A stretch of DNA of 64,000 bases from the NCBI RefSeq assembly GCF_030684315.1, contig NC_081401.1:3668582-3732581 (forward strand), given 5' to 3'. Each line of letters starts with the position of its first letter. Positions within the stretch are counted from its first letter, which is position 1. The translations under genes and the position numbers were made by a program. The notes beneath the pieces are model-generated. The model was given only the letters and a program-made list of their open reading frames with translations, was not told the origin of the DNA and did not search any database. Origin of the DNA: Stegostoma tigrinum (taxonomy: Eukaryota). Shown here one piece after another: positions 1-64,000 of this stretch.

Positions 1-870
1 GTAATGCAGGAAAAGATAGGAATACGAATGGCAAATAGAATGTTGGGATTTAGTTCTCAAGGGCTGGAACGCAAATGCAGGAGAATTTTGCTACAACCGT
101 ACCAGGTACGAGAGAAGCTGCATCTGGAGTACTGTATATAGTTTTGACGATCTTATTTGAGGAAGCATACTCCTGCATTGGGGGAAGCTCAGACCTGTTC
201 TCTGTGGAGCTACGACGGCTCACAGCGACTGGGATATGGGTTCATTTATACCCTCAGGTGGACTTCTGTGTGGAGTTTCCAAATGGTCCCCGTTTCTTCG
301 AGGAGCTCCAGTTTACTCTCAAAGTCCGAAGATGTGCAGACGAGGTGGATTGGCCATAGTAAATTGTCCAATTTGTTCAGGGATGTGTAGCCGATAGAAC
401 TAAAGGGAAAGGAAATGGTTCTGGGTGAGATGGTCTTCGGATGGTCAGTGTCGACTTGTTGGGCCAATGCGAATTTTTCTGCACTGTAGGAACTCTATGA
501 TCGAATTGTGGAGGATAAGATACTAAATGTGATTGACAAAGTAGATGTGCAGTCGCCGTTTCTGAAGTATGGAAAATCTAGAATGATAGGTCGTATTTTT
601 AAGGACAAGGGACAGTGGATTTGGAAAAAAGATGAGAAGGAATTAATTGTCTCAATCTATTGTCAATGACTTCACTATTCCTGAGTGTACTGCAATGAGG
701 CAACATTCAGTCAATTTATTTTGTGCATTAATAGACTCTTAATCTGTAATAGACTAAAGCGTTGTGGACAGCAGTCAAGGAAGTGGAGCTCAGATCGAGA
801 TGAAATCAGGATTATTCATATCAAATGTTGGAACAGATTCCTGCGGCTGAATAGCCTTATGCTGTTGTGC
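1..870 (+). mobile_element. Degraded CR1-type LINE 3' fragments, interrupted by a SINE
   Basis: Degenerate CR1 ORF2 C-terminal text (HLEYCIQF-like at ~121-145) and CR1 3'-UTR-like sequence at ~780-870. No intact ORF. Confidence 0.6.
213..500 (+). mobile_element. HE1-type tRNA-derived SINE (degraded)
   Basis: Contains the diagnostic motifs 'ctgtgtggagttt', 'aagatgtgcag..aggtggattggccat..taaattg' and the 3' tail 'gacttgttgggcc...cactgtagg'. The same motifs recur at 27240, 43195, 52065 and 61130. Confidence 0.7.
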
Positions 871-1010
871 AATGAATGATCCGAAGCCTTGTGATAGTTG
901 AGTACCTATAAAGCACGTTTATTTAAAGGGTGTTAAAGTATTTGAGGTGCATGCACTGTTATCAAGAACCGTTGCAGAAGATTGACACCTCGCTCAAATT
1001 TTTTCTCTCC

Positions 1011-1901
1011 TCACTGCAGGCACTGAGGAATTATGGTGAAAGGCCATTTAAGCATATTCCTCAGCTGTTCTCTGAATTTACGCTGTGTCACGACGTAGAC
1101 ACAAGTACTAGTGCAGCAACTGCGACATAAAACCCAACTCCCACACGTGACCATCAATCCACACAGATCTTAGTCCTAAATTGTACATCCGCATCCAGAC
1201 AGAATAAATCATTAATGTTGACCATAACAAGATAAAATTGGCGGAAATACCCAGCAATAACATAATGGATTTCCATCGACTCTCCATCTCTGTGTTTTTG
1301 TGAGTTTTCTTCCTGCTGGAAGCACGGAGTCGCCTGCGGGATTTGCTACTCACTAAAATGTGTCTGACTGTGAAGATGTTGAGGAGTAAAATCAAAAGAA
1401 ATGGAACACATGGAGTTAGTAAGTTGTGGAGAAACTCAACTGTCACCCAGACCGGAGAGGACTGAACATTGTCCAATGCAGCACCAAACCAGGGGAAGTT
1501 CATTTGTTGATACTCGCTCGTTAATGCAAAGTACCAGAAAATATTCTTCAAGCTGCTCACTGTAGTGACTGTCCCCAAGGCTATCGCTGCCGTTTTCTCA
1601 CTGCAATATTTACTTTTCAGCTTTTGGCAACAAATGGCCACAAATTGATCAAAGGTGAACGCCACAGTGAACCAAACAGAGCAGTCACTGACTGCACAAA
1701 GCAGGACAGCATGAATGTTGCACAAGGGAAGTTCCAACAGAAAGGAGAACGTTCTTCGGTAAAGGATTGGTAACTGTCTCAAAATCAGATCGAAGATAAT
1801 GACCCGTAGATCTGAAATTGCCATGGCTACCAGATGACATGTGATGCAATTAGAAAGACCACATCTTCTGCGAGAAAGAATCCTAATTGTGAGAAGGTTA
1901 A
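1011..1901 (-). pseudogene. GPR139/GPR142-like class A GPCR, copy 1, coding exon 2 (TM1-TM7), frameshifted in TM7
   Basis: Acceptor ttcccttcctcgcag|TTAAC at 1902/1901. Translation: VNLLTIRILSRRRCGLS..LVAMAISDL..CSVWFTVAFTFDQFVAICCQKLKSKYC..EMESRWKSIMLL. The ORF stops at 1108, but an alternate frame continues SCCTSTCVYVVTQRKFREQLRNMLKWPF to a TGA at 1013-1011. DRF has become DQF, and the expected ECL2 Cys is Gly (PWFG). Confidence 0.9.
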
Positions 1902-2589
1902 CTGCGAGGAAGGGAAGTAAACATGGTTGCATTACAGACAGGAAGAAGTAATAACATCAGTTCAATCGAGGACTGTTTGAACTGCATAATGTTTTGACAC
2001 AGAACAATCATATTGATACATAACAATTGCATTTTAAGAGGCAAATTGCCCTTTATCGTACCAGCCAGTGTTCTTGAAATGGAAAGTAGGAACAGCTACA
2101 AAGGAGTAACTGTTGTCCACAGGGGAACAACAGAATCAAATTTGCAACAGGAGATGATTGGATGAGCAGAATGTTAGAGTGGAAAATCTTCAATCGAGTT
2201 GGTACCAAGTCGAGGCATTCAGACTATCAATCTTTCCATTTAATTAGTATCTTGCGCTTTTATTCTACTTCCCAAAAGTGCAAAACATCACATTTCTCCA
2301 CATTGTTTTCCATCGATCAGCTGTTGTCCCACCCTCCAAACACCTCTTTGTGTCATCGCCAACACTTGCTTCCCCTTTTTTTGACTGTCAGTGAAATCGT
2401 GGCTGATCAGATCACCCTCAGCAACATTTTTCTGTCTTTTCTCACCAGCGCGTGAATTCAAGATGTCAGCCTGAAATACATTGAATGGTACTGCCTCGGC
2501 AGTAAAATGTTGTGAAAGATTCCACAGCAGTCCAGGGACGGGGAATTTTGCAGGGAATATCTCCTCTCCTGACTCCTTAGCAAATCCTG

Positions 2590-3120
2590 TCCTCTGTCTT
2601 ACATGGTCCGAATCAGGAGTGTGATGGAAAACTTTCCATTTGCCTGAAGGGTTTGGAAGTCCAAAACCCTCGAGAACCTTGATATTATTCAGGATAAAGC
2701 AGCCTGCTTGATTGGAACCACATCCACAAAGATTGCCCGTCACCCCCTCAACGTTCATGTTCAATGGCAGCAGTGAGAATTGTCGACATGATGCATTTCA
2801 GGCATTCACAAAGGCTGTAACAATAGAACACCTCCCAAACCCAGGATAATGATCATTGAGAAGGACGAGGGCAGCAGATAGATGGGAATATTGCTCTTTC
2901 CAATTTTCTGTTGAAGCCACTCATCAAACTTTCCTTCACTGTCACTGGATCTAAATCATTGAATTCCCACCCTCAAGGCATTTCAGATCTGACGACAAAA
3001 CACCGAATTCAGAGCTTCAAGAAAACATCTAACCACCACCTACTGAAAGGGTCAACTAGGGACAGGCAACAAATATTGATTTCTCCAGGTACTCCCATAT
3101 CTCACCCGTGAATTAACCAA
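2590..3120 (+). mobile_element. 3' fragment of a second LINE family (CR1/L2-like), degraded
   Basis: Homologous by eye to 10260-10770 ('caggataaagcagcctgcttgattgg', 'agaaggacgagggcagcagata', 'ttccttcactgtcactggatctaaatc'). Confidence 0.65.
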
Positions 3121-3459
3121 CAGTAAATAATTTTTTTTGTTTTAAAGTTTCTTTATCATTTAATGATCAGTTGAATGTCCCATGTGTTATTAACAATGGG
3201 GACTGTCCTTTCAATCACCTCACTGAGGATCCAGATTACGTTAAGAGGACGACATTTCTGTTCTGGAGATATATCAGTTGGGGACATGATGAGTTGTTTT
3301 GTGACAGTTGACAATAATTAAAGGGTGGCCATGAGTCTAGTATTTCTTTCCATGCCTTTATCGAAAGCAAATATCACTACCTAGCCATGTTACTATGAAT
3401 CGCAGAACACTTGTGCCCACATTCAGAAGGTCATGCAATGTGATAACGTAATTTCTGTT

Positions 3460-4030
3460 TTTTTTTGGCTAAAATAATGGGCTATTAATATAGGGAAGCG
3501 TTACTTTCTCTGGACAAGGCATTAGTGAGGCTACAACTTGAGTATCATGTCTAGTATTTTTTTCTCCAAAAAATGAAAGATGTTTGTGATTGCATTGGAA
3601 GAAGTTCAGAGGAGATTCCAGAGATGAAGGCTCGCATGAGGAGATTGCAGGCGTTCTGAACTAAACTGTCCTAAGTTATGGAGAATGACAGCAGTTCTAA
3701 CTGATGTGGAGAAGACGCTGAAACGGTTTGATACATTCACTTCTAGAGGAAGTTCCCCTGGTGGAGCAGGCTGGAACAAGATATCATGGTTTCAGGCTCA
3801 AGGCAAACAAATTTAAAAGAGAGATGAGGAGGAATTGCTTCCCTTAACGGGAATTCGGTGGAATTCACTACCACAGAGTAGGTGGACACCGTTATATTGC
3901 TCAAATATAAGGAGGAGATGGACGTATATTTATGGAGTGATTGGCAATAAAGAATGGGAGGAAAAGTCGAATTGTGACCGAGATGAAGTGTGTGAAGGCG
4001 AAACAGCCTCAACGGTCATTGTGAGTTTCA
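3460..4030 (+). mobile_element. CR1 LINE 3' fragment, degraded
   Basis: Remnants of ALVRLQLEY and LEEVQRRF motifs; many stops. Confidence 0.6.
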
Positions 4031-5159
4031 TGTCATTGTCTCTCCAACATGCGCTCAGATTCTAGATCGTTCTAATTGTGTCCTTGCCACTTTACCAGCG
4101 CACAAATAAAAAATATATTTGCAAGAGAAACAACAATTTTGACGAAAGGCCCAGGAATGTTGAAACTGGGCCAGAGATTGGCATTGGGGATTTATGCAGA
4201 TGCACAAATATTAAAGAGGGTCTTCACATTGAGGTAGAGTCACAGAGGGCATGAACATTGACAAGTGAACATAACATTCATCAGATGGGGCGGGGCGGGT
4301 GACCATTTGTTCGATGAGTTTTGTTCATGCATCTTTGTGACTGAACTGTGGTCAACTGAGATTCTGAAGAGTTCAGTTGCAAATGGGCAGATGTTGTTTC
4401 ACCTAGTTTTTGAATCAAAGAAGACTGACAATTTCGAGCTGATATTGGAGAGGATATGATATTAATGAATATTGGAAGATATAAGACTAATTGCTGACAT
4501 GGTGCGACTATTTTCACTGGAGTTAATAAAATTGGGTTGTGGGAGGTGGAATTCGAAAAGGACGAGACAGGTAAACACAGCAAGGATGTTCCCAATAATC
4601 GCAAAGTCCAGGCTGCCAGACTCTCAGGATAAACAGTAGGACTAATATTGAGAAATAGCCTTCATCCAGAGAGTGGCAAACCTGTGGAATTGTCTGCCAC
4701 AGAAGGAGTTTAAGACAAAAAGGCTGAATGTTTTCATGACAGAGTTGCATAAAGTTCTTCGCATTGAAAGGGGACAAAGGGTATAAGGAGAAGGTGAGAA
4801 CAGAGGACCGAGTTGGATTATCAAACTTGGTCGTTATGAATGGTGGAGCAAGCTGGGACAACCGATTGTACTCCTCTTGCTCGCAATTTCTGTTTCGATT
4901 TTTCAACCTGTCATACAAATACAAAGAATGGGAACAGCCTGTTTCAAACTCAATCTGAAGTAAGATCGGAGCCAGTTGTCAAGGACCAAATGTTACATTC
5001 TGCTCTGAAGTGGACTAACATCTACTCAAACGTGCATGTTAAAAGCAGACACGAATCAAACTTTTCAGAATGAAGAATGGACATGCATACATGACTTCGG
5101 GTTACCCAAACAGAATAACTTCCTCATGCATTTCACAGAACAAGATCTCTGTATACTCC

Positions 5160-6555
5160 CTAGCCAATGGAGTATTCCTGGAGGACTAACGAGTAGCTGA
5201 TGTTGTTCTTCTGTTTATGAAGGGAAATAGAGACAACCAAAGAAGCTCTAGATTGGGGAGCCTCATATCTTTGCATGGGAAGCTATTGCACAGAATTCTT
5301 CTCCATATCACTTCTGCACGTTTGGACAAGAATGGCCTGATTAGCGACAGACAGCATGACGTCAGGCGCATCAGGTCATGCCTTACAGACGAGAATGAAT
5401 TTTGTGAGGAGATGAAGATGGTGATCGACGTTCACTTGTCTCCGTTGTCTGCATAGCTTTTAATGAGGGTTTTGAATACGCCCCTCATGGTATGATCATT
5501 CAAAAGATTAAGATGATTGGGATCCATGATATCTTGTCCGCTTGGTTACTGAATCAGCAATGCCCAGAGAAGACAAAGGGTCGTGGTGGAAGCATGTCAT
5601 TTTTGGCAGGTGCTCCATGTGTGCTACTTGTATCGACACTGGGGCCTGTGCTATTTGCGATGCATATAGATAACTTCGTTTTAAATTTAGATGTGTGAGT
5701 TCGTAAGTTTGCAGATGATGCAAAGATCTATGGAGTTGTGGTTCATGCATCGATCGTGTCAAAAGATGCAGCAGACTGTGGATCACCAACAGATATGGCT
5801 GGAGAAATATCAGGTGGATATATATCGGGGTAAGGGTGAGTTGCTGCAGTTTGGGAGATCAAATGTTGTGGAAAAATATGCAGTTAATGGACCCGAACAT
5901 CACTGATGTACAGACGGATCTTGGGGTTCATTTCCATGGCTCCCTGAAAGTAGACACGCAAGCAATAGCTAGGATTGTGGAGAAGGCGTATGACATGCTT
6001 GCCTTTAGTGATCATGGGTTGAGAACGAGAGTCAAGTTCTCATGTTGCAGCTTTGTAAGACCTTGTTTTAGCCACAATGAGAGTGCTGCACTCTGTTCTG
6101 GAAGCCACATTACAGGAAGGATGTGGATATTTTTGAGATGGTGCTGAAATATTCGAGCAGGATGTTGTCTGGATTAGACAATACGAGCTATAAGGAGAGA
6201 CATGAAAAAATCGGGTTGTTTCTCTGGAGTGGCTGACGCTGAGGGAAGGCTTGATATAATCCCATAAAATTATGAGATACAAAGGTAAGTTTGATGGTCA
6301 GAATAATTTTCTTCCAGAGTTGAAACATTTAATTCGAGTCAGCCTGAATTAGGAACAGGCTACCAGAGGTGTTGGTGGAGACAGGGACAACAAGGGCTTT
6401 TGGGAAAATTTCGGACGGGATTATAAATATTTAAAGCATAAGTACATGGGCCATTGGCAGACAGAATTAATTAGGTTAATTTGGCGTCATGTTTTGTACA
6501 ACATCGCGGGCGAAGGACCCATTCTGATGTTGTATTGTTCTATATTCTATGTTCT
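5160..6555 (+). mobile_element. CR1 LINE RT and 3' fragment, degraded
   Basis: PEDxRVADVVLLFMKG, QHDVRRIRSCLT and SKFADDAK (agtttgcagatgatgcaaag at ~5706) motifs. Ends in a 'gttctatattctatgttcta' tail. Confidence 0.8.
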
Positions 6556-6719
6556 ACATTGACAGAAGATTTCCATATGCAATGTCAGAATACAGAGGGT
6601 CAACAAAGGAAAGCAGACAGCTGCTTGGGAGTGCAGGAGAGTGAACAAGTGGCAAACAGCCTCTTGAATTGAAAGGGAGCTTCTTCTTTTAAACTCAATA
6701 GTTGAACAGAGAGACGTAC

Positions 6720-6900
6720 CAGATATTCCAGCGAAACCAATGATAGGATAGTAGTAACTTTCAATTATGTATACCAGGTATTGTATTCGAGACCGCAATG
6801 AGAGGCGATCATAATACGTGGAAATTATGAAAAGGTACCAAGATAAACTCCTGAAATCACTTGTCAATGCCCAGTCTGTTGTTTCCAGATTCTGATCCAT
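6720..6900 (-). pseudogene. GPR139-like copy 1, coding exon 1 (N-terminus and start of TM1)
   Basis: MDQNLETTDW...IESYYYPIIGFAGIS followed by a phase-1 donor G|GTACGT at 6720/6719. It joins exon 2 in frame (TCT G|TT AAC = S-V-N). Intron 1902-6719. Confidence 0.85.
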
Positions 6901-7054
6901 TGAAGGAATATTCCAGTCGATTTTCCCGAGGTTGAGTATTATTCCAATTGATTGTTTCCAGATTCTGATCTGTTGTAGTATCGTTCCAATTGATTGTTAT
7001 CAGATTCTGATCACTTGTTCTGAAGTTCCAACCTCCTGCTCACAGATTCTGATC
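6860..7054 (-). repeat. 42-bp tandem repeat (~5 units) at and upstream of the copy 1 start codon
   Basis: GATCAGAATCTG starts at 7054, 7012, 6970 and 6897 on the - strand. Spacings are 42, 42 and 73; the last equals two units minus 11 nt. Confidence 0.85.
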
Positions 7055-7117
7055 TCTGACTGTCTGTCTCTCTATGTTAATATTTAGAATCACTGATGCC
7101 TCGATCTGCAGAGATGA

Positions 7118-7124
7118 TCTCTCT

Positions 7125-7185
<61 letters not shown>

Positions 7186-7190
7186 TGTCT
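7118..7190. repeat. (CT)n(GT)n microsatellite
   Basis: Seen directly; about 30 GT units. Confidence 0.97.
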
Positions 7191-7639
7191 TCTTTGGAAC
7201 GACTGAATGCTCAAAAATGCGGAGATGAAGCTTCCACCTACACTATTGAACATTTCACTGAAAGGAGCGGCTATTTGAACATAAGCAGGAAAGTGCTTAG
7301 CGACACAATGCAGATCCCAGGAGACTGGTGATAATTACGAGCTCCAAACTAACAGGTTCATTTAACTCTTTCGTTCCAGCACCATGTAAAACACTACAAA
7401 GATGATTTACATCTTCTAGACTGAATACAGAGGAGTGCGTTTCACAAAATGAGCGCAACTGATCATCATCTATCAATACTCCTGTGTACTGGACAGTAGT
7501 GGCAGAAATTTGGCGCTTCCAAATGCTCAATACTGTTACAAAATGTAGCAAAATACGACCACTAGATCTCCTGATTAGTCAGTGGGTAGGCCTCAGGACA
7601 AAGTGTTCTGCAGGGAAATAGGGTTAAAGTCGAAGCATG

Positions 7640-8870
7640 CATTGAATAGATGAGGAGAGATGTCTGCATTCAGTGATTGGCGAGCTTGTGGAATTCTCCA
7701 ACATCGAAAACTTTTGAGGCCAAAACATTGAATGTTGCTAAAAAAAAGGAGTTTGTGTAGTTCGTCTGGCTAAAGCAGGTCATGCCGAGAATATCTGAAT
7801 AGGATACTGTGTAGGATGATCAATCATGATCGCATTGAATGATGGAACAAGCTCAAAAGCCGAATGGCTTACTACTGCTCCCACATTCTATGTTAATGCC
7901 GCTTGGTGAATGAAAACAAGATAGAGTTGTGATGGGGGAGTACATTTTCAGGATTTTATCCTGCAACGCATGGATTGCCACAGTGAACAGTGCTGGGACC
8001 ATAATTATTTACAAAGTATTTCAGTGACTTGGATAACAGAGGTGAACGCACGAAGGTGATCGGTACAAAAGGTTGGAAAACCAAGTGGTGCGAATTACTC
8101 AAATAATCTGCAGAGTGATATAGATAGACTATGTGAGTGGGAAAAACCTTGGCAGATGAAATGTGATGCGGAGAAATGAGAGGAAATGCATGTTGGCAGG
8201 ATGAATAAAGGAGACAAAAATGATTTCAATGAAATAAAGCCTGGAAAAAGCTACAGAAGACTTTGGGGGTCCTTGTGCATAACCCGCCCCCCTTCCAAAA
8301 CAATGTCCCTGCCCAAGATACAGAAGTAATTAGGGAAGGCAAATCGAACGTTGACCTTTCTTTCAAAGGAAATGGAGTGTGAAGGTGGGAAGATTTTGTT
8401 CAAGATGTGCAAGGCACCAGTCAGACCACAGCTGGAGTACTCTGAGCAGGTTTGGGGCTCTTCTAGATGAAGTAAAATATACTAGCTTTGGAGGCTGTTC
8501 CCATGGAGGGGCTGTCTTATGAGGAGAGGTTGACTCACTTGGTTATAGAGGAATGAGTGGCGACTTTATTTCAACAAATATGACTTATCGGGAATTTGAC
8601 ACGAGATGTAGAGAATTTGCTTCCCATTGTGGGAAAGTTTAGAGCCAGGAGGAGTCGCCTCAGAACAAGGGAACATCCACTTAAGACATAGAATGATGAG
8701 GGATATCTTCTCACAAAGGACACAGAATCTGTGGAATTATATCCTGCGCAGTCTTGTCAAAGCTGGGACAGACAGAGTTTTAGTCAGGAATAGGAATCGA
8801 GGGAAAAATACATTAAAATGCATTTGAGGATGATCATATCATCCACGATCTCATTCAAAAGTGGACCAGT
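7640..8870 (+). mobile_element. CR1 LINE fragments, degraded
   Basis: Remnants of 'ctgcagagtgatatagatagactatgtgagtggg' (LQSDIDRLCEW) and 'gtcagaccacagctggagtac' (VRPQLEY). Confidence 0.7.
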
Positions 8871-9899
8871 CCCTTTTGGACCTAGTGTATTTCGAAAAAG
8901 CACCATCTAATTTTTCTAAACTCTGATGAGTCCAATCTCAACCTTGCTCAACATCTCCTCATCAGATAGTGTCTGGCTAGCTGGGATGAGCCTTGTGAAC
9001 CTGCTCTAGGCTGCCTGCAATATCAGTTCCGGGTAATGGGTACTTGATTGCTGTGTGGCAAGAGGATACTCTCCGCGTAACAGGGAGCAAGGGTCAGGCT
9101 TTGAATAGACTGCCCGACAGCCCTGCTCCACTGAGTAGCTCAAATTGTTCAGATTGCAAAGCGGAAAGGTGAATCGCTGTGCATCACTGAAGAAGGCATT
9201 AAAGAGGAACATTGGATGTTATTGAGATAGAAGGTATGTGAAGGGATGGAAGAGGAAGGCAGAGGACTGTCTTGAAGGCATCAAACTGGAACACAGACAC
9301 GATTGGATGGTCTATGCCACAACATTCTGTCATTCAGGGGTCTCTTCTCTTTTGAACCAAATCTAACCTTTAGTTGTGGCATCGGAATTTAGGAGCTGAA
9401 GACTGAGAGCGTGTACAGAGAATAAGGTCAAAAGAATGAGAAGTGTTTCTTGCTCTTGAAATGTTGCAAGCACTTGTGAGATAAAATTGGAGAAGAGTGA
9501 CAAGCCCAAAGCTCTGCCTGAAATGCATTGTTTACTCGATAGTGTCCCTGGCAAAGAGCTGTTTGGTTATTACTTGCTGCATTTGTGTGAATAAAACTCA
9601 TTGCATTCATGACCATTTTTGTTTTGTGTTCATTTCTCACGGGGAATGTCATTGAATCGTACAGAAATGGAAGAAGACCTTCGGCCTATCACGCCTTATT
9701 TTGAGAAAATGCCTACCTGGCTTTAGCTTCTTCCTGATAGAAATATGTTCTCTATATTTAACTGGTCAGGTTCCCTCAGAATTTTATATGGGTCATGAAA
9801 GCCTCAAATCATTTTTCAATTTTCCAGTGAGTACTCAACCAACCTATCCAATCTCTCCTCATAAGACATTACCCACATACCCGAGATCAATCTGTTGAC

Positions 9900-10770
9900 T
9901 ATGATATGGTCAGGCATAGAGGTATTTGGCAATGTTCAGCACTACTGTCGACTACCCAGGTACTGTGGCAGTGCATTTTCAAACACAACATGATCTGCAC
10001 AATGTTGAGTTTTCCACTGAAAGGACCAAGTTGCATGCACGCCACACCAATGTCAGGTTAAGACCATCTCTGATAAGAGGCAATCTAACCATCGCCTCTT
10101 GCAATTCAACTGTGGGATTCTCCATTATCAACATTCTTGGAATTACCTTGAAACAAAAACACAACTAGACTTACCACATTAGGACAGTTGTTTCAGAGGT
10201 ATCGGAATATTTTGGCAATTCCGTCAACTCCTGGCTCCCCAAGGCCTGTCCACGATCTCCAGTCAGAAGTCTGGAATCTTATTGAATACTCCCATGTGCC
10301 TGCATGAGCACAGCTTAAACAAGACTGTAAAATATTGACGCCAATCAGGACAATGTACTCCTCTTGATCGGCACCACGTAAGCAATTATGCATTCTCTCC
10401 ACCACCAAAACTCAATAGCAACAGAGTGCAGCATCTACAAGATACACTGTAGAAATTCATCAAAGAACCCCAGACAGCACCTAACAAACCCACAACCACT
10501 TCTCCCTAGAAGGAAAAGGGCAGCAGGTACATTGGAACACCTGCAAGCTCCAGTCCAAGTCACTCACCATCCTGACTTGGAAATATATCGCCATTCCTTC
10601 ATTGATACAGGATCAAAATCCTGGAATTCCCTGCCGAGGGTCTACCGACTCCACATGGAATTCAGCTGTTCAAGAAGGTAGCTCACCATCAATTTCTAAA
10701 TGGGGAAGACTCGATATGGGCAATCAATTCTGGCCTGCATGCAAATACCATGCACCAGACAATAAATACA
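9900..10770 (+). mobile_element. LINE (CR1/L2-like second family) RT C-terminus and 3' end, degraded
   Basis: INILGITL and 'tcagaagtctggaatcttattgaatactccca' remnants. The 3' tail 'gatatgggcaatcaattctggcc' is shared with 2590-3120. Confidence 0.7.
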
Positions 10771-11434
10771 AATCTCGCCCCTCTACCCATTCGCACCCAC
10801 CGTGTAGATTTAGGTATCATTTCTCTTCTCAACGATTTGAAAATGATGCTGCTTTGTCAGTGAACCTTTAATTGAAGATAGCGGATGCTTGTCCATGCCC
10901 CTCATAATCTTATTGTTGTAGTGAAATGTCCAGATGATTCAATTGACACACAGGTTCACTTTCAAAACCAAAGGGTTTATTGAAATTACAGCATTGGGAA
11001 GAAACCCTGTGAAAATTCAGAAAGCTCTTCACCTAAAAAAAGGAGGATATACATTTTTATGTGCTAATTTCAACCTGCCTTTACCACTTACATTCACATC
11101 ATTAATTAATTGCACACAGTTCGATTTCGGCGAAACATTGGGCTGAACAGTTAGAGATGGACAGGGCCTTGTTCAACCATTGGTTCATGGTTTCGTGTTG
11201 TCTATCAGGCTCTCCTATCTCCTTTCTTGGGACTTTTCACAATGGACACCGCATTCAAGTCTATTCCTTTCCAGACATTTGCCAGCTGCATTGTGTTAAC
11301 TGCCTATCACTTAAAGACTGCTAAAATGCTTTGTTAGGCTTAAAATGCACAAAACAAAATATTTTTTGAGATTTTTATCGGATCATGTCTCCCCCAGAAC
11401 ACTATAATTCTAAAACAAAAGAGACCAAAGCAGT

Positions 11435-12177
11435 TGATAATGGGAACTGCAGATGCTGGAGAATCCAAGATAATAAAATGTGAGACTGGATGAACACAGC
11501 AGGCCCAGCAGCATCTCAGGAGCACAAAAGCTGACGTTTCGGGCCTAGACCCTTCATCAGAGAGGGGGATGGGGTGAGGGTTCTGGAATAAATAGGGAGA
11601 GAGGGGGAGGCGGACCGAAGATGGAGAGAAAAGAAGATAGGTGGAGAGGAGAGTATAGGTGGGGAGGTAGGGAGGGGATAGGTCAGTCCAGGGAAGACGG
11701 ACAGGTCAAGGAGGTGGGATGAGGTGAGTAGGTAATAGATGGAGGTGCGGCTTGGGGTGGGAGGAAGGGATGGGTGAGAGGAAGAACAGGTTAGGGAGGC
11801 AGAGACAGGTTCCACTGGTTTTGGGATGCAGTGGGTGGAGGTGAAGAGCTGGGATGGTTGTGTGATGCAGTGGGGGGAGGGGACGAACTGGGCTGGTTTT
11901 GGGATGCGGTGGGGGAAGGGAAGATTTTGAAGCTGGTGAAGTCCACATTGATACCATTGGGCTGCAGGGTTCCCAAGCGGAATATGAGTTGCTGTTCCTG
12001 CAACCTTCGGGTAGCATCATTGTCGCACTGCAGGAGGCCCATGATGGACATGTCATCTAAAGAATGGGAGGGCGAGTGGAAATGGTTTGCGACTGGGAGG
12101 TGCAGTTGTTTTTTGCGAACCGAGCGGAGGTGTTCTGCAAAGCGGTCCCCAAGCCTCCGCTTGGTTTCCCCAATGTT
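11435..12177 (-). mobile_element. Penelope-like element (family 1), 5'-truncated: GIY-YIG C-terminus and 3' pseudo-LTR
   Basis: Minus-strand IGETKRRLGDRFAEHL...RRLQEQQLIFRLGTLQPNGINVDF. The 3' region is nearly identical to 41680-42381 and 15465-16163. Confidence 0.92.
11533..11560 (-). ncRNA. Minimal hammerhead ribozyme motif in a PLE pseudo-LTR
   Basis: Minus strand reads CTGATGA-A-GGGTC-TA-GGCCC-GAAAC-GTC: core boxes CUGANGA/GAAA, stem II, palindromic ACGT stem III and a GUC triplet. Stem I is short. Confidence 0.75.
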
Positions 12178-12529
12178 CTTACACTATGCCTCTACCTTCG
12201 TTTTTGAGTGTCTTACAGTTTGTTCATTCACCCTGCATTCTAAAGTCTGCTAGTTTCGGTATGTATGATTCATATCTCCCTATCATGACATGGGGACTGT
12301 TTATCGAGCATCATGCTAGTTCCTTCTCATAATTTCATTTGAATCTTTTCCTCTAATACTCCGAGTAATGTACATAGGTGAATATATAACTACTTCAGAA
12401 TCTGTATCGACGATTATTTGGCGAATTCTAACTGAAACCTGCAGATAGTACTGTAAAATATTGATTAAATCAGTAGAGATTTACCAATTAAATATTGAGT
12501 GAAATATTCTTGTCTATGTTACAAAAAAA

Positions 12530-14090
12530 CTGAATATACTGTGGATGCTGTAAATCAGGAACAAAATCAGAAGTTGGCAGAGTAGCTGAGCAGATTTGTC
12601 AGCATCTGTGAAGAAAAATCAGATTTGAAGTTTCAGGTGCAGTGACCCTTTCTCAGAATGCTGACGGGACCCGAAATGTTAACTCCGATTTTTCTTCACA
12701 AATGCTGCCAGATCTGCTGAGCTTTTCCACCAACTATTGTTTCTGTTCCTGATTTACGGCATCTATGGCTCTTTCGGTTTTCATTGAGTATTTAACTCAC
12801 GGCTACATCTCTATTCGGCATGCCCACCTTGAAGAAGTTCTGCTCCGCTCTCCGACGGGATTACCATTCCAAACTTTCTTCTTGTCCACGCACGTATTTG
12901 AGCAGGCAGTTGCTAAAATTCGTTTCCACAGCCATTTAATTTTCATCAGTGTCTGCCTCCCGTTCAGACTCACTCCACCTGTCTTCCAAATGATCTTTCA
13001 CCCCGCGTGCTTTGAATCCAATCAGGATCACAGGTAACTCCGTGATGTTCAATGCTCCACAAGCAGTTGCTCTGGCGGCATGCTGAGATTCACACTCTGT
13101 GCCATGAGGATTCACGTGCACACTTTCGACTTGTCTCTCCAGCAATATCGCATCACGCTGGCTCAGGACTCCACTACTCAACAGTTACACTTCGTCGTCA
13201 GCCTCATTCACTGGGCTAACCAGAAATTTTTATTTTCTTTGGCTTTGAGGCATCAAGGCACACAAGTTGTAACCACTCACTGGGACCCATAGCCCTCTGA
13301 AATCTTTCTCCCATTCACTACCCTGACTCCTATCAAACCCACCTCCTGTCGGGTGTTCTCTATTCCACTTCACCTTCCAGTCTCTAGTGCTGAACGTTCT
13401 GGGCTCAGCTTTATGCCTCTGCGTCCCCACCCAAATGCATTTCGGAAAACGTCATGACGTCAAACTCTTCTGTCAGCTCTGCCCCCGTGTCCATTTCTTT
13501 GAACAACAGTCTCCTCCACGTCCCCAATCCCTTTGTCCAGCTCCAACACGTTTCCTCCACCTGGATCCCTTCCTCTGGCATTTTATCTGCACTTGATCTG
13601 TTCCTTGAGTACTGTCGATTTGAAATTGGTCACCTCAATTTATCTGACCCCTCCCCTTTCCCAAACAAACCTATCTTCCTTTACACTGACTGCACTCCAT
13701 GCGCTAAGACACAAACCTGACCTATAAAAAAAAAAGTCTGTTGATAAGGGTGGTGTTGTAGACTGGCTTATTGGTGGCTACATTGGGAGACTGAGAGCCA
13801 GAACTTGGATACTGCCTCCTAACCTCCCCTGGACCATAGCCCCAGAATGGTACATCAGGCCATTGTATCAACTACGGTAACTCTCCACATTTCATCAGGT
13901 GATTTCATCCCCCTCTTGAACCCACCCACGTCCAATGCCTGCAAGCTGATCGTCCCGCAACGCCACAACAATCGCTTCTCCTGGGTCTGAGGAATGGTAA
14001 CCCAGTGCGAAGCGTTAACACTGATTTTTCTACACAGATTCTCCCATACTTGCTGAGATTTTCCAGCAACTTCTGGTTTTGTTCTAATCT
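12530..14090 (+). mobile_element. Penelope-like element (family 2): inverted plus direct 5' pseudo-LTR, degraded N-terminal ORF, internal deletion, 3' pseudo-LTR
   Basis: Palindrome at 12530-12782. Degraded ORF text KIRFHSHL..LRFTLCAMRIHVHTFDLSLQQYR and LRHKPDL..DKGG. Terminal repeat at 13986-14090 with a decayed CTGAGGA..CGAAGCGTT motif. Confidence 0.7.
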
Positions 14091-15056
14091 ATGCATTGTG
14101 TGCAAGCAACTGCGGCTGCATAATCTATCTCAATTCTGTCTTCAGATGAGGTTCACAAAGTCATACTTGTTCAAACTTTTGCAGGCTACGTTCAGTAAAT
14201 ATTTTCCTAAGCTCTCTAAATATTGTCAGCCATGTTCTTCTGGGCAGACATCGATCATTTCTTGATGCTCAGTCAAAAGCATCTCGAAAATTCAGAGATG
14301 GAGAGATATGTAATTCAGAAGGGTTATTGCCTGAAACGCTGGTATTATGTGGAATGCATTGTGAGACGATCCGTGCTCTATCATAAAAAAAATGAAGTTG
14401 GAGAGATCGGTGCAAAATGGTGGTGATGGTGGGAGCAAGAGAGAAATTCCATGTTCCAGAAATGCAGTTTATCCTTAGTAATGATGTTGCTGAGTCATCG
14501 ACGAAAGTGATGTCTACTGGTTTGAAAAGTCAGTGGAAAATGACGCAAGTGCATTGTTAAAAGAAGTATATAGTGGGAATTTTTCTCACAGACTCGTAGC
14601 AAGTTCTCGTCACATTCGGAAACAGAAGTAAAACCAAAGAACAAATGTATAGAATTTGAGCTTCATTTTTCAGAAGATGTGTTTGATCAAATAGCTGAAA
14701 AGAAAAGAAAAGAAAGAAATGTGGAGGATAAATTGGATATTTTTCTTTGAGAGAAATGACATGAATTACAACAGAAATATCCAAAGTGTAGGCAGTTATA
14801 TCAGAAAATATATGCAGAAGTTGAATAAATGACGCTATGATGAGGAAACTGAGATAACCATCTATTTAGGTCAATGAAAATGGGCAGATGTTCATCAAGT
14901 GGTATTACCAGTGGACTTATAGAAAGAAGTTGCTGCAGATCCCTGCCCAAAAAGAAAGAAGGCTGAAAAAAAAGTGAACAAAAAATCTGAATTGTTCTCT
15001 ATTCTCACCTCCAATAGAATGACATACCAATGTTAAATAGACACATCTCAACAGTT

Positions 15057-16163
15057 CGTGCAACACATCCCTCAAACCACACCCCCACAATAACCGACCT
15101 CAGAGAATCCCCCTCCTCCTCACATGTCACCAACCGCCGGGTACAACGCATCATCCTCTGACACTTCTGCCATCTACAATCTGCCCCCATCACCCCAGAC
15201 ATTTTTCCATTCCCACCCTTGTCTGCCTTCCAGAGAGACCACTCTCTCCGTGATTTCCTCGTGCGCTCCACCCTCCCCTCCAACCTCACCACACCCAGCA
15301 CCTTCCCCTGCAACCGCAGGAAGTGCTATACTTGCCCTCACACCTCCTCATTCACCCCCATCCCAGGCCCCAAGATGGCTTTCCAATATTAAACAGATGT
15401 TCACCTGCACATCTGCCAATGTGGTATATTGTATCCACTGTACGCGGTGTGGCATCCTCTACATTGGGGAAACCAAACGGAGGCTTGGGGACGGCTTTGC
15501 AGAACACCTACGCTTGGTTTGCAATAAACAACTGCGCCTCCCAGTCTCAAACCATTTGAACTCCCTCTCCCATTCCTTAGACGACATGTCCATTATGTGC
15601 CTCCTGCAGTGCCACAATGATGCCAATCGAAGGTTGCAAGAACAGGAGCTCATATTCCACTTGGCAACCCTGCAGCCCAATGGTATCAGTGTGGACTTTA
15701 CAAGCTTCAAAATCTCTACTCCCCCACTGCATCCCAAAACCAGCCCAGATCAAGCCCTCTCCCCACTGCATCACAAAACCAGCCTAGCTCGTCCCCACCT
15801 CCCTAACCTTTTCTTCCTCTCACCTATCCCCTCTTCCAACCTCAAGCCGCACCTCCATGTCCCTCCTACCAACCTCATCCCACCTGCTTGATCTGTCCGT
15901 CCTTTCTGGACTGACCTATCCCCTCCACACGTCCCTGTCTATACTGTCCTCTCCTCCTATCTTCTCCTCTATACATCCTCGGTCCCCCTACCCCTCTCTC
16001 CCTATTTATTTCAGAACCCTCTCCCTATCCCCCTCTCTGATGAAGGGTCCAGGCCCGAAACTTCAGCTTTTGTGCTCCTGAAATTCTGCTTGGCCTGCTG
16101 TGTTCAGAGAGCTTCACACTTTGTTATCTTAGATTCTCCAGCATCTGTAGTTCCCATTATCTC
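15057..16163 (+). mobile_element. Penelope-like element (family 1), 5'-truncated, with Cys linker, GIY-YIG endonuclease and 3' pseudo-LTR
   Basis: CNRRKCYTC linker; NVVYCIHCTRCGILYIGETKRRLGDGFAEHL. Hammerhead motif at 16037-16064. Probable TSD cacatctcaac(a/c)gtt at 15042-15056 and 16168-16182. Confidence 0.92.
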
Positions 16164-16899
16164 TGTTCACATCTCAACCGTTGTTCTGTTAAGATCAGTT
16201 TCACTAATCCACAAAACGGTGAGATGCATTACATGAAAGGTTCATTGGAGCAAAGACTTGCAGTTGATATATTTGTACAAGTGATTCAGAACACTTATGA
16301 TCATAAAATACACCATCTTACAATGCTGTAACATTCAAACAGGTCTTCATTCAACTGAAAATCAGAACAGGATATGACAACAGAGGTGACAAAAGCAGAC
16401 GAGTTTGAGGACCCAGGTTAAAAAAGCAAAATAGGCGGAGAGAAAAATACTTTAGTGAAGGTCGCTGCAACTGAATACATGGTTGGCTCTGTGGTAGAGA
16501 TGGAGACCAGTCCGGCGTGAGAGGTAAGCCAAGTAACAAGCAACAGCGCCTTTGGAGATTGTTGGGCAACAAAACTGCAGGTGCTTTCAATGTGGAGAAC
16601 AAATTGTGCACAAGAATGAGGGCATGAAATTACCTAAACACAGGCTAATGGGAAAGATTGGAACTGGACGCACTGTATGCATCAGAAAAAAACGCTATAT
16701 CAACAAGATTATGAATACTTTATGAGAGACCTGATTGAAAAAAAGGGGAATTTTCGATTCGAGAGAGCAAATCAGTTTTAAAAAGAATTTCAGTGGAACA
16801 TAGATGGAACCAGGGACAGAAATGTTATGTTCTTAATGTGCTATCTGTAGCGTTGAGGACTTATGGAAATCAGACATCCAACAATGTAGCATTTCTGTT

Positions 16900-19800
16900 T
16901 CCAGCAGCAGGAAGATCGGGAGCTTGCACCAGGGGCCTGTCGGGAAAGGCTGACACACTGATTTAAAACTATAAGCAGCAGGGGCACCTTGGAGAGCAGA
17001 GGTTTCTGGGAAATGAGGGACTTTTATTTTCCCCTCAGCTATGTAAGAGAGTGCTTTCTAAACCCGAGACCCTACCCTTCTACGTCTTCCCACCCATCTA
17101 CCTTCTTGAACCTGATACACCAGGGACAAATCAGGTAAGCTTCTCTTCTTTCTTGTTACTTTCTGATAAGGGGACTGGCGAGGATGGCAGGGCAGGCAGT
17201 GGAATGTTCCTCCTGCATGATGTTTGAAGTGAAGGACGCCATTAGTGTCCCATCCAAGTACATCTGCAGGAAGTGCATCCATCTCTTGCTCCTCCAAGAC
17301 TGCGTTAGGGAACTGGAGCGCGAGCTGGATGGACTTCGGATCATTCAGGATGCAGACTCTGTGATAGATAAGAGCTACAGGGAAGTAGTTATTCTTCGGC
17401 ATGAAGAAAGCTGGGTAACTGTTAGAAGGGGGAGAAGCAGTCAGTGCAGGGATCCCCTGTGGTCGTTCCCTTGAAAAACAAGGAAACCACCCTGGATATT
17501 GTTGGTGGGGCGAATAACCGGGGGCATGCACTGGGGTGCAGGTCTCTGGCACAGAGTGTGTCTCTCTTGCACAGAAGGGAAATGGGGATAGGAGGGGAGT
17601 GTTCGTCATTGGGAATTCAATAGGTAGAGGGTCAGATAGAAGGTTTGTTGGGAACAAAAGAGACTCACGGTTGGTGTGGTGCCTCCCAGGTGCCAGGGTC
17701 AATGATGTCTTGGATCGTCTCTTTGGGGTCCTGAAGGTACCAACGACATAGGTAGAAAGAGGGACAGGGATGTAAGGCAGGATTCCAGTGAGCTAGGGTG
17801 GAAGCTGAGAGCTAGAACAAAGAGTGTTGTTGTCTCTGGTTTGTTACCCATGCCACATGATAGTGAGGCGAAGAAAGGGGAGAGATATCAGCTGAACACG
17901 TGGCTGCAGGGTTGCTGCAGGAAGGAGGGTTTTAGGTATATAGATAATTGGCATTGATTCTGGGAAGGTGGGACCTCAACAAACAGGACAGCCTTCACTT
18001 GAACCAGAGGGGTGCGAATATCCTGGGTGGGAAATTTACTGGTACTATTCGGGAGGAGTTAAACGAGCTCTGCAGGGAGATAAGAATCTCTGGTGTCGTT
18101 CTACTACACAGGAGGATGAGAGTAGGGAGGACATGGGCAGAATTTCACTATCAAAGGAATGTGCTGGCAGACAGCAAGCTGGTTTGAAGCGTTTTAGTTC
18201 AAGGCCAGGAGTATCTGGAATAAGGTAAGTGAGCTTGCAGCTTGGATAGGCACCTGGGATTTCGATGTTCGGGCCATTTCGGGTACATGGAGAGAGCAGG
18301 GTCAGGAATGGATGTGGCAGGTTCCAGGGTTGAAGTCGTTCTTACAGATGAGGGAAGGTGGTAAAAGAGGGAGAGGTGTGACTTTGTTAGTCGAGGGCAG
18401 TATAATGGTGGCTGAAAGATCTTTTCACGAGGACTCGTCTGGGGACGAGATGGTGGAGCCTTTGGCCTTGATCTTTGAGTCGTCATTTTCTACAGGTTTA
18501 GTACCAGAGGACTGGAGGTTTGCAAACGTTGTGCCCTTGTTCAAGAAGGGCAGTAGAGATAACCCAGTTAATTATAGACCTGTGAGCCGTATATCTGTTG
18601 TTGAATAGGTTTTAGAAAAGATTATAAGAGATAGGATGTATGATCAGCTAGCAAGCAACAATTTGATTGGAGACAGTCAGCATGGATTCATCAAGGGCAG
18701 GTCGTGCCTCACAAAACTCGTGGATGAGGGTAGGGCAGTTGACGTGGTGTACATGGATTTCAGTAAAGCCTTTGGTAAGGTTCCCCATGGTAGGCTATTA
18801 GAGAAAATGAGAAGGCATGGGACTGAGGGAGATTTAACAGTGTTTATTAGAAACTGGCTTTGTGTAAGAAGGCAACGAGTGGTGGTTGATGGAAAATTTT
18901 CAGCCTGGAGTCTGGTTACTAGTGGTATGCCTCTTGGATCTGTTTTGGGACCATTGCAGTTTGTTATTTTTATAAATGACTTGGAGGCAAAGGTGGATGG
19001 GTTAGTAAGTTTGCAGATGACACTAAAGCCAGTGGAGAGGTGGACAGTGTGGAAGAATGTGGCAGCTTGCAGTGAGACTTGGATAAACTGTAGAATTGGG
19101 CTGAAAGGTGTCAAATAGAGTTCAAAGCAGATAAATGTGAGGTGATTAACTTTGGGAAGATCAATAGGAAGGCGAATGCTGCGCTAATGGAAAGATTCTT
19201 GGTAGTGTGGATGTGCAGAGGGATCGTGGTGTCCATGTACATAGCTCCCTGAAAGTTGCCACCCAGGTTGATAGTGCTGTTAAGAAGGCATGCACTGTGT
19301 TCGGTTTTCTTGGTAGAGGGATTGTGCTCCAGAGCCGTGGTGTCATGCTGCAACTATACAAACGCTAGTGCGGCCTCACTTGGAGTATTGTGTACAGTTC
19401 TGGTCGCCCCATTACAGGAAGGATGTGGAATCATTGGAAAAGGTGCAGAGGAGATTTACCAGGATGTGGCCTGGTCTGGAGCGAAGGTCTTATGAGGCAA
19501 GGCTGAGGGACTTTGGTCTGTTTTCATTGGAGAGAAGTAGGCTAAGACGGGATTTAATTGAGACATACAAGGTGATCAGAGGATTAGAGAGGGTGGACAG
19601 TGAGAGTTTTTTTTTCATTGGATGATGATGACATCAGTTTGTACAAGGGGGCATAGCTACAAATTGAGGGGTGACGGATGTCAGAGGCAGGTTCTTTGCT
19701 CAGAGACTGGTAAGGGTGTGGAATGCCTTGCCTGCCAATGTGGTTAACTCAGCCACACTCGGGGCATTTAAACAGTCCTTGATAAACAAATGGATCATGA

Positions 19801-19904
19801 TGAGAAACTGCAGGGGAATGGGCTTAGATGAGTTCACAGGTCGGTGAAACATCAAAGGCCAAAGGGCCTGTTCTGCGCTGTGTTGTTCTATGTTCGATGT
19901 TCTA
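16900..19904 (+). mobile_element. CR1 LINE with ORF1 (zinc finger, leucine zipper, SGNH esterase) and internally deleted ORF2
   Basis: 17184: MAGQAVECSSCMMFEV..YICRKC..LQDCVRELERELDGLR. Esterase blocks VIGNSIGRG..CLPGARV and DSLHLN. The endonuclease start jumps to RT at ~18440 (PEDWRFANVVPLFKKG, YMDFSKAF). Tail gttctatgttcgatgttcta. Multiple frameshifts. Confidence 0.92.
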
Positions 19905-21440
19905 ACAAACCGCATTGCATCGCATTTCTCTGCATTTAAATGCATCTGCCAGGTATCTGCTCACGTATCAATATCTCGCAGCATCATCCTCAAAATACAC
20001 TCCTCGAACTTACTCAGTAAAATTAGAAAATTTTCATAACTTGACTTCAACATCCATCTCCAAATCGTTGATTTAAATCAGAAAAAGCAAAGGTCCCAAA
20101 ACTGATCCTTGGGGCGCACCATTTTCAGCTCACCACCAGTCTGAGAAATGTCTTGTGTACCTGTCCTTTGTTTACAGTCTTTTAGCCAACTCTGATCTGT
20201 GCTTCCATTTACCCATGAATCCCAAACATTTCTAAATTTCTAACCATTTTGGTTTGTAACCCCGTATCAAATGATTTCTGACTGTCCAAATATAAACTAT
20301 CCAGAGCACTACCATCATCCATTCCCTTCTTTACTTTGTCAACAACTCAATCAGACTCATTCGGCATTGCATGCCCTTGGCAAGCCAAATAAAAACCTGA
20401 AGAACCGTGGATGTTATAAATCAGGAATGAAAGCAAAGTTGCTGGAAAAGCTCAGCAGGTCTGGCAACATCTGTGGAGGAGAAAACAGAATTAACATTTC
20501 GGGTCCGGTGACCCTTCCTCAGACTGATGAAGCCACATTGGCTGATCAGCATTATCTGATTTTTTTTTCTCTGAGTCTATTTTACCTGACACTGTATAAT
20601 CGCCTGTCAGTTTTTTCCACTCCTGACATGAGGTTTCCTGGTTTATCTTTTTTTTTCAAACAACAATTCCATAGTTACGATCTTCCAGTCTGACAGAAAT
20701 AATCCGTTGCTCGGAGAGGCCTGAAAAATTTCTATCAACGGCTTTGCAATTTGCATACTAACGTTTTTCAGCAATCTAGAATGTGTCTCATCTCTGTCAA
20801 ATGGCTTGTCTCCCTCGTGTGCTTTCAAGCTTATATAACCTCTCCTTCTTGCATTACTCTCGTGCTCAATTGTTCAATACGTATATTTGCGAATGGGCCA
20901 TTGACAACATCTTCTTACTGTTAAAGACAGTAACAAGCATTTGGTTGGTAGCTCTGCAATACAAATTACATCAGTGAGCAGCTTACTCTGCTTGTTTCTT
21001 GTGACACATACTCTATTCTTCAATAATATTTTATTATTAACATGTTTGAAGATTTCATAATTTGTTTTACCACAACCTGACATACTCTCTCTATGCTTTC
21101 TCTTCGCCATCAGCATTCAAGCCTGAGTCACTTTTCCACTTTTGAGAATCTCTTCCTGATTTCTATTGCAATCATCATTCCTGTATGCATCATATCCCTC
21201 AATTGTCTTCCTTACTTTCTTATTAAAGACGTTAAACATCGAGGATACTCGAGCTTTGGATGCCTTGATTGCATTTCTCATGAATATACACCTGTCTATT
21301 CACCTCTCTTTTGAAATTCACCCATTTTCTGACCTTGTCTTATTTGGCAAAACACATTTCCAAGTAATGTACTCTTTGTCAACTTTAAGACAAAGTCTAG
21401 TCTTTTCCTGTCTGACATATGAATCATTGCTTTAGCAACA
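19905..21440 (-). mobile_element. Old CR1 LINE ORF2 fragment (duplication copy A)
   Basis: Minus-strand remnants LNAEKCDAMRF, PQGSVLGPLLF and SDWKIVT..LFEKK. Homologous to 50673-51975. Confidence 0.75.
20388..20523 (-). mobile_element. Short PLE family-2 terminal element with hammerhead motif, inserted in CR1
   Basis: Minus strand CTGAGGA-A-GGGTC-ACCG-GACCC-GAAATGTT at 20522-20493. The paralog at 51151-51277 is flanked by a perfect TSD, TGACAAAGCCA. Confidence 0.8.
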
Positions 21441-21599
21441 TTTAAGAGACATCTGACCAAATACATGAATAAACAGGAAATACAGAGATGTGCAAAAAGT
21501 TATTTTTTGGGGGGGTTTTAAAGATATAATGTAGTCAGCACACTTTTAGTGGGACCAGGGCCTGATTCTGTGCTGTAATCTTCTTTGTTCTTTGACATT

Positions 21600-21830
21600 C
21601 TCACATTGAAACACACAGAGTGATTCACACTCAAACTCACAAATAACACACAAAATGGCAAACTCACATACCTACTCCCAACAACACTCAGGTACACACG
21701 GTAACACACACAGTCAGACACATGCACAATGACGTACTCACAAAGACACACACTCACCATAACACACTTGTACATACACTGGCAAACACGCAATGACACA
21801 CACGGTGAAACACTCACAATGACGCACAGG
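21600..21830. repeat. Degenerate CA-rich low-complexity tract
   Basis: Seen directly. Confidence 0.8.
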
Positions 21831-22122
21831 AGGGTCATTTTTCAACAACTCAACATCTCAGAATAATCGTCACCCATTCAAGATAGAGATTGGAAGCAAA
21901 TTCATCTCTCTTCGAGTACTGAATTTGTGCAAATCTTTCCCATGAAGGGCTGCCTAGGTTGTGTCACTGAGTATATTTCAATCCAAGGGTGAGAGACTTG
22001 TCGTCAGGAAGTGAATCAATCGTAATGGGGAAAAGGCAGGAAAGCCGAATTGAGGATGGTCAGATCAGCCCTGATTTCTTGAATGGCCTGAACAGCCGCA
22101 ATCCAATTCAACGTCTTAGATC

Positions 22123-22300
22123 ATAGATTCCCTACAGTATGGAAACAGGCATTTCGGCCCAACAAGTCCAGACTGAAACACAGAAAATCCCACCCAGATC
22201 CACCCCGCTGTAACTCACGTTATCTACACACCCTTGAACATGGTAGGCAATTTACCAAGGCTAATCGACCTAACCTGCACATCTTTGAACTGTGGGAGGA
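22123..22300 (-). mobile_element. HE1-type SINE 3' half
   Basis: Reverse complement of the SINE tail: 'ccctacagtatggaaacaggc..ggcccaacaagtcca' and 'cctaacctgcacatctttgaactgtgggagg'. Confidence 0.8.
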
Positions 22301-22984
22301 TGGTTATTGGATGCACTGTCCCGAGGACCATATCTCCCAAATAAAAGGAAGAATTCCAAAGAGCAAGAAAAGGAATAAACAAAATGGTGAAGCTGTGTGG
22401 CAGAGTGAGATAACAGAGACATCGTGAATCTACAAGCTGATTATGTTGCTTCGCCTGAACAAAGCTGCTGAAATTTGTGCTGGTAAAAACAAATTACATA
22501 ATTAAAAACACATTTTTACACAAACTGTTTTGAGACCAGTATTGAAAGGAAAGAGATATTCAAAGCTGTGAAGGAAAAGGAGAGACAAGAATTTTAGCAG
22601 TTAACACAATACTTTTAAAATGTTTTTAAAAAAATCCTCCATCAGAGACTGTCCTGAACAATTGAAACCGATGAACGTCAGTTTGAATCAATAGTTGGAG
22701 GAAGGTGAATTAATGGAATTGTTCCTCAATGAGAAGTGGTGAAAATATCTGGAAGTCCAATAAAATATGGAATTTATGGTCATTTGTTGAGAACAATAGT
22801 CTGTATATGTGATAGACGTCTTTCAGTTCACAAGAAGAGGTTACAATAATGAAAGCATATGTACAATCGACATGATAAAGAAACAGATGTGGTATGCAGG
22901 AATCATTTCAGCAAAGATCAGCAGAGCAAAACTTGCAAGTTGCAAACATTACCAGTGTTCCAGCTCAACAAGTGAGAGAAGCAG

Positions 22985-24560
22985 GGAACTCCAGGTGCCG
23001 CAAATGAGGAACAAAAGCAAATTTGTGGGAAAAGCTCAGCGGGTCTGGCAGCATCTGTGAAGGAAAAAACAGAGTTAATGTTTCGTGTCTGGTGGTCCTT
23101 CCTCAAACGTGATGGTGGCTGGGAAACATCAGTTTATATACAGAAAATAGGGAGTCGGGTGGGATTGTGAGTAAATGACAGCATCGAGCCCAAAGAGAGA
23201 GAAAGACAGTTGGACAGACAAAGGAGTTGTTAACAGTCAGGCTGGGAGGGTAGGTAGTCGTTAATGGGGACTGCTAGTGAATATCAATGGGGGTGCGTAA
23301 TAGGAGTATGTGGTAACAAGGCCTGGTGTCGGGGGTTGAGGGGCTGGGACTTGGGGAGATAAGGCCGTGAAATTATTGAACTCAATATTGAGTCTGGTGA
23401 GCTGTCGGGTCCTCAAGCAGAAAATAAAGTGTTGTTCCTACAGCTTGCGTTGGGCTTCAGTGGAAACCTGTAGCAAGCCAGAGACAGAGATGTTGGCAGG
23501 GAGCAGGGGGTACATTGAAATGACAGGCAACGGGTAGTTCAGGGACGTTTTGGCGAGCAGAAGGCTAAGTCTAGAAGGCTGCAGGGTTCCCAACGGAAAA
23601 ATGAGCTGCTGCTATTTCAGGCAGTACTAAGCTTTGCTGGAGCACTGCAACAAATCTGAAGAAGACCTACTGGCCAGAGCATACGGTGGTGGTGTTGAAG
23701 TAGCAAGTAGCAGAAAGTTCGGGGTCAGTTTTTGTACACGTAACCTAGGTGTTCTGAAAGCCATCACCCTGTGTGCACTTTTTTTCCAAAATTTAGAGGA
23801 AAACACGTTCTGAGTACAGTTTCACTGGGAAGGTATGTCTGGGGCCTTGAAGAGCGAAGAGGGAGGATGTACACATGACACCTTCTGCAGATGTGACATT
23901 TACTGCAATTGCACGGACAGTTGCTGTGAGGCTGTTGGGACGTGTTGGGAGTGAAGCAGGAATGGACAAAGGTGTCTTGGAGGGAGTGGTCATTGCGGAT
24001 GATGGACACGGGTGGGGAGAGGATGATGTGACTAGCTGTGGCATACCAGTAGAGATGGCGAAAATGTGGGCTGATGATCACTTGAATATAGATACTGTTG
24101 GGAAGTAGCTGACGGTAAAAGCGACAGTAAAGTTGTTATGGGGGGTGCAAGTTGGGGCGAAGGGAGGGATAAAAGCTGAAGAAAGCTGAGGGCCCTGACA
24201 ACTGCAGTCCTGTAAAATCCTCAATGGAGGACGCAGGTGTACATTTTGGATGCCCCTTTAGCGAAGTCCACATTATCAAAACAGAAATTGCAGAGGCAGA
24301 CAAGCTGGCAGAATGGAAAGTATGGGAATCAGTTGGTTTGTAACAGATGTCCACGGGAAGCTTCTGTCCAGAAACAGAGATGGTGAGCAAGAAAAGCGAC
24401 GGCGAGAAGTTAATAGTGAAAGTGAGAGTGGAAAAGAGCACATCTTTGTCCTTAAGAAAGTGAAATGAGTTAGAATTGTCGTCTTTCAGAGTGAGAGCAA
24501 GCTCAGCCAGGGTAATGAGGATGGTGGTGAATGGGGATGAGAGCTCTCTGAAACCATCCT
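22985..24560 (-). mobile_element. Degraded Penelope-like element (family 2) fragments
   Basis: Minus-strand DICYKPTDSH, FRHL..SHI..RNDHSLQDTFVHS and CNCSKCHIC, plus a pseudo-LTR at 22985-23110. Paralog at 57540-59190. Confidence 0.75.
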
Positions 24561-26181
24561 GATGAACGGTACCTCAGGTTTCATTGAAAATTCTGGCAGA
24601 GAAGTTTGCAATGGTGAACATACTCACTTTGAATGCCATATTTTGGAAAAACAAGCAGTGGTAACATGAATAATGGAGATGAATCAGCCAGGAAAATGAA
24701 GAAGAGATGCAAACACAGCAGCACTGGAAGAGAAATGTCTGACTAAAAGAGTGTGGGATCAATAAGATTTGCAAACAAATATTATTTTCTCCTAATTGTG
24801 GAATAATGTAAAGTTGGGCTAAAATGTAACGATGTGACATTAGTTGAGACAGATTTTATTCCAGCATTTCAAAGATGCAGTCACAAGTTGTTTTCTTCTG
24901 TAATAAAGGAGATGTCCAAGAGACAAAAAATGTGATTATGGATGGAATAATGAAATATAAAGCAGATAGGTAAAGAATTCGTGCAGCTGGCTAAATGTCG
25001 ATAGATGAGGTAGTGGTATTTGTGATGTGAAAAAATGTAGTACTTTTAGAATTGAATGAAGCAGCCAATGCCCTTTTGGCATTATAATACAATGAATGAT
25101 ATCACACGATCATCGATGAGATTCTTCTGATAATCTATCCAAACAAACAAGCAATGAGCTGACATCAACTTTGGTAAAAGTAGGCCATGTGAAGACTTCA
25201 CTACAGCCATGGCCTATTCTGTGGAAGAGAATGTGTCAAAGGGAGAGAGACACACATTCATAAAACTGAATAATTAGAGAAAAGCTGTAGAGTTGACAGC
25301 ATTATTTGAAAAGTTATAATATCTAGTAATTCCCTGCATTTAGTAAATTATTAAACATGTTCTGAACAGCTGCATTGGACAGGTAAAGTGATAACTAAGA
25401 TTGGGACGCACTGATGCTAAAGAAAAATGCATGTCAAGTTAAAATGATACATTCATTTCCCCATTTATATTGATTGCAACCTTTTAGCCCCTGACCAATT
25501 ATTCGAGGTGATGAGTCACTGTGCACCGGAAGCACCCAGTTGACTGTGATTGTCTTGCACAAAAATACATCAGACAGAAGGATCAGTGAAGATATACAAA
25601 ATGATGCTGATGCAGAAGAGAAGACGATATAATCCAAAGAACAGCTGCCTGAAACTAAGTGTTCTGGGGAACATTTAGACGAGTTTGCCCTAGTGAACAC
25701 AGAGATATGAAAAGTTTGTGAGGTCCGAGAAAGAACTGCCACAAATGTTCTGTGACCAAAGCATGGAATCCTGAAAGATGCAAGGAATGGAAGAGCATAG
25801 ATATCGCAGTTCGATTTGTCATGAAGCAGATTATAGGTACATAATAAAGTATCAGAAGCATTTGGGGCCGTGGAGGTGAGACACACACAGCGACAGTTTG
25901 ATTCACATTGGAACAAAATACACCCATTGCCACTTCAGTCGAAATATACGAGATAATCCTTCATTATTTTTTTCTCTCATTGCTCTAGATCTACTGTTTC
26001 AGTCAAACAAAAAAACAACTACCTCACGATGTTCGTTAAATGAATGTGAATAGTGTGAGTGATGTAACTAACTAATTCCCTGAAGGTTTGGTGCATTAAT
26101 AAATGTAGACTGCTTTCCATGGCTTGGACTTGGCTAATCAGAGTGTTTCAGCTCGACAGAAACCGTTCACTCTCACACAAA

Positions 26182-26251
26182 ATGAAGAAGGCTGCAAATT
26201 TGCTCGTGTAAGAGATTTACTACCCGATACTGGCATTGGTGGCTCTTCCTG
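26182..26251 (+). pseudogene. GPR139-like copy 2, coding exon 1 (nonsense codon)
   Basis: MKKAANLLV*EIYYPILALVALP followed by a phase-1 donor G|GTGAGC. TAA at 26209-26211 where the paralog has AAA. Confidence 0.9.
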
Positions 26252-26431
26252 GTGAGCCAATTTAGTTATTTTATTTATCTTTGTCAATTTATTCAGAAAT
26301 GTTTTACACACCTCTGTAGCAGGTGGATGTGTTGAGGATTTCACAGTCGAGGAGCAGGAACGATACCACTGCATCACAAGGGGACTGAATGAGGTATTAT
26401 CATCGCTTTGTGCTTACCCATGTGTCAGCAT

Positions 26432-27153
26432 TAGAACATAGAACATAGAACATAGAACAGTACAGCACAGAACAGGCCCTTCAGCCCACAATGTTGTGCC
26501 GACCATTGATCCTCATGTATGCACCCTCAAATTTCTGTGACCATATACATGTCCAGCAGTCTCTTAAATGACCCCAATGACCTTGCTTCCACAACTGCTG
26601 CTGCCAACACATTCCATGCTCTCACAACTCTCTGCGTAAAGAACCTGCCTCTGACATCCCCTCTATACTTTCCACCAACCAGCTTAAAACTATGACCACT
26701 CGTGCTAGCCATTTCTGCCCTGGGAAATAGTCTCTGGTTATCAACTCTATCTATGCCTCTCATTATCTTGTATACCTCAATTAGGTCCCCTCTCCTCCTC
26801 CTTTTCTCCAATGAAAAGAGACCGAGCTCAGTCAACCTCTCTTCATAAGATAAGCCCTCCAGTCCAGGCAGCACCCTGGTAAACCTCCTCTGAACCCTCT
26901 CCAAAGCATCCACATCTTTCCTATAATAGGGCGACCAGAACTGGACGCAGTATTCCAAGTGCGGTCTAACCAAAGTTTTACAGAGCTGCAACAAGATCTC
27001 ACGACTCTTAAACTCAATCCCCCTGTTAATGAAAGCCAAAACACCATATGCTTTCTAAACAACCCTGTCCACTTGGGTGGCCATTTTAAGGGATCTATGT
27101 ATCTGCACACCAAGATCCCTCTGTTCCTCCACGCTGCCAAGAATCCTATCCTT
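26432..27153 (-). mobile_element. Young 5'-truncated CR1 LINE inserted antisense in the copy 2 intron
   Basis: Nearly identical to 54361-55076, with a (GTTCTAT)n tail. Absent from the paralogous site at ~61035-61045. Confidence 0.96.
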
Positions 27154-27239
27154 GTCCCTGGTTATTCACACATTTGGTCAAGTAACCGATTTCTTCCACG
27201 TCAAAGTTTCATACTTAATGTTGAGAGCTCGCTGATCAA

Positions 27240-27560
27240 TGGTCACACGGTGGTTAGCATTGCTGCCTCACATTGAAAGGAACCCAGTTCAAATCCTGCC
27301 TCAGGCCACTGTTTGTGTGGCGTTTGCACCTTTTCAAAGTGCCTGTGTGGGTTTCCTCTGGCTGCCTCGATTTTCATCCAAGGAAAGGAAAAAAAACTTG
27401 CAGGTTCGGTGGATTGGCCTTGCTTAATTGTCCATCGCATCGAGGGATGTGCAGGCTCGGTGGTTCAGCGATGGTAAATGCAGGAATATGGCAAAGGGCA
27501 GGGGAGTGGATCCGGGAAAGTTCGTCTTCAAAAGGTTGATGTGGACCCGACACCGGACGG
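27240..27560 (+). mobile_element. HE1-type SINE (intronic, predates the duplication)
   Basis: tRNA-like head 'cacggtggttagcattgctgcctcaca..gttcaaatcc' and body 'gtgggtttcctctgg'. Paralog at 61130-61460. Confidence 0.85.
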
Positions 27561-27825
27561 AGTCTGTGATTGTATGAACCCTGTGTTCTCATGCCTGCTT
27601 TCATTTCATCTTGCTGGTGTTACAATAAAGTTCCTCAGTGATCCCTTGTATTTGTGGACTCATTGTTATCCCTTATAAACTGACCTCAGTGACAGTTGAC
27701 TAAAGACATTTTGCATATTGCTGATTGAATGAATCTGACTCACATTATCATATGTCAGGCGCTCTCATAATTATTATCTTGAATCAGGCATTGGCACATT
27801 ATTCACTGCTGTTTTTCTCTCACAG

Positions 27826-28721
27826 CAAACTTGGCTACAATTTGGATTATTTCACAAAGAAACTGCGGCCTTTCCAAGTGTGTCACTGTTTACACGTTGG
27901 CCATGGCAACAACAGATCTACTGGTCCTGATAAACAATGTGGTACTCTATTATATCCTCAGTTATCATTTTCCTTGGTCATTCTTGTTCCATACTCCTCT
28001 TTGCAGAGTCATTATATACCTGACTGCTGTCACTCCTGATTTATCTGTTTCGTGCGTTGTCTGCTTCACATTTGACCGATTTGTATTGATCTGCTGCCAG
28101 AAGATCCAAACCAAGTATTGCACCAGAAGAACTGCAATCAAGCTGGTGATAACCATCGCTGTTGTGATTGTCGTGAAGGACATATCAGTATTGTTTGCTT
28201 ATGAACCTGAACAAATTATAAACAAAGTGCAGTGGGGCTGCTGATCATTAGAAGCATATTTTTTTTCATCTTCTGCTGGTACAGGTTATGTCTAGTTTTA
28301 CAGCGCTTGTGTCGTTTGGATTCCCTTTTCTCTGATTATCTTATGCAATTCATTAATTATCAAATGTATTCTACTGGCTAATAGAACCCGCACTGGACTT
28401 CGGAGCTGCAAGAGTGGGAATGAAAGCGACTCAGAAATTGAGAACCGCAGAAAGTCCATCATTTTATTATTCTCCATAACAGTAAGTTTCCTTTTGCTCT
28501 GGTTGCCAGTTGCCGTGGCTTTAGGCATTACCAAACTGACAGACACCATTTATTACCGAGGGAAGTTCACTGACGCTGAAATTATTGCCAGGGAATTGGT
28601 AGATATCTTGAGGTGTTTCCGTTTTTTTCTAAACCCTTGTTTCTATGCAGCGACCCAGAGCAAATGCAGAGCTGAGCTGAAAAATATGGCAAAATATCAA
28701 TGGATTTTATTCTGGAGATAG
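27826..28721 (+). pseudogene. GPR139-like copy 2, coding exon 2 (two nonsense codons)
   Basis: Acceptor tttctctcacag|CAAAC. One frame reads ANLATIWIISQRNCGLSKC..AMATTDLL..FTFDRFVLICCQK..ENRRKSIILL..FLNPCFYAATQSK. Stops: TGA at 28242 (paralog CGA) and TAG at 28293 (paralog TGG). Confidence 0.93.
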
Positions 28722-28889
28722 GTTCGAGAGAAGTCTGCAAAATAGCTTCGGCCAAGCAAATAGTTCTGCTCGACAAACTTTTATTTACTCGTCTGTCTTT
28801 ATCAGAAAATATACTCGTTGCTGTTAAAAAGGCACACAATTCATTTCTCGGTTGATATGTTTTGGATTTCCTGTAGCACCTTTGATGTG

Positions 28890-29026
28890 AGTTCCAAAGA
28901 AGGGTCAGCGGACCAGAAATGTTATCTCTGATTTCACTTCACAGATGATGCCAAACCTGCTGAGCTTTTCCAGCAGAATTAAGTGTTTGTTTCTGATTTA
29001 CTGCATCCGCGATTCTTTCAGTTTTG
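28890..29026 (+). mobile_element. Short PLE family-2 terminal element (decayed hammerhead at its 5' edge)
   Basis: Starts agttccaaagaagggtcagcggaccagaaatgtt and is flanked by acctttgatgtg / acctttgattgt. Paralog at 62750-62886. Confidence 0.75.
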
Positions 29027-29539
29027 ACCTTTGATTGTCGGTACAATTATCTGTTTTCCTGATTCCCTGCTGAGTGTAGAAAACCTACTCCAGGAAATAT
29101 GATCCATCACGCATTCAGAGATGTAAAATGACCTGACAATATGGAATTGACCATCCATATGAAAAACAGATACTTCCATTGCAGCCATCGAGATCGAAGT
29201 GTTCTGTTTTGAAACATCAATCAAGTTTCATTCAGTACAAAGCAATGGAGTGGTCTGTCCACATGTCTTGCTCATTCTCATGACACTTAATCAGAATATT
29301 GTACGGACTGGACATGTTACAGAAGAGAGGTCATCAATGATAAAAAATAATGATCTGATTCTTCCCACACGACTGATGCCCAGTGGGTGAATCCATCCAC
29401 ACCCAGTCCATTGATGTCACACCTCAGTTCCAGTTCCCAGAGAAGAGGAGGAGAAGGGGAGAAAAGTTTAAATAGCCCTTTCCTCGCTTTCACCTGTGAT
29501 GATACAAACTCTCCGTTCACGTTGCCCTCCCACCTATTT

Positions 29540-29970
29540 TCCCGCCCACACTGAACACGCTCTGTTTCTTTCTTTCTCTCTTGTCTCCTCCTCCAAGATG
29601 CCTTTCATTTCCTCACTATTGTTCGCAGTTTTTCAATACCCGTTTCTTTTTCACACTCTCCCACCCGCATTCTCTCACTACCAGCAGTTTCTCTGCATTC
29701 TGAATGATTTCATTTTCTCCATATCTCTCCTCTCCCTGGCCCATTGTCTCTCTTCTTTCATCCTCTCCCACACTTGATCATTCTTCTGTCATTCTCTCTC
29801 CCTCTTTCTCTCTGTTACTCTTTCTCGCACTCTCATTCCTTCTTTTGCACCTTTTCCCCTATCATTTCTTCTTTCCCTTCCTTTCCATGCTCAATTCTCG
29901 AAGCTCTCATTTTCTCTGTCTCCATATCTCCCCGTCTGCTTCCCCCATCCCTTCCTCTTTCTATCACTAA
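29540..29970. repeat. Pyrimidine (CT)-rich low-complexity tract
   Basis: Seen directly. Confidence 0.85.
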
Positions 29971-31149
29971 GTCACACATATGTACTCCTCGCAGCCCTGT
30001 GGAAGTGAATGTCATACTGCTATCTCATCTGTGTTTCTTCAAGGGATCGAGTTGCTGCATCAGAAGGGCAGAGCTCTGCATTTCATCATCCTCACTCACT
30101 CAGGTTTTTGTGAACCTTTACAGTAATTTAAATAATAATCTACCTTCCCATGTTTTCCATGCAATTGTATAGCCTCACATTTATTCACAAAATAGGACAC
30201 CTGCAATACACTTGCCCACACACTCTGTGCGTGTCTACCTGCGTGTTTCTCTCTGTAGCTGCATACACCTGTGCATGTCCATATCTGTGAATTTATATGA
30301 CTGCATGTATTTCTGCATGTCAGTCTTAGTGCGTATCCCTGTGCTTCTGTATGTGTGCACATCAATGTGTCTCTAAAAGTCTGTATGAGCATATTGTTAT
30401 GCATTGTGTACAGTATACAGTTACATCACATCATGAGGGGCGTGAATAAGTTGAATATCCAGGAGCTTTTCCGTTGGGCAGCGGAGTCTGAAACCAGAGA
30501 CCATAGGCTTATGGTGAGATTTAAAAAGGAACTGAGCGTTCGCTATCCCACACAGAGCATCCGAAGTGCTGGATGAAGTGGTTGAGGCAGGTACAATTTC
30601 AACATTGAAAGGAACCTGGATGTGTATATGTACAGGAGAGGTTTAGACAGATTTGGGCAAAATGCTGGCAAATGGAAAAAGGTCAGATTGGGATGTCTGG
30701 TTGTCATGGACCAGTTGGGTGTCAAGGTTTGTTTCTGTGCCACCTGAAACTATGACTCGGTTTCTGTGTATTTCTGACTTTATGTGTGCGTCTGTGCACC
30801 TTCCTGTCATTGTTTGTGTGTCTATATGTGTTTTGTGTATGTTAGTGTATCAGTGTACATAGCGATGTTTGTGTATATCTCTGTTTTTGCATTTGTGTGC
30901 AATAGTTTTCAGTCGTTTTGGAAGTTATCCTTTGAAGTGGAAATCAAAACGTCTGTAAGTCCCCTCCCTGTGCCTCTTGTATTTGATTTGATGGGGGGTT
31001 CATTGAGGTCGGTTTGCAGCACGATTGGCTTGCAAAGCATTGCGATGCCAAAGGCACGGGAACAAACCTCATCACCAGTGGTATCTCTTTCCAAATCCGT
31101 CCCATCGCTTGAGGTGTGGTTTCCCTCACGTTAAATTATCACGAGCCAC

Positions 31150-32060
31150 AGAAACATTGAAACATACAAGATGGGAGCAGTAGGAGGACATTCAATCCTG
31201 CTCTGCTATTTATCATCATCGTGACTTGTACTCTGACTCATGCTTCTTTCTCCCCATAACCTTTGACCCCAATCACCCCCAGTGCTATATCTCGTCACCT
31301 CCTGAAAACATTCAATATTTTGGCATATACTACATCCTGTGGCACTGAATTGTACCGGCTCATTCTACTGATTGAGTGATGAAACGTCTCTTCATTTCCA
31401 TTCTGAATCATCTACCCCGAATACTGACACTGCGTCCCTGGTTCTGGTCACACCCGCCATCGAAAACAAACCTCCTTGCATCGACCCTGCGCAATCCTGT
31501 TAGAATTTCATAAATCTCTGTGTGATCACTCCTCATTCATCTGAACTGTCACGAAAACAGTCATAACTTCGTCAATCTCTCTTTATACGTCAGACCTACC
31601 ATCCCCAGAATCAGCCAGTTTAACCTCTCTTAGTGCATCCTCTCTCAGATAAGGATCCAAAACATGAACTTAATACTCTAAATGTGCTCCCAGGAAGGCA
31701 CTGTACAACTGCAACAAAACATCCCCGCTCTTGTACTTAAAACGTTTCGCAATGAAGGCCAAACATACCATTAGTCTCCTTTACTGCCTGATGCAACTGG
31801 TGCACAAGGATGCCCAGGTTCCGCTGCACGCTGCCCTCTCCAAATTCCATGCCATTCATGCAGTAATCTGCCTCTTGGCTTTGCTTCCGAAGTGAATACC
31901 CACATTTGCCCAAACTATAACAATTCTGCCATTGGTTTGCCCACTCATCCAACCAGAGAGATCATGTTGAAGCATCTCTGATTCATCATCAATGTTCACC
32001 CTCCCACCAAACTTAGCGTCATCTGAAAAATTGGGGATGTTACATTTTGTTCGGTCATTC
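31150..32060 (-). mobile_element. CR1 LINE RT/3' fragment, degraded
   Basis: Minus-strand CNIPNFSDDAKFGG..LQHDL..EWANQWQ. Confidence 0.75.
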
Positions 32061-32069
32061 AAATCAAAC

Positions 32070-32290
32070 CTTCACTCATTATCCCTATGCTACCTACATT
32101 CTCCAGTCCCAGCCCCCTCTCTATTTATTTCTAAGCTCTGTTCCACCCTCCCACCCCCATTTCTAAAGAAGGGTCCTGGCCCGAAACATCAACGTTTCTG
32201 TTCCTCTGATGCTGCCTGGTCTGCTGTGTCCCTAAAGTTCCGCACTGTGTTATCTCTGGCTCCAGCATCTGCAATTATTGTTGTCTCTTT
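32070..32290 (+). mobile_element. PLE family-1-like pseudo-LTR fragment with decayed hammerhead
   Basis: ctaaagaagggtcctggcccgaaacatc at ~32163-32190, followed by the 'ctccagcatctgca' tail. Confidence 0.75.
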
Positions 32291-32339
32291 ATGAATTGGT
32301 TTCCTTTATCTCTCTGGTAGAAAGTGGATAGATTAAAAG

Positions 32340-32490
32340 AAGCTGGGACAACAGAAACAGGAATTCATAAACATAGGTTCTCAATCCCAGACTTTCTTGG
32401 AATTTGAATTCAAGTTTCACCAGCTGCTGGGACAGGATTGAAACTCCCCAGAGCATTTCACTGAGTTTCTGACGATAGGTCAATAATTAA
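32340..32490 (-). mobile_element. 5' fragment of a second tRNA-derived SINE family
   Basis: Minus strand 'aatgctctggggagtttcaatcc..cagctggtgaaacttgaattcaa', similar to 45775-45850. Confidence 0.5.
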
Positions 32491-32679
32491 GTTTAACGTT
32501 TTTGAACCAAGTTCCATCTCTTTCTCTTTCATTATCACCCAAGAGTCAATTCTGGACGTTTTATTATAAAATCCACTCGTAGGATGTGCACATTAGCAAC
32601 GTATTCGTCATTTATTAGAGAGAGAGGCTCCAAGCGAGAGAAAGAACATTTAAATCTGAATAGAGAAAATCCCCGAGAC

Positions 32680-32970
32680 GAGAGAGAGACACACAGAGAG
32701 AAGAGAGAGAGAGAGAGAGAGAGAAAGTGTTTTTTTTTGCAGGTTGGGTGACGGTGGTGTGATGAGTGGTGGAGAGAGAGTGAGAGAGAAAGAGACTGAG
32801 AAGGTGTTTTCTTTGGCAGGTTCGGGAGTGGAGGGTGGTGAGCTGTGTTATGGGGAGTGTGTGAGAGAGAGAGAGAGGGAGAGAAAGAGAGAGAGAGAAA
32901 GTGGTTTTGTTTGGCAGGTTGGGTGAGGGTGGTGGGATGAGTGGTGGAGAGAGAGACGGAAGGAGAGAGT
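32680..32970. repeat. (GA)n-anchored compound tandem repeat, ~3 units of ~90 bp
   Basis: The unit (GA)n-aagtg-ttt-gcaggttgggtga.ggtggtg..atgagtggtgg recurs at ~32720, ~32800 and ~32898. Confidence 0.8.
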
Positions 32971-35900
32971 GAAAGTCCTCGTGTGTTTTTTTTATTGATA
33001 ATGCCCTCAGACGTGGTTCGGTAAAAGTTAATTCGAGGATTGTTCAGTCCTCTCTATTCATCAGGATCCTTGCTCCTTATACTGATGTCAGAACACTTGT
33101 AACAACTGAGCAGTTTCACAGTCAGCTCTCAAGAGTGCAGCAGGGCAGGAACATCAGTCATACTTCAACGGGAGGGGGGCTGTAAACTGGGAAGTGAATC
33201 AGAGAGCGGTGAAGGAGGAGAAGGACATCCCACAGATTAGCGCCATCTGAAAGTTCAGCACAACCACTTTCATTCGCCATTCATTTCTCTTCAATGATAG
33301 GACATGGCTGGTTATTAGTGGTCTGGCATTGGTCTCCCGTCACTTCTTGCCCTTCCCTCGAACCACTGCAGCCCGTGTGTTTTAGACTGACCCACAATAA
33401 AGCATCAGGAGTGGAATTACAGGATTTTGATGCAGTGATACTAAAGAAATGGACAATATATTCCAAGTCAGGAGAGAATTCCTTGGAGAAGGATTTCAAG
33501 TGATGTAACGTTCCTGTGTATCTCACACCCTTATCGTTCCAGATTAACGTGACTGTGGCTGTGGAAGATGTTATCTCATATCTCCCTGGTCATTTTTCAG
33601 ACAGCTGGGAGCAGTGCATTTTGTATTGACTCTATTATGTGGTTCTGTGAGGCTAACTAGTTTAGATCTGACATATGTAACTGCGCCTCTGTCATTTCTG
33701 ACCATTGCCTCCCGATGACAATACAGTGCACAGCAGTCAGAATCTGAAATTATATACGTGCGCCATGGGACGTGAGTAATGCAGTAAATGGCTTTACTCA
33801 CAATTCAAAAGCAGTGAATAATGGATCATGAAGATGAAAAAAATCAAGAGGGGTCAAATTACAGAGTCTGCAGTTATCTTCAGGCACTTGAAGCTGGATG
33901 GATGTTGCCATGTCCCATCTCCTTCACCATTCATTGCATGACATGGCAGCAGCAATGGAGAAACATTAGTAATTATTGTACAATCCAAGTACGTCGTCTT
34001 TACATCTTCCAGTTTTCCAGACCGCTCCAGGTAAGTCGCAGCCTCTGGTCACACCTGGAAAACAAACATGAGGTGTTCATTGATGCCCCTAGTCAGGGGC
34101 CATAACTTTCACCTGTCCTCGAGAGACTGACGATGATCTGTAAAGACAAGTGTTGTCTCATCCATTAATGAGAAAACTGCGTAAAATGAGCACAGGACAC
34201 CTGGGGAGGGGGTCGTGGGGAAAACTGTTTGGGACAATCTGTTGATTGTGACGATGGTCAAAGACAGGTTGATAACTATTGACATGGAACGGTTTTAAAT
34301 GAAACAATCCATTTTTTCTTCCATGGAAGAAAAAAATCAAGACAAAAAATTTCAGAATTGAAGTGGTTTGCTCACCCATGGGAAATGCCTGCAATGTTTT
34401 GTCAGATGCATAGTGACAGGATGGTGGACTGGTGAGACGATTATTGCATTCACAACTCACGACCAACAAACTCACAGTATACGGACCTACCTTTGCATCT
34501 CACCACTGCAAATAATGAAGTTTAAATCATGTTAAAATAGTCTCATGTCAAATGTGTAAATGCTGTTAATTTTCGGGTCACTGGGACATGTGAAATGAGA
34601 GAAATATCAACATCACAAATATCCCCCCAGGGAGGAATTCTGCCATCTTACCTGACCTGATTTTGATGTGACCACAGGCTCATAGTGATGTGGCTTACTC
34701 GGAAATGTCCTCTTGTCAGTTCGGAAGGGACAAATAAATTCTGGCTTCTCCAACGGTCTCTTGTGATCATTGAATGATTACATGATTGCATGTCAACACA
34801 TGAGGCAGTAAACCAACAGATTGGAGCTTGGACTTTGGGAGATGAATGGCTTATTTGTGCTGATCTGAATCTTTGTGAAGGCTCTTTGAAGAGAGATACA
34901 CTGATCCATAAAAGAGAAAGAAAACGTGTTTCATTCCTTCATCAGCAGCACCTGGCTGCCCCATCACCAAGAAACCGAGAACTAAGAACAGAACAGTTCT
35001 CATCCTCTGTTGATTTCCTGTTGCACTGTGAGCTGCTTGGAGGGTGAAAACTCCTTGTATGATGACATAGACTATCCTCCTGTTCGTACTTGCAAAGAGA
35101 AAAACCCACAATAAGGTCAGAATCCATGATGGGCACGTGAACGGCCCATTTCGCTGATGAGTAAAACAGTAACACTCAGGCTCACACAGACACACACTCA
35201 CTCTCACTTTCACATAAACACATTCTCAAACACACTGACACTCTCATGTGTAGACATACATTCACACTCACACAGATGCCCCCACATGGCTAACTGACAT
35301 CACACACACATTTACACATGCACAGTAACATATGCAGAATCATGCAGTCAGACATGCAAATGCACTCATACACAAGATACACAGACTGAGATTTGCACTA
35401 TTTTGCAAAGAGATCAATGAATTTCCTTGACCCAGAGTTGGTTAGCCTGTGGAATTCTTTGTAAAACAAAGCGGTAGAAGCTGAAACATTGGGCGTTTTT
35501 TAAAAAAAAAAGTTAGATATCGTTCTTTGTCTGAGTGGACCAAAAGGTTTGTGCGAGAAAGTGGGAAAAGGGGAATGAGTTGGATTATTCACTATGGTCT
35601 AATTGAATTGAAACAGCCCAGAAGATTAGAATGGCCTCCTCCTGCCCCTGGTTTCTATGTTACTCCATTTCTGGAGAGATATCAGGAGAAGTACGAAGTG
35701 ATTGGTCTCCATTCACCGTGATCACGTTCTTTCAAACTGCATCTAGTGAAGAGTCTGCACAGTTTTCCACTGACTGGCATTGCCTGATGCCATTCTCAGA
35801 CAAATGCTGAACTTCTGTCAAAGAAATGCCCTTTAACCTCGACTTTCTGATACAATTCTCTTCATTTTTGGGACATGGCTACAAGCAGACGTGGACGTGA

Positions 35901-37595
35901 TGCCACACTGAACAACAATGGTTTGTTTTTCCATTAGTTGATGGCTCATTCAATGAACACTGCCTATCTTGTTACTGAGGAGGGAGAGTGGCCAAGTGAG
36001 AGATGCAAACTGGCTGGATGAGGGTTTTGTTTTACTTTGCTTTAAACTGACCAGGCATCATGCATTGTAATTCCTAGAGTGAGTGATTGCCAGTATTGGT
36101 GAGAAGGACACAAGGAGTTGTCTGATCCCTACACGCATTGGGTTTGAATATTAGATGTGGGATACAGTGAGAGTGGCAAATGTTGGAGTGAAATTCTTTG
36201 GCAGCTTGTTGATACCATTTGATGTGAAGTGAATTATTTGAAAATGGTCAAACCTTTACATCGGCGCCCTATAATTCTCCAATTGACTAACCTGTGGGTA
36301 AGACTGTTGAACATTGAGCTCAGTGCTACATCCTGGGCTCTCGTGCTGATGTGCTAATCTCAAACATCACACTTACCTGGGATGTGAGCATAATATCACA
36401 AATGTGAGTGGTTCATCTTTCGACAGCAAACACCATTTGATGTGGATGGGTTGCAAGCATCTCAGGTAAAGCATCAATAGGATGATCACTTGGTGACCTC
36501 TCTGGTAGATTGTACTTCATTGCAGCTTCAACAACTTGGTCCCACATCTTCAGGAAATTTCCGACGTATTTTTACAGATGTTGAGGCAGAAGCGTTTTTT
36601 TTTAATTTTTCTTCAATGTCACTGAGTGAAAGCTAAAGCTGCTCGCCGGACATGATGATAATTAGCAGCCAAAGACATCTCATTCGATCACCAATGTGTT
36701 CCCTGTATTTCTTAATAAGGACCGACCTCCTAATGTGCTCTTTCACTGTGTAATAGAGAGTGTTGCATCACTTCCAAAACTGACAGGAACTTGCAGCTCA
36801 CGAAAGAAGGACAGGCTCTATTGGAGCTTGGTACAGGAATGGATCAGAATTTGGGAGCAGCATTTCCTAATGTTACAACTTTGGAAAATGGTTTTCCAAT
36901 AAGCTGAACTACATTTGTGACAATCATAAATGAATGATCTTATAATCGTTGTTCTATTGTTTCTTTCGGATTCTGCAACATTTTCACTATTCTGTTCTGA
37001 CTATTATTGGCGTTCCATATAAAAAGTTTCCAGTCAATGACTGATGCTGGAAAGAACACTTTACTACAAGAAAACACGTGTTGTTTACAGCCCTCTTGTG
37101 CTGGAGTTAGTTTTCTTGGCCACTGTCAGGGAAACGAAATGCACTGATCAACGATAACTGTAACTGTGCTTGCCATGTTCTCTCACCCACATTCTCTGGT
37201 CATTCTGCACTGTAAGTCTCAGTCACCAGATACCAGATCAGCAATCCACCGCCCAAACAAAGTCCTGAACACCTTCAAAGTAACTCATTATGTTTATAAT
37301 GTATCTTGTGATTGATGTCGGCGAGGATCCCGATCACATCCAATCCTCTTCAACCATCCTGCTTCTTTCAGCGATCAGTGGAAAATCATCTCAAGGATTT
37401 AGTGTCCACGTTCAGGATTCCCATAAATTTAACACAGATGTTATGTTGGCAGTTGGGTACGCAAACGTCACATCAGCATTCATTTCAAGAGGGCTGAAGA
37501 TGTGCTGAAGAGCAGAGATGGACTGTGTGATGCCTTTAAAATCAAATAAGTAAAAGTTGATCGGTCCGAAGGCAGTGATCTCATAAATTAATTAA

Positions 37596-37785
37596 GTATC
37601 AAAGGTAAGAGAAATATTAAACAGGCTAGGCGAATTAGCGAGACAACGTTTGAAGGAGGCACAGCAAATAATGAAGCAAGAAGCAGACAAGAAATCTGAG
37701 GTGTGTAGGTTTGCCCATGGGGAGAAAGCGTTGGTCTGGTTACCATTGATAGGAGATCTCCTCAGCTGTAAAATTGCTAGATAAG
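37596..37785 (+). mobile_element. Gypsy LTR-retrotransposon integrase C-terminal fragment
   Basis: Open frame VSKVREILNRLGELARQRLKEAQQIMKQEADKKSEVCRFAHGEKALVWLPLIGD resembles the helix and F..G.KVLV segment that precedes the GPY/F motif of Gypsy integrases. Confidence 0.7.
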
Positions 37786-38242
37786 AAAAAGAAATGTAGC
37801 GAGTGCATCATGTGATTTGTTTAACTAATTAAGGAGGCGAAAAGAAGCAGTAACATCGCAGAGAAAGTCAAAATGCAATGATATGTTCCGTGATCGTGGA
37901 AAGATCATTCAACAGAATCGGACATGCATTGTGAAGGCCAACTCTGGGGCAACACCAATCGATAGATAATGAACTGAAGTTGCTGCTTGGAACTGTTTCC
38001 AATTGTGATTAAGTTTTTAAAATTGTTCAGACCCGCCCCGGCTAGAGTGTATTCAGGTTCCAATTAAATCGCAACACCAAGTGTATTTTATGAAGTTTGT
38101 TCATTCACTCAATGGCAATGAAAATTAAACAACTTCAGTATCATTCGAAAGTACAAAATTAATGCACTAGTTGCGGAACATTTTGCAGTTTAACTTTGAG
38201 AACTTATCTGCAGTACTTGCGGCAGAGCGCCTTTCAGAGAGA

Positions 38243-38309
38243 ATGCATATTACAGTACGAATTGTCAGGAAAATATATTATACTATCCTTACTGTAATTG
38301 GTTCTACTG
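38243..38309 (+). CDS. Orphan first coding exon of a fourth GPR139-like gene (partner exon not found)
   Basis: MHITVRIVRKIYYTILTVIGST followed by a phase-1 donor G|GTAAGT. Length, IYY.IL motif and phase match exon 1 of copies 2 and 3. Confidence 0.75.
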
Positions 38310-38377
38310 GTAAGTGTTTACTAGTTTCGAAGCTGTTTAATTCTCTGCATGCATGACTTCTGATTTGCACAGCAGCA

Positions 38378-38540
38378 TCATATGTTGTGGAACTGGATGA
38401 ACACTGAAGGCTAAGTGGCATCAGAGGAGTAGGAAAGCTGATGTTTCGGGCCGAGCCCCGAGTAGAGGAAACTTTTGAATTCACCCAGCTCTACGCCTTG
38501 TTCTCGCAAATTCTCCAGCATCAGCAGTTCCTACTAGCTC
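38378..38540. mobile_element. Short rearranged PLE family-1 pseudo-LTR remnant (inverted arm plus tail)
   Basis: 'ctggatgaacac..ctgatgtttcgggcc' followed by 'ttctccagcatcagcagttcc'. Confidence 0.6.
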
Positions 38541-39955
38541 CTGGCATCATACGCTATTTGCTGATCATACTAATACCAGTGGCACGGTACTGTTGTTACT
38601 TTTGCACCATTTCCAGACTTATCTGTGGAATGGCATGCTTTTTTTGCCCCTGAAAAATGCCTGTCGAGCTCAAATGTTTCTGACGTAAATGTTGTTGGCA
38701 TGTGTGTGACTTTTTGCATATCAATGTAATATTTCTTTCAGTAAGACCAGGCACAGGGCGAGGAAACTCCCTGAGGGCAGCTCTCACTGTGAGTTTATAA
38801 ATGTTAAATTGTCGTGAGTGTGGCCAGAAATGGACTGCGACATAAACGAGCAAAAATTTTGTTGCTGTATGGAACTCTGTGGGTGAGTGACTGTCTTGAA
38901 TCGAACAGACTTTGGAAACTATGTGTTTGCTGGTGTTCTGTCACTGTTAAATTATATTCAGTGTGGGACATCATTTTACTCTAAACCTAAGCAGATGCAG
39001 TGACTTGCTGATAGCATTTTCTGATCCTATATAATCTTATTCCTGGTGCATAATTCTAAGTATAATTGGGTGGCATGCACACTGCTTTTTCAAAATAAAC
39101 GAACAGCAGTAAACAGATATGAATAGAGATGCCAGAGATTTCTGAATACGCATGGTTGGAACTTTGCAGAATACGAACGAAGTATTAAAGTTTTATGAGT
39201 CTCAATCAATTCCACACCACTTGACTCTATCTGCACAGCATAATTACATGACAATCTCCTTCAGTTTCTCCCAAATGATCTCTTATTCTCCACGTGGTAT
39301 CAATGGCAAACCTCCTCAAGTAAATCATTAGCAGGGTGACCTCGGGACAGGTCTCAGTGAGGGGTTCTGAGTATCAATGTGGACTTGTTGGCCTGAAGCA
39401 CCTGTTTCCACCCTGTAGGGATTCGACAATGATTCTATGATAATGATTCTATTTTCTGTATTCTTTGATTTATTGTTGTCAGTTTGTTGGTGACTGTCAG
39501 ATTCAATCCAGAATGCACCACTCTCACAGGTTCTCTACGTTCAGTGTTAAAACCACAAGATAGTTCAAGGTTCACCTGATCACCACACAGAATTCCCGAA
39601 CACCGGAATAACAGAAATGACTGCTCACTGTTCCCTAATTCATATGAACGCACTGTTGTAGAATGATGTGTATACCGGATATGCACAGACAGTCGATACA
39701 ACACCATCGTTTTTCTGATTCTTTGAAGATCACAAAACAGTCTAATTCTCCAGCTGAGTCATTGAATGTTGTGTGCAGAATAATAAAACCACAGTCATCT
39801 AATAATACTTCATTCGGACTACACCATCCAATCAAACCTATTTTCCGTCAGCTTAAGAGATAATGGGAACTGCAGATGCTGGAGAATCCTAGATAATAAA
39901 GTGTGAAACTGAATGAACACAGCAGGACAAGCAGCATCTCAGGAGCACAAAGGCT

Positions 39956-39983
39956 GACGTTTCGGGCCTACACTCCACATCAG
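39956..39983 (-). ncRNA. Hammerhead motif in the inverted pseudo-LTR (core mutated)
   Basis: Minus strand CTGATGT-GGAGTGTAGGCCC-GAAACGTC; the A9 position is changed. Confidence 0.5.
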
Positions 39984-42289
39984 AGAGGGGGATGGGGTGA
40001 GGATTCTGGAATAAATCGGGAGAGAGAGGGAAGCAGACCGAAGATGGAGAGAAAAGAAGATAGGTGGAGAGGAGAGTATAGGTGGGGAAGTAGGGAGGGG
40101 ATAGGTCAGTCCAGGGAAGACGGACAGGCCAAAGAGGTGGGATGAGGTTAGAAGGTAAGAAATGGAGGTGCGGCTTGAAGTGGGAGGAAGGGATGGGTGA
40201 GAGGAAGAACAGGTTAGGGAGGCAGAGACTGGCTGGGCTGGTTGTGTGATGCAATGGGGGTAAGGGACGAACTGGGTTGGTTTTGGGATGCGCTGGGGGA
40301 AGGGGAGATTTTGAAGCTCCCACCCACAGCCTCCAACCTTATTATTCCCCAACCCGACACGGCCCGTTACTCTCTCCTTCCCAAAATCCACAACCCTGCC
40401 TGTCCTGGTCGACACATTGTCTCAGCCTGTTCCTGCCCCACCGAACTCATCTCCACCTTTCTGGACTCCATTTTCTCCCCGTTGGTCCAGGAACTCCCTA
40501 CCTACGTCCGTGACACCACCCACGCCCTCCACCTCCTCCAGAACCTCTAATTCGCTGGCCCCCAACACCTCATTTTCACGATGGACGTCCAGTTCCTATA
40601 CACCTGTATTCCACATGCAGATGGCCTCAGGGCCCTCCGCTTCTTCCTGTCCCGCAGGCCCGACCAGTCCCCCTCCACCGACACCCTCATCCGCCTAGTC
40701 GAACTCGTGGTCATCCTCATCAACTTCTCTTTCGATTCTTCCCACTTCCTACAGACAAAGGGCGTGGCCATGGGCACCCGCATGGGCCCCAGCTATGCCT
40801 GCCTCTTTGTAGGTTACGTGGTCCCTCCTCCGCACTTACACAAGCCCCAAACCCCACCACTTCCTCCGTTACATTGATGACAGTATCGGCGCTGCCTCTT
40901 GCTCCCCAGAGGAGCACGAATAGTTCATCCACTTCACCAACACCTTCCACCCCAACCGTCAGTTCACGTGGGCCATCTCCAGCACATTCCTCACCTTCCT
41001 GGACCTCTCAGTTTCCATCTCAGGCAACCAGCTTGTAACTGATGTGCACTTCAAGCCCACCAACTCCCACAGCTACCTAGAATACACCTCCTCCCACCCA
41101 CAATCCTGCAAAAATTCCATCCCCTATTCCCAATTCCTCCGCCTCTGCCGCATCTGCTCCCACGATGAGGCATTCCACACCCGCACATCCCAGATGTCCA
41201 AGTTCTTCAAGGACCATAAATTTCCCCCCACAGTGGTCGAGAAAGCCCTTGACCGCATCTCCCACATTTCCCACAACAGATCCCTCACACCCCACCCCCG
41301 CCACAACCGCCCAAAGAGGATCCCCCTCATTCTCACACATCACCCCACCAACCTCTGGATACAACGCATCATCCTCCGACACTTTCGCCATCTACAATCC
41401 GACCCCACCACCAAAGACATTTTTCCATCCCCACCCTTGTCTGCTTTCTGGCGAGACCACTCTCTCCAAGGCTCCCTTGCGCGCTCCACACTGGCCTGCA
41501 ACCCCACCACACCCGGCACCTTCCCCTGCAACCGCAGGAAATGCTACACTTGCCACCACACCTCCTCACTCACGTCTATCCAGGCCCCAAGATGACTTTC
41601 CATATTAAGCAGGGGTTCACCTGCACATCTGCCAATGTGGTTTAATGTCTCATTTGTACCCAATATGGCCTCCTCTACATTGGGGAAACCAAGTGGAGGC
41701 TTGGGGACTGCTTTGCAGAACCCCTCCGCTCGGTTTGCAATAAACAACTGCACCTCCCCGTCGCGAAACATTTCAACTCCCCCTCCCATTCTTTACATGA
41801 CATGTCCATCATAGGCCTCCTGAAGTGCCACAATGATGTCACCCGAAGGTTGCAGGAACAGCAACTCATATTCCGCTTGGGAACCCTGCAGCCCAATGGT
41901 ATCAATGTGGACTTCACCAGCTTCAAAATCTCCCCTTCCCCCACCGCATCCCAAAACCAACCCAGTTCGTCCCCTCCCCCCACTGCATCACACAACCAGC
42001 CCAGCTCTTCCCCTCCACCCACTGCATCCCAACATCAGCCCAGCCTGTCTCTGCCTCCCTAACCTGTTCTTCCTCTCACCCACCCCTTCCTCCCACCACA
42101 AGCCGCACCTCCATTTCTAACCTCCTAATCTCCTCCCACCTCGTTGACTTGTCCGTCTTCACTGCACTGACCTATCCCCTCCCTACCTCCCCACCTATAC
42201 TCTCCTCTCCACCTATCTTCTTTTCTCTGCAAATTCGGTCCGCCTCCCCCCTCCCTATTTATTCCAGAACCCTCACACCATCCCCCTCT

Positions 42290-42317
42290 CTGATGAGGGG
42301 TGTAGGCCCGAAACGTC
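42290..42317 (+). ncRNA. Hammerhead motif in the 3' pseudo-LTR
   Basis: CTGATGA-GGGGTGTAGGCCC-GAAACGTC. Confidence 0.7.
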
Positions 42318-42549
42318 AACCTTTGTGCTCCTGAGAATCTGCTTGGCCTGCTGTGTTCGTCCAGCTTCACACTTTATTATCTTCCTTCAGCTTAATGCAT
42401 TCATACATCTGTTTCAAAGGCTACAGGGACTGATCCAAGGACGATGGGATCAGGTAGCACCAGAAATTATCGAGCACGAATGAATAAGCTCATCCTTGGA
42501 ACAGTTCCTACCACCACAGAGCTATACCAAGCATAATTATTGTTCGTAA

Positions 42550-43170
42550 TTCCTTGAAGGTGAAGTGCCAGGTAAATAGAATCGTCAGGTATCTGCTTGA
42601 TATGCATGCCCTTATTGGTCAGTTCACTGAGTGTCGCGGTTGGGAGGTCATGTTACTCTGCAGAACATTGGCAAGGCTGCTTTTGGAATGCTTCATACAA
42701 TTCTGCTCTAAGATAACAAAGTGTGGTGCTGGATGAACACACGCAGGCCGAGCAGCATCTTAGGAGAAAAAAGCTGACGTTTCGCGCCTAGACCCTTCTG
42801 CTCTCCCAGCTTTCAGGAGGATGATGTGAAATTTGAAACGGTTCAGAAAAGGTATACAATCGTGTTGCCATGTTTGGAGGGTTTGAGCTACAGGGAGAGC
42901 TGAATAGTTTGGGTCCATTTTCCCTGAGGCTTCGAAGGCACAAGAGTGAGCTTACTAAGGTTCATAAAGTCATGAGGAGTTTGGATAGGGTCGATAGAAA
43001 TTTGAAGCATTAAAAACATCTGGACCGGGATATGGACAGATTGGCTCGAGATGGATGTCGTCCAAATGTTGGCAAATGACACTAGATTTATTTAGGATAC
43101 CTCGCCAGCATTGACAGGTGGGAGCAAAATGCCTGCTTCAGTGCTGTCAATCTCCATGACTGTACGACTG
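42550..43170 (+). mobile_element. CR1 3' fragment interrupted by an 86-bp PLE piece (42710-42795)
   Basis: RTLARLLLECFIQFC and ETVQKRYT remnants. The insert is flanked by TTCTGCTCT at 42701-42709 and 42796-42804. Confidence 0.75.
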
Positions 43171-43194
43171 TAACCGTATCTTCAGCAGTTCCCA

Positions 43195-43455
43195 CAATTG
43201 CCTCACAGCACCAAGGTCAGGGATTATATTAAATCCTCAGGGCATTGTCAGCATGGATTTTGCACATTCTCCTCCTTGGCGTTCCTCTGGGCCACTCTGG
43301 GCACAGTTTGCAGGGATGTGCAGGTTCAGTGTATTAACCATGGGAACTGCAAACTTATGGGGCTGGTTGTGTGGGCGATGCCTCTGAATAGGATGCTCTT
43401 CAGAGTGTTCTGTCAGTGCAGATTGGCTGAATGGTCTCTTCTTGCACTGTAGGCA
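43195..43455 (+). mobile_element. HE1-type SINE (internally deleted)
   Basis: 'tgcctcacagcaccaagg', 'tttgcacattctc', 'cagggatgtgcaggtt', 'gcactgtagg'. Confidence 0.7.
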
Positions 43456-43474
43456 TTATTTGACTCTCCCTGCC

Positions 43475-43860
43475 CGGTTTTGTGTGAACCCAGTATCACG
43501 CACATTAGACATCCATTCATTGAAGCCATTTATACTTCCCACTGTCTAGAGAAAGCAGGCAACAGCATCGAAGATGCCTCCTACCCCGGTTCTACTCTCA
43601 TCCATCCTCTTCTGGCGGGCAGGGGATCAAATGTTGGAATTTGTGTGCAAATAGATGCAAGAACAGCTTTCTCCCTGCTGACACCAGACTTCTGAACGAC
43701 CACTCAAACCCTAAACTTCATGTCTCTCTGCACCTTCTCTGAAGCTGTCAAATTGTATTCTTCGCAATGTTCTATTATCCAGATGTGCTCTGATGGTATG
43801 ACCTGCCTGTATAGCACCTTTCATGGTATCTCAGTACATGTGGCAATGCCAATAAATCTC
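43475..43860 (+). mobile_element. Rex1/Babar-type LINE 3' fragment
   Basis: IEAIYTSHCLEKAGNSIEDASYPGSTLIHPLLAGR..KNSFLPADTRLLN resembles the Rex1 C-terminal motif (DPSHP..LF..LPSGRR..SFFP). Confidence 0.7.
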
Positions 43861-44949
43861 ACCTAAATGTATACCGAGTGTGTTTGATCATAAGATGTAT
43901 TTATAAATGTGTTGCAAGAATGTCCTTTATCATAAATTCTAACATGTTTCCAGTGACAAACGGAAAGCTCACTGTTGTTGTGTTGTGTTTACCTTCTGAA
44001 GTTTTGATATCCGGATGCTTGCCGTTTCCAGTCCTGTAGAAGGCAGAATCATCAAGCCCTTGACAGTGTGCAAAGAGATGTACCAGAAAAATACACAAGA
44101 ATTTTAGAAACGAGGACAATCAGAGAAAATGGACTTATTCTCCCTGGACCAGACATGATTCAGAGGTTACCTGAACAAGGTGTTAAAAATCATGAACAAT
44201 TTTGACTGGATGAAGAAGGATGTTTTATTTCGATTTGTTGCTATGTCCTTATGTTGAGGATCTCACTTTCAAGAATATCAGCAAGAGAGGTGGGATTGAG
44301 ACGAGGAAAAAATTCTTTCTGGGAAAGGTGTTTAGGAGTTAGACGGAGCTGTCTGAGAGACTACTGGAGAGAGGTTCCAGAGGACCTTTCAAAAGAAACC
44401 TGGTATATATTTCAAAGGGTTGAATTGAGGGCGTAACGGCGATAGGGCTGGAGAATGGGACCAGTTGGGCATCTCTTTCGGGAGCAGGTACAGATACAAT
44501 GGCTTGAATGACCTCATCCTGAACTGTAAAATCCTATGATTCTCTGCTATTAAATTCTGGAATGATGTAATGACAGCAGGCCCAATTGTAAGCAGTATTG
44601 AGGCAACAAAATCATTCCAATTTACTCATCTCTTTTTGGGAAGGAATTCTGCGACTCAACCGCGTCTGGCATCCAAGGGGCTGCAAATTCATAGTGATAT
44701 AATAACTCTTTGTTCAATTACGGGCTGACACTAAATCATGCACAGAGTCAGTGACGCCCGCAGGCCATGAAATATTTTCTGAAATAAAATTAAAATATTC
44801 ATCTGAGCTGCAGCAGGCTATTTCAGGCTGTGGTCTCATTAAGTCAAAGATTTACCTGGATTATGGAACAGAGTAACTGCGAATTGCAGCTCTGCCTGGT
44901 TGGGACGAAGAGTTCAAGCGTAAATCATAACATTGTCTTTTTGACAGAG

Positions 44950-45545
44950 AAACGTGGACACTGTGAGCAGGAATAGGTTACTTAAACCTTCAGGACTGCT
45001 ACACCATTCAATATAATCTTGCCAAATCGTTCAACTCAGTATCCTATTCCTGTTTTCTCCCCCGCCCCTTTGATCCATCGGGCCAAAAAACATTTCTAAC
45101 TCCTTCATAAAATTCAACGTTTTGGCGTCAACAGCTTTCATTGGCAAATAGCTCCATCGGCTCCCCACTCTCTGGGTGAAGAAATTTCTCGTGCCTGAGT
45201 CGGAAACGGCTACCCCTGTTTCTCTTAGACCGTCATCCCTTTGGTTATGATCTCCTCTGGTCATCAGGAATATCTTTCCTGCTTTTTTCCTGTCTAGTCT
45301 TTTTCACATTTTACGGAATTAAGCCATTCAGCCCCTCGAGCCTTTTCCACGAGTCAATGAGATCATGGAGAAAACAGGACTCATTTGTGCAATCTCTCCA
45401 AGTAACGCAACCCCTGATGTCCAGCGTCATTCCTTTGAACCCACATTTTGCTTTGTCCAAGTCCAACATCTCTTGCTAAGGTCGGGTTCTCAGATCTGCT
45501 CACGGTACTGTAAGTGGGATGTAAACAGTGCATTGTATAATTGCA
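44950..45545 (-). mobile_element. CR1 3' fragments, degraded
   Basis: Minus-strand RNFFTQRVGSRWSYLP..AVDAKTL. Confidence 0.65.
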
Positions 45546-45729
45546 GCATATCTTCTGCAGGCTTTCAATTCAGCCCTCCAGTATTCCCTGTGCTGCTGTG
45601 ATTACTTTCTGTATAATTCCCCCGCTAATCCTGTATTTTTCACCCCTCCCCTGCATAATCTGTGGTATTGTCCCGCTATTGCTACCCCGTAAAAGATTGA
45701 CCAATTTGTGTCATGGATGATGTGGTGGT

Positions 45730-46135
45730 GCGGAAGACCAAACCACGCGAAGGTGCTTAATCTAGACCCGAAGCTAAAATCCTCTGAGGATGCAGTTTGG
45801 AATTGCATCGATGCCAATGGAGATATTTGAATTCAGTAAAATTCTGGAGTGAATTGTGGCCGAAAGCTGACCAACTGTGGATAGTTATGAATAACTCCCT
45901 CTGATTCGCCAAATAAACTTGAGGAAAGGAAACCTGTTTGCATGAGACTACAGACGCATAGCACTGTGGTTATGACTCACCTGTTCCGTCTCCATAAGTT
46001 TCGACCGGCCCACATCAATGTGGTTGCTACTGACCTGCTGTGGGTCTACATGTGACTCCAGACCAACAGCACTGTGGCTATCACTGGCCTGCCCTGTCTG
46101 TACGTGTGACTGCAGGCCCAGAGAATTGTGATTAC
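45730..46135 (+). mobile_element. Second-family SINE ending in four diverged ~53-bp tandem units
   Basis: Head 'ttgaattcagtaaaattctgga..ggaaaggaaacctg'. The unit 'catgtgactccagaccaacagcactgtgg' recurs at ~45941, ~45993, ~46049 and ~46102. Confidence 0.6.
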
Positions 46136-47560
46136 ATTCGACATATTGTGTCTCGACATGTGGCTGTCATATTGAGAGATTGAGGGAGAGAGAGAGAGGG
46201 CAGGAGCGAGAGTGAGAGTGAGGGAGGAATAGAGAGATTTGAGGGAGGGATAGAAAGAATGAGCGATCTTGAGCAGTTTGCCTCCAGGTCATGAGAAATA
46301 TCTAAATCTTTGGCGAGCATAAAAGTGGAAAAATTGTCAGAGAACAATCCATGTTCGCTGCATTCTCTCTCTGAGTTCCTCAGAGCCTCACTGATCTGGC
46401 TGAAGGATGTGTGCTCTTTGTGTACACCTTGAATTGGAGGCCGATCTGCAGTTAATAACTAATCCAGGCAGGGCAGCCTGACTCCATTTCTCGCATCTTA
46501 AAGAGACAGCATACCAACATGGAGCAGTATTTACAGGAAACAAAGACTGAATGAGCTCTCACTCATTATTTCTTTCTTTCCCCACCATCCCCACACCCCC
46601 TCCACTTCAGTCGAGAGACCAGAAAGGTAAAAAAAATGACAAATCATAACTTAGGTTGAAAGTAAAACAAATTCTTCCCCAGTTCATGAAGAATGCATTG
46701 AAGAGAATCGGGCCAAATGGTCCGTTATGTCCATGCAGATCTTGATGTTTCCCTGTCACCCACAGCCATCTTACCTCATCTAAATCCACTATACAACCCT
46801 CCACTCCCTTCCGTATCATCAGTTTATTCAGTTTCCTCAAACGCCCAACTAAATATATTTTGACTATTCACCTGGACCCTTTCCTGTGGGATCAAATCAC
46901 CCCACACTCCGGTACACACGTTTCTACAGAATTCGTGAGTGGATTTGAGCGAGGCATCTTCATCTGAGAGCTCCTCCCACTTTCCCAAAACTTGAGATAC
47001 ACTCTTCCCCGGGAAGGGACGAAACATTCTGTGCATGTAACCCATTAAACTATTCCCTGATGGTAGAGGCGTCTACAACAGTGCCCCTCAGAGCATTCAC
47101 TCTCTCCACCCAGCCACTCCCTCCGGCTGTTTCTATTTCTTTCTCACATGGATCATGGGACTCTGAACTGAACACAGATTCTGCATTCTCTGGGCTGTGG
47201 TAGACTGGCTGGTGGGAATGTGCGACCATCTGTATTTCTCACATGGTGATGCATAGCGGCAGTGGGTTCAAACATCATCTGCCTGTGGCAGAAACACCGT
47301 CCTGCCTGCTTTAATCACACACCACTACTTGCAACCATACCGAACACCACCACTTGCTCTGACAGCTCATTCTGTACATGCACCGCCCTCTCTTTGCAGC
47401 ACTTGTTTTTCAGCTCCCGCTCTCCTTCAGACTGAGAGATTGAACAACACTCCCTCCGACTTCCAACTGCAGTGTATGACCCTTGCTATTGACATTTATG
47501 TGAGATGATTGTGTGACCTGTTGCGGTGGCACAGAGAGAGAGTGATCAGACAATTTTGCC

Positions 47561-47681
47561 TGTGTTACAGTTCGATTCCCATGAACGTTTGTAAATTGCC
47601 AGCTGCCAGATCAAACCTGGTTGTGTTACAGTTCGATTCCCATGAACGTTTGTAAATTGCCAGCTGTCAGATCAAGCCTGG
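47561..47681. repeat. 61-bp tandem duplication
   Basis: tgtgttacagttcgattcccatgaacgtttgtaaattgccagctg(c/t)cagatcaa(a/g)cctgg at 47561 and 47622. Confidence 0.95.
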
Positions 47682-50672
47682 ATGCTGTCCAGATTATGTT
47701 GCATTTGAATATGCCGTGTTTCAAAACTTGAGGAATCATAGATGAATATATGAATAGATGAAAGCATAGATGAATATATGCTGAATATTGTATGAAAATC
47801 GGTGAACATCCCAATTTTTGACCTCGTGATGGCCACCAATCTGACCCTGGAAAGGAGGGGCTGTGGTAGACGACTATCTCCCCTAATGAAGAGAAGTTGA
47901 GTGGGCTCCGAAGTGGAATCCTTGGAGTCTGTAAAAATGAGTTGACACTTACTTAAAGCATTTCGGAATCTTATGAGACTGGACAGTGTAGATGTGAACA
48001 GGTTGAGCCGAGTTAGGCCTGTACTCATTGGAGGTGAGAAAAGTAAGACGAAACCTTATTGTTACATGCACGGTTCTTATTGCACTTTAAAAGGTAGATG
48101 TGCAGAGAAAAAGGATGTGCTGGGTCAAAGGGCCTCTTCCATTGCTCTGACTCGGTCCATGAGAAATGAACACAGACCAGAAGTGGTATAAATGCAGTGA
48201 ATGTTATTTACACCAATTCAGGAAGCAGTGGTCTGGCCGTTCTTTGATAGAGACACAGTCGAGGAAGACTGCATTTAATATCAAGCAGAACTCCGTGCTG
48301 GTCACTCTTCTGCAATGGGATCTCACAAAGACTTGCAAAACTTCAAGAGCAGGAAACGCTTGCGATTCATTTCCTCCTCATTGTCTGTTCTCGCTCTGAG
48401 CCTGCATCTCCCATTTACCATCCTATAGCCAAAGGGTAGGTCTGGGAGGAAGAAGAGAGGAAGAGATCACAAAATAACCTAATGGTGTGGTACAGAAGGA
48501 GGCTGATAGTTCCATTACGCCTGTGTTTCAGTTCGACTCCCTTGAGTGAATCTCCTGACACCCCCTCCAATTCCTGCATACAGCGTTCCCCAGTAAACAT
48601 CCAAGGTTCTTCTTGAATGCCTCCATCATTGATGAACAGAACTTTGCCTTTAAGCCACACATCTGAATGAACAGAGCTACACTTAGGGACAGCATTGTGG
48701 GGCATTGTTCTGCAACATAACGCTAAAGCACCTATGAGCCATACGCTGGCATTGGAGCCAGTCCAGAGATGGTTCATGAGGGCTGGTCCCAGGGAGGGAA
48801 CGACTTTCTTAAGAGGAGAAGTTGGGGTGGGATGGACCTGGACACTTCAGAGTTATGAAGAATGAGATGACACCTTATTGAAACACACTAGATTCTTCGC
48901 GGACAGATGGGTAGATGTGGAGACGTTATTTTCTCATTGAGGGGGAGTCTAAGACGAGAGGGCAATCGCTTCAGCTAAATGGCCACTTAAGAGAGAGATG
49001 AGGAGGAATTCCTTCTTAGAGGGTAGTATCTCTTTGGTGTTCCTTGCCACAGATAGTTTTGGAAGCTGGTTCACTCGAATAATGTTAAAACGAATAAGGG
49101 GAGAAACGGTTAGGGGACAAGGCAGGGAAGTGGACTGGAAGACAATTGAATCATCCATGACATCATTCGGTAATGGAGCAGACTTGAATGACCAACTATC
49201 CTAAATCTCCCACCATCTATTATGGGATTATGCATAGATTGTGAAAAATAAAATGTGCTGCCACGTCACACTTATTAAACTCAGAAGAGATAATTGAGTT
49301 TTCAATGAGGCGTACCATCAGATATTGATATAAGTGAGCAGAGCACTGCTCTAAAAGTTTGGTTTGAAAGACGGAGGGAGTGAGGAGTGAAGAATTCGGT
49401 ATGGAATTTGACTGCTGGCAGCCAGGTGGCTCATGACGATTCGCCTCATGACCAGATCCTGGGGAACACAGATCTCGAGAAGAGCTTTCGGGCATCAAGA
49501 GGTTACAGAGAGACAGAAGGACTAATGAGCCAGAACGATTTGAGACAAGTAGCATAATGAAACCCAAATATCGCAGGCACACATGTATGGAATAGTAGGA
49601 CAAGGAGAGAAAAGACTGAATAGTCTCATTCTTTTGCCACCCCACCCCCTTCCCCTCATCTATCTCAACAGAGTAGAGGCTAAGTAGGTTGGTGCTGGAA
49701 ATCGGAAGACTCTGATGGAAAGATGCAACAGGTCTGGCAGCATTTGTGAGATATAAACACAGAGAAGCTGAGTCCATGATTCCAGCCCACTTTGTTTCCT
49801 CATCGGAATACCTTCACAATAAGAATTTAAAATGTGTGCAGGCCTTCCCACCTCAGACACTGCCAGACCGGCTCAGGGATTCACCAGCATTCTCCATGTC
49901 CAAAGGGCATTTTCAACTTCGACAGTCATCCACCGTTGCTTGTCTCTATCAACAGCGCTCGGCTTTGCCATAATCAGTGTCACGAGCAGGAATATAAATG
50001 CTTTTGCCATCCCCTGCTGATTACGGTCCAGACACAATGTGAGGTGCAGCAACACTGGACTGTGTTACATGAACAAACAGAGAGTTTGATCGCTAATCAT
50101 CACACACCTACTGCAGGCATACCCCCACCTTCAACGAGTTAAAGGGACAAGCCAACGAGTGTGCCCTGTGCGGATGGGGGAATTGTGCAGGAATGTGGTA
50201 ATGTTCCACAGACCTGTATGTCGCTCTCCCAGCACACATCAGTAGCTGTTGCTGCCTGGGGGGGCCTGTCAAACTTTTGAATTCTGGCACTGAATTTCTG
50301 TCCTAACGCACTGGTGGATCCAATGGACCAAAGGAGGCTCTCCCCGAGTGCGCTGTCAGCAGGTTTAAACTTTTGGAACCTTTTCGTACCACCTCAGCCA
50401 ACCACCTTCAAGGTTTTTTTTCTCATTTGTTTGGAGAAGTTTTGTTGACAATAAGTGTTGAGATGATTGCCATGTGTTCCAAGGGAAAATTTTTTAAAAT
50501 GCAGCCAGGGAACGTGATGAACTGTTCATTTAAACCGTCTTAACAACTGTTCCGACTGGCTGGGCCACCTTCAGAAAATCATGTTCCTGAACCCTGAGGG
50601 TCTCTATGGCCCTGTACTTCCCATACATTTTTTTTACCATTGCGCCTGTATTGCCTGTCGATCTTTCTTCTA

Positions 50673-51975
50673 CCAAACCACATTGCATCGCATTTCTCTG
50701 CATTTAAATGCATCTACCAGATATCTGCCAAGTTGTTAATGTCTCGCAGTGTCATCCTCACAATTCATGCCCCCACGTTACTTCGTATAATTTACAAAAT
50801 GTGAAGATTTTGAATTCAACACCCATCTCCAAATCGTTGATTTCAATCAGAAAATAAGAAAGGTTCCAACACGGATCGCTGGGGACCATCAATTTCAACT
50901 CATCTCCAGTCTGAGAAATGGCATCATACCTGTCCTTTGTTTTCAATATTTGAGCTAACTCGAATCCGTGTTCCCAAACGCCGATCAATCCCAAACATTT
51001 CTTAATTGCTAACCATTTGTTTCGTAATCCATATAAAATGATTTCTGACTGTCCAACTATAAAACATCCATAGCATCATCCATTGCCTTCTTCACTTTGT
51101 CAACAAACTCAATCAGATTTGACAGGCATTGCATGCCCTTGACAAAGCCAAATAAAAGCCAAAAGAACTTTAGATGCTGTAAACAGGAACAAAAACAATG
51201 TTGCTGGAATAGCTCAGCAGGTCTGGCAGTATCTGTGATGGAGAAAACAGAACTAATGTTTTGGATCCGGTGAGAACTGACAAAGCCACATTGGCTGTCC
51301 AGCATTTTCTGATTTTTCTCTCAGTCTATTTTCCCTTACATTGTATAATCACCTGCATAAGTTATTTTTTCCACTACTGACATGAGACTGGCAAGTCTTT
51401 GGTTTCCTGGGTCATTGTTTGCTATTATTTCAAATAACAGTTCCATATTTACGATCTTCCAGTCTCATAGGGCTAATCCAGTTTGCAGAGAGGCCTGAAA
51501 ATTTTCTGTCAACGACTTTGCACTTTGCACTTTGCACGCTAACCATTTTCAGCAATCTTGACTGTGTCTCATCTCTGTCTAATCGCTTGTCTCCCAAGCG
51601 TGCTGCCAACCTCTGCACAACCTCTCCTTCTTGCATTGCTATCCTGCTCAATTTTTTAATAAGTACATTTTTGAATGGGCCATTGACAACATCTTCTTAT
51701 TGGTAAAGACAGAAGCAAAGTATTTGCTTGGTAGATCTGTAAAATAAGTTGCTTCAGTCTGCAGCTTACTCTGTTCAGTGTGATGCATAATCTATCATTC
51801 AATAATATTATATTATTAACATGACTGAAGATATCACCATTTGTTTCAATACAACCTGACATACTTTCTCTCTGCTTTCTCTTAACCATGCTTATTCAAG
51901 CCTGAATCTCTTGCCCACATTTGTGATACTGTTCCTGATTTTTATTGCAATCATCATTCTGATATGCATCATATA
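50673..51975 (-). mobile_element. Old CR1 ORF2 fragment (duplication copy B) containing a short PLE element at 51151-51277
   Basis: QCLSNLIEFVDKVKKAMD. Homologous to 19905-21195. Confidence 0.78.
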
Positions 51976-52064
51976 CCAGAAATAACACGGTGTGAAGCCG
52001 GATGAACACAGCAGGCCAAGCAGCATCAGAGGAGTAGGAACATTTGATATCTTGGGTCGGGATA

Positions 52065-52197
52065 CTTGGAGGAAGCCCATGCAGACGCGGGGAGAACATG
52101 TAAACTTTACACAGAATGTCACCCGAGGGTGGAATCGAATGTGCATCCCTGTTGCTGTGAGGCATCAGTACTAACCACTGAGCCAACATGCCACCCT
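52065..52197 (-). mobile_element. HE1-type SINE 5' part
   Basis: Minus strand gggtggcatgttggctcagtggttagtactgatgcctcacagc..attcgattcc, with A- and B-box-like motifs. Confidence 0.85.
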
Positions 52198-52872
52198 AAA
52201 AAAAAGAATCACAGCAAAAAATATGGTCTTGTCTTCTTATAACTGTAGTGCCTGTACAATTGGGAGGTTATGATTCAGTTATACAGGGCATAGGTGCATC
52301 CACATCCGAAATGTTGTGTACAGTCCTGGGCACCGTATTTACAGAAGGATGTTAATGCTTTAAACGCAATTCAGAGAAGCTTTCCCCGACTAAAAGTTCA
52401 AATGAGAGGATTACCTTATGAGGAAAAGCTAAACTTCCCATGAGTCTCGCGTCAGTGGGAAGGAAATTAGACAACAAGATTCTCAGGGACAAGATTTAGA
52501 AGCAACTAGATTGATTTGAGACAAACAACATGATTTTGTAAGGAGGAGGGCGTGCCTCACTAACGTGATGAAGATTCTTTTGAGGTGGTGATGAAAACAA
52601 TGAGGGAAAGGCAGTTGGTGCTGTTGACACGGACTTCACTGAAAAGTTTGACAAAGACCTTCATGGTAGACTTTTACGAAAGGTGAAGTCACATGGTGTG
52701 AGGTATGAGCTGACAAGATGGATACAGAACTGGCTTTATCACAGGAGACAGAAGGTAGCGGTGGAAGGATGTTTTTCAGAATGGAGGGTTGTGACTAATG
52801 TTGTTCCATAGGAATCACTGCTGGAACGTCTGCTGTTCATTATCTACAGAAATGAATCCGAGGAAAACGTAG

Positions 52873-55076
52873 AAGGAGAAGGAGAGGATTAGGCAGAATG
52901 GGAGGATATTTAATTGGGGAAGAGGAATCTATGATGCGATTAGACATGAGTTAGGAAGCATGGGCTGGGAGCAGTTGTTCCATGGTAAGGGAACTATCGA
53001 CATGTGGAGACGGTTTAAGGAACAGTTGTTGGGAGTGATGAGTAAATATGTCCCTCTGAGACAGGCAAGAACGGGTAAGATTAGGGAACCTTGGATGACG
53101 AGAGCGGTGGAGCTTCTAGTGAAAAGGAAGAAGGTAGCTTACATAAGGTGGAGGAAGCTAGGGTCAAGCTCAGCTAGAGAGGATTACATGCAGGCAAGGA
53201 AGGAGCTCAAAAATGGTCTGAGGAGAGCCAGGAGGGGGCACGAGAAAGGCTTGGCAGAAGGAATCCGGGAAAACACAAAGGCATTTTACACTTATGTGAG
53301 GAATAAGAGAATGGTCAAATAAAGAGTAGGGCCGATCAGGGATAGCATAGGGAACTTGTGTGTGGAGCCTGAGGAGGTAGGGGAAGCCCTAAATGAGTTT
53401 TTTGCTTCTGTCTTTACGAAAGAAACAAACTTTGTAGTGAATGAAACCTTTGAAGAGCAGGTGTGCATGCTGGAATGGATAGAGATAGACGAAGCTGATG
53501 TGCTGAAAATTTTGTCAAACATTAAGATTGACAAGTCGCCAGGCCCGGATCAGATTTGTCCTCGGCTGCTTTGGGAAGCGAGAAATGCAATTGCTTCGCC
53601 ACTTGCGAAGATCTTTGCATCCTCGCTTTCCACTGGAGTCGTACCTGAGGACTGGAGAGAGGCAAATGTAATTCCTCTCTTCAAGAAAGGAAATAGGGAA
53701 ATCCCCGGCAATTATAGACCGGTAAGTCTCACGTCTGTCGTCTGCAAGGTGTTAGAAAGGATTCTGAGGGATAAGATTTATGACCATCTGGAAGAGCATG
53801 GCTTGATCAAATACAGTCAACACGGCTTTGTGAGGGGTAGGTCATGCCTTACAAACCTTATTGAGTTTTTTGAGGATGTGACTAGAAAAGTTGATGAGGG
53901 TCGAGCTGTGGATGTGGTGTATATGGACTTCAGTAAGGCATTTGATAAGGTTCCCCATGGTAGGCTCATTCAGAAGGTCAGGAGGAATGGGATACAGGGG
54001 AACTTAGCTGCTTGGATACAGAATTGGCTGGCCAACAGAAGACAGCGAGTGGTAGTAGAAGGAAAATATTCTGCCTGGAAGTCAGTGGTGAGTGGAGTTT
54101 CACAGGGCTCTGTCCTTGGGCCTCTACTGTTTGTAATTTTTATTAATGACTTGGACGAGGGGATTGAAGGATGGGTCAGCAAGTTTGCAGACGACACAAC
54201 GGTCGGAGGTGTCGTTGACAGTGTAGAGGGCTGTTGTAGGCTGCAGCGGGACATTGACAGGATGCAGAGATGGGCTGAGAGGTGGCAGATGGAGTTCAAC
54301 CTGGATAAATGCGAGGTGATGCATTTTGGAAGTTCGAAAATGAAAGCTGAGTACAGGATTAAGGATAGGATTCTTGGCAGCGTGGAGGAACAGAGGGATC
54401 TTGGTGTGCAGATACATAGATCCCTTAAAATGGCCACCCAAGTGGACAGGGTTGTTAAGAAAGCATATGGTGTTTTGGCTTTCATTAACAGGGGGATTGA
54501 GTTTAAGAGTCGTGACATCTTGTTGCAGCTCTATAAAACTTTGGTTAGACCGCACTTGGAATACTGCATCCAGTTCTGGGCGCCCTATTATAGGAAAGAT
54601 GTGGATGCTTTGGAGAGGGTTCAGAGGAGGTTTACCAGGATGCTGCCTGGACTGGAGGGCTTATCTTATGAAGAGAGGTTGACTGAGCTCGGTCTCTTTT
54701 CATTGGAGAAAAGGAGGAGGAGAGGGGACCTAATTGAGGTATACAAGATAATGAGAGGCATAGATAGAGTTGATAGCCAGAGACTATTTCCCAGGGCAGA
54801 AATGGCTAGCACGAGGGGTCATAGTTTTAAGCTGTTTGGAGGAAAGTATAGAGGGGATGTCAGAGGCAGGTTCTTTACGCAGAGAGTTGTGGGAGCATCG
54901 AATGCGTTGCCAGCAGCAGTTGTGGAAGCAAGGTCATTGGGGTCATTTAAGAGACTGCTGGACATGTATATGGTCACAGAAATTTGAGGGTGCATACATG
55001 AGGATCAATGGTCGGCACAACATTGTGGGCTGAAGGGCCTGTTCTGTGCTGTACTGTTCTATGTTCTATGTTCTAT
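52873..55076 (+). mobile_element. Young 5'-truncated CR1 LINE (HER1-like)
   Basis: Continuous ORF2 frame with one stop at 53320-53322. (GTTCTAT)n tail. GTAG on both sides, at 52869-52872 and 55077-55080. Confidence 0.97.
53356..54987 (+). CDS. CR1 ORF2 reverse transcriptase (543-aa open segment of a truncated element)
   Basis: KSPGPD, PEDWREANVIPLFKKG, NYRPVSLTS, QHGF, YMDFSKAFDKVPH, QGSVLGPLLF, KFADD, RPHLEYC. Confidence 0.93.
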   Translation: MCVEPEEVGEALNEFFASVFTKETNFVVNETFEEQVCMLEWIEIDEADVLKILSNIKIDKSPGPDQICPRLLWEARNAIASPLAKIFASSLSTGVVPEDWREANVIPLFKKGNREIPGNYRPVSLTSVVCKVLERILRDKIYDHLEEHGLIKYSQHGFVRGRSCLTNLIEFFEDVTRKVDEGRAVDVVYMDFSKAFDKVPHGRLIQKVRRNGIQGNLAAWIQNWLANRRQRVVVEGKYSAWKSVVSGVSQGSVLGPLLFVIFINDLDEGIEGWVSKFADDTTVGGVVDSVEGCCRLQRDIDRMQRWAERWQMEFNLDKCEVMHFGSSKMKAEYRIKDRILGSVEEQRDLGVQIHRSLKMATQVDRVVKKAYGVLAFINRGIEFKSRDILLQLYKTLVRPHLEYCIQFWAPYYRKDVDALERVQRRFTRMLPGLEGLSYEERLTELGLFSLEKRRRRGDLIEVYKIMRGIDRVDSQRLFPRAEMASTRGHSFKLFGGKYRGDVRGRFFTQRVVGASNALPAAVVEARSLGSFKRLLDMYMVTEI

Positions 55077-56264
55077 GTAGCTGGTCTGATGAGTAAGTTT
55101 GTGGATGATGCAAAGATTGGTGGAGTTACGAATATTGAGGGTGATTGTCATAGGATACAATAGGATATAGATCAGTCGGAGGCATGTGCAGAAAAATGGA
55201 AGATGAAGTTTAATCCAGAGAAATTGGGAGGTGATGCATTTTGGAAGGTCAAGTGCAGATGGAAATTTATGCAGTGAATGTGCAAACCCTTCGGAGTATT
55301 GATATGCAGAGATTTGGATGTGTAGATCTACAGATCAAACAAAGTAGCAGCACAGGTAGACACGGTATTAAAAAAAATGCCTGTGGTATCTTTAACGTCA
55401 AAGGAAGAGATATTACGTTTGAGAGTAGACAAGTGATGCTGCAACTTTACAGGACTTTAGTTAGGCTACACTTGGAATATTGCATGCGGCTCTGTTCACA
55501 ACACTACTCGAAGAATGTTGATCATTTGGAGGTGGTGCAGAAAATGTTTAAAAGGATGTGGACTGACATGGAGGATTTTAGCTATGCAGGAAAATTGGAT
55601 AAATGGCGTGTGTTTACACTAGAAAACAATCAGTTCAGGGGCGACCTGACAGAATTTTACAAGTTTCTGAATGTCATGGATATCGAGTGGAAAAAAATGA
55701 TGTCTTTTCCCAGGGTGTAAGGGTCAATTACTCGGGAACACAGTTTCGAGGCTCAGTGTGTGGCGGGGTGAGTCAGTGGTCGGAGGGGTAGGTGTATATA
55801 AAACAGATGTGCAAGGCCCGTTTATCACGCAAAAGTGACTAGAATGTGCTGCCAGATGCGGTGCTGAAAGCAGGTACAATCGCAGCATTCAAGAGGCACT
55901 TGGACTCTTCACTGCCCCTCACTGTCAACGGCACCACCAAACATGTCCCTAATTCTCACTGATGCCCCTGTAGAGGGTGCAGAGGACAGGAGAGACCCAC
56001 AGTGTGCCCTTCACAACTATCACATCTTTCACTTCTGCAGTGGACAAAACAAGATGCAAAACTTAGAGAGTGATTTGGACATAAACACAAAAATCCCCCC
56101 TGCCAAATAGCTCACATTGACAGTTCTGAAGAGAGCTGTCTCTCCGAGAGTCTCACAGCTGACACATACTTGTTATCTGCAGATGAACGCCTCAGTCAAT
56201 CTCTCTCCATTTACACACACACTCACAGATTCCATACTGTGAAGAACTCAGCCCATCACATTTT

Positions 56265-56480
56265 TTTTCCCGTTCAGATGATTTAGATGTCACTGGCTTG
56301 GATCACATTTTGTTGTCCATCCCGAGTTGCTGTGCTGAGAAATTGGTTCTGAGCTGTGTTCTTGACCCACTGCAGTACATATGCTGTAGGTTCAACCGCA
56401 ATGCCCTTCGGGAGGGAATACTAGGTTTTTGATCTTGCAAAACTGAGGGAATGGTGATATATTTCTAATGTCAGGATATC
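56265..56480 (-). mobile_element. 3' end of the second LINE family
   Basis: Reverse complement resembles 10570-10770 and 2930-3120. Confidence 0.6.
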
Positions 56481-57534
56481 TAATAATGCTTAAGGATCTA
56501 ATTTAATATGAAATTTCAATGTTGCATTCTGACAGTTTTTCACATTTTATTTTATTTGATGAGCTGTTTGAGGAACTATATTATGACCTCAGTGATATAT
56601 CTCCAAATATTACAAAAACAGCCACAAGAAATATCCACAGTATCGATATCACGAGAGCCTCACAGAATCAGTACCACTTTAGGGTCAATTCTATGGTTTG
56701 GGTCAGAAACATTGTGTGAGAAGTGTGCAATTTTGCAAAGTTGTGATATCTGCTGACCACTGTGCAGCCGTCAGTGATCTCGTTGAATCCTTATCTGGTG
56801 ATAATGAGAAGGGCTTTGGTTAAACCCCTGATGGTAGCTGGACGCACTCTCCCGCGGTCCATATCTCACAAAAAATAGGAAGAATTCCAAACAGCAAAAA
56901 GAAGAAATAAACAAAATAACGAAACAGTGTGACTGAGTGAGATAACAGAGGAATTGTGAATCTACAAGCTGATTATATTGCTTTTCCCGATCAAAGCTGC
57001 TGAAATTTGTTCTGTCTCAAAAAAGTGACACAATTACACACATTTTGACACAAAGTGTTTTTAGACCAGTGTTGAAAGGAAGTAGATATTCTAAACTGTG
57101 AGGGGAAAAGAGAGTAAAAAGTCTTAGGAGTAAACACATTCCTTTGAAATATTGAAAAAAAAAATCATCCACCAGGGATTGTCCCGACTAATGGAAACTG
57201 ATGAATGTCAGTTTGAATCATAGAGGAAGGTGAATTAAAGGACATTTTCCTTAAAGAGAAGGCTGGAAAATATCTGGAAGACCAATAAAATATGACATTT
57301 ACGTTCATTTGTCGAGAAAAAACAGTCAATGCATGTGATAGACATATTTCGGTTCATGAGAAGAGCTTCCAATAATGAAAGCGTACATGTGATCAAACTT
57401 GAGAAAGAAGCAGATATGTTCGGCCTGAATCGTTACAGCAAGGATCAGCACAGCAAAACGTGCTCGTTGTCATGATTACCTGTGTTCTAGCTAAACAAGT
57501 GAGAGGAACAATGTCTTTGTCACGTATAAAAACT

Positions 57535-59190
57535 AAAAACTAATAGAACTGCAGATGCTGTAAATTTGGAACAAAAACAAAGTTTCTGTAAAGGCTCAAC
57601 AGGCCTGGCAGCATCTGTGAAGGAGAAAACAGAGTTAATGTTTCTTTTCCGGTGACAGATCCTCAGGACTGAGGATGGCTAAGAAAACTTCAGTTTATGT
57701 GCAGAAAATAGGTAGGTCGCTGGGGGAGGGAGTAAACGATAGGATAGAGCAAAAAGAGAGAGAAAGGCAGGTGGACAGACAAAGGAGTTGATCAGGAACA
57801 GGCTGGGAGGGTAAATAGTTGTCAATGTGGACTGCTAGTGACTAACAACAGTGGGTGTGTAATGGCCGGCTACGTGGGAAGAAGGCCTGGTGTGTGGGGT
57901 TGGGGGGCTCGGAGATGGGAGAGTTTAGGCCCTAAAATTATTGATTTCAGCATTGAGTCGGAAGGGCTGTGGAGTCCCCAGGCGAAAAATGAAACCTTGT
58001 TCCTGCAGCTTGCATTGGGCTTTACTGGAAAACTGGAGCAAGCCAGAGACAGAGATGTTGGCCAGAGAGCAGGGTGCCATTGATGTGACAGGCAACGGGT
58101 AGTTCAGGGTCTTTTTTGCGAGCAGGAGGTGAAGTCTAGATGGCTACAGGGTTCTCAATGGAAAAAAAAAATGAGGCACTGACATTCCGCGAGGGCTAAG
58201 CTTTGCTGGAGCACTGCAACAAATCTGAAGCAGAGCTGTTGGCCAGACAATACTGTGGTGGTGTTGACGTGAGAAGTAGCAGAATGTTCAGGGTCAATTT
58301 TTGGAGACAGAACCGAATTATTATGAAAGCCATCACCCAGTGTGCACATCGTTTCCAAAATTTAGAGGAAACCACGTTCTGAGCACAGGCTCACCAGGAA
58401 GGTATTTCTGGGGCCTTGGAGAGTGAAGAGGGAGGATGTAAACATTACATCTTCTGCAGATGTTACATTTTCCGCAATTGCAGGGAAAGTTGTAGTGAGG
58501 CTGTGGGGATGTGTTGGGAGTGAAGCAGGAATGGACAAAAGTGTCTTGGAGGGAATAGTCATTGTGGATGATGGACACAGGTGGAGAGAGGATGATGTGA
58601 CTAGCTGTGGCATTCCACTAGCGATGGCAAAAATGGAGGCTTATAATCATGTGTATGTAGATACTGTTGGGATGGTAGCAGAGGATAAAAGGGACTCTAT
58701 TATTGTTGTGGGGGGTGCAGGTGGGGGGCAAAGGAGTGACAAAAGCTGAAGAAAGCTGAGGGCCCTGACAACCACAGTCCTGGGGAATCCTCGATTGAGA
58801 AAGAAGGTGTACATTTTGGAGGCACCCTTATCGACGTCCGCATCATCAAAACAGAAATAGCAGAGACAGAGGAGCTGGAATAATGGTAATGAAGTCCTTA
58901 CAGGAAACAGGGCGTGAGAATGTAAAGCCAAGGCAAAAGTAGGGCTCAGTTGGTTTGTAACGGATGTCAGCAGGCACTCTATCTCTCGAAACAGAGATAG
59001 TGAGCAAGAAAAGGGAGGGGTGAAAGGAATTAATGAAAATGAGAGCGGAATGGGGCACTGCTTTGTTCTTAAGAAAGTGAAAAGAGTTAAAAGCGTCGTC
59101 TTTTATGGTGAGAGCACCCTCAGCCAGAGGGATGGGGTAGGTGCTGAATGGGGATATCGAGCACTGTGAAACCATCCGGATGAACCGGTA
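57535..59190 (-). mobile_element. Degraded Penelope-like element (family 2), paralog of 22985-24560
   Basis: DIRYKPTE, ASKMYTFFLNRGFPRTVV, SLQDTFVHS, CNCGKCNIC. Confidence 0.78.
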
Positions 59191-60787
59191 CATCAGGGTT
59201 CATTGATGATTCGGGCAGAGAAGTGTGCAATGGTGAACACAAACAATTTGAATGCCATCTTTTGGAAAAAACGGACAGTGGTAACATGAAAAGCGGAGAT
59301 GAACCAGCCAGGAAAATGAAGGAGATGCAAACACAAGCAGCAGTGGAAGAGAAATATCTGACTGAAAGGGTGTTGCATCGATAGGATTTGTACACACATT
59401 TTATTTTCTCCTGATTGTGGAAGAATGAATCATTGGGGTAAAATTTAAGGATTTCGGATTCGTTCAGAGACATTTTATTCCTGCATTTCAGAGATGCAAT
59501 CACAAGTTGTTGTCTTCTGTAATAAAAGAGATCGTCAAGAGAAAAAAAATCTGATGACAGATGAAATAATGAAAAGTAAATTAGATGGGGAAAGAATTAG
59601 TGCAGCTGGCTAATTAGTTGATAGATGAGGTCGTGGTATTTGCGATGCAAGGAAATATAATATTTGTAAAATTGAATGAAGCAGCTGATACCCCATTGGT
59701 ATGATCCTCCAATGAATGATATCACAGGACCATCGATGAGGTTCTTCGTTTAATCTATCCGAACAAACAGGCAATGAGCTAACATCAACTTTGGTAAAAG
59801 TAGGCCATGCAAAGACTTCACGACAGAAGTGGCATATTCTGTGGAATCGAATGCCGCACAGGGAGAAAGAAGCACAATGATAAAACTGAATAACTTCCAG
59901 AAAAGTTGTAAAGTTTACAGCATTGCTTGAAAAGTTAGAATATGTGGTAACTCCCTGCATTTGGTAAGCCATTAAACATATTCTGAAAATCTGCAATACA
60001 CAGGCAAAGTGGTGACTAAGATTGGGAAGCACTGATTACAACGAAAAATGCATGTCAGGTTATCATGGTACAGTCATTTACCCATTTATATTGATTGTAC
60101 ACTTTTAGCCCCGACCAACTATCAGAAGTGATGAGACACTATGCATCTGAACCACCCAGTTGTTTGTTGATTTTCGTGGGCGAAATACACCAGATAGAAG
60201 GATCAATGAAGTTATACAAAACGATAAAGATGCAGAAGAGAAGGCGATATAATTCAAAGAGCAGCTGCCTGAAACTCAGTGCTCGTGGCAACATTGAGAC
60301 CAGTTTGGCCTGGTGAACGTAGAGATATGAAAAGGTTGGTAGGTCCCAGAAAGAACTGTCACAGATGTTCTGAAACTAATTCTCAAAGACACAAGAAATG
60401 GAAGAGCAGAGATATCACAGTTGGATTTGGTGTGAAGCAGATTATAGATACATAATATTCCATCAGAAGCATTTGTGGCCGCGGAGGTCAAACACACTTC
60501 GTGACAGTTTGATTGACATCAGAAGAAAAATTTCCATTGCCAATTCAGTTGAGAGAGACCAGATATTCCTTCACTGATTTTTTTTCTCATTTCTACAGAT
60601 CTGCTGTTTCACTCAAACAAAAAATTACCTAACTATGTTTGTTAAATGACTGTGAATAATGTGAGTGATGTAACTGATTGATTCCCTGAAGGTTTGCTGC
60701 TTAAATAAATGTAGACTTCTTTCTTAGTCTTGGATGTGGCTGATCAGAGTGTTTCAGCTCGACAGAAACCACTCACTCTCACACAAA

Positions 60788-60857
60788 ATGGAGAAGGCTG
60801 CAATTTTGCTCGTGAAAGAGATTTACTACCCCATACTTGCATTGGTTGCTCTTCCTG
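60788..60857 (+). pseudogene. GPR139-like copy 3, coding exon 1 (intact)
   Basis: MEKAAILLVKEIYYPILALVALP followed by G|GTGAGT. Differs from copy 2 exon 1 at 6 of 70 nt. Confidence 0.9.
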
Positions 60858-61129
60858 GTGAGTCGATTTAGTTTTAAACCGAATTATCTCAATCAACTTA
60901 TTCAGAAATGTTTTACACACCTCTGTAGCAGGTGGATTTGATCAGGATTTCTCAGTTGAGGTTCAGCTACAATGCCAATGCCTCACAAGACGGCCTAATG
61001 AGGCATTATCATCTAAATGTGTTGATCCCAATGTCACTACTGTCCCTGGTTCTTCGCACGTTGAGTCAAATCACCGATTTCTTCCATGTCAACGTTTCAT
61101 AACTTATTTTGAAAGCTAGCTGACCAATG

Positions 61130-61460
61130 GGAGCTCAGTGGTTGGCACTGCTGCCTCGCCGTGAAAGGAATCCGATCGAAATCCTGCCTCATGCCACTGA
61201 TGGTGTAGAGTTTGCACATTACCTCCGTGCCTGTGTGGGTTTCCTCTGGCTGCTTCGATTTCCAACCATGGAAAGAAAAAATAAACTTGCAGGTGAGGTG
61301 GATTGGTCACGCTTAATTGTCCATAGTGTCTAGGGATGTGCAGGCTCGGTGGTTTAGCTATGGTAAATGCAGGGTTACGGCAAAGGGCAGGGGAGTGGAT
61401 CTGGGCAAGATGGTCACTGGAGTGTTGGTGTGGACAAGATGCTGGATGGAGTCTGTGATT
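61130..61460 (+). mobile_element. HE1-type SINE (intronic)
   Basis: 'gctcagtggttggcactgctgcctc', 'gagtttgcacatt', 'aggtggattggtcacgc'. Paralog of 27240-27560. Confidence 0.85.
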
Positions 61461-61710
61461 ATATTAACGTTGCATTCTAATATCTGATTTCATTTCATCT
61501 TGCTGGTGTTACAATAAAGTCCCTCAGTGATCCCTTGTATCTGTGAGCTCATTGTTATCACTTTTCAACTGATCTCAGTGACAGTTGACTAAAAAAACAT
61601 TTCGCAGACTTCTGATTGAATGAAACTGACTCGGATTATCGTATTATTCATGATTATTATCCTGAATCAGGCATTGGTACATTATTCACTGTTTTTTTTT
61701 TCTCTCATAG

Positions 61711-62602
61711 CAAACTTGGCTACAATTTGTATTATTTCACAAAGAAAATGCGGCCTTTCCAAGTGTGTCACTGTTTACATGGTGACCATGGCAACAACAG
61801 ATCTACTGGCCCTGATCAACAATGTAGTACTCTATTACATCTTCAGTTATCATTTTCCTTGGTCATTCATGTCCCTTACTCCTCTTTGCAGAGTCAACAG
61901 TCAGTGACTGCTGTCACTCCTGATTTATCTGTTTGGTGCGTTGTCTGCTTCACATTTGACTGATTTGTCCTGATCTGCTGCCAGAAGATCCAAGCAAAGT
62001 ATTGTTCCAGAAGAACTGCAATCAAACCGGTATTAACTATCACGTTTGTGATTGTTCTGATGGAAATACCTGTATTGTATGCTTATGAACCTGAACAAAT
62101 TATAAACAAAGTGCAGTGGGGCTGCCGATCAAGAGAAGCGTTTTTCTCATCTTCTGCAGGCACAGGATATGTCTGGTTTCACAGCGCCTGTGTCGTTTGG
62201 ATACCCTTTTCTCTGATTGTCTTGTGCAATTCATTAATTATCAAATGTATCCTACTGGCAAATAGAATCCACACTGGGCTTTGGAGCTGCCAGGGCGGGA
62301 ATGAATGTGACTCAGAAATGGAGAACCGCAGAAAATCCATCATTTTATTATTCTCCATAACAGTAAGTTTCTTTTTGCTCTGGTTACCACTTTCCATGGC
62401 GTTCGGCATTACCAAACTGACAGGCACCAATTATTACCAAGGAAAGATCACAGACCCTGACTTGATCGCCATGGAATCGGCAGAAATGTTGACATATTTT
62501 AGCTGCTTTCTAAACCCTTGTATTCATGCAGCGACTCAGAGTAAATTCAGAGCGGAGCTGATAAAAATGGCCAAATGTCAATGGATTATATTCTGGAGAT
62601 AG
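61711..62602 (+). pseudogene. GPR139-like copy 3, coding exon 2 (frameshift and nonsense codon)
   Basis: Acceptor ttctctcatag|CAAAC. ANLATICIISQRKCGLSKCVTVYMVTMATTDLL. Net 1-nt deletion at ~61897-61905. DRF has become D*F (TGA at 61961-61963). The frame is then open to ..FLNPCIHAATQSKFRAEL..WR*. Confidence 0.93.
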
Positions 62603-62749
62603 GTTTGACAGAAGTCTGCAAAATAGCTTCAGCCAAACAATTGGTTCTGATCAACAAAGTTTTATTTTCTCGTCTGTCTTTATCAAAAAATATACACGAT
62701 TCATTTCTATGTTTATGTGTTTTGGATTTCCTATTACACATTTGATGTG

Positions 62750-62886
62750 AATTCTGAGGAAGGGTCAGCAGCCCGGAAATGTTAAGTCTGATTTCTCTTC
62801 ACAGATGGTGCCAGGCCTGCTGAGATTTTCCAGCAGAATGATGTGTTTGTTTCTGATTTACACCATCAGTGGTTCTTTCAGTTTTT
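62750..62886 (+). mobile_element. Short PLE family-2 terminal element beginning at the hammerhead motif
   Basis: CTGAGGA-A-GGGTCAGCAGCCC-GGAAATGTT at 62754-62783. TTTGATGTG on both sides, at 62741-62749 and 62890-62898. Confidence 0.78.
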
Positions 62887-63648
62887 ACCTTTGATGTGGG
62901 TGCAGTTTTCTTTTTGCCTGATTCCCTGCTGAGTGTAGAAAACCTACTCCAGGAAATATGACGTATTATGCACTCAGATACGTAAAATGACCTGACGATA
63001 TGGATTTGAGCATTCTTATGAAAACAGATATTTCCATTGCAGCCAACAAGCTCCAAGGCTTCTGTTTTGAAACATTAATCAAGTTTCATTTAGTACAAAG
63101 CAATGGAGTGGTCTGTCCACATGTTTTGTTCATTCTCATGGCACTGGTACAGAATATTGCACAGGGTGGACATGTTACGGAAGAAAGGTCATCAATGAAA
63201 ACAAATCTGACTCTCTCTACACAAGTCATGTCCTGTGGAAGAAACAGTCCACAGCCATCGATGTCATATTTCATTTCATCGGTCATTACCATTTCTTACA
63301 TTTGGAGTTTCCTGCTCATGTAAACTCCAGTCTCGTGCCAATCATGAACTACAATCTTCAGAAATATGAAGTTTGTTAAGTGATGGAGAAAGCCAGCATG
63401 TTTGGCAGCATCTGTGAAGACAGGAAATGAATTTCATTTTTCGAGTGCAGTGACACTTCTTCAGAATGGTGAAGGAGCTGTATTGAGTTTTCTCTGAAGC
63501 AGTTGTGAAGTGATTGCGAAATTTGACACGACTCTTTTCACACGACCCTGTGGGTGAAACCGTCCACACCCAGTCCATCGATGCCACAGTTATGTTCCAC
63601 TCCCAAGGAAACAGGAGGAGAAGGGGCAGAAGGTTTAAATAACCCTGT

Positions 63649-63874
63649 TAATAAAATGTGAGGCTGGATGAACACAGCAGGCCAAGCAGCATCTCAGGAG
63701 CACAAAAGCTGACGTTTCGAGCCTCGACCCTTCATCAGAGAGCTCTCTGATGAAGGGTCTAGGCCCGAAACGTCAGCTTTTGTGCTCCTGAGATGCTGCT
63801 TGGCCTGCTGTGTTCATCCAGCCTCACATTTTATTATCTTGGAATTCTCCAGCATCTGCAGTTCCCATTATCTC
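63649..63874. mobile_element. 226-bp palindromic PLE family-1 insertion
   Basis: Arms 63649-63742 and 63743-63836 (2 mismatches, no loop) plus a 38-nt tail. TSD TTAAATAACCCTGT at 63635-63648 and 63875-63888. Confidence 0.96.
63747..63774 (+). ncRNA. Minimal hammerhead ribozyme motif (a mirror copy lies on the - strand at 63711-63738)
   Basis: CTGATGA-A-GGGTC-TA-GGCCC-GAAAC-GTC. Confidence 0.75.
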
Positions 63875-64000
63875 TTAAATAACCCTGTCCTCACTTTCAC
63901 CTCAGATGACACAAACTCTGTGTTCACATTGCCCTCCCACATATTGTCACACTCACACCTGAACACACTCTGTTACTTTCTTTCTCTCCTCCTCCTCCAA

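Follow-up and report, generated by a model that had tools for sequence, protein, structure and literature searches.

Broken relics of a large two-exon class A GPCR family of cartilaginous fishes, a candidate chemosensory repertoire, in the genome of Stegostoma tigrinum

Several vertebrate receptor families (V2R/OlfC, OR, TAAR, ORA and the MRGPRs) are arranged in tandem clusters with many pseudogenes and evolve by birth and death, and the nematode srw chemoreceptors arose from FMRFamide-receptor-like receptors. A large pseudogene share is a hallmark of olfactory families (PMC10116579), and the GPR139/GPR142 supergroup, which includes protostome FMRFamide/MIP/proctolin receptors (PMC8557429), has grown in a snail to about 450 genes (PMC11589774). 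In sharks, V2R genes number 8–43 and OR genes 6–13 per species (PMC10116579), and genome papers report a 'relative paucity' of GPCRs (PMC8455134) and few olfactory receptors (PMC10116579). The family described here shows the same clustering, decay and turnover as the vertebrate families named above, but its lineage is unrelated to theirs and its sensory role is predicted. With the nematode srw and gastropod FMRFamide-receptor-like expansions it shares the receptor supergroup, those expansions being independent and in protostome lineages. PF10324 Srw was found in 16–87% of the members of its Atlas neighbours, and an Srw match at our locus lies below the cut-off (E 0.0012).

The window, that is the whole stretch of 64,000 nt analysed here, carries three class A GPCR genes of two exons each, every one of them broken, along with two first exons that are orphans; all five units are broken or orphan, set among retrotransposons. 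An earlier note on this DNA had proposed at least four genes, none intact; the absence of an intact gene stands, but the genes are three, the exon at 38243–38309 having no second exon within the window. The four first exons that it placed with ends at 6720 (minus strand), 26251, 38309 and 60857 were all recovered, each with a phase-1 GT donor, as were the three 7TM second exons, which match Pfam 7tm_1 (above the cut-off in three of four exon-2 pieces) and score 294–360 bits against the family profile. In the shuffled-window control, the profile search gave zero matches of 5 bits or more, and a six-frame search of the window revealed no further second-exon relics.

Copy A (1011–6900, minus strand) is a pseudogene of subfamily I. 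Its first exon (6720–6900, with the ATG at 6900) is open and ends in a phase-1 GT donor (exon-1 profile, 74.8 bits), and its second exon (1011–1901), which runs from the end of TM1 to helix 8, carries a frameshift near 1118 within TM7 together with the substitutions DRF to DQF (R3.50Q), ECL2 Cys to Gly and N7.49S. The signature read earlier as E.RRKSI is in fact ESRWKSI in this copy. At the 64 columns conserved in at least 90% of the family, copy A shows nine departures, one being the break itself, compared with a median of 1 and a maximum of 6 in its subfamily. The break was checked against sequencing runs, for this copy only, and one contig of run X1, possibly the assembly's own sample, covers 950–1160 with zero differences and zero gaps. 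In runs X2 and X4, a contig about 95–97% like copy A near 1667–2100 was also seen, which is an allele or a close paralog. Upstream of the ATG, 42-nt tandem N-terminal repeat units (6931–7054, minus strand) lie out of frame with exon 1; repeats resembling them, with N-x-T sequons, occur in the family proteins P0002, P0088 and P0101.

Copies B and C, both on the plus strand and of subfamily II, go back to an old duplication that spanned some 7 kb; its first block (22299–29596) is 79–84% identical to the second (56830–64000, extending past the window end). In copy B, exon 1 (26182–26251) has an in-frame TAA at 26209 and exon 2 (27826–28721) has stops at 28242 and 28293; in copy C, exon 1 (60788–60857) is open and exon 2 (61711–62602) shows, near 61900, a gap of one base and, at 61961, a TGA replacing the arginine of DRF. 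The introns measure 1574 nt (B) and 853 nt (C), and that of copy B holds a 725-nt retrotransposon fragment (26436–27160, minus strand; 98% identical to 54354–55078) that is missing from copy C. The two copies are 78% identical to each other and 32% identical to copy A, in agreement with the earlier view that the first copy belongs to a different subfamily. Both were under purifying selection before their death (dN 0.102, dS 0.263, ratio 0.39, Fisher p=1e-5; flanks at 0.17–0.22).

The two orphan first exons lie on the plus strand between these blocks. One, at 36839–37017, is a decayed exon of subfamily-I type that contains stops and has lost its donor (18.6 bits, E 8e-5), and was absent from the earlier note; the other, at 38243–38309, has an ATG and an intact donor (16.6 bits), with similarity from near 38183. 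A design in which both exons splice to copy C as a shared second exon was rejected, since both are of subfamily-I type; in addition, one has no donor, and copy C is broken and has a first exon of its own.

These relics belong to a very large family. Of the candidate clusters at 90% identity, 1042 of 2098 in one search and 834 of 2115 in the other matched at E<=1e-10, and among the 120 matches listed per search, cartilaginous fishes accounted for 119 (one without name) and 120. The deep representatives looked up inside the clade were all chondrichthyan (19 of 19), from sharks, rays, skates and a chimaera, so that the expansion proposed earlier for elasmobranchs is indeed one of cartilaginous fishes but is not confined to elasmobranchs, Callorhinchus having a member. 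The horn shark holds at least 99 clusters (hand-tallied from both listings), 95 of them near full length and at least 91 distinct below 95% core identity, a number exceeding the count that PMC10116579 gives for each of four olfactory families in sharks and contradicting the picture of GPCR paucity. The 276 near-full-length proteins of the family hold the 64 conserved columns with a median of two departures. Added up over conserved stretches of coding sequence, contig depth exceeds that of the unique flanks by a factor of hundreds to thousands, which fits many paralogs and is not a copy number. Together with the breaks and the B/C duplication, the family size bears out the birth-and-death evolution suggested in the earlier note. 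Some gene models are chimeric and fuse family 7TMs to integrin alpha-X-like, TRIM, uromodulin-like, hemopexin, sodium channel or hexokinase sequences; such mixed partners show only that family clusters sit in many places. A literature search, with subscription journals largely outside it, found the expansion nowhere described, and the supplement files covered for PMC8455134 (12 of 24), PMC10115646 (2 of 3) and PMC13188829 (8 files) gave no match. The family is apparently unstudied, and its NCBI label 'probable GPR139' is misleading.

In a tree built without true GPR139/GPR142 sequences, 42 chondrichthyan and 6 amphibian/sturgeon rows fell on one branch (support 100/99), the chondrichthyan rows alone being monophyletic with just 94/79. 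Copy A lies inside subfamily I (100/97), and copies B and C lie inside subfamily II (100/100 with Stegostoma), where they group with Stegostoma P0122 and P0123, respectively; the deep subfamilies are common to sharks, rays and skates. The sister group consists of an orphan amphibian/sturgeon 'probable GPR139' gene (for example XP_069092602.1 of Pleurodeles, P0400 of Xenopus tropicalis and P0416 of Acipenser; 100/99), which has in common with the shark family the TM3 DR followed by a cysteine, the motif at the end of ICL3, W6.48, N5.58 and the disulfide cysteines. In contrast, the amphibian/sturgeon gene has an invariant basic pocket (R2.61, K6.51, K6.55 and R7.35) where the pockets of the numerous shark-family members vary, and most of those members have no P6.50. 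Searching with the amphibian gene recovered 20 clusters, each carrying the name of a different species, and one from sturgeon, that is one per species; amniotes and teleosts were absent among its 25 matches, a word-index result that is no proof of loss. The shark family likely arose through expansion of a single orphan paralog related to GPR139, a gene that is seemingly single in amphibians. Next outside this clade are placed P0340, P0346, P0369 and P0384 (from coelacanth, teleost and caecilian), which keep R6.51 as GPR139 does and plausibly correspond to GPR210A/B, the names given to GPR139/142-related orphan subtypes of fish and coelacanth (PMC6504862, Rinne et al. 2019). For these subtypes, a passage of that article describes small gene sets, unlike the many members of the shark family, and the word 'shark' does not occur in the article.

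The NCBI name and the earlier note would both make these genes aromatic amino-acid or nutrient sensors of the GPR139/GPR142 type, which we consider very improbable. Whether the search started from a family member, the profile or the amphibian sister, human GPR139 was the best sequence match in the PDB, and it is the closest human-type receptor among PDB chains; like the shark-family genes here, GPR139 has two exons (PMC7318219). However, against the family profile it scores 76.6 bits, compared with 231.7 for the salamander protein, 208.5 for the coelacanth one and 116–127 for proteins of the outgroup, a named mollusc among them, so that even mollusc FMRFamide-like receptors outscore it. The amino-acid pocket of GPR139 is formed by E108, F109, H187, W241, R244 and N271 (PMC7318219). 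Among the 276 proteins, the equivalents of H187 and W241 are kept in 191 and 272 and that of F109 in 27, whereas those of E108, R244 and N271 are kept in 1, 2 and 7, and no protein has more than three of the six. The TM3 and ECL2 cysteines, each present in 272 of the 276, are missing from human GPR139 in the alignments, and the skate has separate 1:1 gpr139 and gpr142 genes (PMC9605692, supplement). With a separate amphibian/sturgeon orphan paralog as sister and the polar pocket residues almost gone, the proposed tie to these sensors is not supported.

By sequence and by a predicted model, the family is one of class A (rhodopsin) GPCRs. An intact relative (P0013) is predicted to adopt a 7TM fold (pLDDT 77.6) that resembles class A receptors of the peptide type, and the fold search returned GPR139 at rank 10 amid similar peptide receptors, without singling it out. 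For pocket and G-protein-face positions, which we take to be those of a generic class A list, the entropy over 72 representatives was 2.62 bits for the 27 positions in the pocket, compared with 0.58 for the 25 on the G-protein face (p=1e-8) and 2.12 for 30 neighbours outside the pocket (p=0.003); scored by chemical class, the values were 1.39 and 0.88 (p=0.0009). The pattern was reversed in 18 amphibian orthologs (pocket 0.04, G-protein face 0.18, neighbours 0.43). Note that columns are not independent in these comparisons and that the amphibian control is shallower (80% compared with 47% mean identity). Distinct 21-position pocket strings numbered 251 in the 276 shark proteins and 4 in the 18 amphibian ones. 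A variable predicted pocket combined with a fixed G-protein face, as opposed to the invariant amphibian pocket, suggests that the family is likely a ligand-diversified sensor repertoire. Recent amplification is not visibly pocket-driven, since young horn-shark paralogs display no pocket excess: in subfamily I, copy A's group of 56 proteins, pocket entropy lies below that of the non-pocket neighbours (0.55 and 0.73 bits, p=0.03), and in subfamily II the difference is not significant (1.34 and 1.08, p=0.2).

We therefore favour, with moderate confidence, a reading in which the window holds relics of a very large two-exon class A family of cartilaginous fishes, derived from one paralog, whose intact members would form a ligand-diversified chemosensory repertoire. 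The pocket pattern agrees with a sensory role, and the chemoreceptor-type features are present, namely a large and clustered family, pseudogenes and birth-and-death turnover. Counted against it are the death of every gene in the window and catshark nose studies in which the olfactory receptors at work seem to be V2Rs (PMC10116579). The same variable pocket and fixed G-protein face would be predicted for receptors of broad specificity, carried by leukocytes, mast-like cells or nociceptors, that detect microbial or damage peptides, by analogy with mammalian MRGPRs and formyl-peptide receptors. Such internal sensing, which we hold to be unlikely, would fill a role left vacant by the absence of MAS1 and receptors akin to it from cartilaginous fishes, as stated in the whale shark paper (PMC8455134), and the integrin alpha-X-like and TRIM chimeric models hint at immune-gene neighbourhoods, but the other chimeric partners are as mixed as listed above.

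Less probable still is a mostly near-neutral amplification through segmental duplication in repeat-rich DNA, centred on a few functional receptors that have few ligands. The five broken or orphan units among retrotransposons, the old block duplication and the missing pocket diversification in young horn-shark paralogs would all be expected from it. In contrast, the dN/dS between copies B and C, the conserved columns kept across the near-full-length proteins and the deep subfamilies that sharks, rays and skates have in common argue against it.

Under the favoured chemosensory reading, each subfamily may detect cues of its own from outside the cell, probably peptides or solutes resembling amino acids, because the wider GPR139/FMRFamide-receptor group binds such ligands, and all members would signal through one common G-protein pathway. 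The cells concerned would most likely be chemosensory ones in the nose, mouth, skin or gut, where the epithelium is exposed, and the repertoire may be tuned by tandem duplication and decay, like the olfactory and V2R families. In the window itself, copies B and C arose by local duplication, then stayed under purifying selection and were lost later.

Altogether, the window genes are dead; what makes them useful is that they point to the family and show in one example how duplication, selection and loss followed each other. Through the single amphibian ortholog, whose basic pocket is invariant, the ancestral ligand could be approached in Xenopus or axolotl, and the family makes shark chemical sensing testable with existing tissue RNA-seq. 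In its widest form, the proposal would be that cartilaginous fishes possess a chemoreceptor family of their own, hidden so far behind the name 'probable GPR139', with hundreds of members, larger than OR, TAAR, ORA or V2R and drawn from the FMRFamide/GPR139 supergroup independently of nematode srw. We regard this as possible though rather doubtful; if true, it would explain the keen chemical senses of sharks despite their few classical olfactory genes.

Six-frame translation and splice-site inspection bore out the exon coordinates of the earlier note and showed that the window carries three two-exon class A GPCR genes, namely copy A of subfamily I (exon 1 at 6900-6720 and exon 2 at 1901-1011, minus strand) and copies B (26182-26251 and 27826-28721) and C (60788-60857 and 61711-62602) of subfamily II, each with a Pfam 7tm_1 match in exon 2. 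Their introns (4818, 1574 and 853 nt, respectively) are all in phase 1, inside TM1 and directly before N1.50. The proposed minimum of four genes stands for these three but not for the first exon at 38243-38309 (16.6 bits with the exon-1 profile), which is partnerless, while a fifth, decayed first exon is additional (36839-37017, 18.6 bits); with this profile, no match in a shuffled window reached 5 bits. All three are dead genes, as had also been proposed: copy A has a TM7 frameshift near 1118, copy B three in-frame stops, and copy C a one-base gap plus a stop codon in place of the DRF arginine. In addition, copy A is without R3.50, the ECL2 cysteine and N7.49, and, of 64 highly conserved columns, deviates at 9 (including the break) versus a subfamily median of 1. 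Its break, the only one checked in reads, is crossed without difference by a contig of sequencing run X1, possibly the assembly's own sample. Note that subfamily I first exons carry short N-terminal repeats, each unit with one methionine and one N-glycosylation sequon, in variable copy number (window 6931-7054; database proteins P0002, P0088 and P0101), so that N-terminus length differs among paralogs.

Copies B and C are contained in a direct duplication of ~7 kb (79-84% identity), and the divergence of their flanks is 0.17-0.22. Their best matches are two Stegostoma models sharing one contig (83% to copy B), with which the tree weakly pairs B and C one to one (97/49 and 99/78). The mis-predicted start of one model matches a repeat at window 58624-58710, and this contig is thus likely the orthologous locus. 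A retrotransposon fragment was inserted later into the copy B intron. An open reverse-transcriptase frame of 554 aa (53323-54987, plus strand; Pfam RVT_1, E 6e-35) belongs to an element that we take to be CR1-like, and its inverted 725-nt copy in the copy B intron (26436-27160) is 98% identical, so this element was recently active. Repeat copies at 11436-12176, 15044-16164 and 39856-42383, presumably Penelope-like, are 80-93% identical and have frames with a GIY-YIG-like motif; a Pfam search of two such frames found no family. Two palindromes were also seen, one at 63626-63859 (117-nt arms, 89%, spacerless), in which a dispersed repeat occurs twice, head to head, and one at 12526-12781 (125-nt arms, 74%, 6-nt spacer).

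The family is large. At E<=1e-10, the second exons of copies A and B matched 1042 of 2098 and 834 of 2115 candidate clusters, and among the best 120 matches of each list, 119 and 120, respectively, had cartilaginous-fish names, usually 'probable G-protein coupled receptor 139'. Searching a 50%-identity library with a profile built on 21 diverse members retrieved 139 representatives at E<=1e-30; of 30 examined among 150 listed, all 19 in-clade representatives were sharks, rays, skates or Callorhinchus, and members were named from 19 species in all. In horn shark, a hand tally of the best 120 matches in each of the two lists, hence a lower bound, gave at least 99 clusters (95 near full length), with at least 91 distinct proteins below 95% core identity and at least 82 below 90%. 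For comparison, a survey of 11 genomes of cartilaginous fishes counts 6-13 OR, 3-5 TAAR, 2-4 ORA and 8-43 V2R genes (PMC10116579). Several database models (P0358, P0309, P0253, P0302, P0424 and P0130) fuse family 7TMs to uromodulin D8C, integrin alpha-X-like, hemopexin, sodium-channel, TRIM or hexokinase domains, and likely mark cluster neighbours. Human GPR139 adjoins UMOD/GP2, which provides a synteny lead.

The proposed tie to GPR139/GPR142 was not supported. The NCBI name arises because no PDB sequence matches better than human GPR139, but the family profile scores it at only 76.6 bits versus 231.7 for a salamander, 208.5 for a coelacanth and 197.6 for a teleost protein; five outgroup proteins (one mollusc, four presumed invertebrate) score 116-127 bits. 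As a query, the salamander protein gave 25 matches among 1675 candidates: four chondrichthyans, one sturgeon and 20 amphibian clusters, each bearing the name of a different species. An IQ-TREE of 59 rows, built without true GPR139 and GPR142 sequences, placed 42 chondrichthyan and 6 amphibian/sturgeon rows on one branch (100/99), the chondrichthyan rows alone having 94/79 support. The GPR139 pocket has six residues (PMC7318219), among them E108, R244 and N271, and these three are retained in 1, 2 and 7 of 276 family proteins; human GPR139 is without both disulfide cysteines in alignments, whereas the family retains both. Little skate is described as having separate 1:1 gpr139 and gpr142 (PMC9605692, in part). 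GPR139-like amino-acid sensing by the family seems very improbable. In copies B and C, both 6.50 and 7.50 are proline, while most of the 276 family proteins have another residue at 6.50 (T in 150, V in 50, L in 31, M in 18).

Using a generic class A list of positions anchored on P0013 (an intact member with a predicted model), the pocket of 72 representatives had an entropy of 2.62 bits, exceeding both neighbouring non-pocket positions (2.12, p=0.003) and the G-protein face (0.58, p=1e-8; 2.56 versus 0.57 in a looser set of 86), with higher chemical-class variation (1.39 versus 0.88, p=0.0009). The 18 amphibian orthologs showed the opposite pattern (pocket 0.04, neighbours 0.43, G-protein face 0.18). 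On the simplest reading, the amphibian receptor would have a single fixed ligand, and the shark receptors may bind many different ones and share a single signalling pathway. Ligands of the wider supergroup include peptides and aromatic amino acids (PMC8557429, PMC12208981). However, the pocket excess arises between subfamilies: in horn-shark subfamily I the pocket varies less than its neighbours (0.55 versus 0.73, p=0.03), and subfamily II shows no significant excess. Judged from sequence, we give putative external chemosensing an even chance, and internal immune or nociceptive sensing is a rather doubtful alternative; a catshark top-50 brain and nose list, in the part available, holds no GPCR of any kind (PMC11979771) and is thus uninformative on family expression. 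Near-neutral amplification is unlikely; B and C second exons differ by dN 0.102 and dS 0.263 (ratio 0.39, p=1e-5, 292 codons), and both were therefore long under selection before death.

Our literature search found no paper on the expansion, although unread supplements or papers elsewhere might describe it, and the gene models are already public. In their accessible portions, a whale shark paper describes GPCRs as relatively scarce among cartilaginous fishes (PMC8455134), a catshark chemoreceptor survey names classical families only (PMC6368271), a chemoreceptor review has GPR139 solely among its references (PMC12294341), and Rinne et al. name related fish and coelacanth subtypes GPR210A/B with sharks unmentioned (PMC6504862). 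The supergroup expanded previously, to ~450 genes in a snail (PMC11589774, in part). The sister gene (P0330, P0397-P0416) shows D2.50N and an invariant basic pocket, with N1.50S in amphibians; as a conserved, unnamed orphan receptor of amphibians and sturgeon, its deorphaning is worthwhile for its own sake. Altogether, lineage-specific GPCR repertoires are already familiar as systems, and the present family appears to be an undescribed instance, from a different ancestor.

Follow-up and report, generated by a model that had tools for sequence, protein, structure and literature searches.

Composition of the locus

The 64-kb window, the whole stretch of DNA analysed here, contains long Penelope-like elements (PLEs) and short units that correspond to the 3'-terminal 86-138 bp of Neptune-type PLEs (Table 1). 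The short units come from two PLE families, A and B, which share a 5' boundary despite a similarity of only about 60-70% between their cores and different upstream DNA. Positions within units are counted from the first C of the CUGANGA box. Two 3' ends occur among the units, at about +95 (short end) and about +128 (with tail). Short PLE pieces of about 90-135 bp are numerous in the genome, and their common 5' start is the front edge of the hammerhead.

Table 1. PLE copies and short units in the window, with their target-site duplications (TSDs)
Position	Strand	Feature	TSD	Details
11436-12177	-	Long 5'-truncated family A PLE		GIY-YIG-like C-terminus, 3' UTR, tail; hammerhead core 11533-11560
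12524-12785		Old family B head-to-head pair		Centre near 12657
13983-14091	+	Old family B unit		Start about -4 to -2
15053-16167	+	Long 5'-truncated family A PLE	11 bp	Hammerhead core 16037-16064
20388-20523	-	Paralog of 51151-51277, same insertion	6 exact bases left	Box intact at 20516-20522; start about -3
28890-29026	+	Paralog of 62750-62889, same insertion	Flanked by ACCTTTGAT at 28878 and 29027	Start -4
32095-32289	+	Family A copy, older sublineage		Reaches about -46 to -65; outside peak
38383-38543		Family A inverted pair	8 bp	Starts: about +9 (left arm), about +61 (right arm)
39857-42386		Long family A PLE	9 bp	39857-40318 inverted arm (with tail); 40315-42386 direct arm (CX4CX2C linker, short end)
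42710-42795	-	Family A solo unit, 86 bp	9 bp, TTCTGCTCT at 42701 and 42796	Short 3' end without tail
51151-51277	-	Family B solo unit	11 bp, TGACAAAGCCA at 51140-51150 and 51278-51288	
51976-52063	-	Family A piece, adjoining another repeat		Start +7 to +16; scored outside peak
57531-59200	-	Long family B PLE, parent type of B units		Paralog 22983-24700
62750-62889	+	Family B solo unit	TTTGATGTG at 62741-62749 and 62890-62898; 9 bp exact, 12 with one mismatch	Start -4
63364-63457	-	Old family B unit, 94 bp	9 bp, TCTTCAGAA at 63355 and 63458	
63649-63874		Young family A head-to-head pair	14 bp	63649-63742 left arm (minus, short end, start -4); 63743-63874 right arm (plus, with tail, start -4)

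No full-length PLE copy lies within the 64-kb window. The family B parent at 57531-59200 extends at least 1.5 kb upstream of the box. The first Atlas match of the parent frames was a GIY-YIG domain cluster (0.93) and their upstream part matched HTH_animal clusters (0.96), while Pfam returned no GIY-YIG or RT match on these decayed frames. The parents carry a hammerhead in the terminal repeat, an optional tail and inverted 5' copies, all features of EN+ PLEs, and a CX2-5CxxC linker between RT and EN is present in both families. Judged by sequence features, the parents can be classed as EN+ PLEs with a predicted GIY-YIG endonuclease C-terminal to a presumed RT core. The linker motif points to the Neptune clade, the motif being common to Nematis as well and so not exclusive.

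Target-site duplications

Exact TSDs of 9-11 bp confirm that the short units are TSD-flanked retrotransposition products built of PLE 3' ends, as the initial annotation had proposed, and the 11-bp TSD that it called perfect at 51151-51277 is exact at both flanks. Two of its descriptions hold in part. The six copies it named as independent are indeed TSD insertions, but 20388/51151 and 28890/62750 are paralog pairs inside segmental duplications, so that the six represent four insertions. Likewise, its description of units of about 130 bp does not extend to 42710-42795, which also lacks the tail, or to 63364-63457. At these two loci the TSD and the box overlap by microhomology (3 nt and 9 nt, respectively) and the boundaries are therefore a range: the first unit starts at +9, or at +6 given the overlap, and the TSD of the second itself matches element positions -2 to +7.

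Further members had been missed previously, among them the young head-to-head pair at 63649-63874. Both arms of this pair end at the identical base, -4, and its target is present once in the paralog near 29467, which represents an empty site. It was the only positive locus in the empty-site flank search, nine other loci yielding none. In sets of 2000 random boundary pairs, matches of at least 9 bp occurred by chance in 2 when the zones were tight (+-5) and in 44 when they were loose (51x51). Searches revealed no TSD at the 11436, 12524, 13983, 51976 and 57531 loci, and matches of 7-9 bp near 22983, 32150 and 49691, whose distances are doubtful, were not accepted as TSDs.

A common 5' boundary at the hammerhead

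The 5' boundary of the units at the hammerhead is sharp and non-random. In the window, 8 of the 14 scored insertions, a set without the very old locus 49691-49889, start at -7 to +9 of the box. Ten starts fall in -80 to +70, and eight of these are inside the 16-nt window (binomial p about 6e-7, for a window chosen post hoc). The non-random inner boundary near CUGANGA that had been claimed is thus borne out. The clustering of the named copies at the box also stands, except that the 51151-51277 copy itself has now lost its box through a later 9-nt deletion, the box being kept only in the paralog.

The sharp breakpoint peak that had been suggested as a check was found in contigs of two public runs labelled as different organisms, using the 11436-12177 copy as the alignment reference. 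In run X1, at least 823 junction contigs end at -1 and at least 206 at +6, and in run X17, labelled as another organism, 243 end at -1, in each case among the 24 of 957 loose-end rows listed, which were not ranked purely by count. These peaks are about 26 and about 60 times the even-spread mean of all partly aligned contigs, and the flanks of the peak contigs are long and heterogeneous (agreement 0.34-0.37). The contig peak is resolved only to about -4 to +6, because subfamily differences clip the alignments. Runs X5 and X10 had no box-boundary row among the six rows listed for each. Depth ratios across the boundary (1.9, 6.2, 7.7 and 2.2) all point in the same direction; they are not copy numbers and carry little weight.

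A minimal type I hammerhead motif (CUGANGA, helix II, GAAA, palindromic 15.2-16.2, UH) is exact in young A copies, for instance at 11533-11560 and 63747-63774, and decayed in B copies. Its pairing involves 69.8% of cells, compared with 17-45% when the motif is slid, and covariation did not exceed the shuffled level (189 of 500). A search of Rfam gave no hammerhead match and only weak unrelated ones, and a degenerate 31-nt motif had no match in viral, prokaryote-genome or metagenome contigs. Folding of the units was no better than that of shuffles in 4 of 4 cases (z -0.43 to +1.02).

Relative to the predicted cleavage site, the boundary is displaced by about 30 nt in the upstream direction and falls beyond the fold. 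It is therefore accounted for neither by cleavage nor by simple stalling. If cleavage set the main boundary, the units would start at +29, and that reading was rejected. A reverse-transcriptase stop at the ribozyme fold, the other explanation offered initially, is not supported as the main one either: the enzyme, moving 3' to 5', would run into the fold at about +32 and not at -4 to +6, where the peak is found, and the folds do not exceed shuffles. Splice acceptors were also considered. Young A has a YAG at -23, one B parent has two, at -13 and -3, and the second B parent has one near -13; the older A copy has none. This reading was dropped because the units are not preceded by any foreign exon. 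The idea that the junction is forced by a motif common to both ends suits 63364 but agrees with neither 62750 nor 51151. Initiator-like motifs in the parents would set +1 at -4: a TCT motif does so in all 4 young A copies, and YYANWYY in one of two B copies as well as in the older A copy. Such motifs are short and common (1.1% and 0.3% of positions, and more in pyrimidine-rich DNA) and were picked after the fact. A second initiator-like motif is located at -29 in young A copies.

Proposed origin of the units

In retroviruses and LTR retrotransposons, minus-strand strong-stop DNA is a tRNA-primed cDNA of fixed length that starts at a site inside the RNA and stops at its 5' end. By analogy, and with a probability of roughly 45%, we propose that the units are produced by a reverse transcriptase that starts from an internal priming site close to the RNA's front and copies until it falls off a fixed 5' end at about -4. 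In contrast to retroviral strong-stop DNA, priming would here be on target DNA and the product would be integrated with a TSD; PLEs, moreover, are not known to have an RNase H. The PLE endonuclease would make a staggered cut, to which the TSDs and the empty site point, and synthesis would begin at one of two internal sites, as may be extrapolated from in vitro work on anole Poseidon. In that system initiation is internal at two sites, RNA to +172 is required, 5' truncation shortens the product and ribozyme cleavage is dispensable in vitro (PMC11167929). The two 3' ends of the units agree with these two start sites. Since the anole system needs RNA beyond the start that is absent from a lone pseudo-LTR, the usual template would be the 5' pseudo-LTR/ORF junction of the transcript. 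Copying would then stop at -4 to +6, where the boundary is observed; it crosses the predicted cleavage site at +28, and the template would therefore be uncleaved or religated. Finally, one cDNA may be joined to the other target end to give a solo unit, often with 0-3 nt of microhomology, and a head-to-head pair, in which one end is long and the other short, may arise from two cDNAs primed on opposite strands. On this view the units would be dead-end by-products of a "strong-stop" class and not a self-propagating family. The in vitro data come from Poseidon, whereas the elements studied here are probably Neptune. Penelope is described as having an internal promoter within the pseudo-LTR, with the D. 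virilis start 46 nt upstream of a 75-nt intron (PMC2377424), the end of which maps at helix I (PMC4209133). These positions would place the Penelope start about 120 nt upstream of the hammerhead, which counts against a fixed end at -4.

A doubtful extension of this proposal is that PLEs rebuild their pseudo-LTRs by retrovirus-like strong-stop synthesis and strand transfer, the hammerhead serving as R region and jump platform. Target-primed synthesis would start about 130 nt from the RNA 5' end and run off at -4, and the cDNA would jump to the matching 3'-end hammerhead, held close by hammerhead dimerisation, before synthesis continues into the endonuclease and RT region. If strand transfer did operate, solo and head-to-head units would represent jumps that did not succeed and would preserve the intermediate as fossils throughout the genome. 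PMC2377424 states that no mechanism by which pseudo-LTRs are regenerated is evident, and the function of the hammerhead is called unclear in PMC8557442. A boundary at the hammerhead 5' edge and not at the cut site, seen at hundreds of junctions and in several families, constrains any model of pseudo-LTR regeneration, and would offer a route to testing how PLEs rebuild their terminal repeats.

Alternative explanations

It is scarcely credible that the units result from ordinary random 5' truncation and cluster through chance or biased detection. The sample in the window is small, copies of this kind went into the profile and 6 of the 14 scored insertions start elsewhere; yet searches with long parents recovered identical starts, no starts fall in +17 to +60 or -8 to -45 although pieces down to about 45 nt are detectable, and the single-position pile-ups of 823 and 243 contigs contradict it. 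Recombination between a full-length insertion's two terminal repeats, the route known from solo LTRs, would leave the TSD intact (PMC8969392, on solo LTRs), and solo pseudo-LTRs are noted in PMC3846280, there without TSDs. This origin is very improbable: it cannot produce head-to-head pairs with an identical boundary, it still needs a fixed 5' start, the window is without a full-length copy and 130 bp provides little homology. Distinctly unlikely, too, is that a longer cDNA is cut by the GIY-YIG domain just upstream of the box during integration. According to PMC11167929, the anole enzyme favours ATT on both strands of its own ORF/pseudo-LTR junction, endonuclease-mediated resolution is invoked for the tail in PMC8557442, and the older A sublineage carries ATT at -4. 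However, young A parents have CTCT and B parents AGT or CGT at that site, and the boundary is nonetheless common to them.

The units could also propagate themselves in a SINE- or retrozyme-like manner, short masters or 126-131-bp tandem arrays being transcribed and re-inserted by PLE proteins. This reading, put forward in the initial annotation, is unlikely as the main explanation, given that two families are involved and that a single clade of short copies is rejected overall (AU test, p about 1e-6) and within family A (p 4.5e-4). That the short copies do not form a single lineage is evidence against one SINE or retrozyme as their source, and the youngest of them is 98% identical to a long copy. 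A B-box pattern is absent from both strands of 20 of 20 copies, and neither a tRNA gene nor a tandem array of the unit with a hammerhead per unit is present in the window. A retrozyme made of cleaved monomers, moreover, gives no reason for a start at -4. On the other side, within family B a single clade of short copies was not rejected (p 0.375), and run X1 contains exact unit-length head-to-tail joints in 20 contigs (14 stepping back 126 and 6 stepping back 131), which are few compared with the 823 solo junctions. In addition, pseudo-LTRs are given as the origin of retrozymes in the preprint 10.64898/2026.07.22.740005, which also reports monomers, in one chondrichthyan among others. Possible, if doubtful, is a release linked to the fold or to a protein at the far edge of the hammerhead, with a template that extends upstream. 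After the entire motif had been copied, the RNA would refold, or the cDNA fold back on the mirror of helix I, and this would end synthesis or self-prime an inverted arm. In family B, helix I has 4 bp and its outermost pair coincides with the start (-4), pairing of +1 to +6 with +25 to +30 is possible in young A copies, contig joints (unoriented) connect -2/-4 with +31 to +38, and palindromes at pseudo-LTR 5' ends are read as self-priming in PMC3846280. Nevertheless, the cDNA hairpins are weak (-1.8 to -7.9 kcal/mol) with the young A 3' end unpaired, helix I has only 2 bp in young A copies, and the comparison with shuffles and the expected stall position count against this reading as well.

Relation to known elements

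EN+ PLEs with truncated, solo and inverted copies are described in PMC8557442 and PMC3846280. They resemble the elements found here in their RT-linker-GIY-YIG order with CX2-5CxxC, terminal-repeat hammerhead, optional tail of about 30-40 nt, inverted 5' arms and TSDs of about 8-14 bp. Truncation is described there as high or variable, whereas over half of the insertions scored in the window have a single boundary in common, in several families. The solo pseudo-LTR is an already known kind of copy, and the sharp boundary at the hammerhead edge is the new part; it was not found in the literature searched.

The dispersed single PLE hammerheads of Cervera and de la Pena (2014, PMC4209133), described as "probably related to truncated PLEs", are mostly single and, like those in the window, of the minimal type I, with an extra base before helix II, palindromic 15.2-16.2 and a short helix I. 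In contrast to the present data, the passages of that article considered here give no insertion boundaries or TSDs, and under its circular-RNA model no stop would be expected at -4. Non-LTR retrozymes (PMC7229834; 10.64898/2026.07.22.740005) are also short, non-coding and related to pseudo-LTRs, with a type I hammerhead and TSDs of more than 4 bp; monomers occur among them, and rare unit-length tandem joints occur here. They are described as tandem repeats (with canonical hammerheads in PMC7229834), some with circular RNA, whereas the units studied here occur for the most part singly or in head-to-head pairs, have the minimal motif, begin upstream of the cut site and are nested among long PLEs. 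Such units provide a simple source for dispersed single hammerheads and retrozyme monomers, and should not be classed as SINEs by annotators.

Parent elements and target sites

Every target-site duplication (TSD)-flanked unit corresponds to the very last 3' stretch of a longer element that also occurs in the window. Upstream continuations of 0.6-2 kb were found in the long copies 11436, 15053, 39857 and 57531/22983 (named by start coordinate), whose frames there resemble GIY-YIG and HTH_animal clusters; a Pfam search gave no match to these frames. The long copies also contain the CX2-5CxxC linker, a feature of Neptune or Nematis Penelope-like elements (PLEs) (excerpt of PMC8557442). Two families are present, a young A and an older B, with cores about 60-70% alike. 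Positions are in element sense, with +1 at the initial C of the CUGANGA box and predicted hammerhead cleavage directly after +28; the hammerhead is a putative assignment from motif anatomy, for which an Rfam search and covariation analysis gave no independent support. The 3' ends lie at about +95 or about +128, and in 3/4 inverted insertions one outer end is of the long kind and the other of the short kind. These two ends match the optional tail described for an anole PLE, where it spans the distance from one internal reverse-transcription start site to the other (excerpt of PMC11167929).

The TSDs named in the initial annotation are real: 11 bp at 51151-51277, 9 bp (exact) for copies 62750 and 28890, and 9 bp for 42710 and 63364. 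Matches of at least 9 bp arose by chance in 2/2000 random trials with tight zones and 44/2000 with loose zones. The six copies named there reduce to four insertions, and the length of ~130 bp does not extend to two units of 86 and 94 bp. The CUGANGA box is missing from copy 51151. The head-to-head pair 63649-63874, with a 14-bp TSD, is direct evidence of insertion, since its paralog has the target as a single copy. Inside the window's segmental duplications lie an RVT_1 LINE and decayed frames of rhodopsin-family GPCRs. The repeat content resembles that of a cartilaginous fish.

Coordinates of duplications, repeats and neighbouring features in the window
Feature	Position	Remark
Segmental duplication pair	about 22.3-29.6 kb vs 56.8-64 kb	contains paralogs 28890 and 62750
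Segmental duplication pair	about 19.9-21.2 kb vs 50.7-52.0 kb	contains paralogs 20388 and 51151
Decayed single-exon rhodopsin-family GPCR genes	1108-1956, 27783-28721, 61964-62602	tandem cluster, ~34-kb unit
Young CR1/L2-type LINE	52873-55078	RT frame open over 554 codons
Inverted 3' LINE copy	26436-27153	98% identical to 52873-55078; 7-bp tandem tail at end
39-bp unit, ~3 repeats, some family A copies	11816-11924, 41931-42044	just 3' of endonuclease-coding region; possible subfamily marker
~8 nt of hammerhead start, family A	11557-11564	recur at and just beyond tail end (11436); could favour unit-length tandem joints
Inner TSD of copy 20388	20515-20533	resembles reverse complement of CUGANGA box, giving 9-bp hairpin; paralog has two base differences there, possibly CpG decay
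Very old unit-like pieces	49691-49889	possibly inverted pair; excluded from counts
V-SINE-like piece	52064-52200	adjoins family A fragment 51976-52063; neither present in paralogous stretch near 21200

A sharp 5' boundary at the hammerhead

A profile search of the window gave 25 matches; after removal of the weak 8954 and 54638, the remainder represent 15 insertions. Excluding the very old pieces, 8/14 insertions start at -7 to +9, two lie just outside (+7 to +16; -46 to -65) and four are long. For 8/10 starts within -80 to +70, p is about 6e-7, the test window having been picked after the data were seen. As an outside test, contigs of four public sequencing runs (X1, X5, X10, X17) were aligned to 11400-11800; X1 is possibly the window's own sample, and X17 is labelled as another organism from another study. 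Loose-end figures come from 24 of 957 rows, ordered not purely by count, and X1 counts are lower bounds. At least 155,215 X1 contigs aligned, at least 11,334 only partly. Among the rows listed, at least 823 loose ends whose flanks are long and heterogeneous fall at -1 and 206 at +6, and two such pile-ups at the tail end count at least 1105 and 353; in X17, 243/1471 partly aligned contigs end at -1. An even spread of all partly aligned contigs would give 31 per position (X1) or 4 (X17). The rows listed for X5 and X10 include no pile-up at the box. Because alignments are clipped where subfamilies differ (-2, -4 and +5), the peak is resolved to about -4 to +6. Long copies belonging to other subfamilies do not account for it, since they predict G-rich, mutually agreeing loose letters; those observed are AT-rich, with agreement of 0.34-0.37. 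The boundary is a real feature, and its non-random placement, as first noticed, is supported by the window insertions and the X1 and X17 pile-ups.

Origin of the boundary

The anole enzyme begins synthesis internally, requires RNA about 55 nt past the start site, makes shorter products from 5'-shortened templates, cuts and extends both strands, and can dispense with ribozyme cleavage (excerpt of PMC11167929). Were this carried over, a transcript starting in the 5' pseudo-LTR would yield a fixed-length cDNA from tail to RNA 5' end; one cDNA would give a solo unit, and two a head-to-head pair such as 63649-63874, both arms of which end at -4. Weak initiator-like motifs place transcript +1 at -4 in 6/7 parent copies examined. 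Run-off at a fixed RNA 5' end may explain the boundary (probability roughly 0.45); a start ~120 nt upstream of helix I in D. virilis counts against it (excerpts of PMC2377424, PMC4209133). Release linked to the fold or to protein is rather unlikely, and is favoured by -4 being the outer pair of helix I in family B. A plain reverse-transcriptase stop at the ribozyme fold, as first suggested, is rejected because the enzyme would meet the fold at about +32 and fold energy is not better than shuffles in 4/4 stretches. Nor does the cleavage site fit as boundary: from a cleaved template the enzyme would run off at +29, where only a small class occurs (two tandem joints starting at 11532, with depths of 79 and 42, in the 12 of 176 rows listed). 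These joints begin exactly at the first base past the predicted cleavage site, which hints weakly at occasional hammerhead cleavage in vivo.

Propagation of short elements by themselves is improbable. The single SINE lineage of the initial annotation fails in a tree of 20 copies, which rejects a short-copy clade overall (p 1.25e-6) and in family A (p 4.5e-4) and does not reject it in family B (p 0.375); sequence identity between the youngest short copy and a long copy is 98%, and a search of the units for a B box and tRNA head found none. Unit-length head-to-tail joints of the retrozyme-like kind do occur (at least 14 and 6 contigs), as a minority. Endonuclease trimming is a still poorer candidate, recombination is very unlikely, and chance is scarcely credible.

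Solo and inverted pseudo-LTRs and truncated PLEs (PMC3846280), dispersed minimal hammerheads (PMC4209133) and pseudo-LTR-derived retrozymes with monomers (bioRxiv 10.64898/2026.07.22.740005; PMC7229834) are already described in excerpts of these sources. The literature searched, largely excerpts with few subscription papers (including PMC6765202, PMC8969392, PMC12602865 and PMC7561263), nowhere describes a 5' boundary fixed at the hammerhead.

Tail-to-tail joints between long and short ends were also seen in X1 (11436/11469 and 11435/11468; at least 42 and 29 contigs), which suggests inverted-unit arrays or integration within the tail of the element itself.

Follow-up and report, generated by a model that had tools for sequence, protein, structure and literature searches.

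A 226-nt insertion with a loopless palindrome of truncated Penelope-like element ends in Stegostoma tigrinum

We analysed a 64,000-nt window of the Stegostoma tigrinum genome (NC_081401.1, positions 3,668,582 to 3,732,581), which carries a cluster of rhodopsin-family 7TM receptor genes (61602–62602, 27783–28721 and 1108–1956). The first two of these genes lie in a segmental duplication (about 22299–29600 versus 56830–64000) and are interrupted by stops or a frameshift. The window also holds an open 554-aa LINE RT frame (53323–54987; RVT_1), which we take to be CR1-like by resemblance, an inverted 718-bp 3′ fragment 98% identical to that LINE (26436–27153), and older, more diverged Penelope-like coding remains detected by tblastn (12915–13978, 23561–24564 and 57931–59154). 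Scanning for bacterial promoters and terminators, a scan type irrelevant for this DNA, gave no matches. A palindromic insertion of 226 nt (63635–63888 including its TSD) lies ∼1 kb on the downstream side of a 7TM receptor gene that has been disrupted by a frameshift and a stop. Its features, and the corresponding site in the paralogous half of the duplication, are as follows.

63635–63648, + strand: left copy of the TSD, 14 bp, starting TTAA; target single-copy at the paralogous site
63649–63742, − strand: tail-less inverted arm, pLTR end; 90/94 identical to the copy at 11471–11564
63709–63740, − strand: minimal hammerhead motif of the left arm, from motif inspection and folding; core 63738–63732
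63737–63748, no strand: head-to-head junction AGAGAG/CTCTCT, compared with parent copies
63743–63836, + strand: sense arm, 5′-truncated pLTR of the Penelope-like family; arm plus tail 127/129 identical to the copy at 11436–11564
63745–63776, + strand: minimal hammerhead motif of the sense arm, from folding and the description available in PMC4209133; no Rfam match
63837–63874, + strand: 38-nt tail, on one arm only; also in the copies at 11436, 16033–16163 and 39857
63875–63888, + strand: right copy of the TSD, identical to the left copy
29468–29481, + strand: unoccupied target in the segmental-duplication paralog; single copy, co-linear flanks

The insertion consists of two 94-bp mirror arms with a spacer of 0 nt, followed by the 38-nt tail. 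Positions 63649–63742 pair with 63743–63836 over all 94 bp with only two mismatches (63725 C against 63760 T, and 63720 A against 63765 C), both of which are differences of the 63649–63742 arm, whose outer end coincides with the pLTR/tail border. The CTGATGA cores sit 4 nt off the centre, at 63747 on the + strand and at 63738 on the − strand, and none of 200 shuffled sequences folded as well as the palindrome (z = −25). Upstream of 63743, the parent copies read CCCC, and the junction is therefore not a parental self-complementary word. The 14-bp TSD, TTAAATAACCCTGT, is exact at both ends (63635–63648 and 63875–63888) and begins with TTAAAT, marking an AT-rich target; the chance probability of an exact 14-mer is ∼7e-9 per placement, or 5e-6 over 800 placements. 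Arm pairing thus bore out the original prediction of loopless 94-bp arms with two mismatches around this centre, as did the tail and the flanking repeats for its 38-nt tail and perfect 14-bp TSD.

In the paralog, the target TTAAATAGCCCTTT at 29468–29481 is present once and is alike to the TSD at 12/14 positions, with flanks that are co-linear on both sides (82/103 and 97/111 identical, 80–87%). The preserved empty site that had been proposed holds in so far as the paralog has one target copy, but this is the paralog's own site and not an empty allele of the locus. We confirmed that the palindrome is real. To regard it as an assembly or read fold-back artefact, one could point out that none of the contig pieces listed spans the stretch of the locus that was compared with the runs, which included only 25 nt of the left arm, and that the best-matching runs may be the source sample itself (four runs, 82–83% of sampled words). 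Against this stand the exact TSD, the one-sided tail, the two arm differences and the co-linear flanks, and raw reads of another sample that show the same centre with a genuine conversion pattern (see below). As the flank resumes co-linear with the paralog after the duplicated 14-mer and the one-sided tail, a fold-back artefact is hardly credible, and we rejected it. Two differences at 108 paired sites amount to 0.9% per lineage (95% CI 0.11–3.3%). At the mutation rate of 7e-10 given for the epaulette shark in the available text of PMC10587355, this translates into an age of 1.6–47 million generations if both differences arose after insertion, and into a far younger age if the copying that made the insertion introduced them. 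'Young', as the insertion had been called, is therefore correct relative to the duplication, which it postdates, but only in this relative sense.

From its sequence, the insertion is a severely truncated pLTR end of an EN+ Penelope-like element (PLE). Longer copies in the window run upstream into broken frames, and carpet-shark proteins are the relatives that match these frames best (83% and 77%). Pfam matched 0/3 and then 0/4 of the PLE fragments from the broken RT/EN frames of the window, and the identity of the parent was therefore taken from these relatives: P0002 and P0009, which align across 40317–41948, both match GIY-YIG above the cut-off, and P0007 matches RVT_1 above the cut-off, placing an RT before a C-terminal GIY-YIG in the parent. 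Furthermore, parsing found a minimal type I hammerhead in the pLTR of both arms and of four other window copies, and the insertion combines an inverted 5′-truncated copy and a one-sided tail of the 30–40-nt kind (38 nt) with a TSD at an AT-rich target (14 bp; 13/14 in a sibling insertion described below). The linker contains a C-x4-C-x2-C motif, which suggests possible membership of the Neptune clade (compare the accessible text of PMC8557442). Judged by read depth under an assumed genome size, the family comprises at least 24,000–36,000 copies.

Anatomy, TSD and the RT/GIY-YIG parent all support a PLE origin, an inverted pLTR and a product of retrotransposition, as originally predicted. The classification as MITE-like did not survive. 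MITEs are derivatives of class II elements, with TIRs that abut the TSD on both sides and ends shared with a DNA transposon. Here, the 38-nt tail separates the right arm from a TSD of 14 bp, and the ends are shared with a retroelement encoding RT and GIY-YIG, so a MITE was rejected.

The hammerhead motif on the + strand comprises the CTGATGA core (63747–53), a 4-bp helix II (63755–66) with an extra A, the GAAAC–GTC elements, a palindromic ACGT replacing helix III, and a helix I of 2 bp; its predicted cut is after C63774 (GUC/A). In the left-arm motif, helix II is weaker (−0.9 kcal/mol by folding). Rfam returned no hammerhead matches at the gathering score, and the call rests on inspection against the description of minimal hammerheads in the available text of PMC4209133. 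Such ribozymes need a same-strand partner and cut weakly, as far as stated in the accessible parts of PMC4209133 and PMC6765202. When read-through RNA of either strand was folded, a hairpin of −186 kcal/mol formed instead of the ribozyme, and the pair probability of helix II in the + transcript dropped to ∼1e-15. Both ribozymes are thus predicted to be buried in the hairpin and inactive here, as a by-product. The back-to-back hammerheads that had been noticed are indeed present as sequence on opposite strands, but with helix II buried we rejected a working ribozyme pair. By eye, GAG at the junction (63740–63746 versus 63775–63779) could lengthen helix I, giving 5 bp and a bulge of 2 nt, which is moot while the long hairpin forms.

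The window contains a second insertion of the same plan, with the following parts.

39843–42395, no strand: sibling insertion; TSD 14 bp (13/14), with a TTAA start in the orientation of the tail
39857–40318, − strand: tail-bearing arm, 462 bp
about 40315–42381, + strand: tail-less arm, ∼2.07 kb, with broken RT and GIY-YIG frames

In this sibling of ∼2.5 kb, the tail-less arm is the longer one, and it ends within 2 nt of the border at which the 63649–63742 arm ends. The junction holds AGCT, and the short arm ends in AGCT. With extra sequence in the long arm and the tail in the short one, each arm was likely copied separately from RNA; given that the tail-less arm is the longer, plain folding back cannot have made either arm from the other. 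As far as one case allows, the arrangement favours two separate primings over a simple fold-back. Among other copies, one on the − strand (42707–42798) is short and starts at the equivalent of 63752, and in run X3, 196 contigs have a long stretch of unlike sequence ahead of 63752, which may be a hot spot of truncation. At 38393–38540, an older inverted arm is followed by a sense remnant and the tail, as if the middle had been lost asymmetrically. This copy resembles an inverted insertion without its middle and would lend some colour to the idea that our palindrome began as a longer inverted insertion and later collapsed by symmetric central deletion, through cruciform processing. We consider such a history very improbable: the loss at 38393–38540 was asymmetric and destroyed the palindrome, and a base-exact symmetric loss that recurs at one point would be unlikely.

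Sequencing reads indicated that the centre recurs. Run X13 consists of raw bisulfite reads from another sample (1938 Mb, ∼1% of the run, ∼0.5x under an assumed genome size), a depth at which a single locus should give less than one read. Depth on the arm peaked near 15,700, and reads in register continued to the left of the centre (101 at 63736–63738 and 50 at 63725), with no indels near the centre among those listed. For an assumed genome of 3–4.5 Gb, this corresponds to ∼70–230 same-centre copies, or 0.3–0.6% of the family depth. The parental A at 63725 was carried by 43/50 of the X13 reads and by 76 X3 contigs, which therefore represent other copies; the count of 76 may be blurred by up to 57 X3 records that can be placed at two points of the window. 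In organism B (run X5), depth across the centre was ∼20, and run X11, with 45 records and none left of the centre, was uninformative. Reads crossing the centre showed conversion of one kind (C>T or G>A) on both sides, the pattern expected of genuine DNA that was palindromic before conversion.

Other centres were found as well. Besides 15 listed opposite-strand joints there were 244 more, and 13 of the 15 carried X13 reads (1259 reads); centres therefore vary. Bisulfite conversion shifts and blurs joint coordinates: a simulated read centred on GG/CC reproduced the observed joint 63764/63766, whereas a simulated AG/CT centre gave 63777/63789 against the observed 63777/63778. Globally, the data point to head-to-head joining at many points, with AGAGAG/CTCTCT as a modest, likely hot spot, and the palindrome pattern likely recurs many times in this genome. 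A further opposite-strand joint, 63838/63875, links the pLTR/tail border to the end of the tail in 16 X3 contigs, the arrangement that end-to-start chaining of inverted-type units would produce.

That many copies share one internal junction could also reflect a self-copying, non-autonomous palindromic family, in which a founder was transcribed and re-inserted by PLE proteins in a MITE-like manner. The 50–101 same-centre reads at ∼0.5x, the 76 X3 contigs and the low X5 depth would agree with this, as would the statement in the available text of PMC3846280 that pLTRs suffice in trans. We nevertheless rate it as improbable, because same-centre copies make up such a small share of the family depth and theirs is one centre among many. 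Related families in other animals have different centres, the hairpin, at −186 kcal/mol, is ill suited as a template and buries the ribozyme, and nothing in this reading accounts for a left end that falls precisely on the second RT start. The lack of the 63725 variant in 43/50 reads is not decisive, as the variant could be a private mutation. Of the recurrent family suggested originally, the recurrence of the exact centre (50–101 reads) stood, while self-copying found no support in view of the other centres and the reads lacking the variant.

Similar palindromes were also found in metagenomes. Our pattern, two core 11-mers ≤30 nt apart, forces short spacers and retrieved 42 loci, of which seven were dropped as locus repeats (six by BLAST, L028 by its identical spacer), leaving 35 distinct ones. 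Twelve of the 35 were testable, with a hammerhead core, arms ≥45 nt and room on both sides, and half of these (6/12) had a clear 11–16-bp TSD beyond a one-sided tail of 36–56 nt (L003, 12/12; L007, 16/16; L014, 14/14; L016, 11/11; L030, 13/14; L035, 14/14). The TSD was marginal in two (L031 and L038), and four had none. Loops measured 1–23 nt, and the loci had family-specific sequences and differing centres. The shark family was not among the 42 loci, matches being ≤39 nt long and located over the ribozyme core. L003, L016, L031, L033 and L038 all belong to a single non-shark hammerhead family, and each of the five has its own centre, which is consistent with centres being built anew at each insertion.

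The explanation we judge probable is a single insertion event with two RT reactions primed from opposite target strands, in which a pLTR end with its tail meets a tail-less copy. At an AT-rich TTAA target, the PLE protein would nick each strand, with 14 nt between the two nicks. One nick would then prime at the distal RT start, at the end of the tail, and the other at the proximal start, at the pLTR/tail border. Both cDNAs would extend slightly beyond the hammerhead and halt short of the C-rich tract, and their 3′ ends would be joined through AG/CT pairing or as blunt ends, followed by gap filling. We predict that such a product is dead on arrival, without a function of its own. In line with this scheme, both the 63635 insertion and its sibling have targets that start with TTAA and TSDs of 14 bp. 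A PLE protein of the anole prefers AT-rich DNA and both cleaves and extends the two strands; it is a predicted dimer, and two RT start sites bound its tail (available text of PMC11167929). The layout of the sibling fits this behaviour in its two-strand cutting, AT-rich target and two RT starts, and by analogy two-strand priming may lead to inverted products. The weakest step is that both reactions stop at one base, as the parent has no self-complementary word there. The exact centre is also commoner than random stopping predicts, which counts against two-site priming, and a self-copying subfamily would give the same excess.

In the published reading, as available in PMC3846280, palindromes at inverted PLE junctions arise by self-priming on an antisense template, and the accessible text of PMC8557442 explains the tail by endonuclease resolution. 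Accordingly, a tail-primed cDNA or antisense template might have folded back and copied itself, with the endonuclease resolving the product at the pLTR/tail border. This would explain the equal arms at once, and frequent joints do lie at the self-complementary words GGCC (63762) and AGCT (63775), the latter also ending the short arm of the sibling; the same words would serve the end-to-end annealing of two cDNAs equally well. We regard this route as unlikely, though less so than self-copying, because the parent reads CCCC/CTCTCT, so that several untemplated bases would be needed, and because folding back cannot build a sibling with a longer tail-less arm.

In run X3, seven of the 12 family junctions listed (with 71 more) terminate at 63775, the base directly following the predicted cut. 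Six of the 63775 junctions come from tail ends at 63872–63875 plus 1–6 letters; in four rows, these letters agree with the GATA consensus that follows the tail in X5. Orientation is absent from the table, and a same-strand junction fits best, since 63775 is fixed while the other side varies. Such junctions would mean that RT, having run off a 5′ end generated by the ribozyme, jumped to a new start, hinting at hammerhead cleavage in vivo. The joints 63764/63775 (44 reads) and 63777/63778 (45 reads) point the same way. Alternatively, AGCT could be a hot spot through its self-complementarity alone. For the anole, the available text of PMC11167929 reports no RNA-seq reads ending at the cut and ribozyme cleavage that is dispensable in vitro. 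We therefore propose only tentatively, and with somewhat less than even confidence, that a dimer primes both strands from the starts that bound the tail and that the ribozyme cuts in vivo, producing junctions from the first post-cut base, namely tail ends joined to 63775 and palindromes centred on AGCT just after it. If true, thousands of junctions in one genome would form a fossil record from which the PLE insertion cycle could be read directly.

Several known systems resemble parts of this picture. In L1 twin priming, two primers at a staggered nick produce a 5′ inversion with microhomology. There, each segment derives from a different part of one RNA, whereas here it is the same end twice, with two defined starts. 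Non-LTR retrozymes, as described in the accessible text of bioRxiv 10.64898/2026.07.22.740005, are likewise short, non-coding, pLTR-derived and equipped with a type I hammerhead, but they form head-to-tail arrays with same-strand ribozymes. The tandem-repeat scan of the window revealed no head-to-tail hammerhead arrays, and the head-to-head layout with hammerheads on opposite strands led us to reject a retrozyme. Our literature search, covering mainly openly accessible papers, found nothing on shark PLE palindromes, PLE twin priming or ribozyme-cut junctions. The origin of PLE inverted ends and tails, and hammerhead cutting in vivo, are stated to be open in the available parts of PMC8557442, PMC4209133 and PMC11167929.

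The core, the extra base before helix II and the palindromic ACGU replacing helix III are those of PLE minimal hammerheads in the accessible text of PMC4209133. Opposite-strand pairs described there lie ∼100–700 bp apart; ours, in contrast, have cores 8 nt apart in mirror arrangement and a helix I of 2 bp. With anole Poseidon PAc in vitro, the system shares two tail-bounding RT starts, an AT-rich target and cutting and extension of both strands, although inverted products are not derived in the available text of that study (PMC11167929). The closest likeness is to EN+ PLE insertions as the available parts of PMC3846280 and PMC8557442 present them, with an inverted 5′-truncated copy joined head-to-head, a palindrome at the junction, a 30–40-nt tail at one end, a TSD and a hammerhead in the pLTR. 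Rotifer PLE palindromes are 18–38-bp junction features inside larger copies (accessible text of both), whereas here there is no ORF and no spacer, only 94 + 94 + 38 nt, in a very high-copy family. The value of the locus lies in being a clean minimal specimen, and it belongs to a family whose tens of thousands of copies include a sibling of diagnostic value as well as junctions that fall on the predicted cut. Many spacer-less palindromes of ∼190 bp in one genome also bear on palindrome stability and are candidate sources of double-stranded RNA. As a single locus it is ordinary for its class: the known PLE insertion pattern in its minimal, shortest form.
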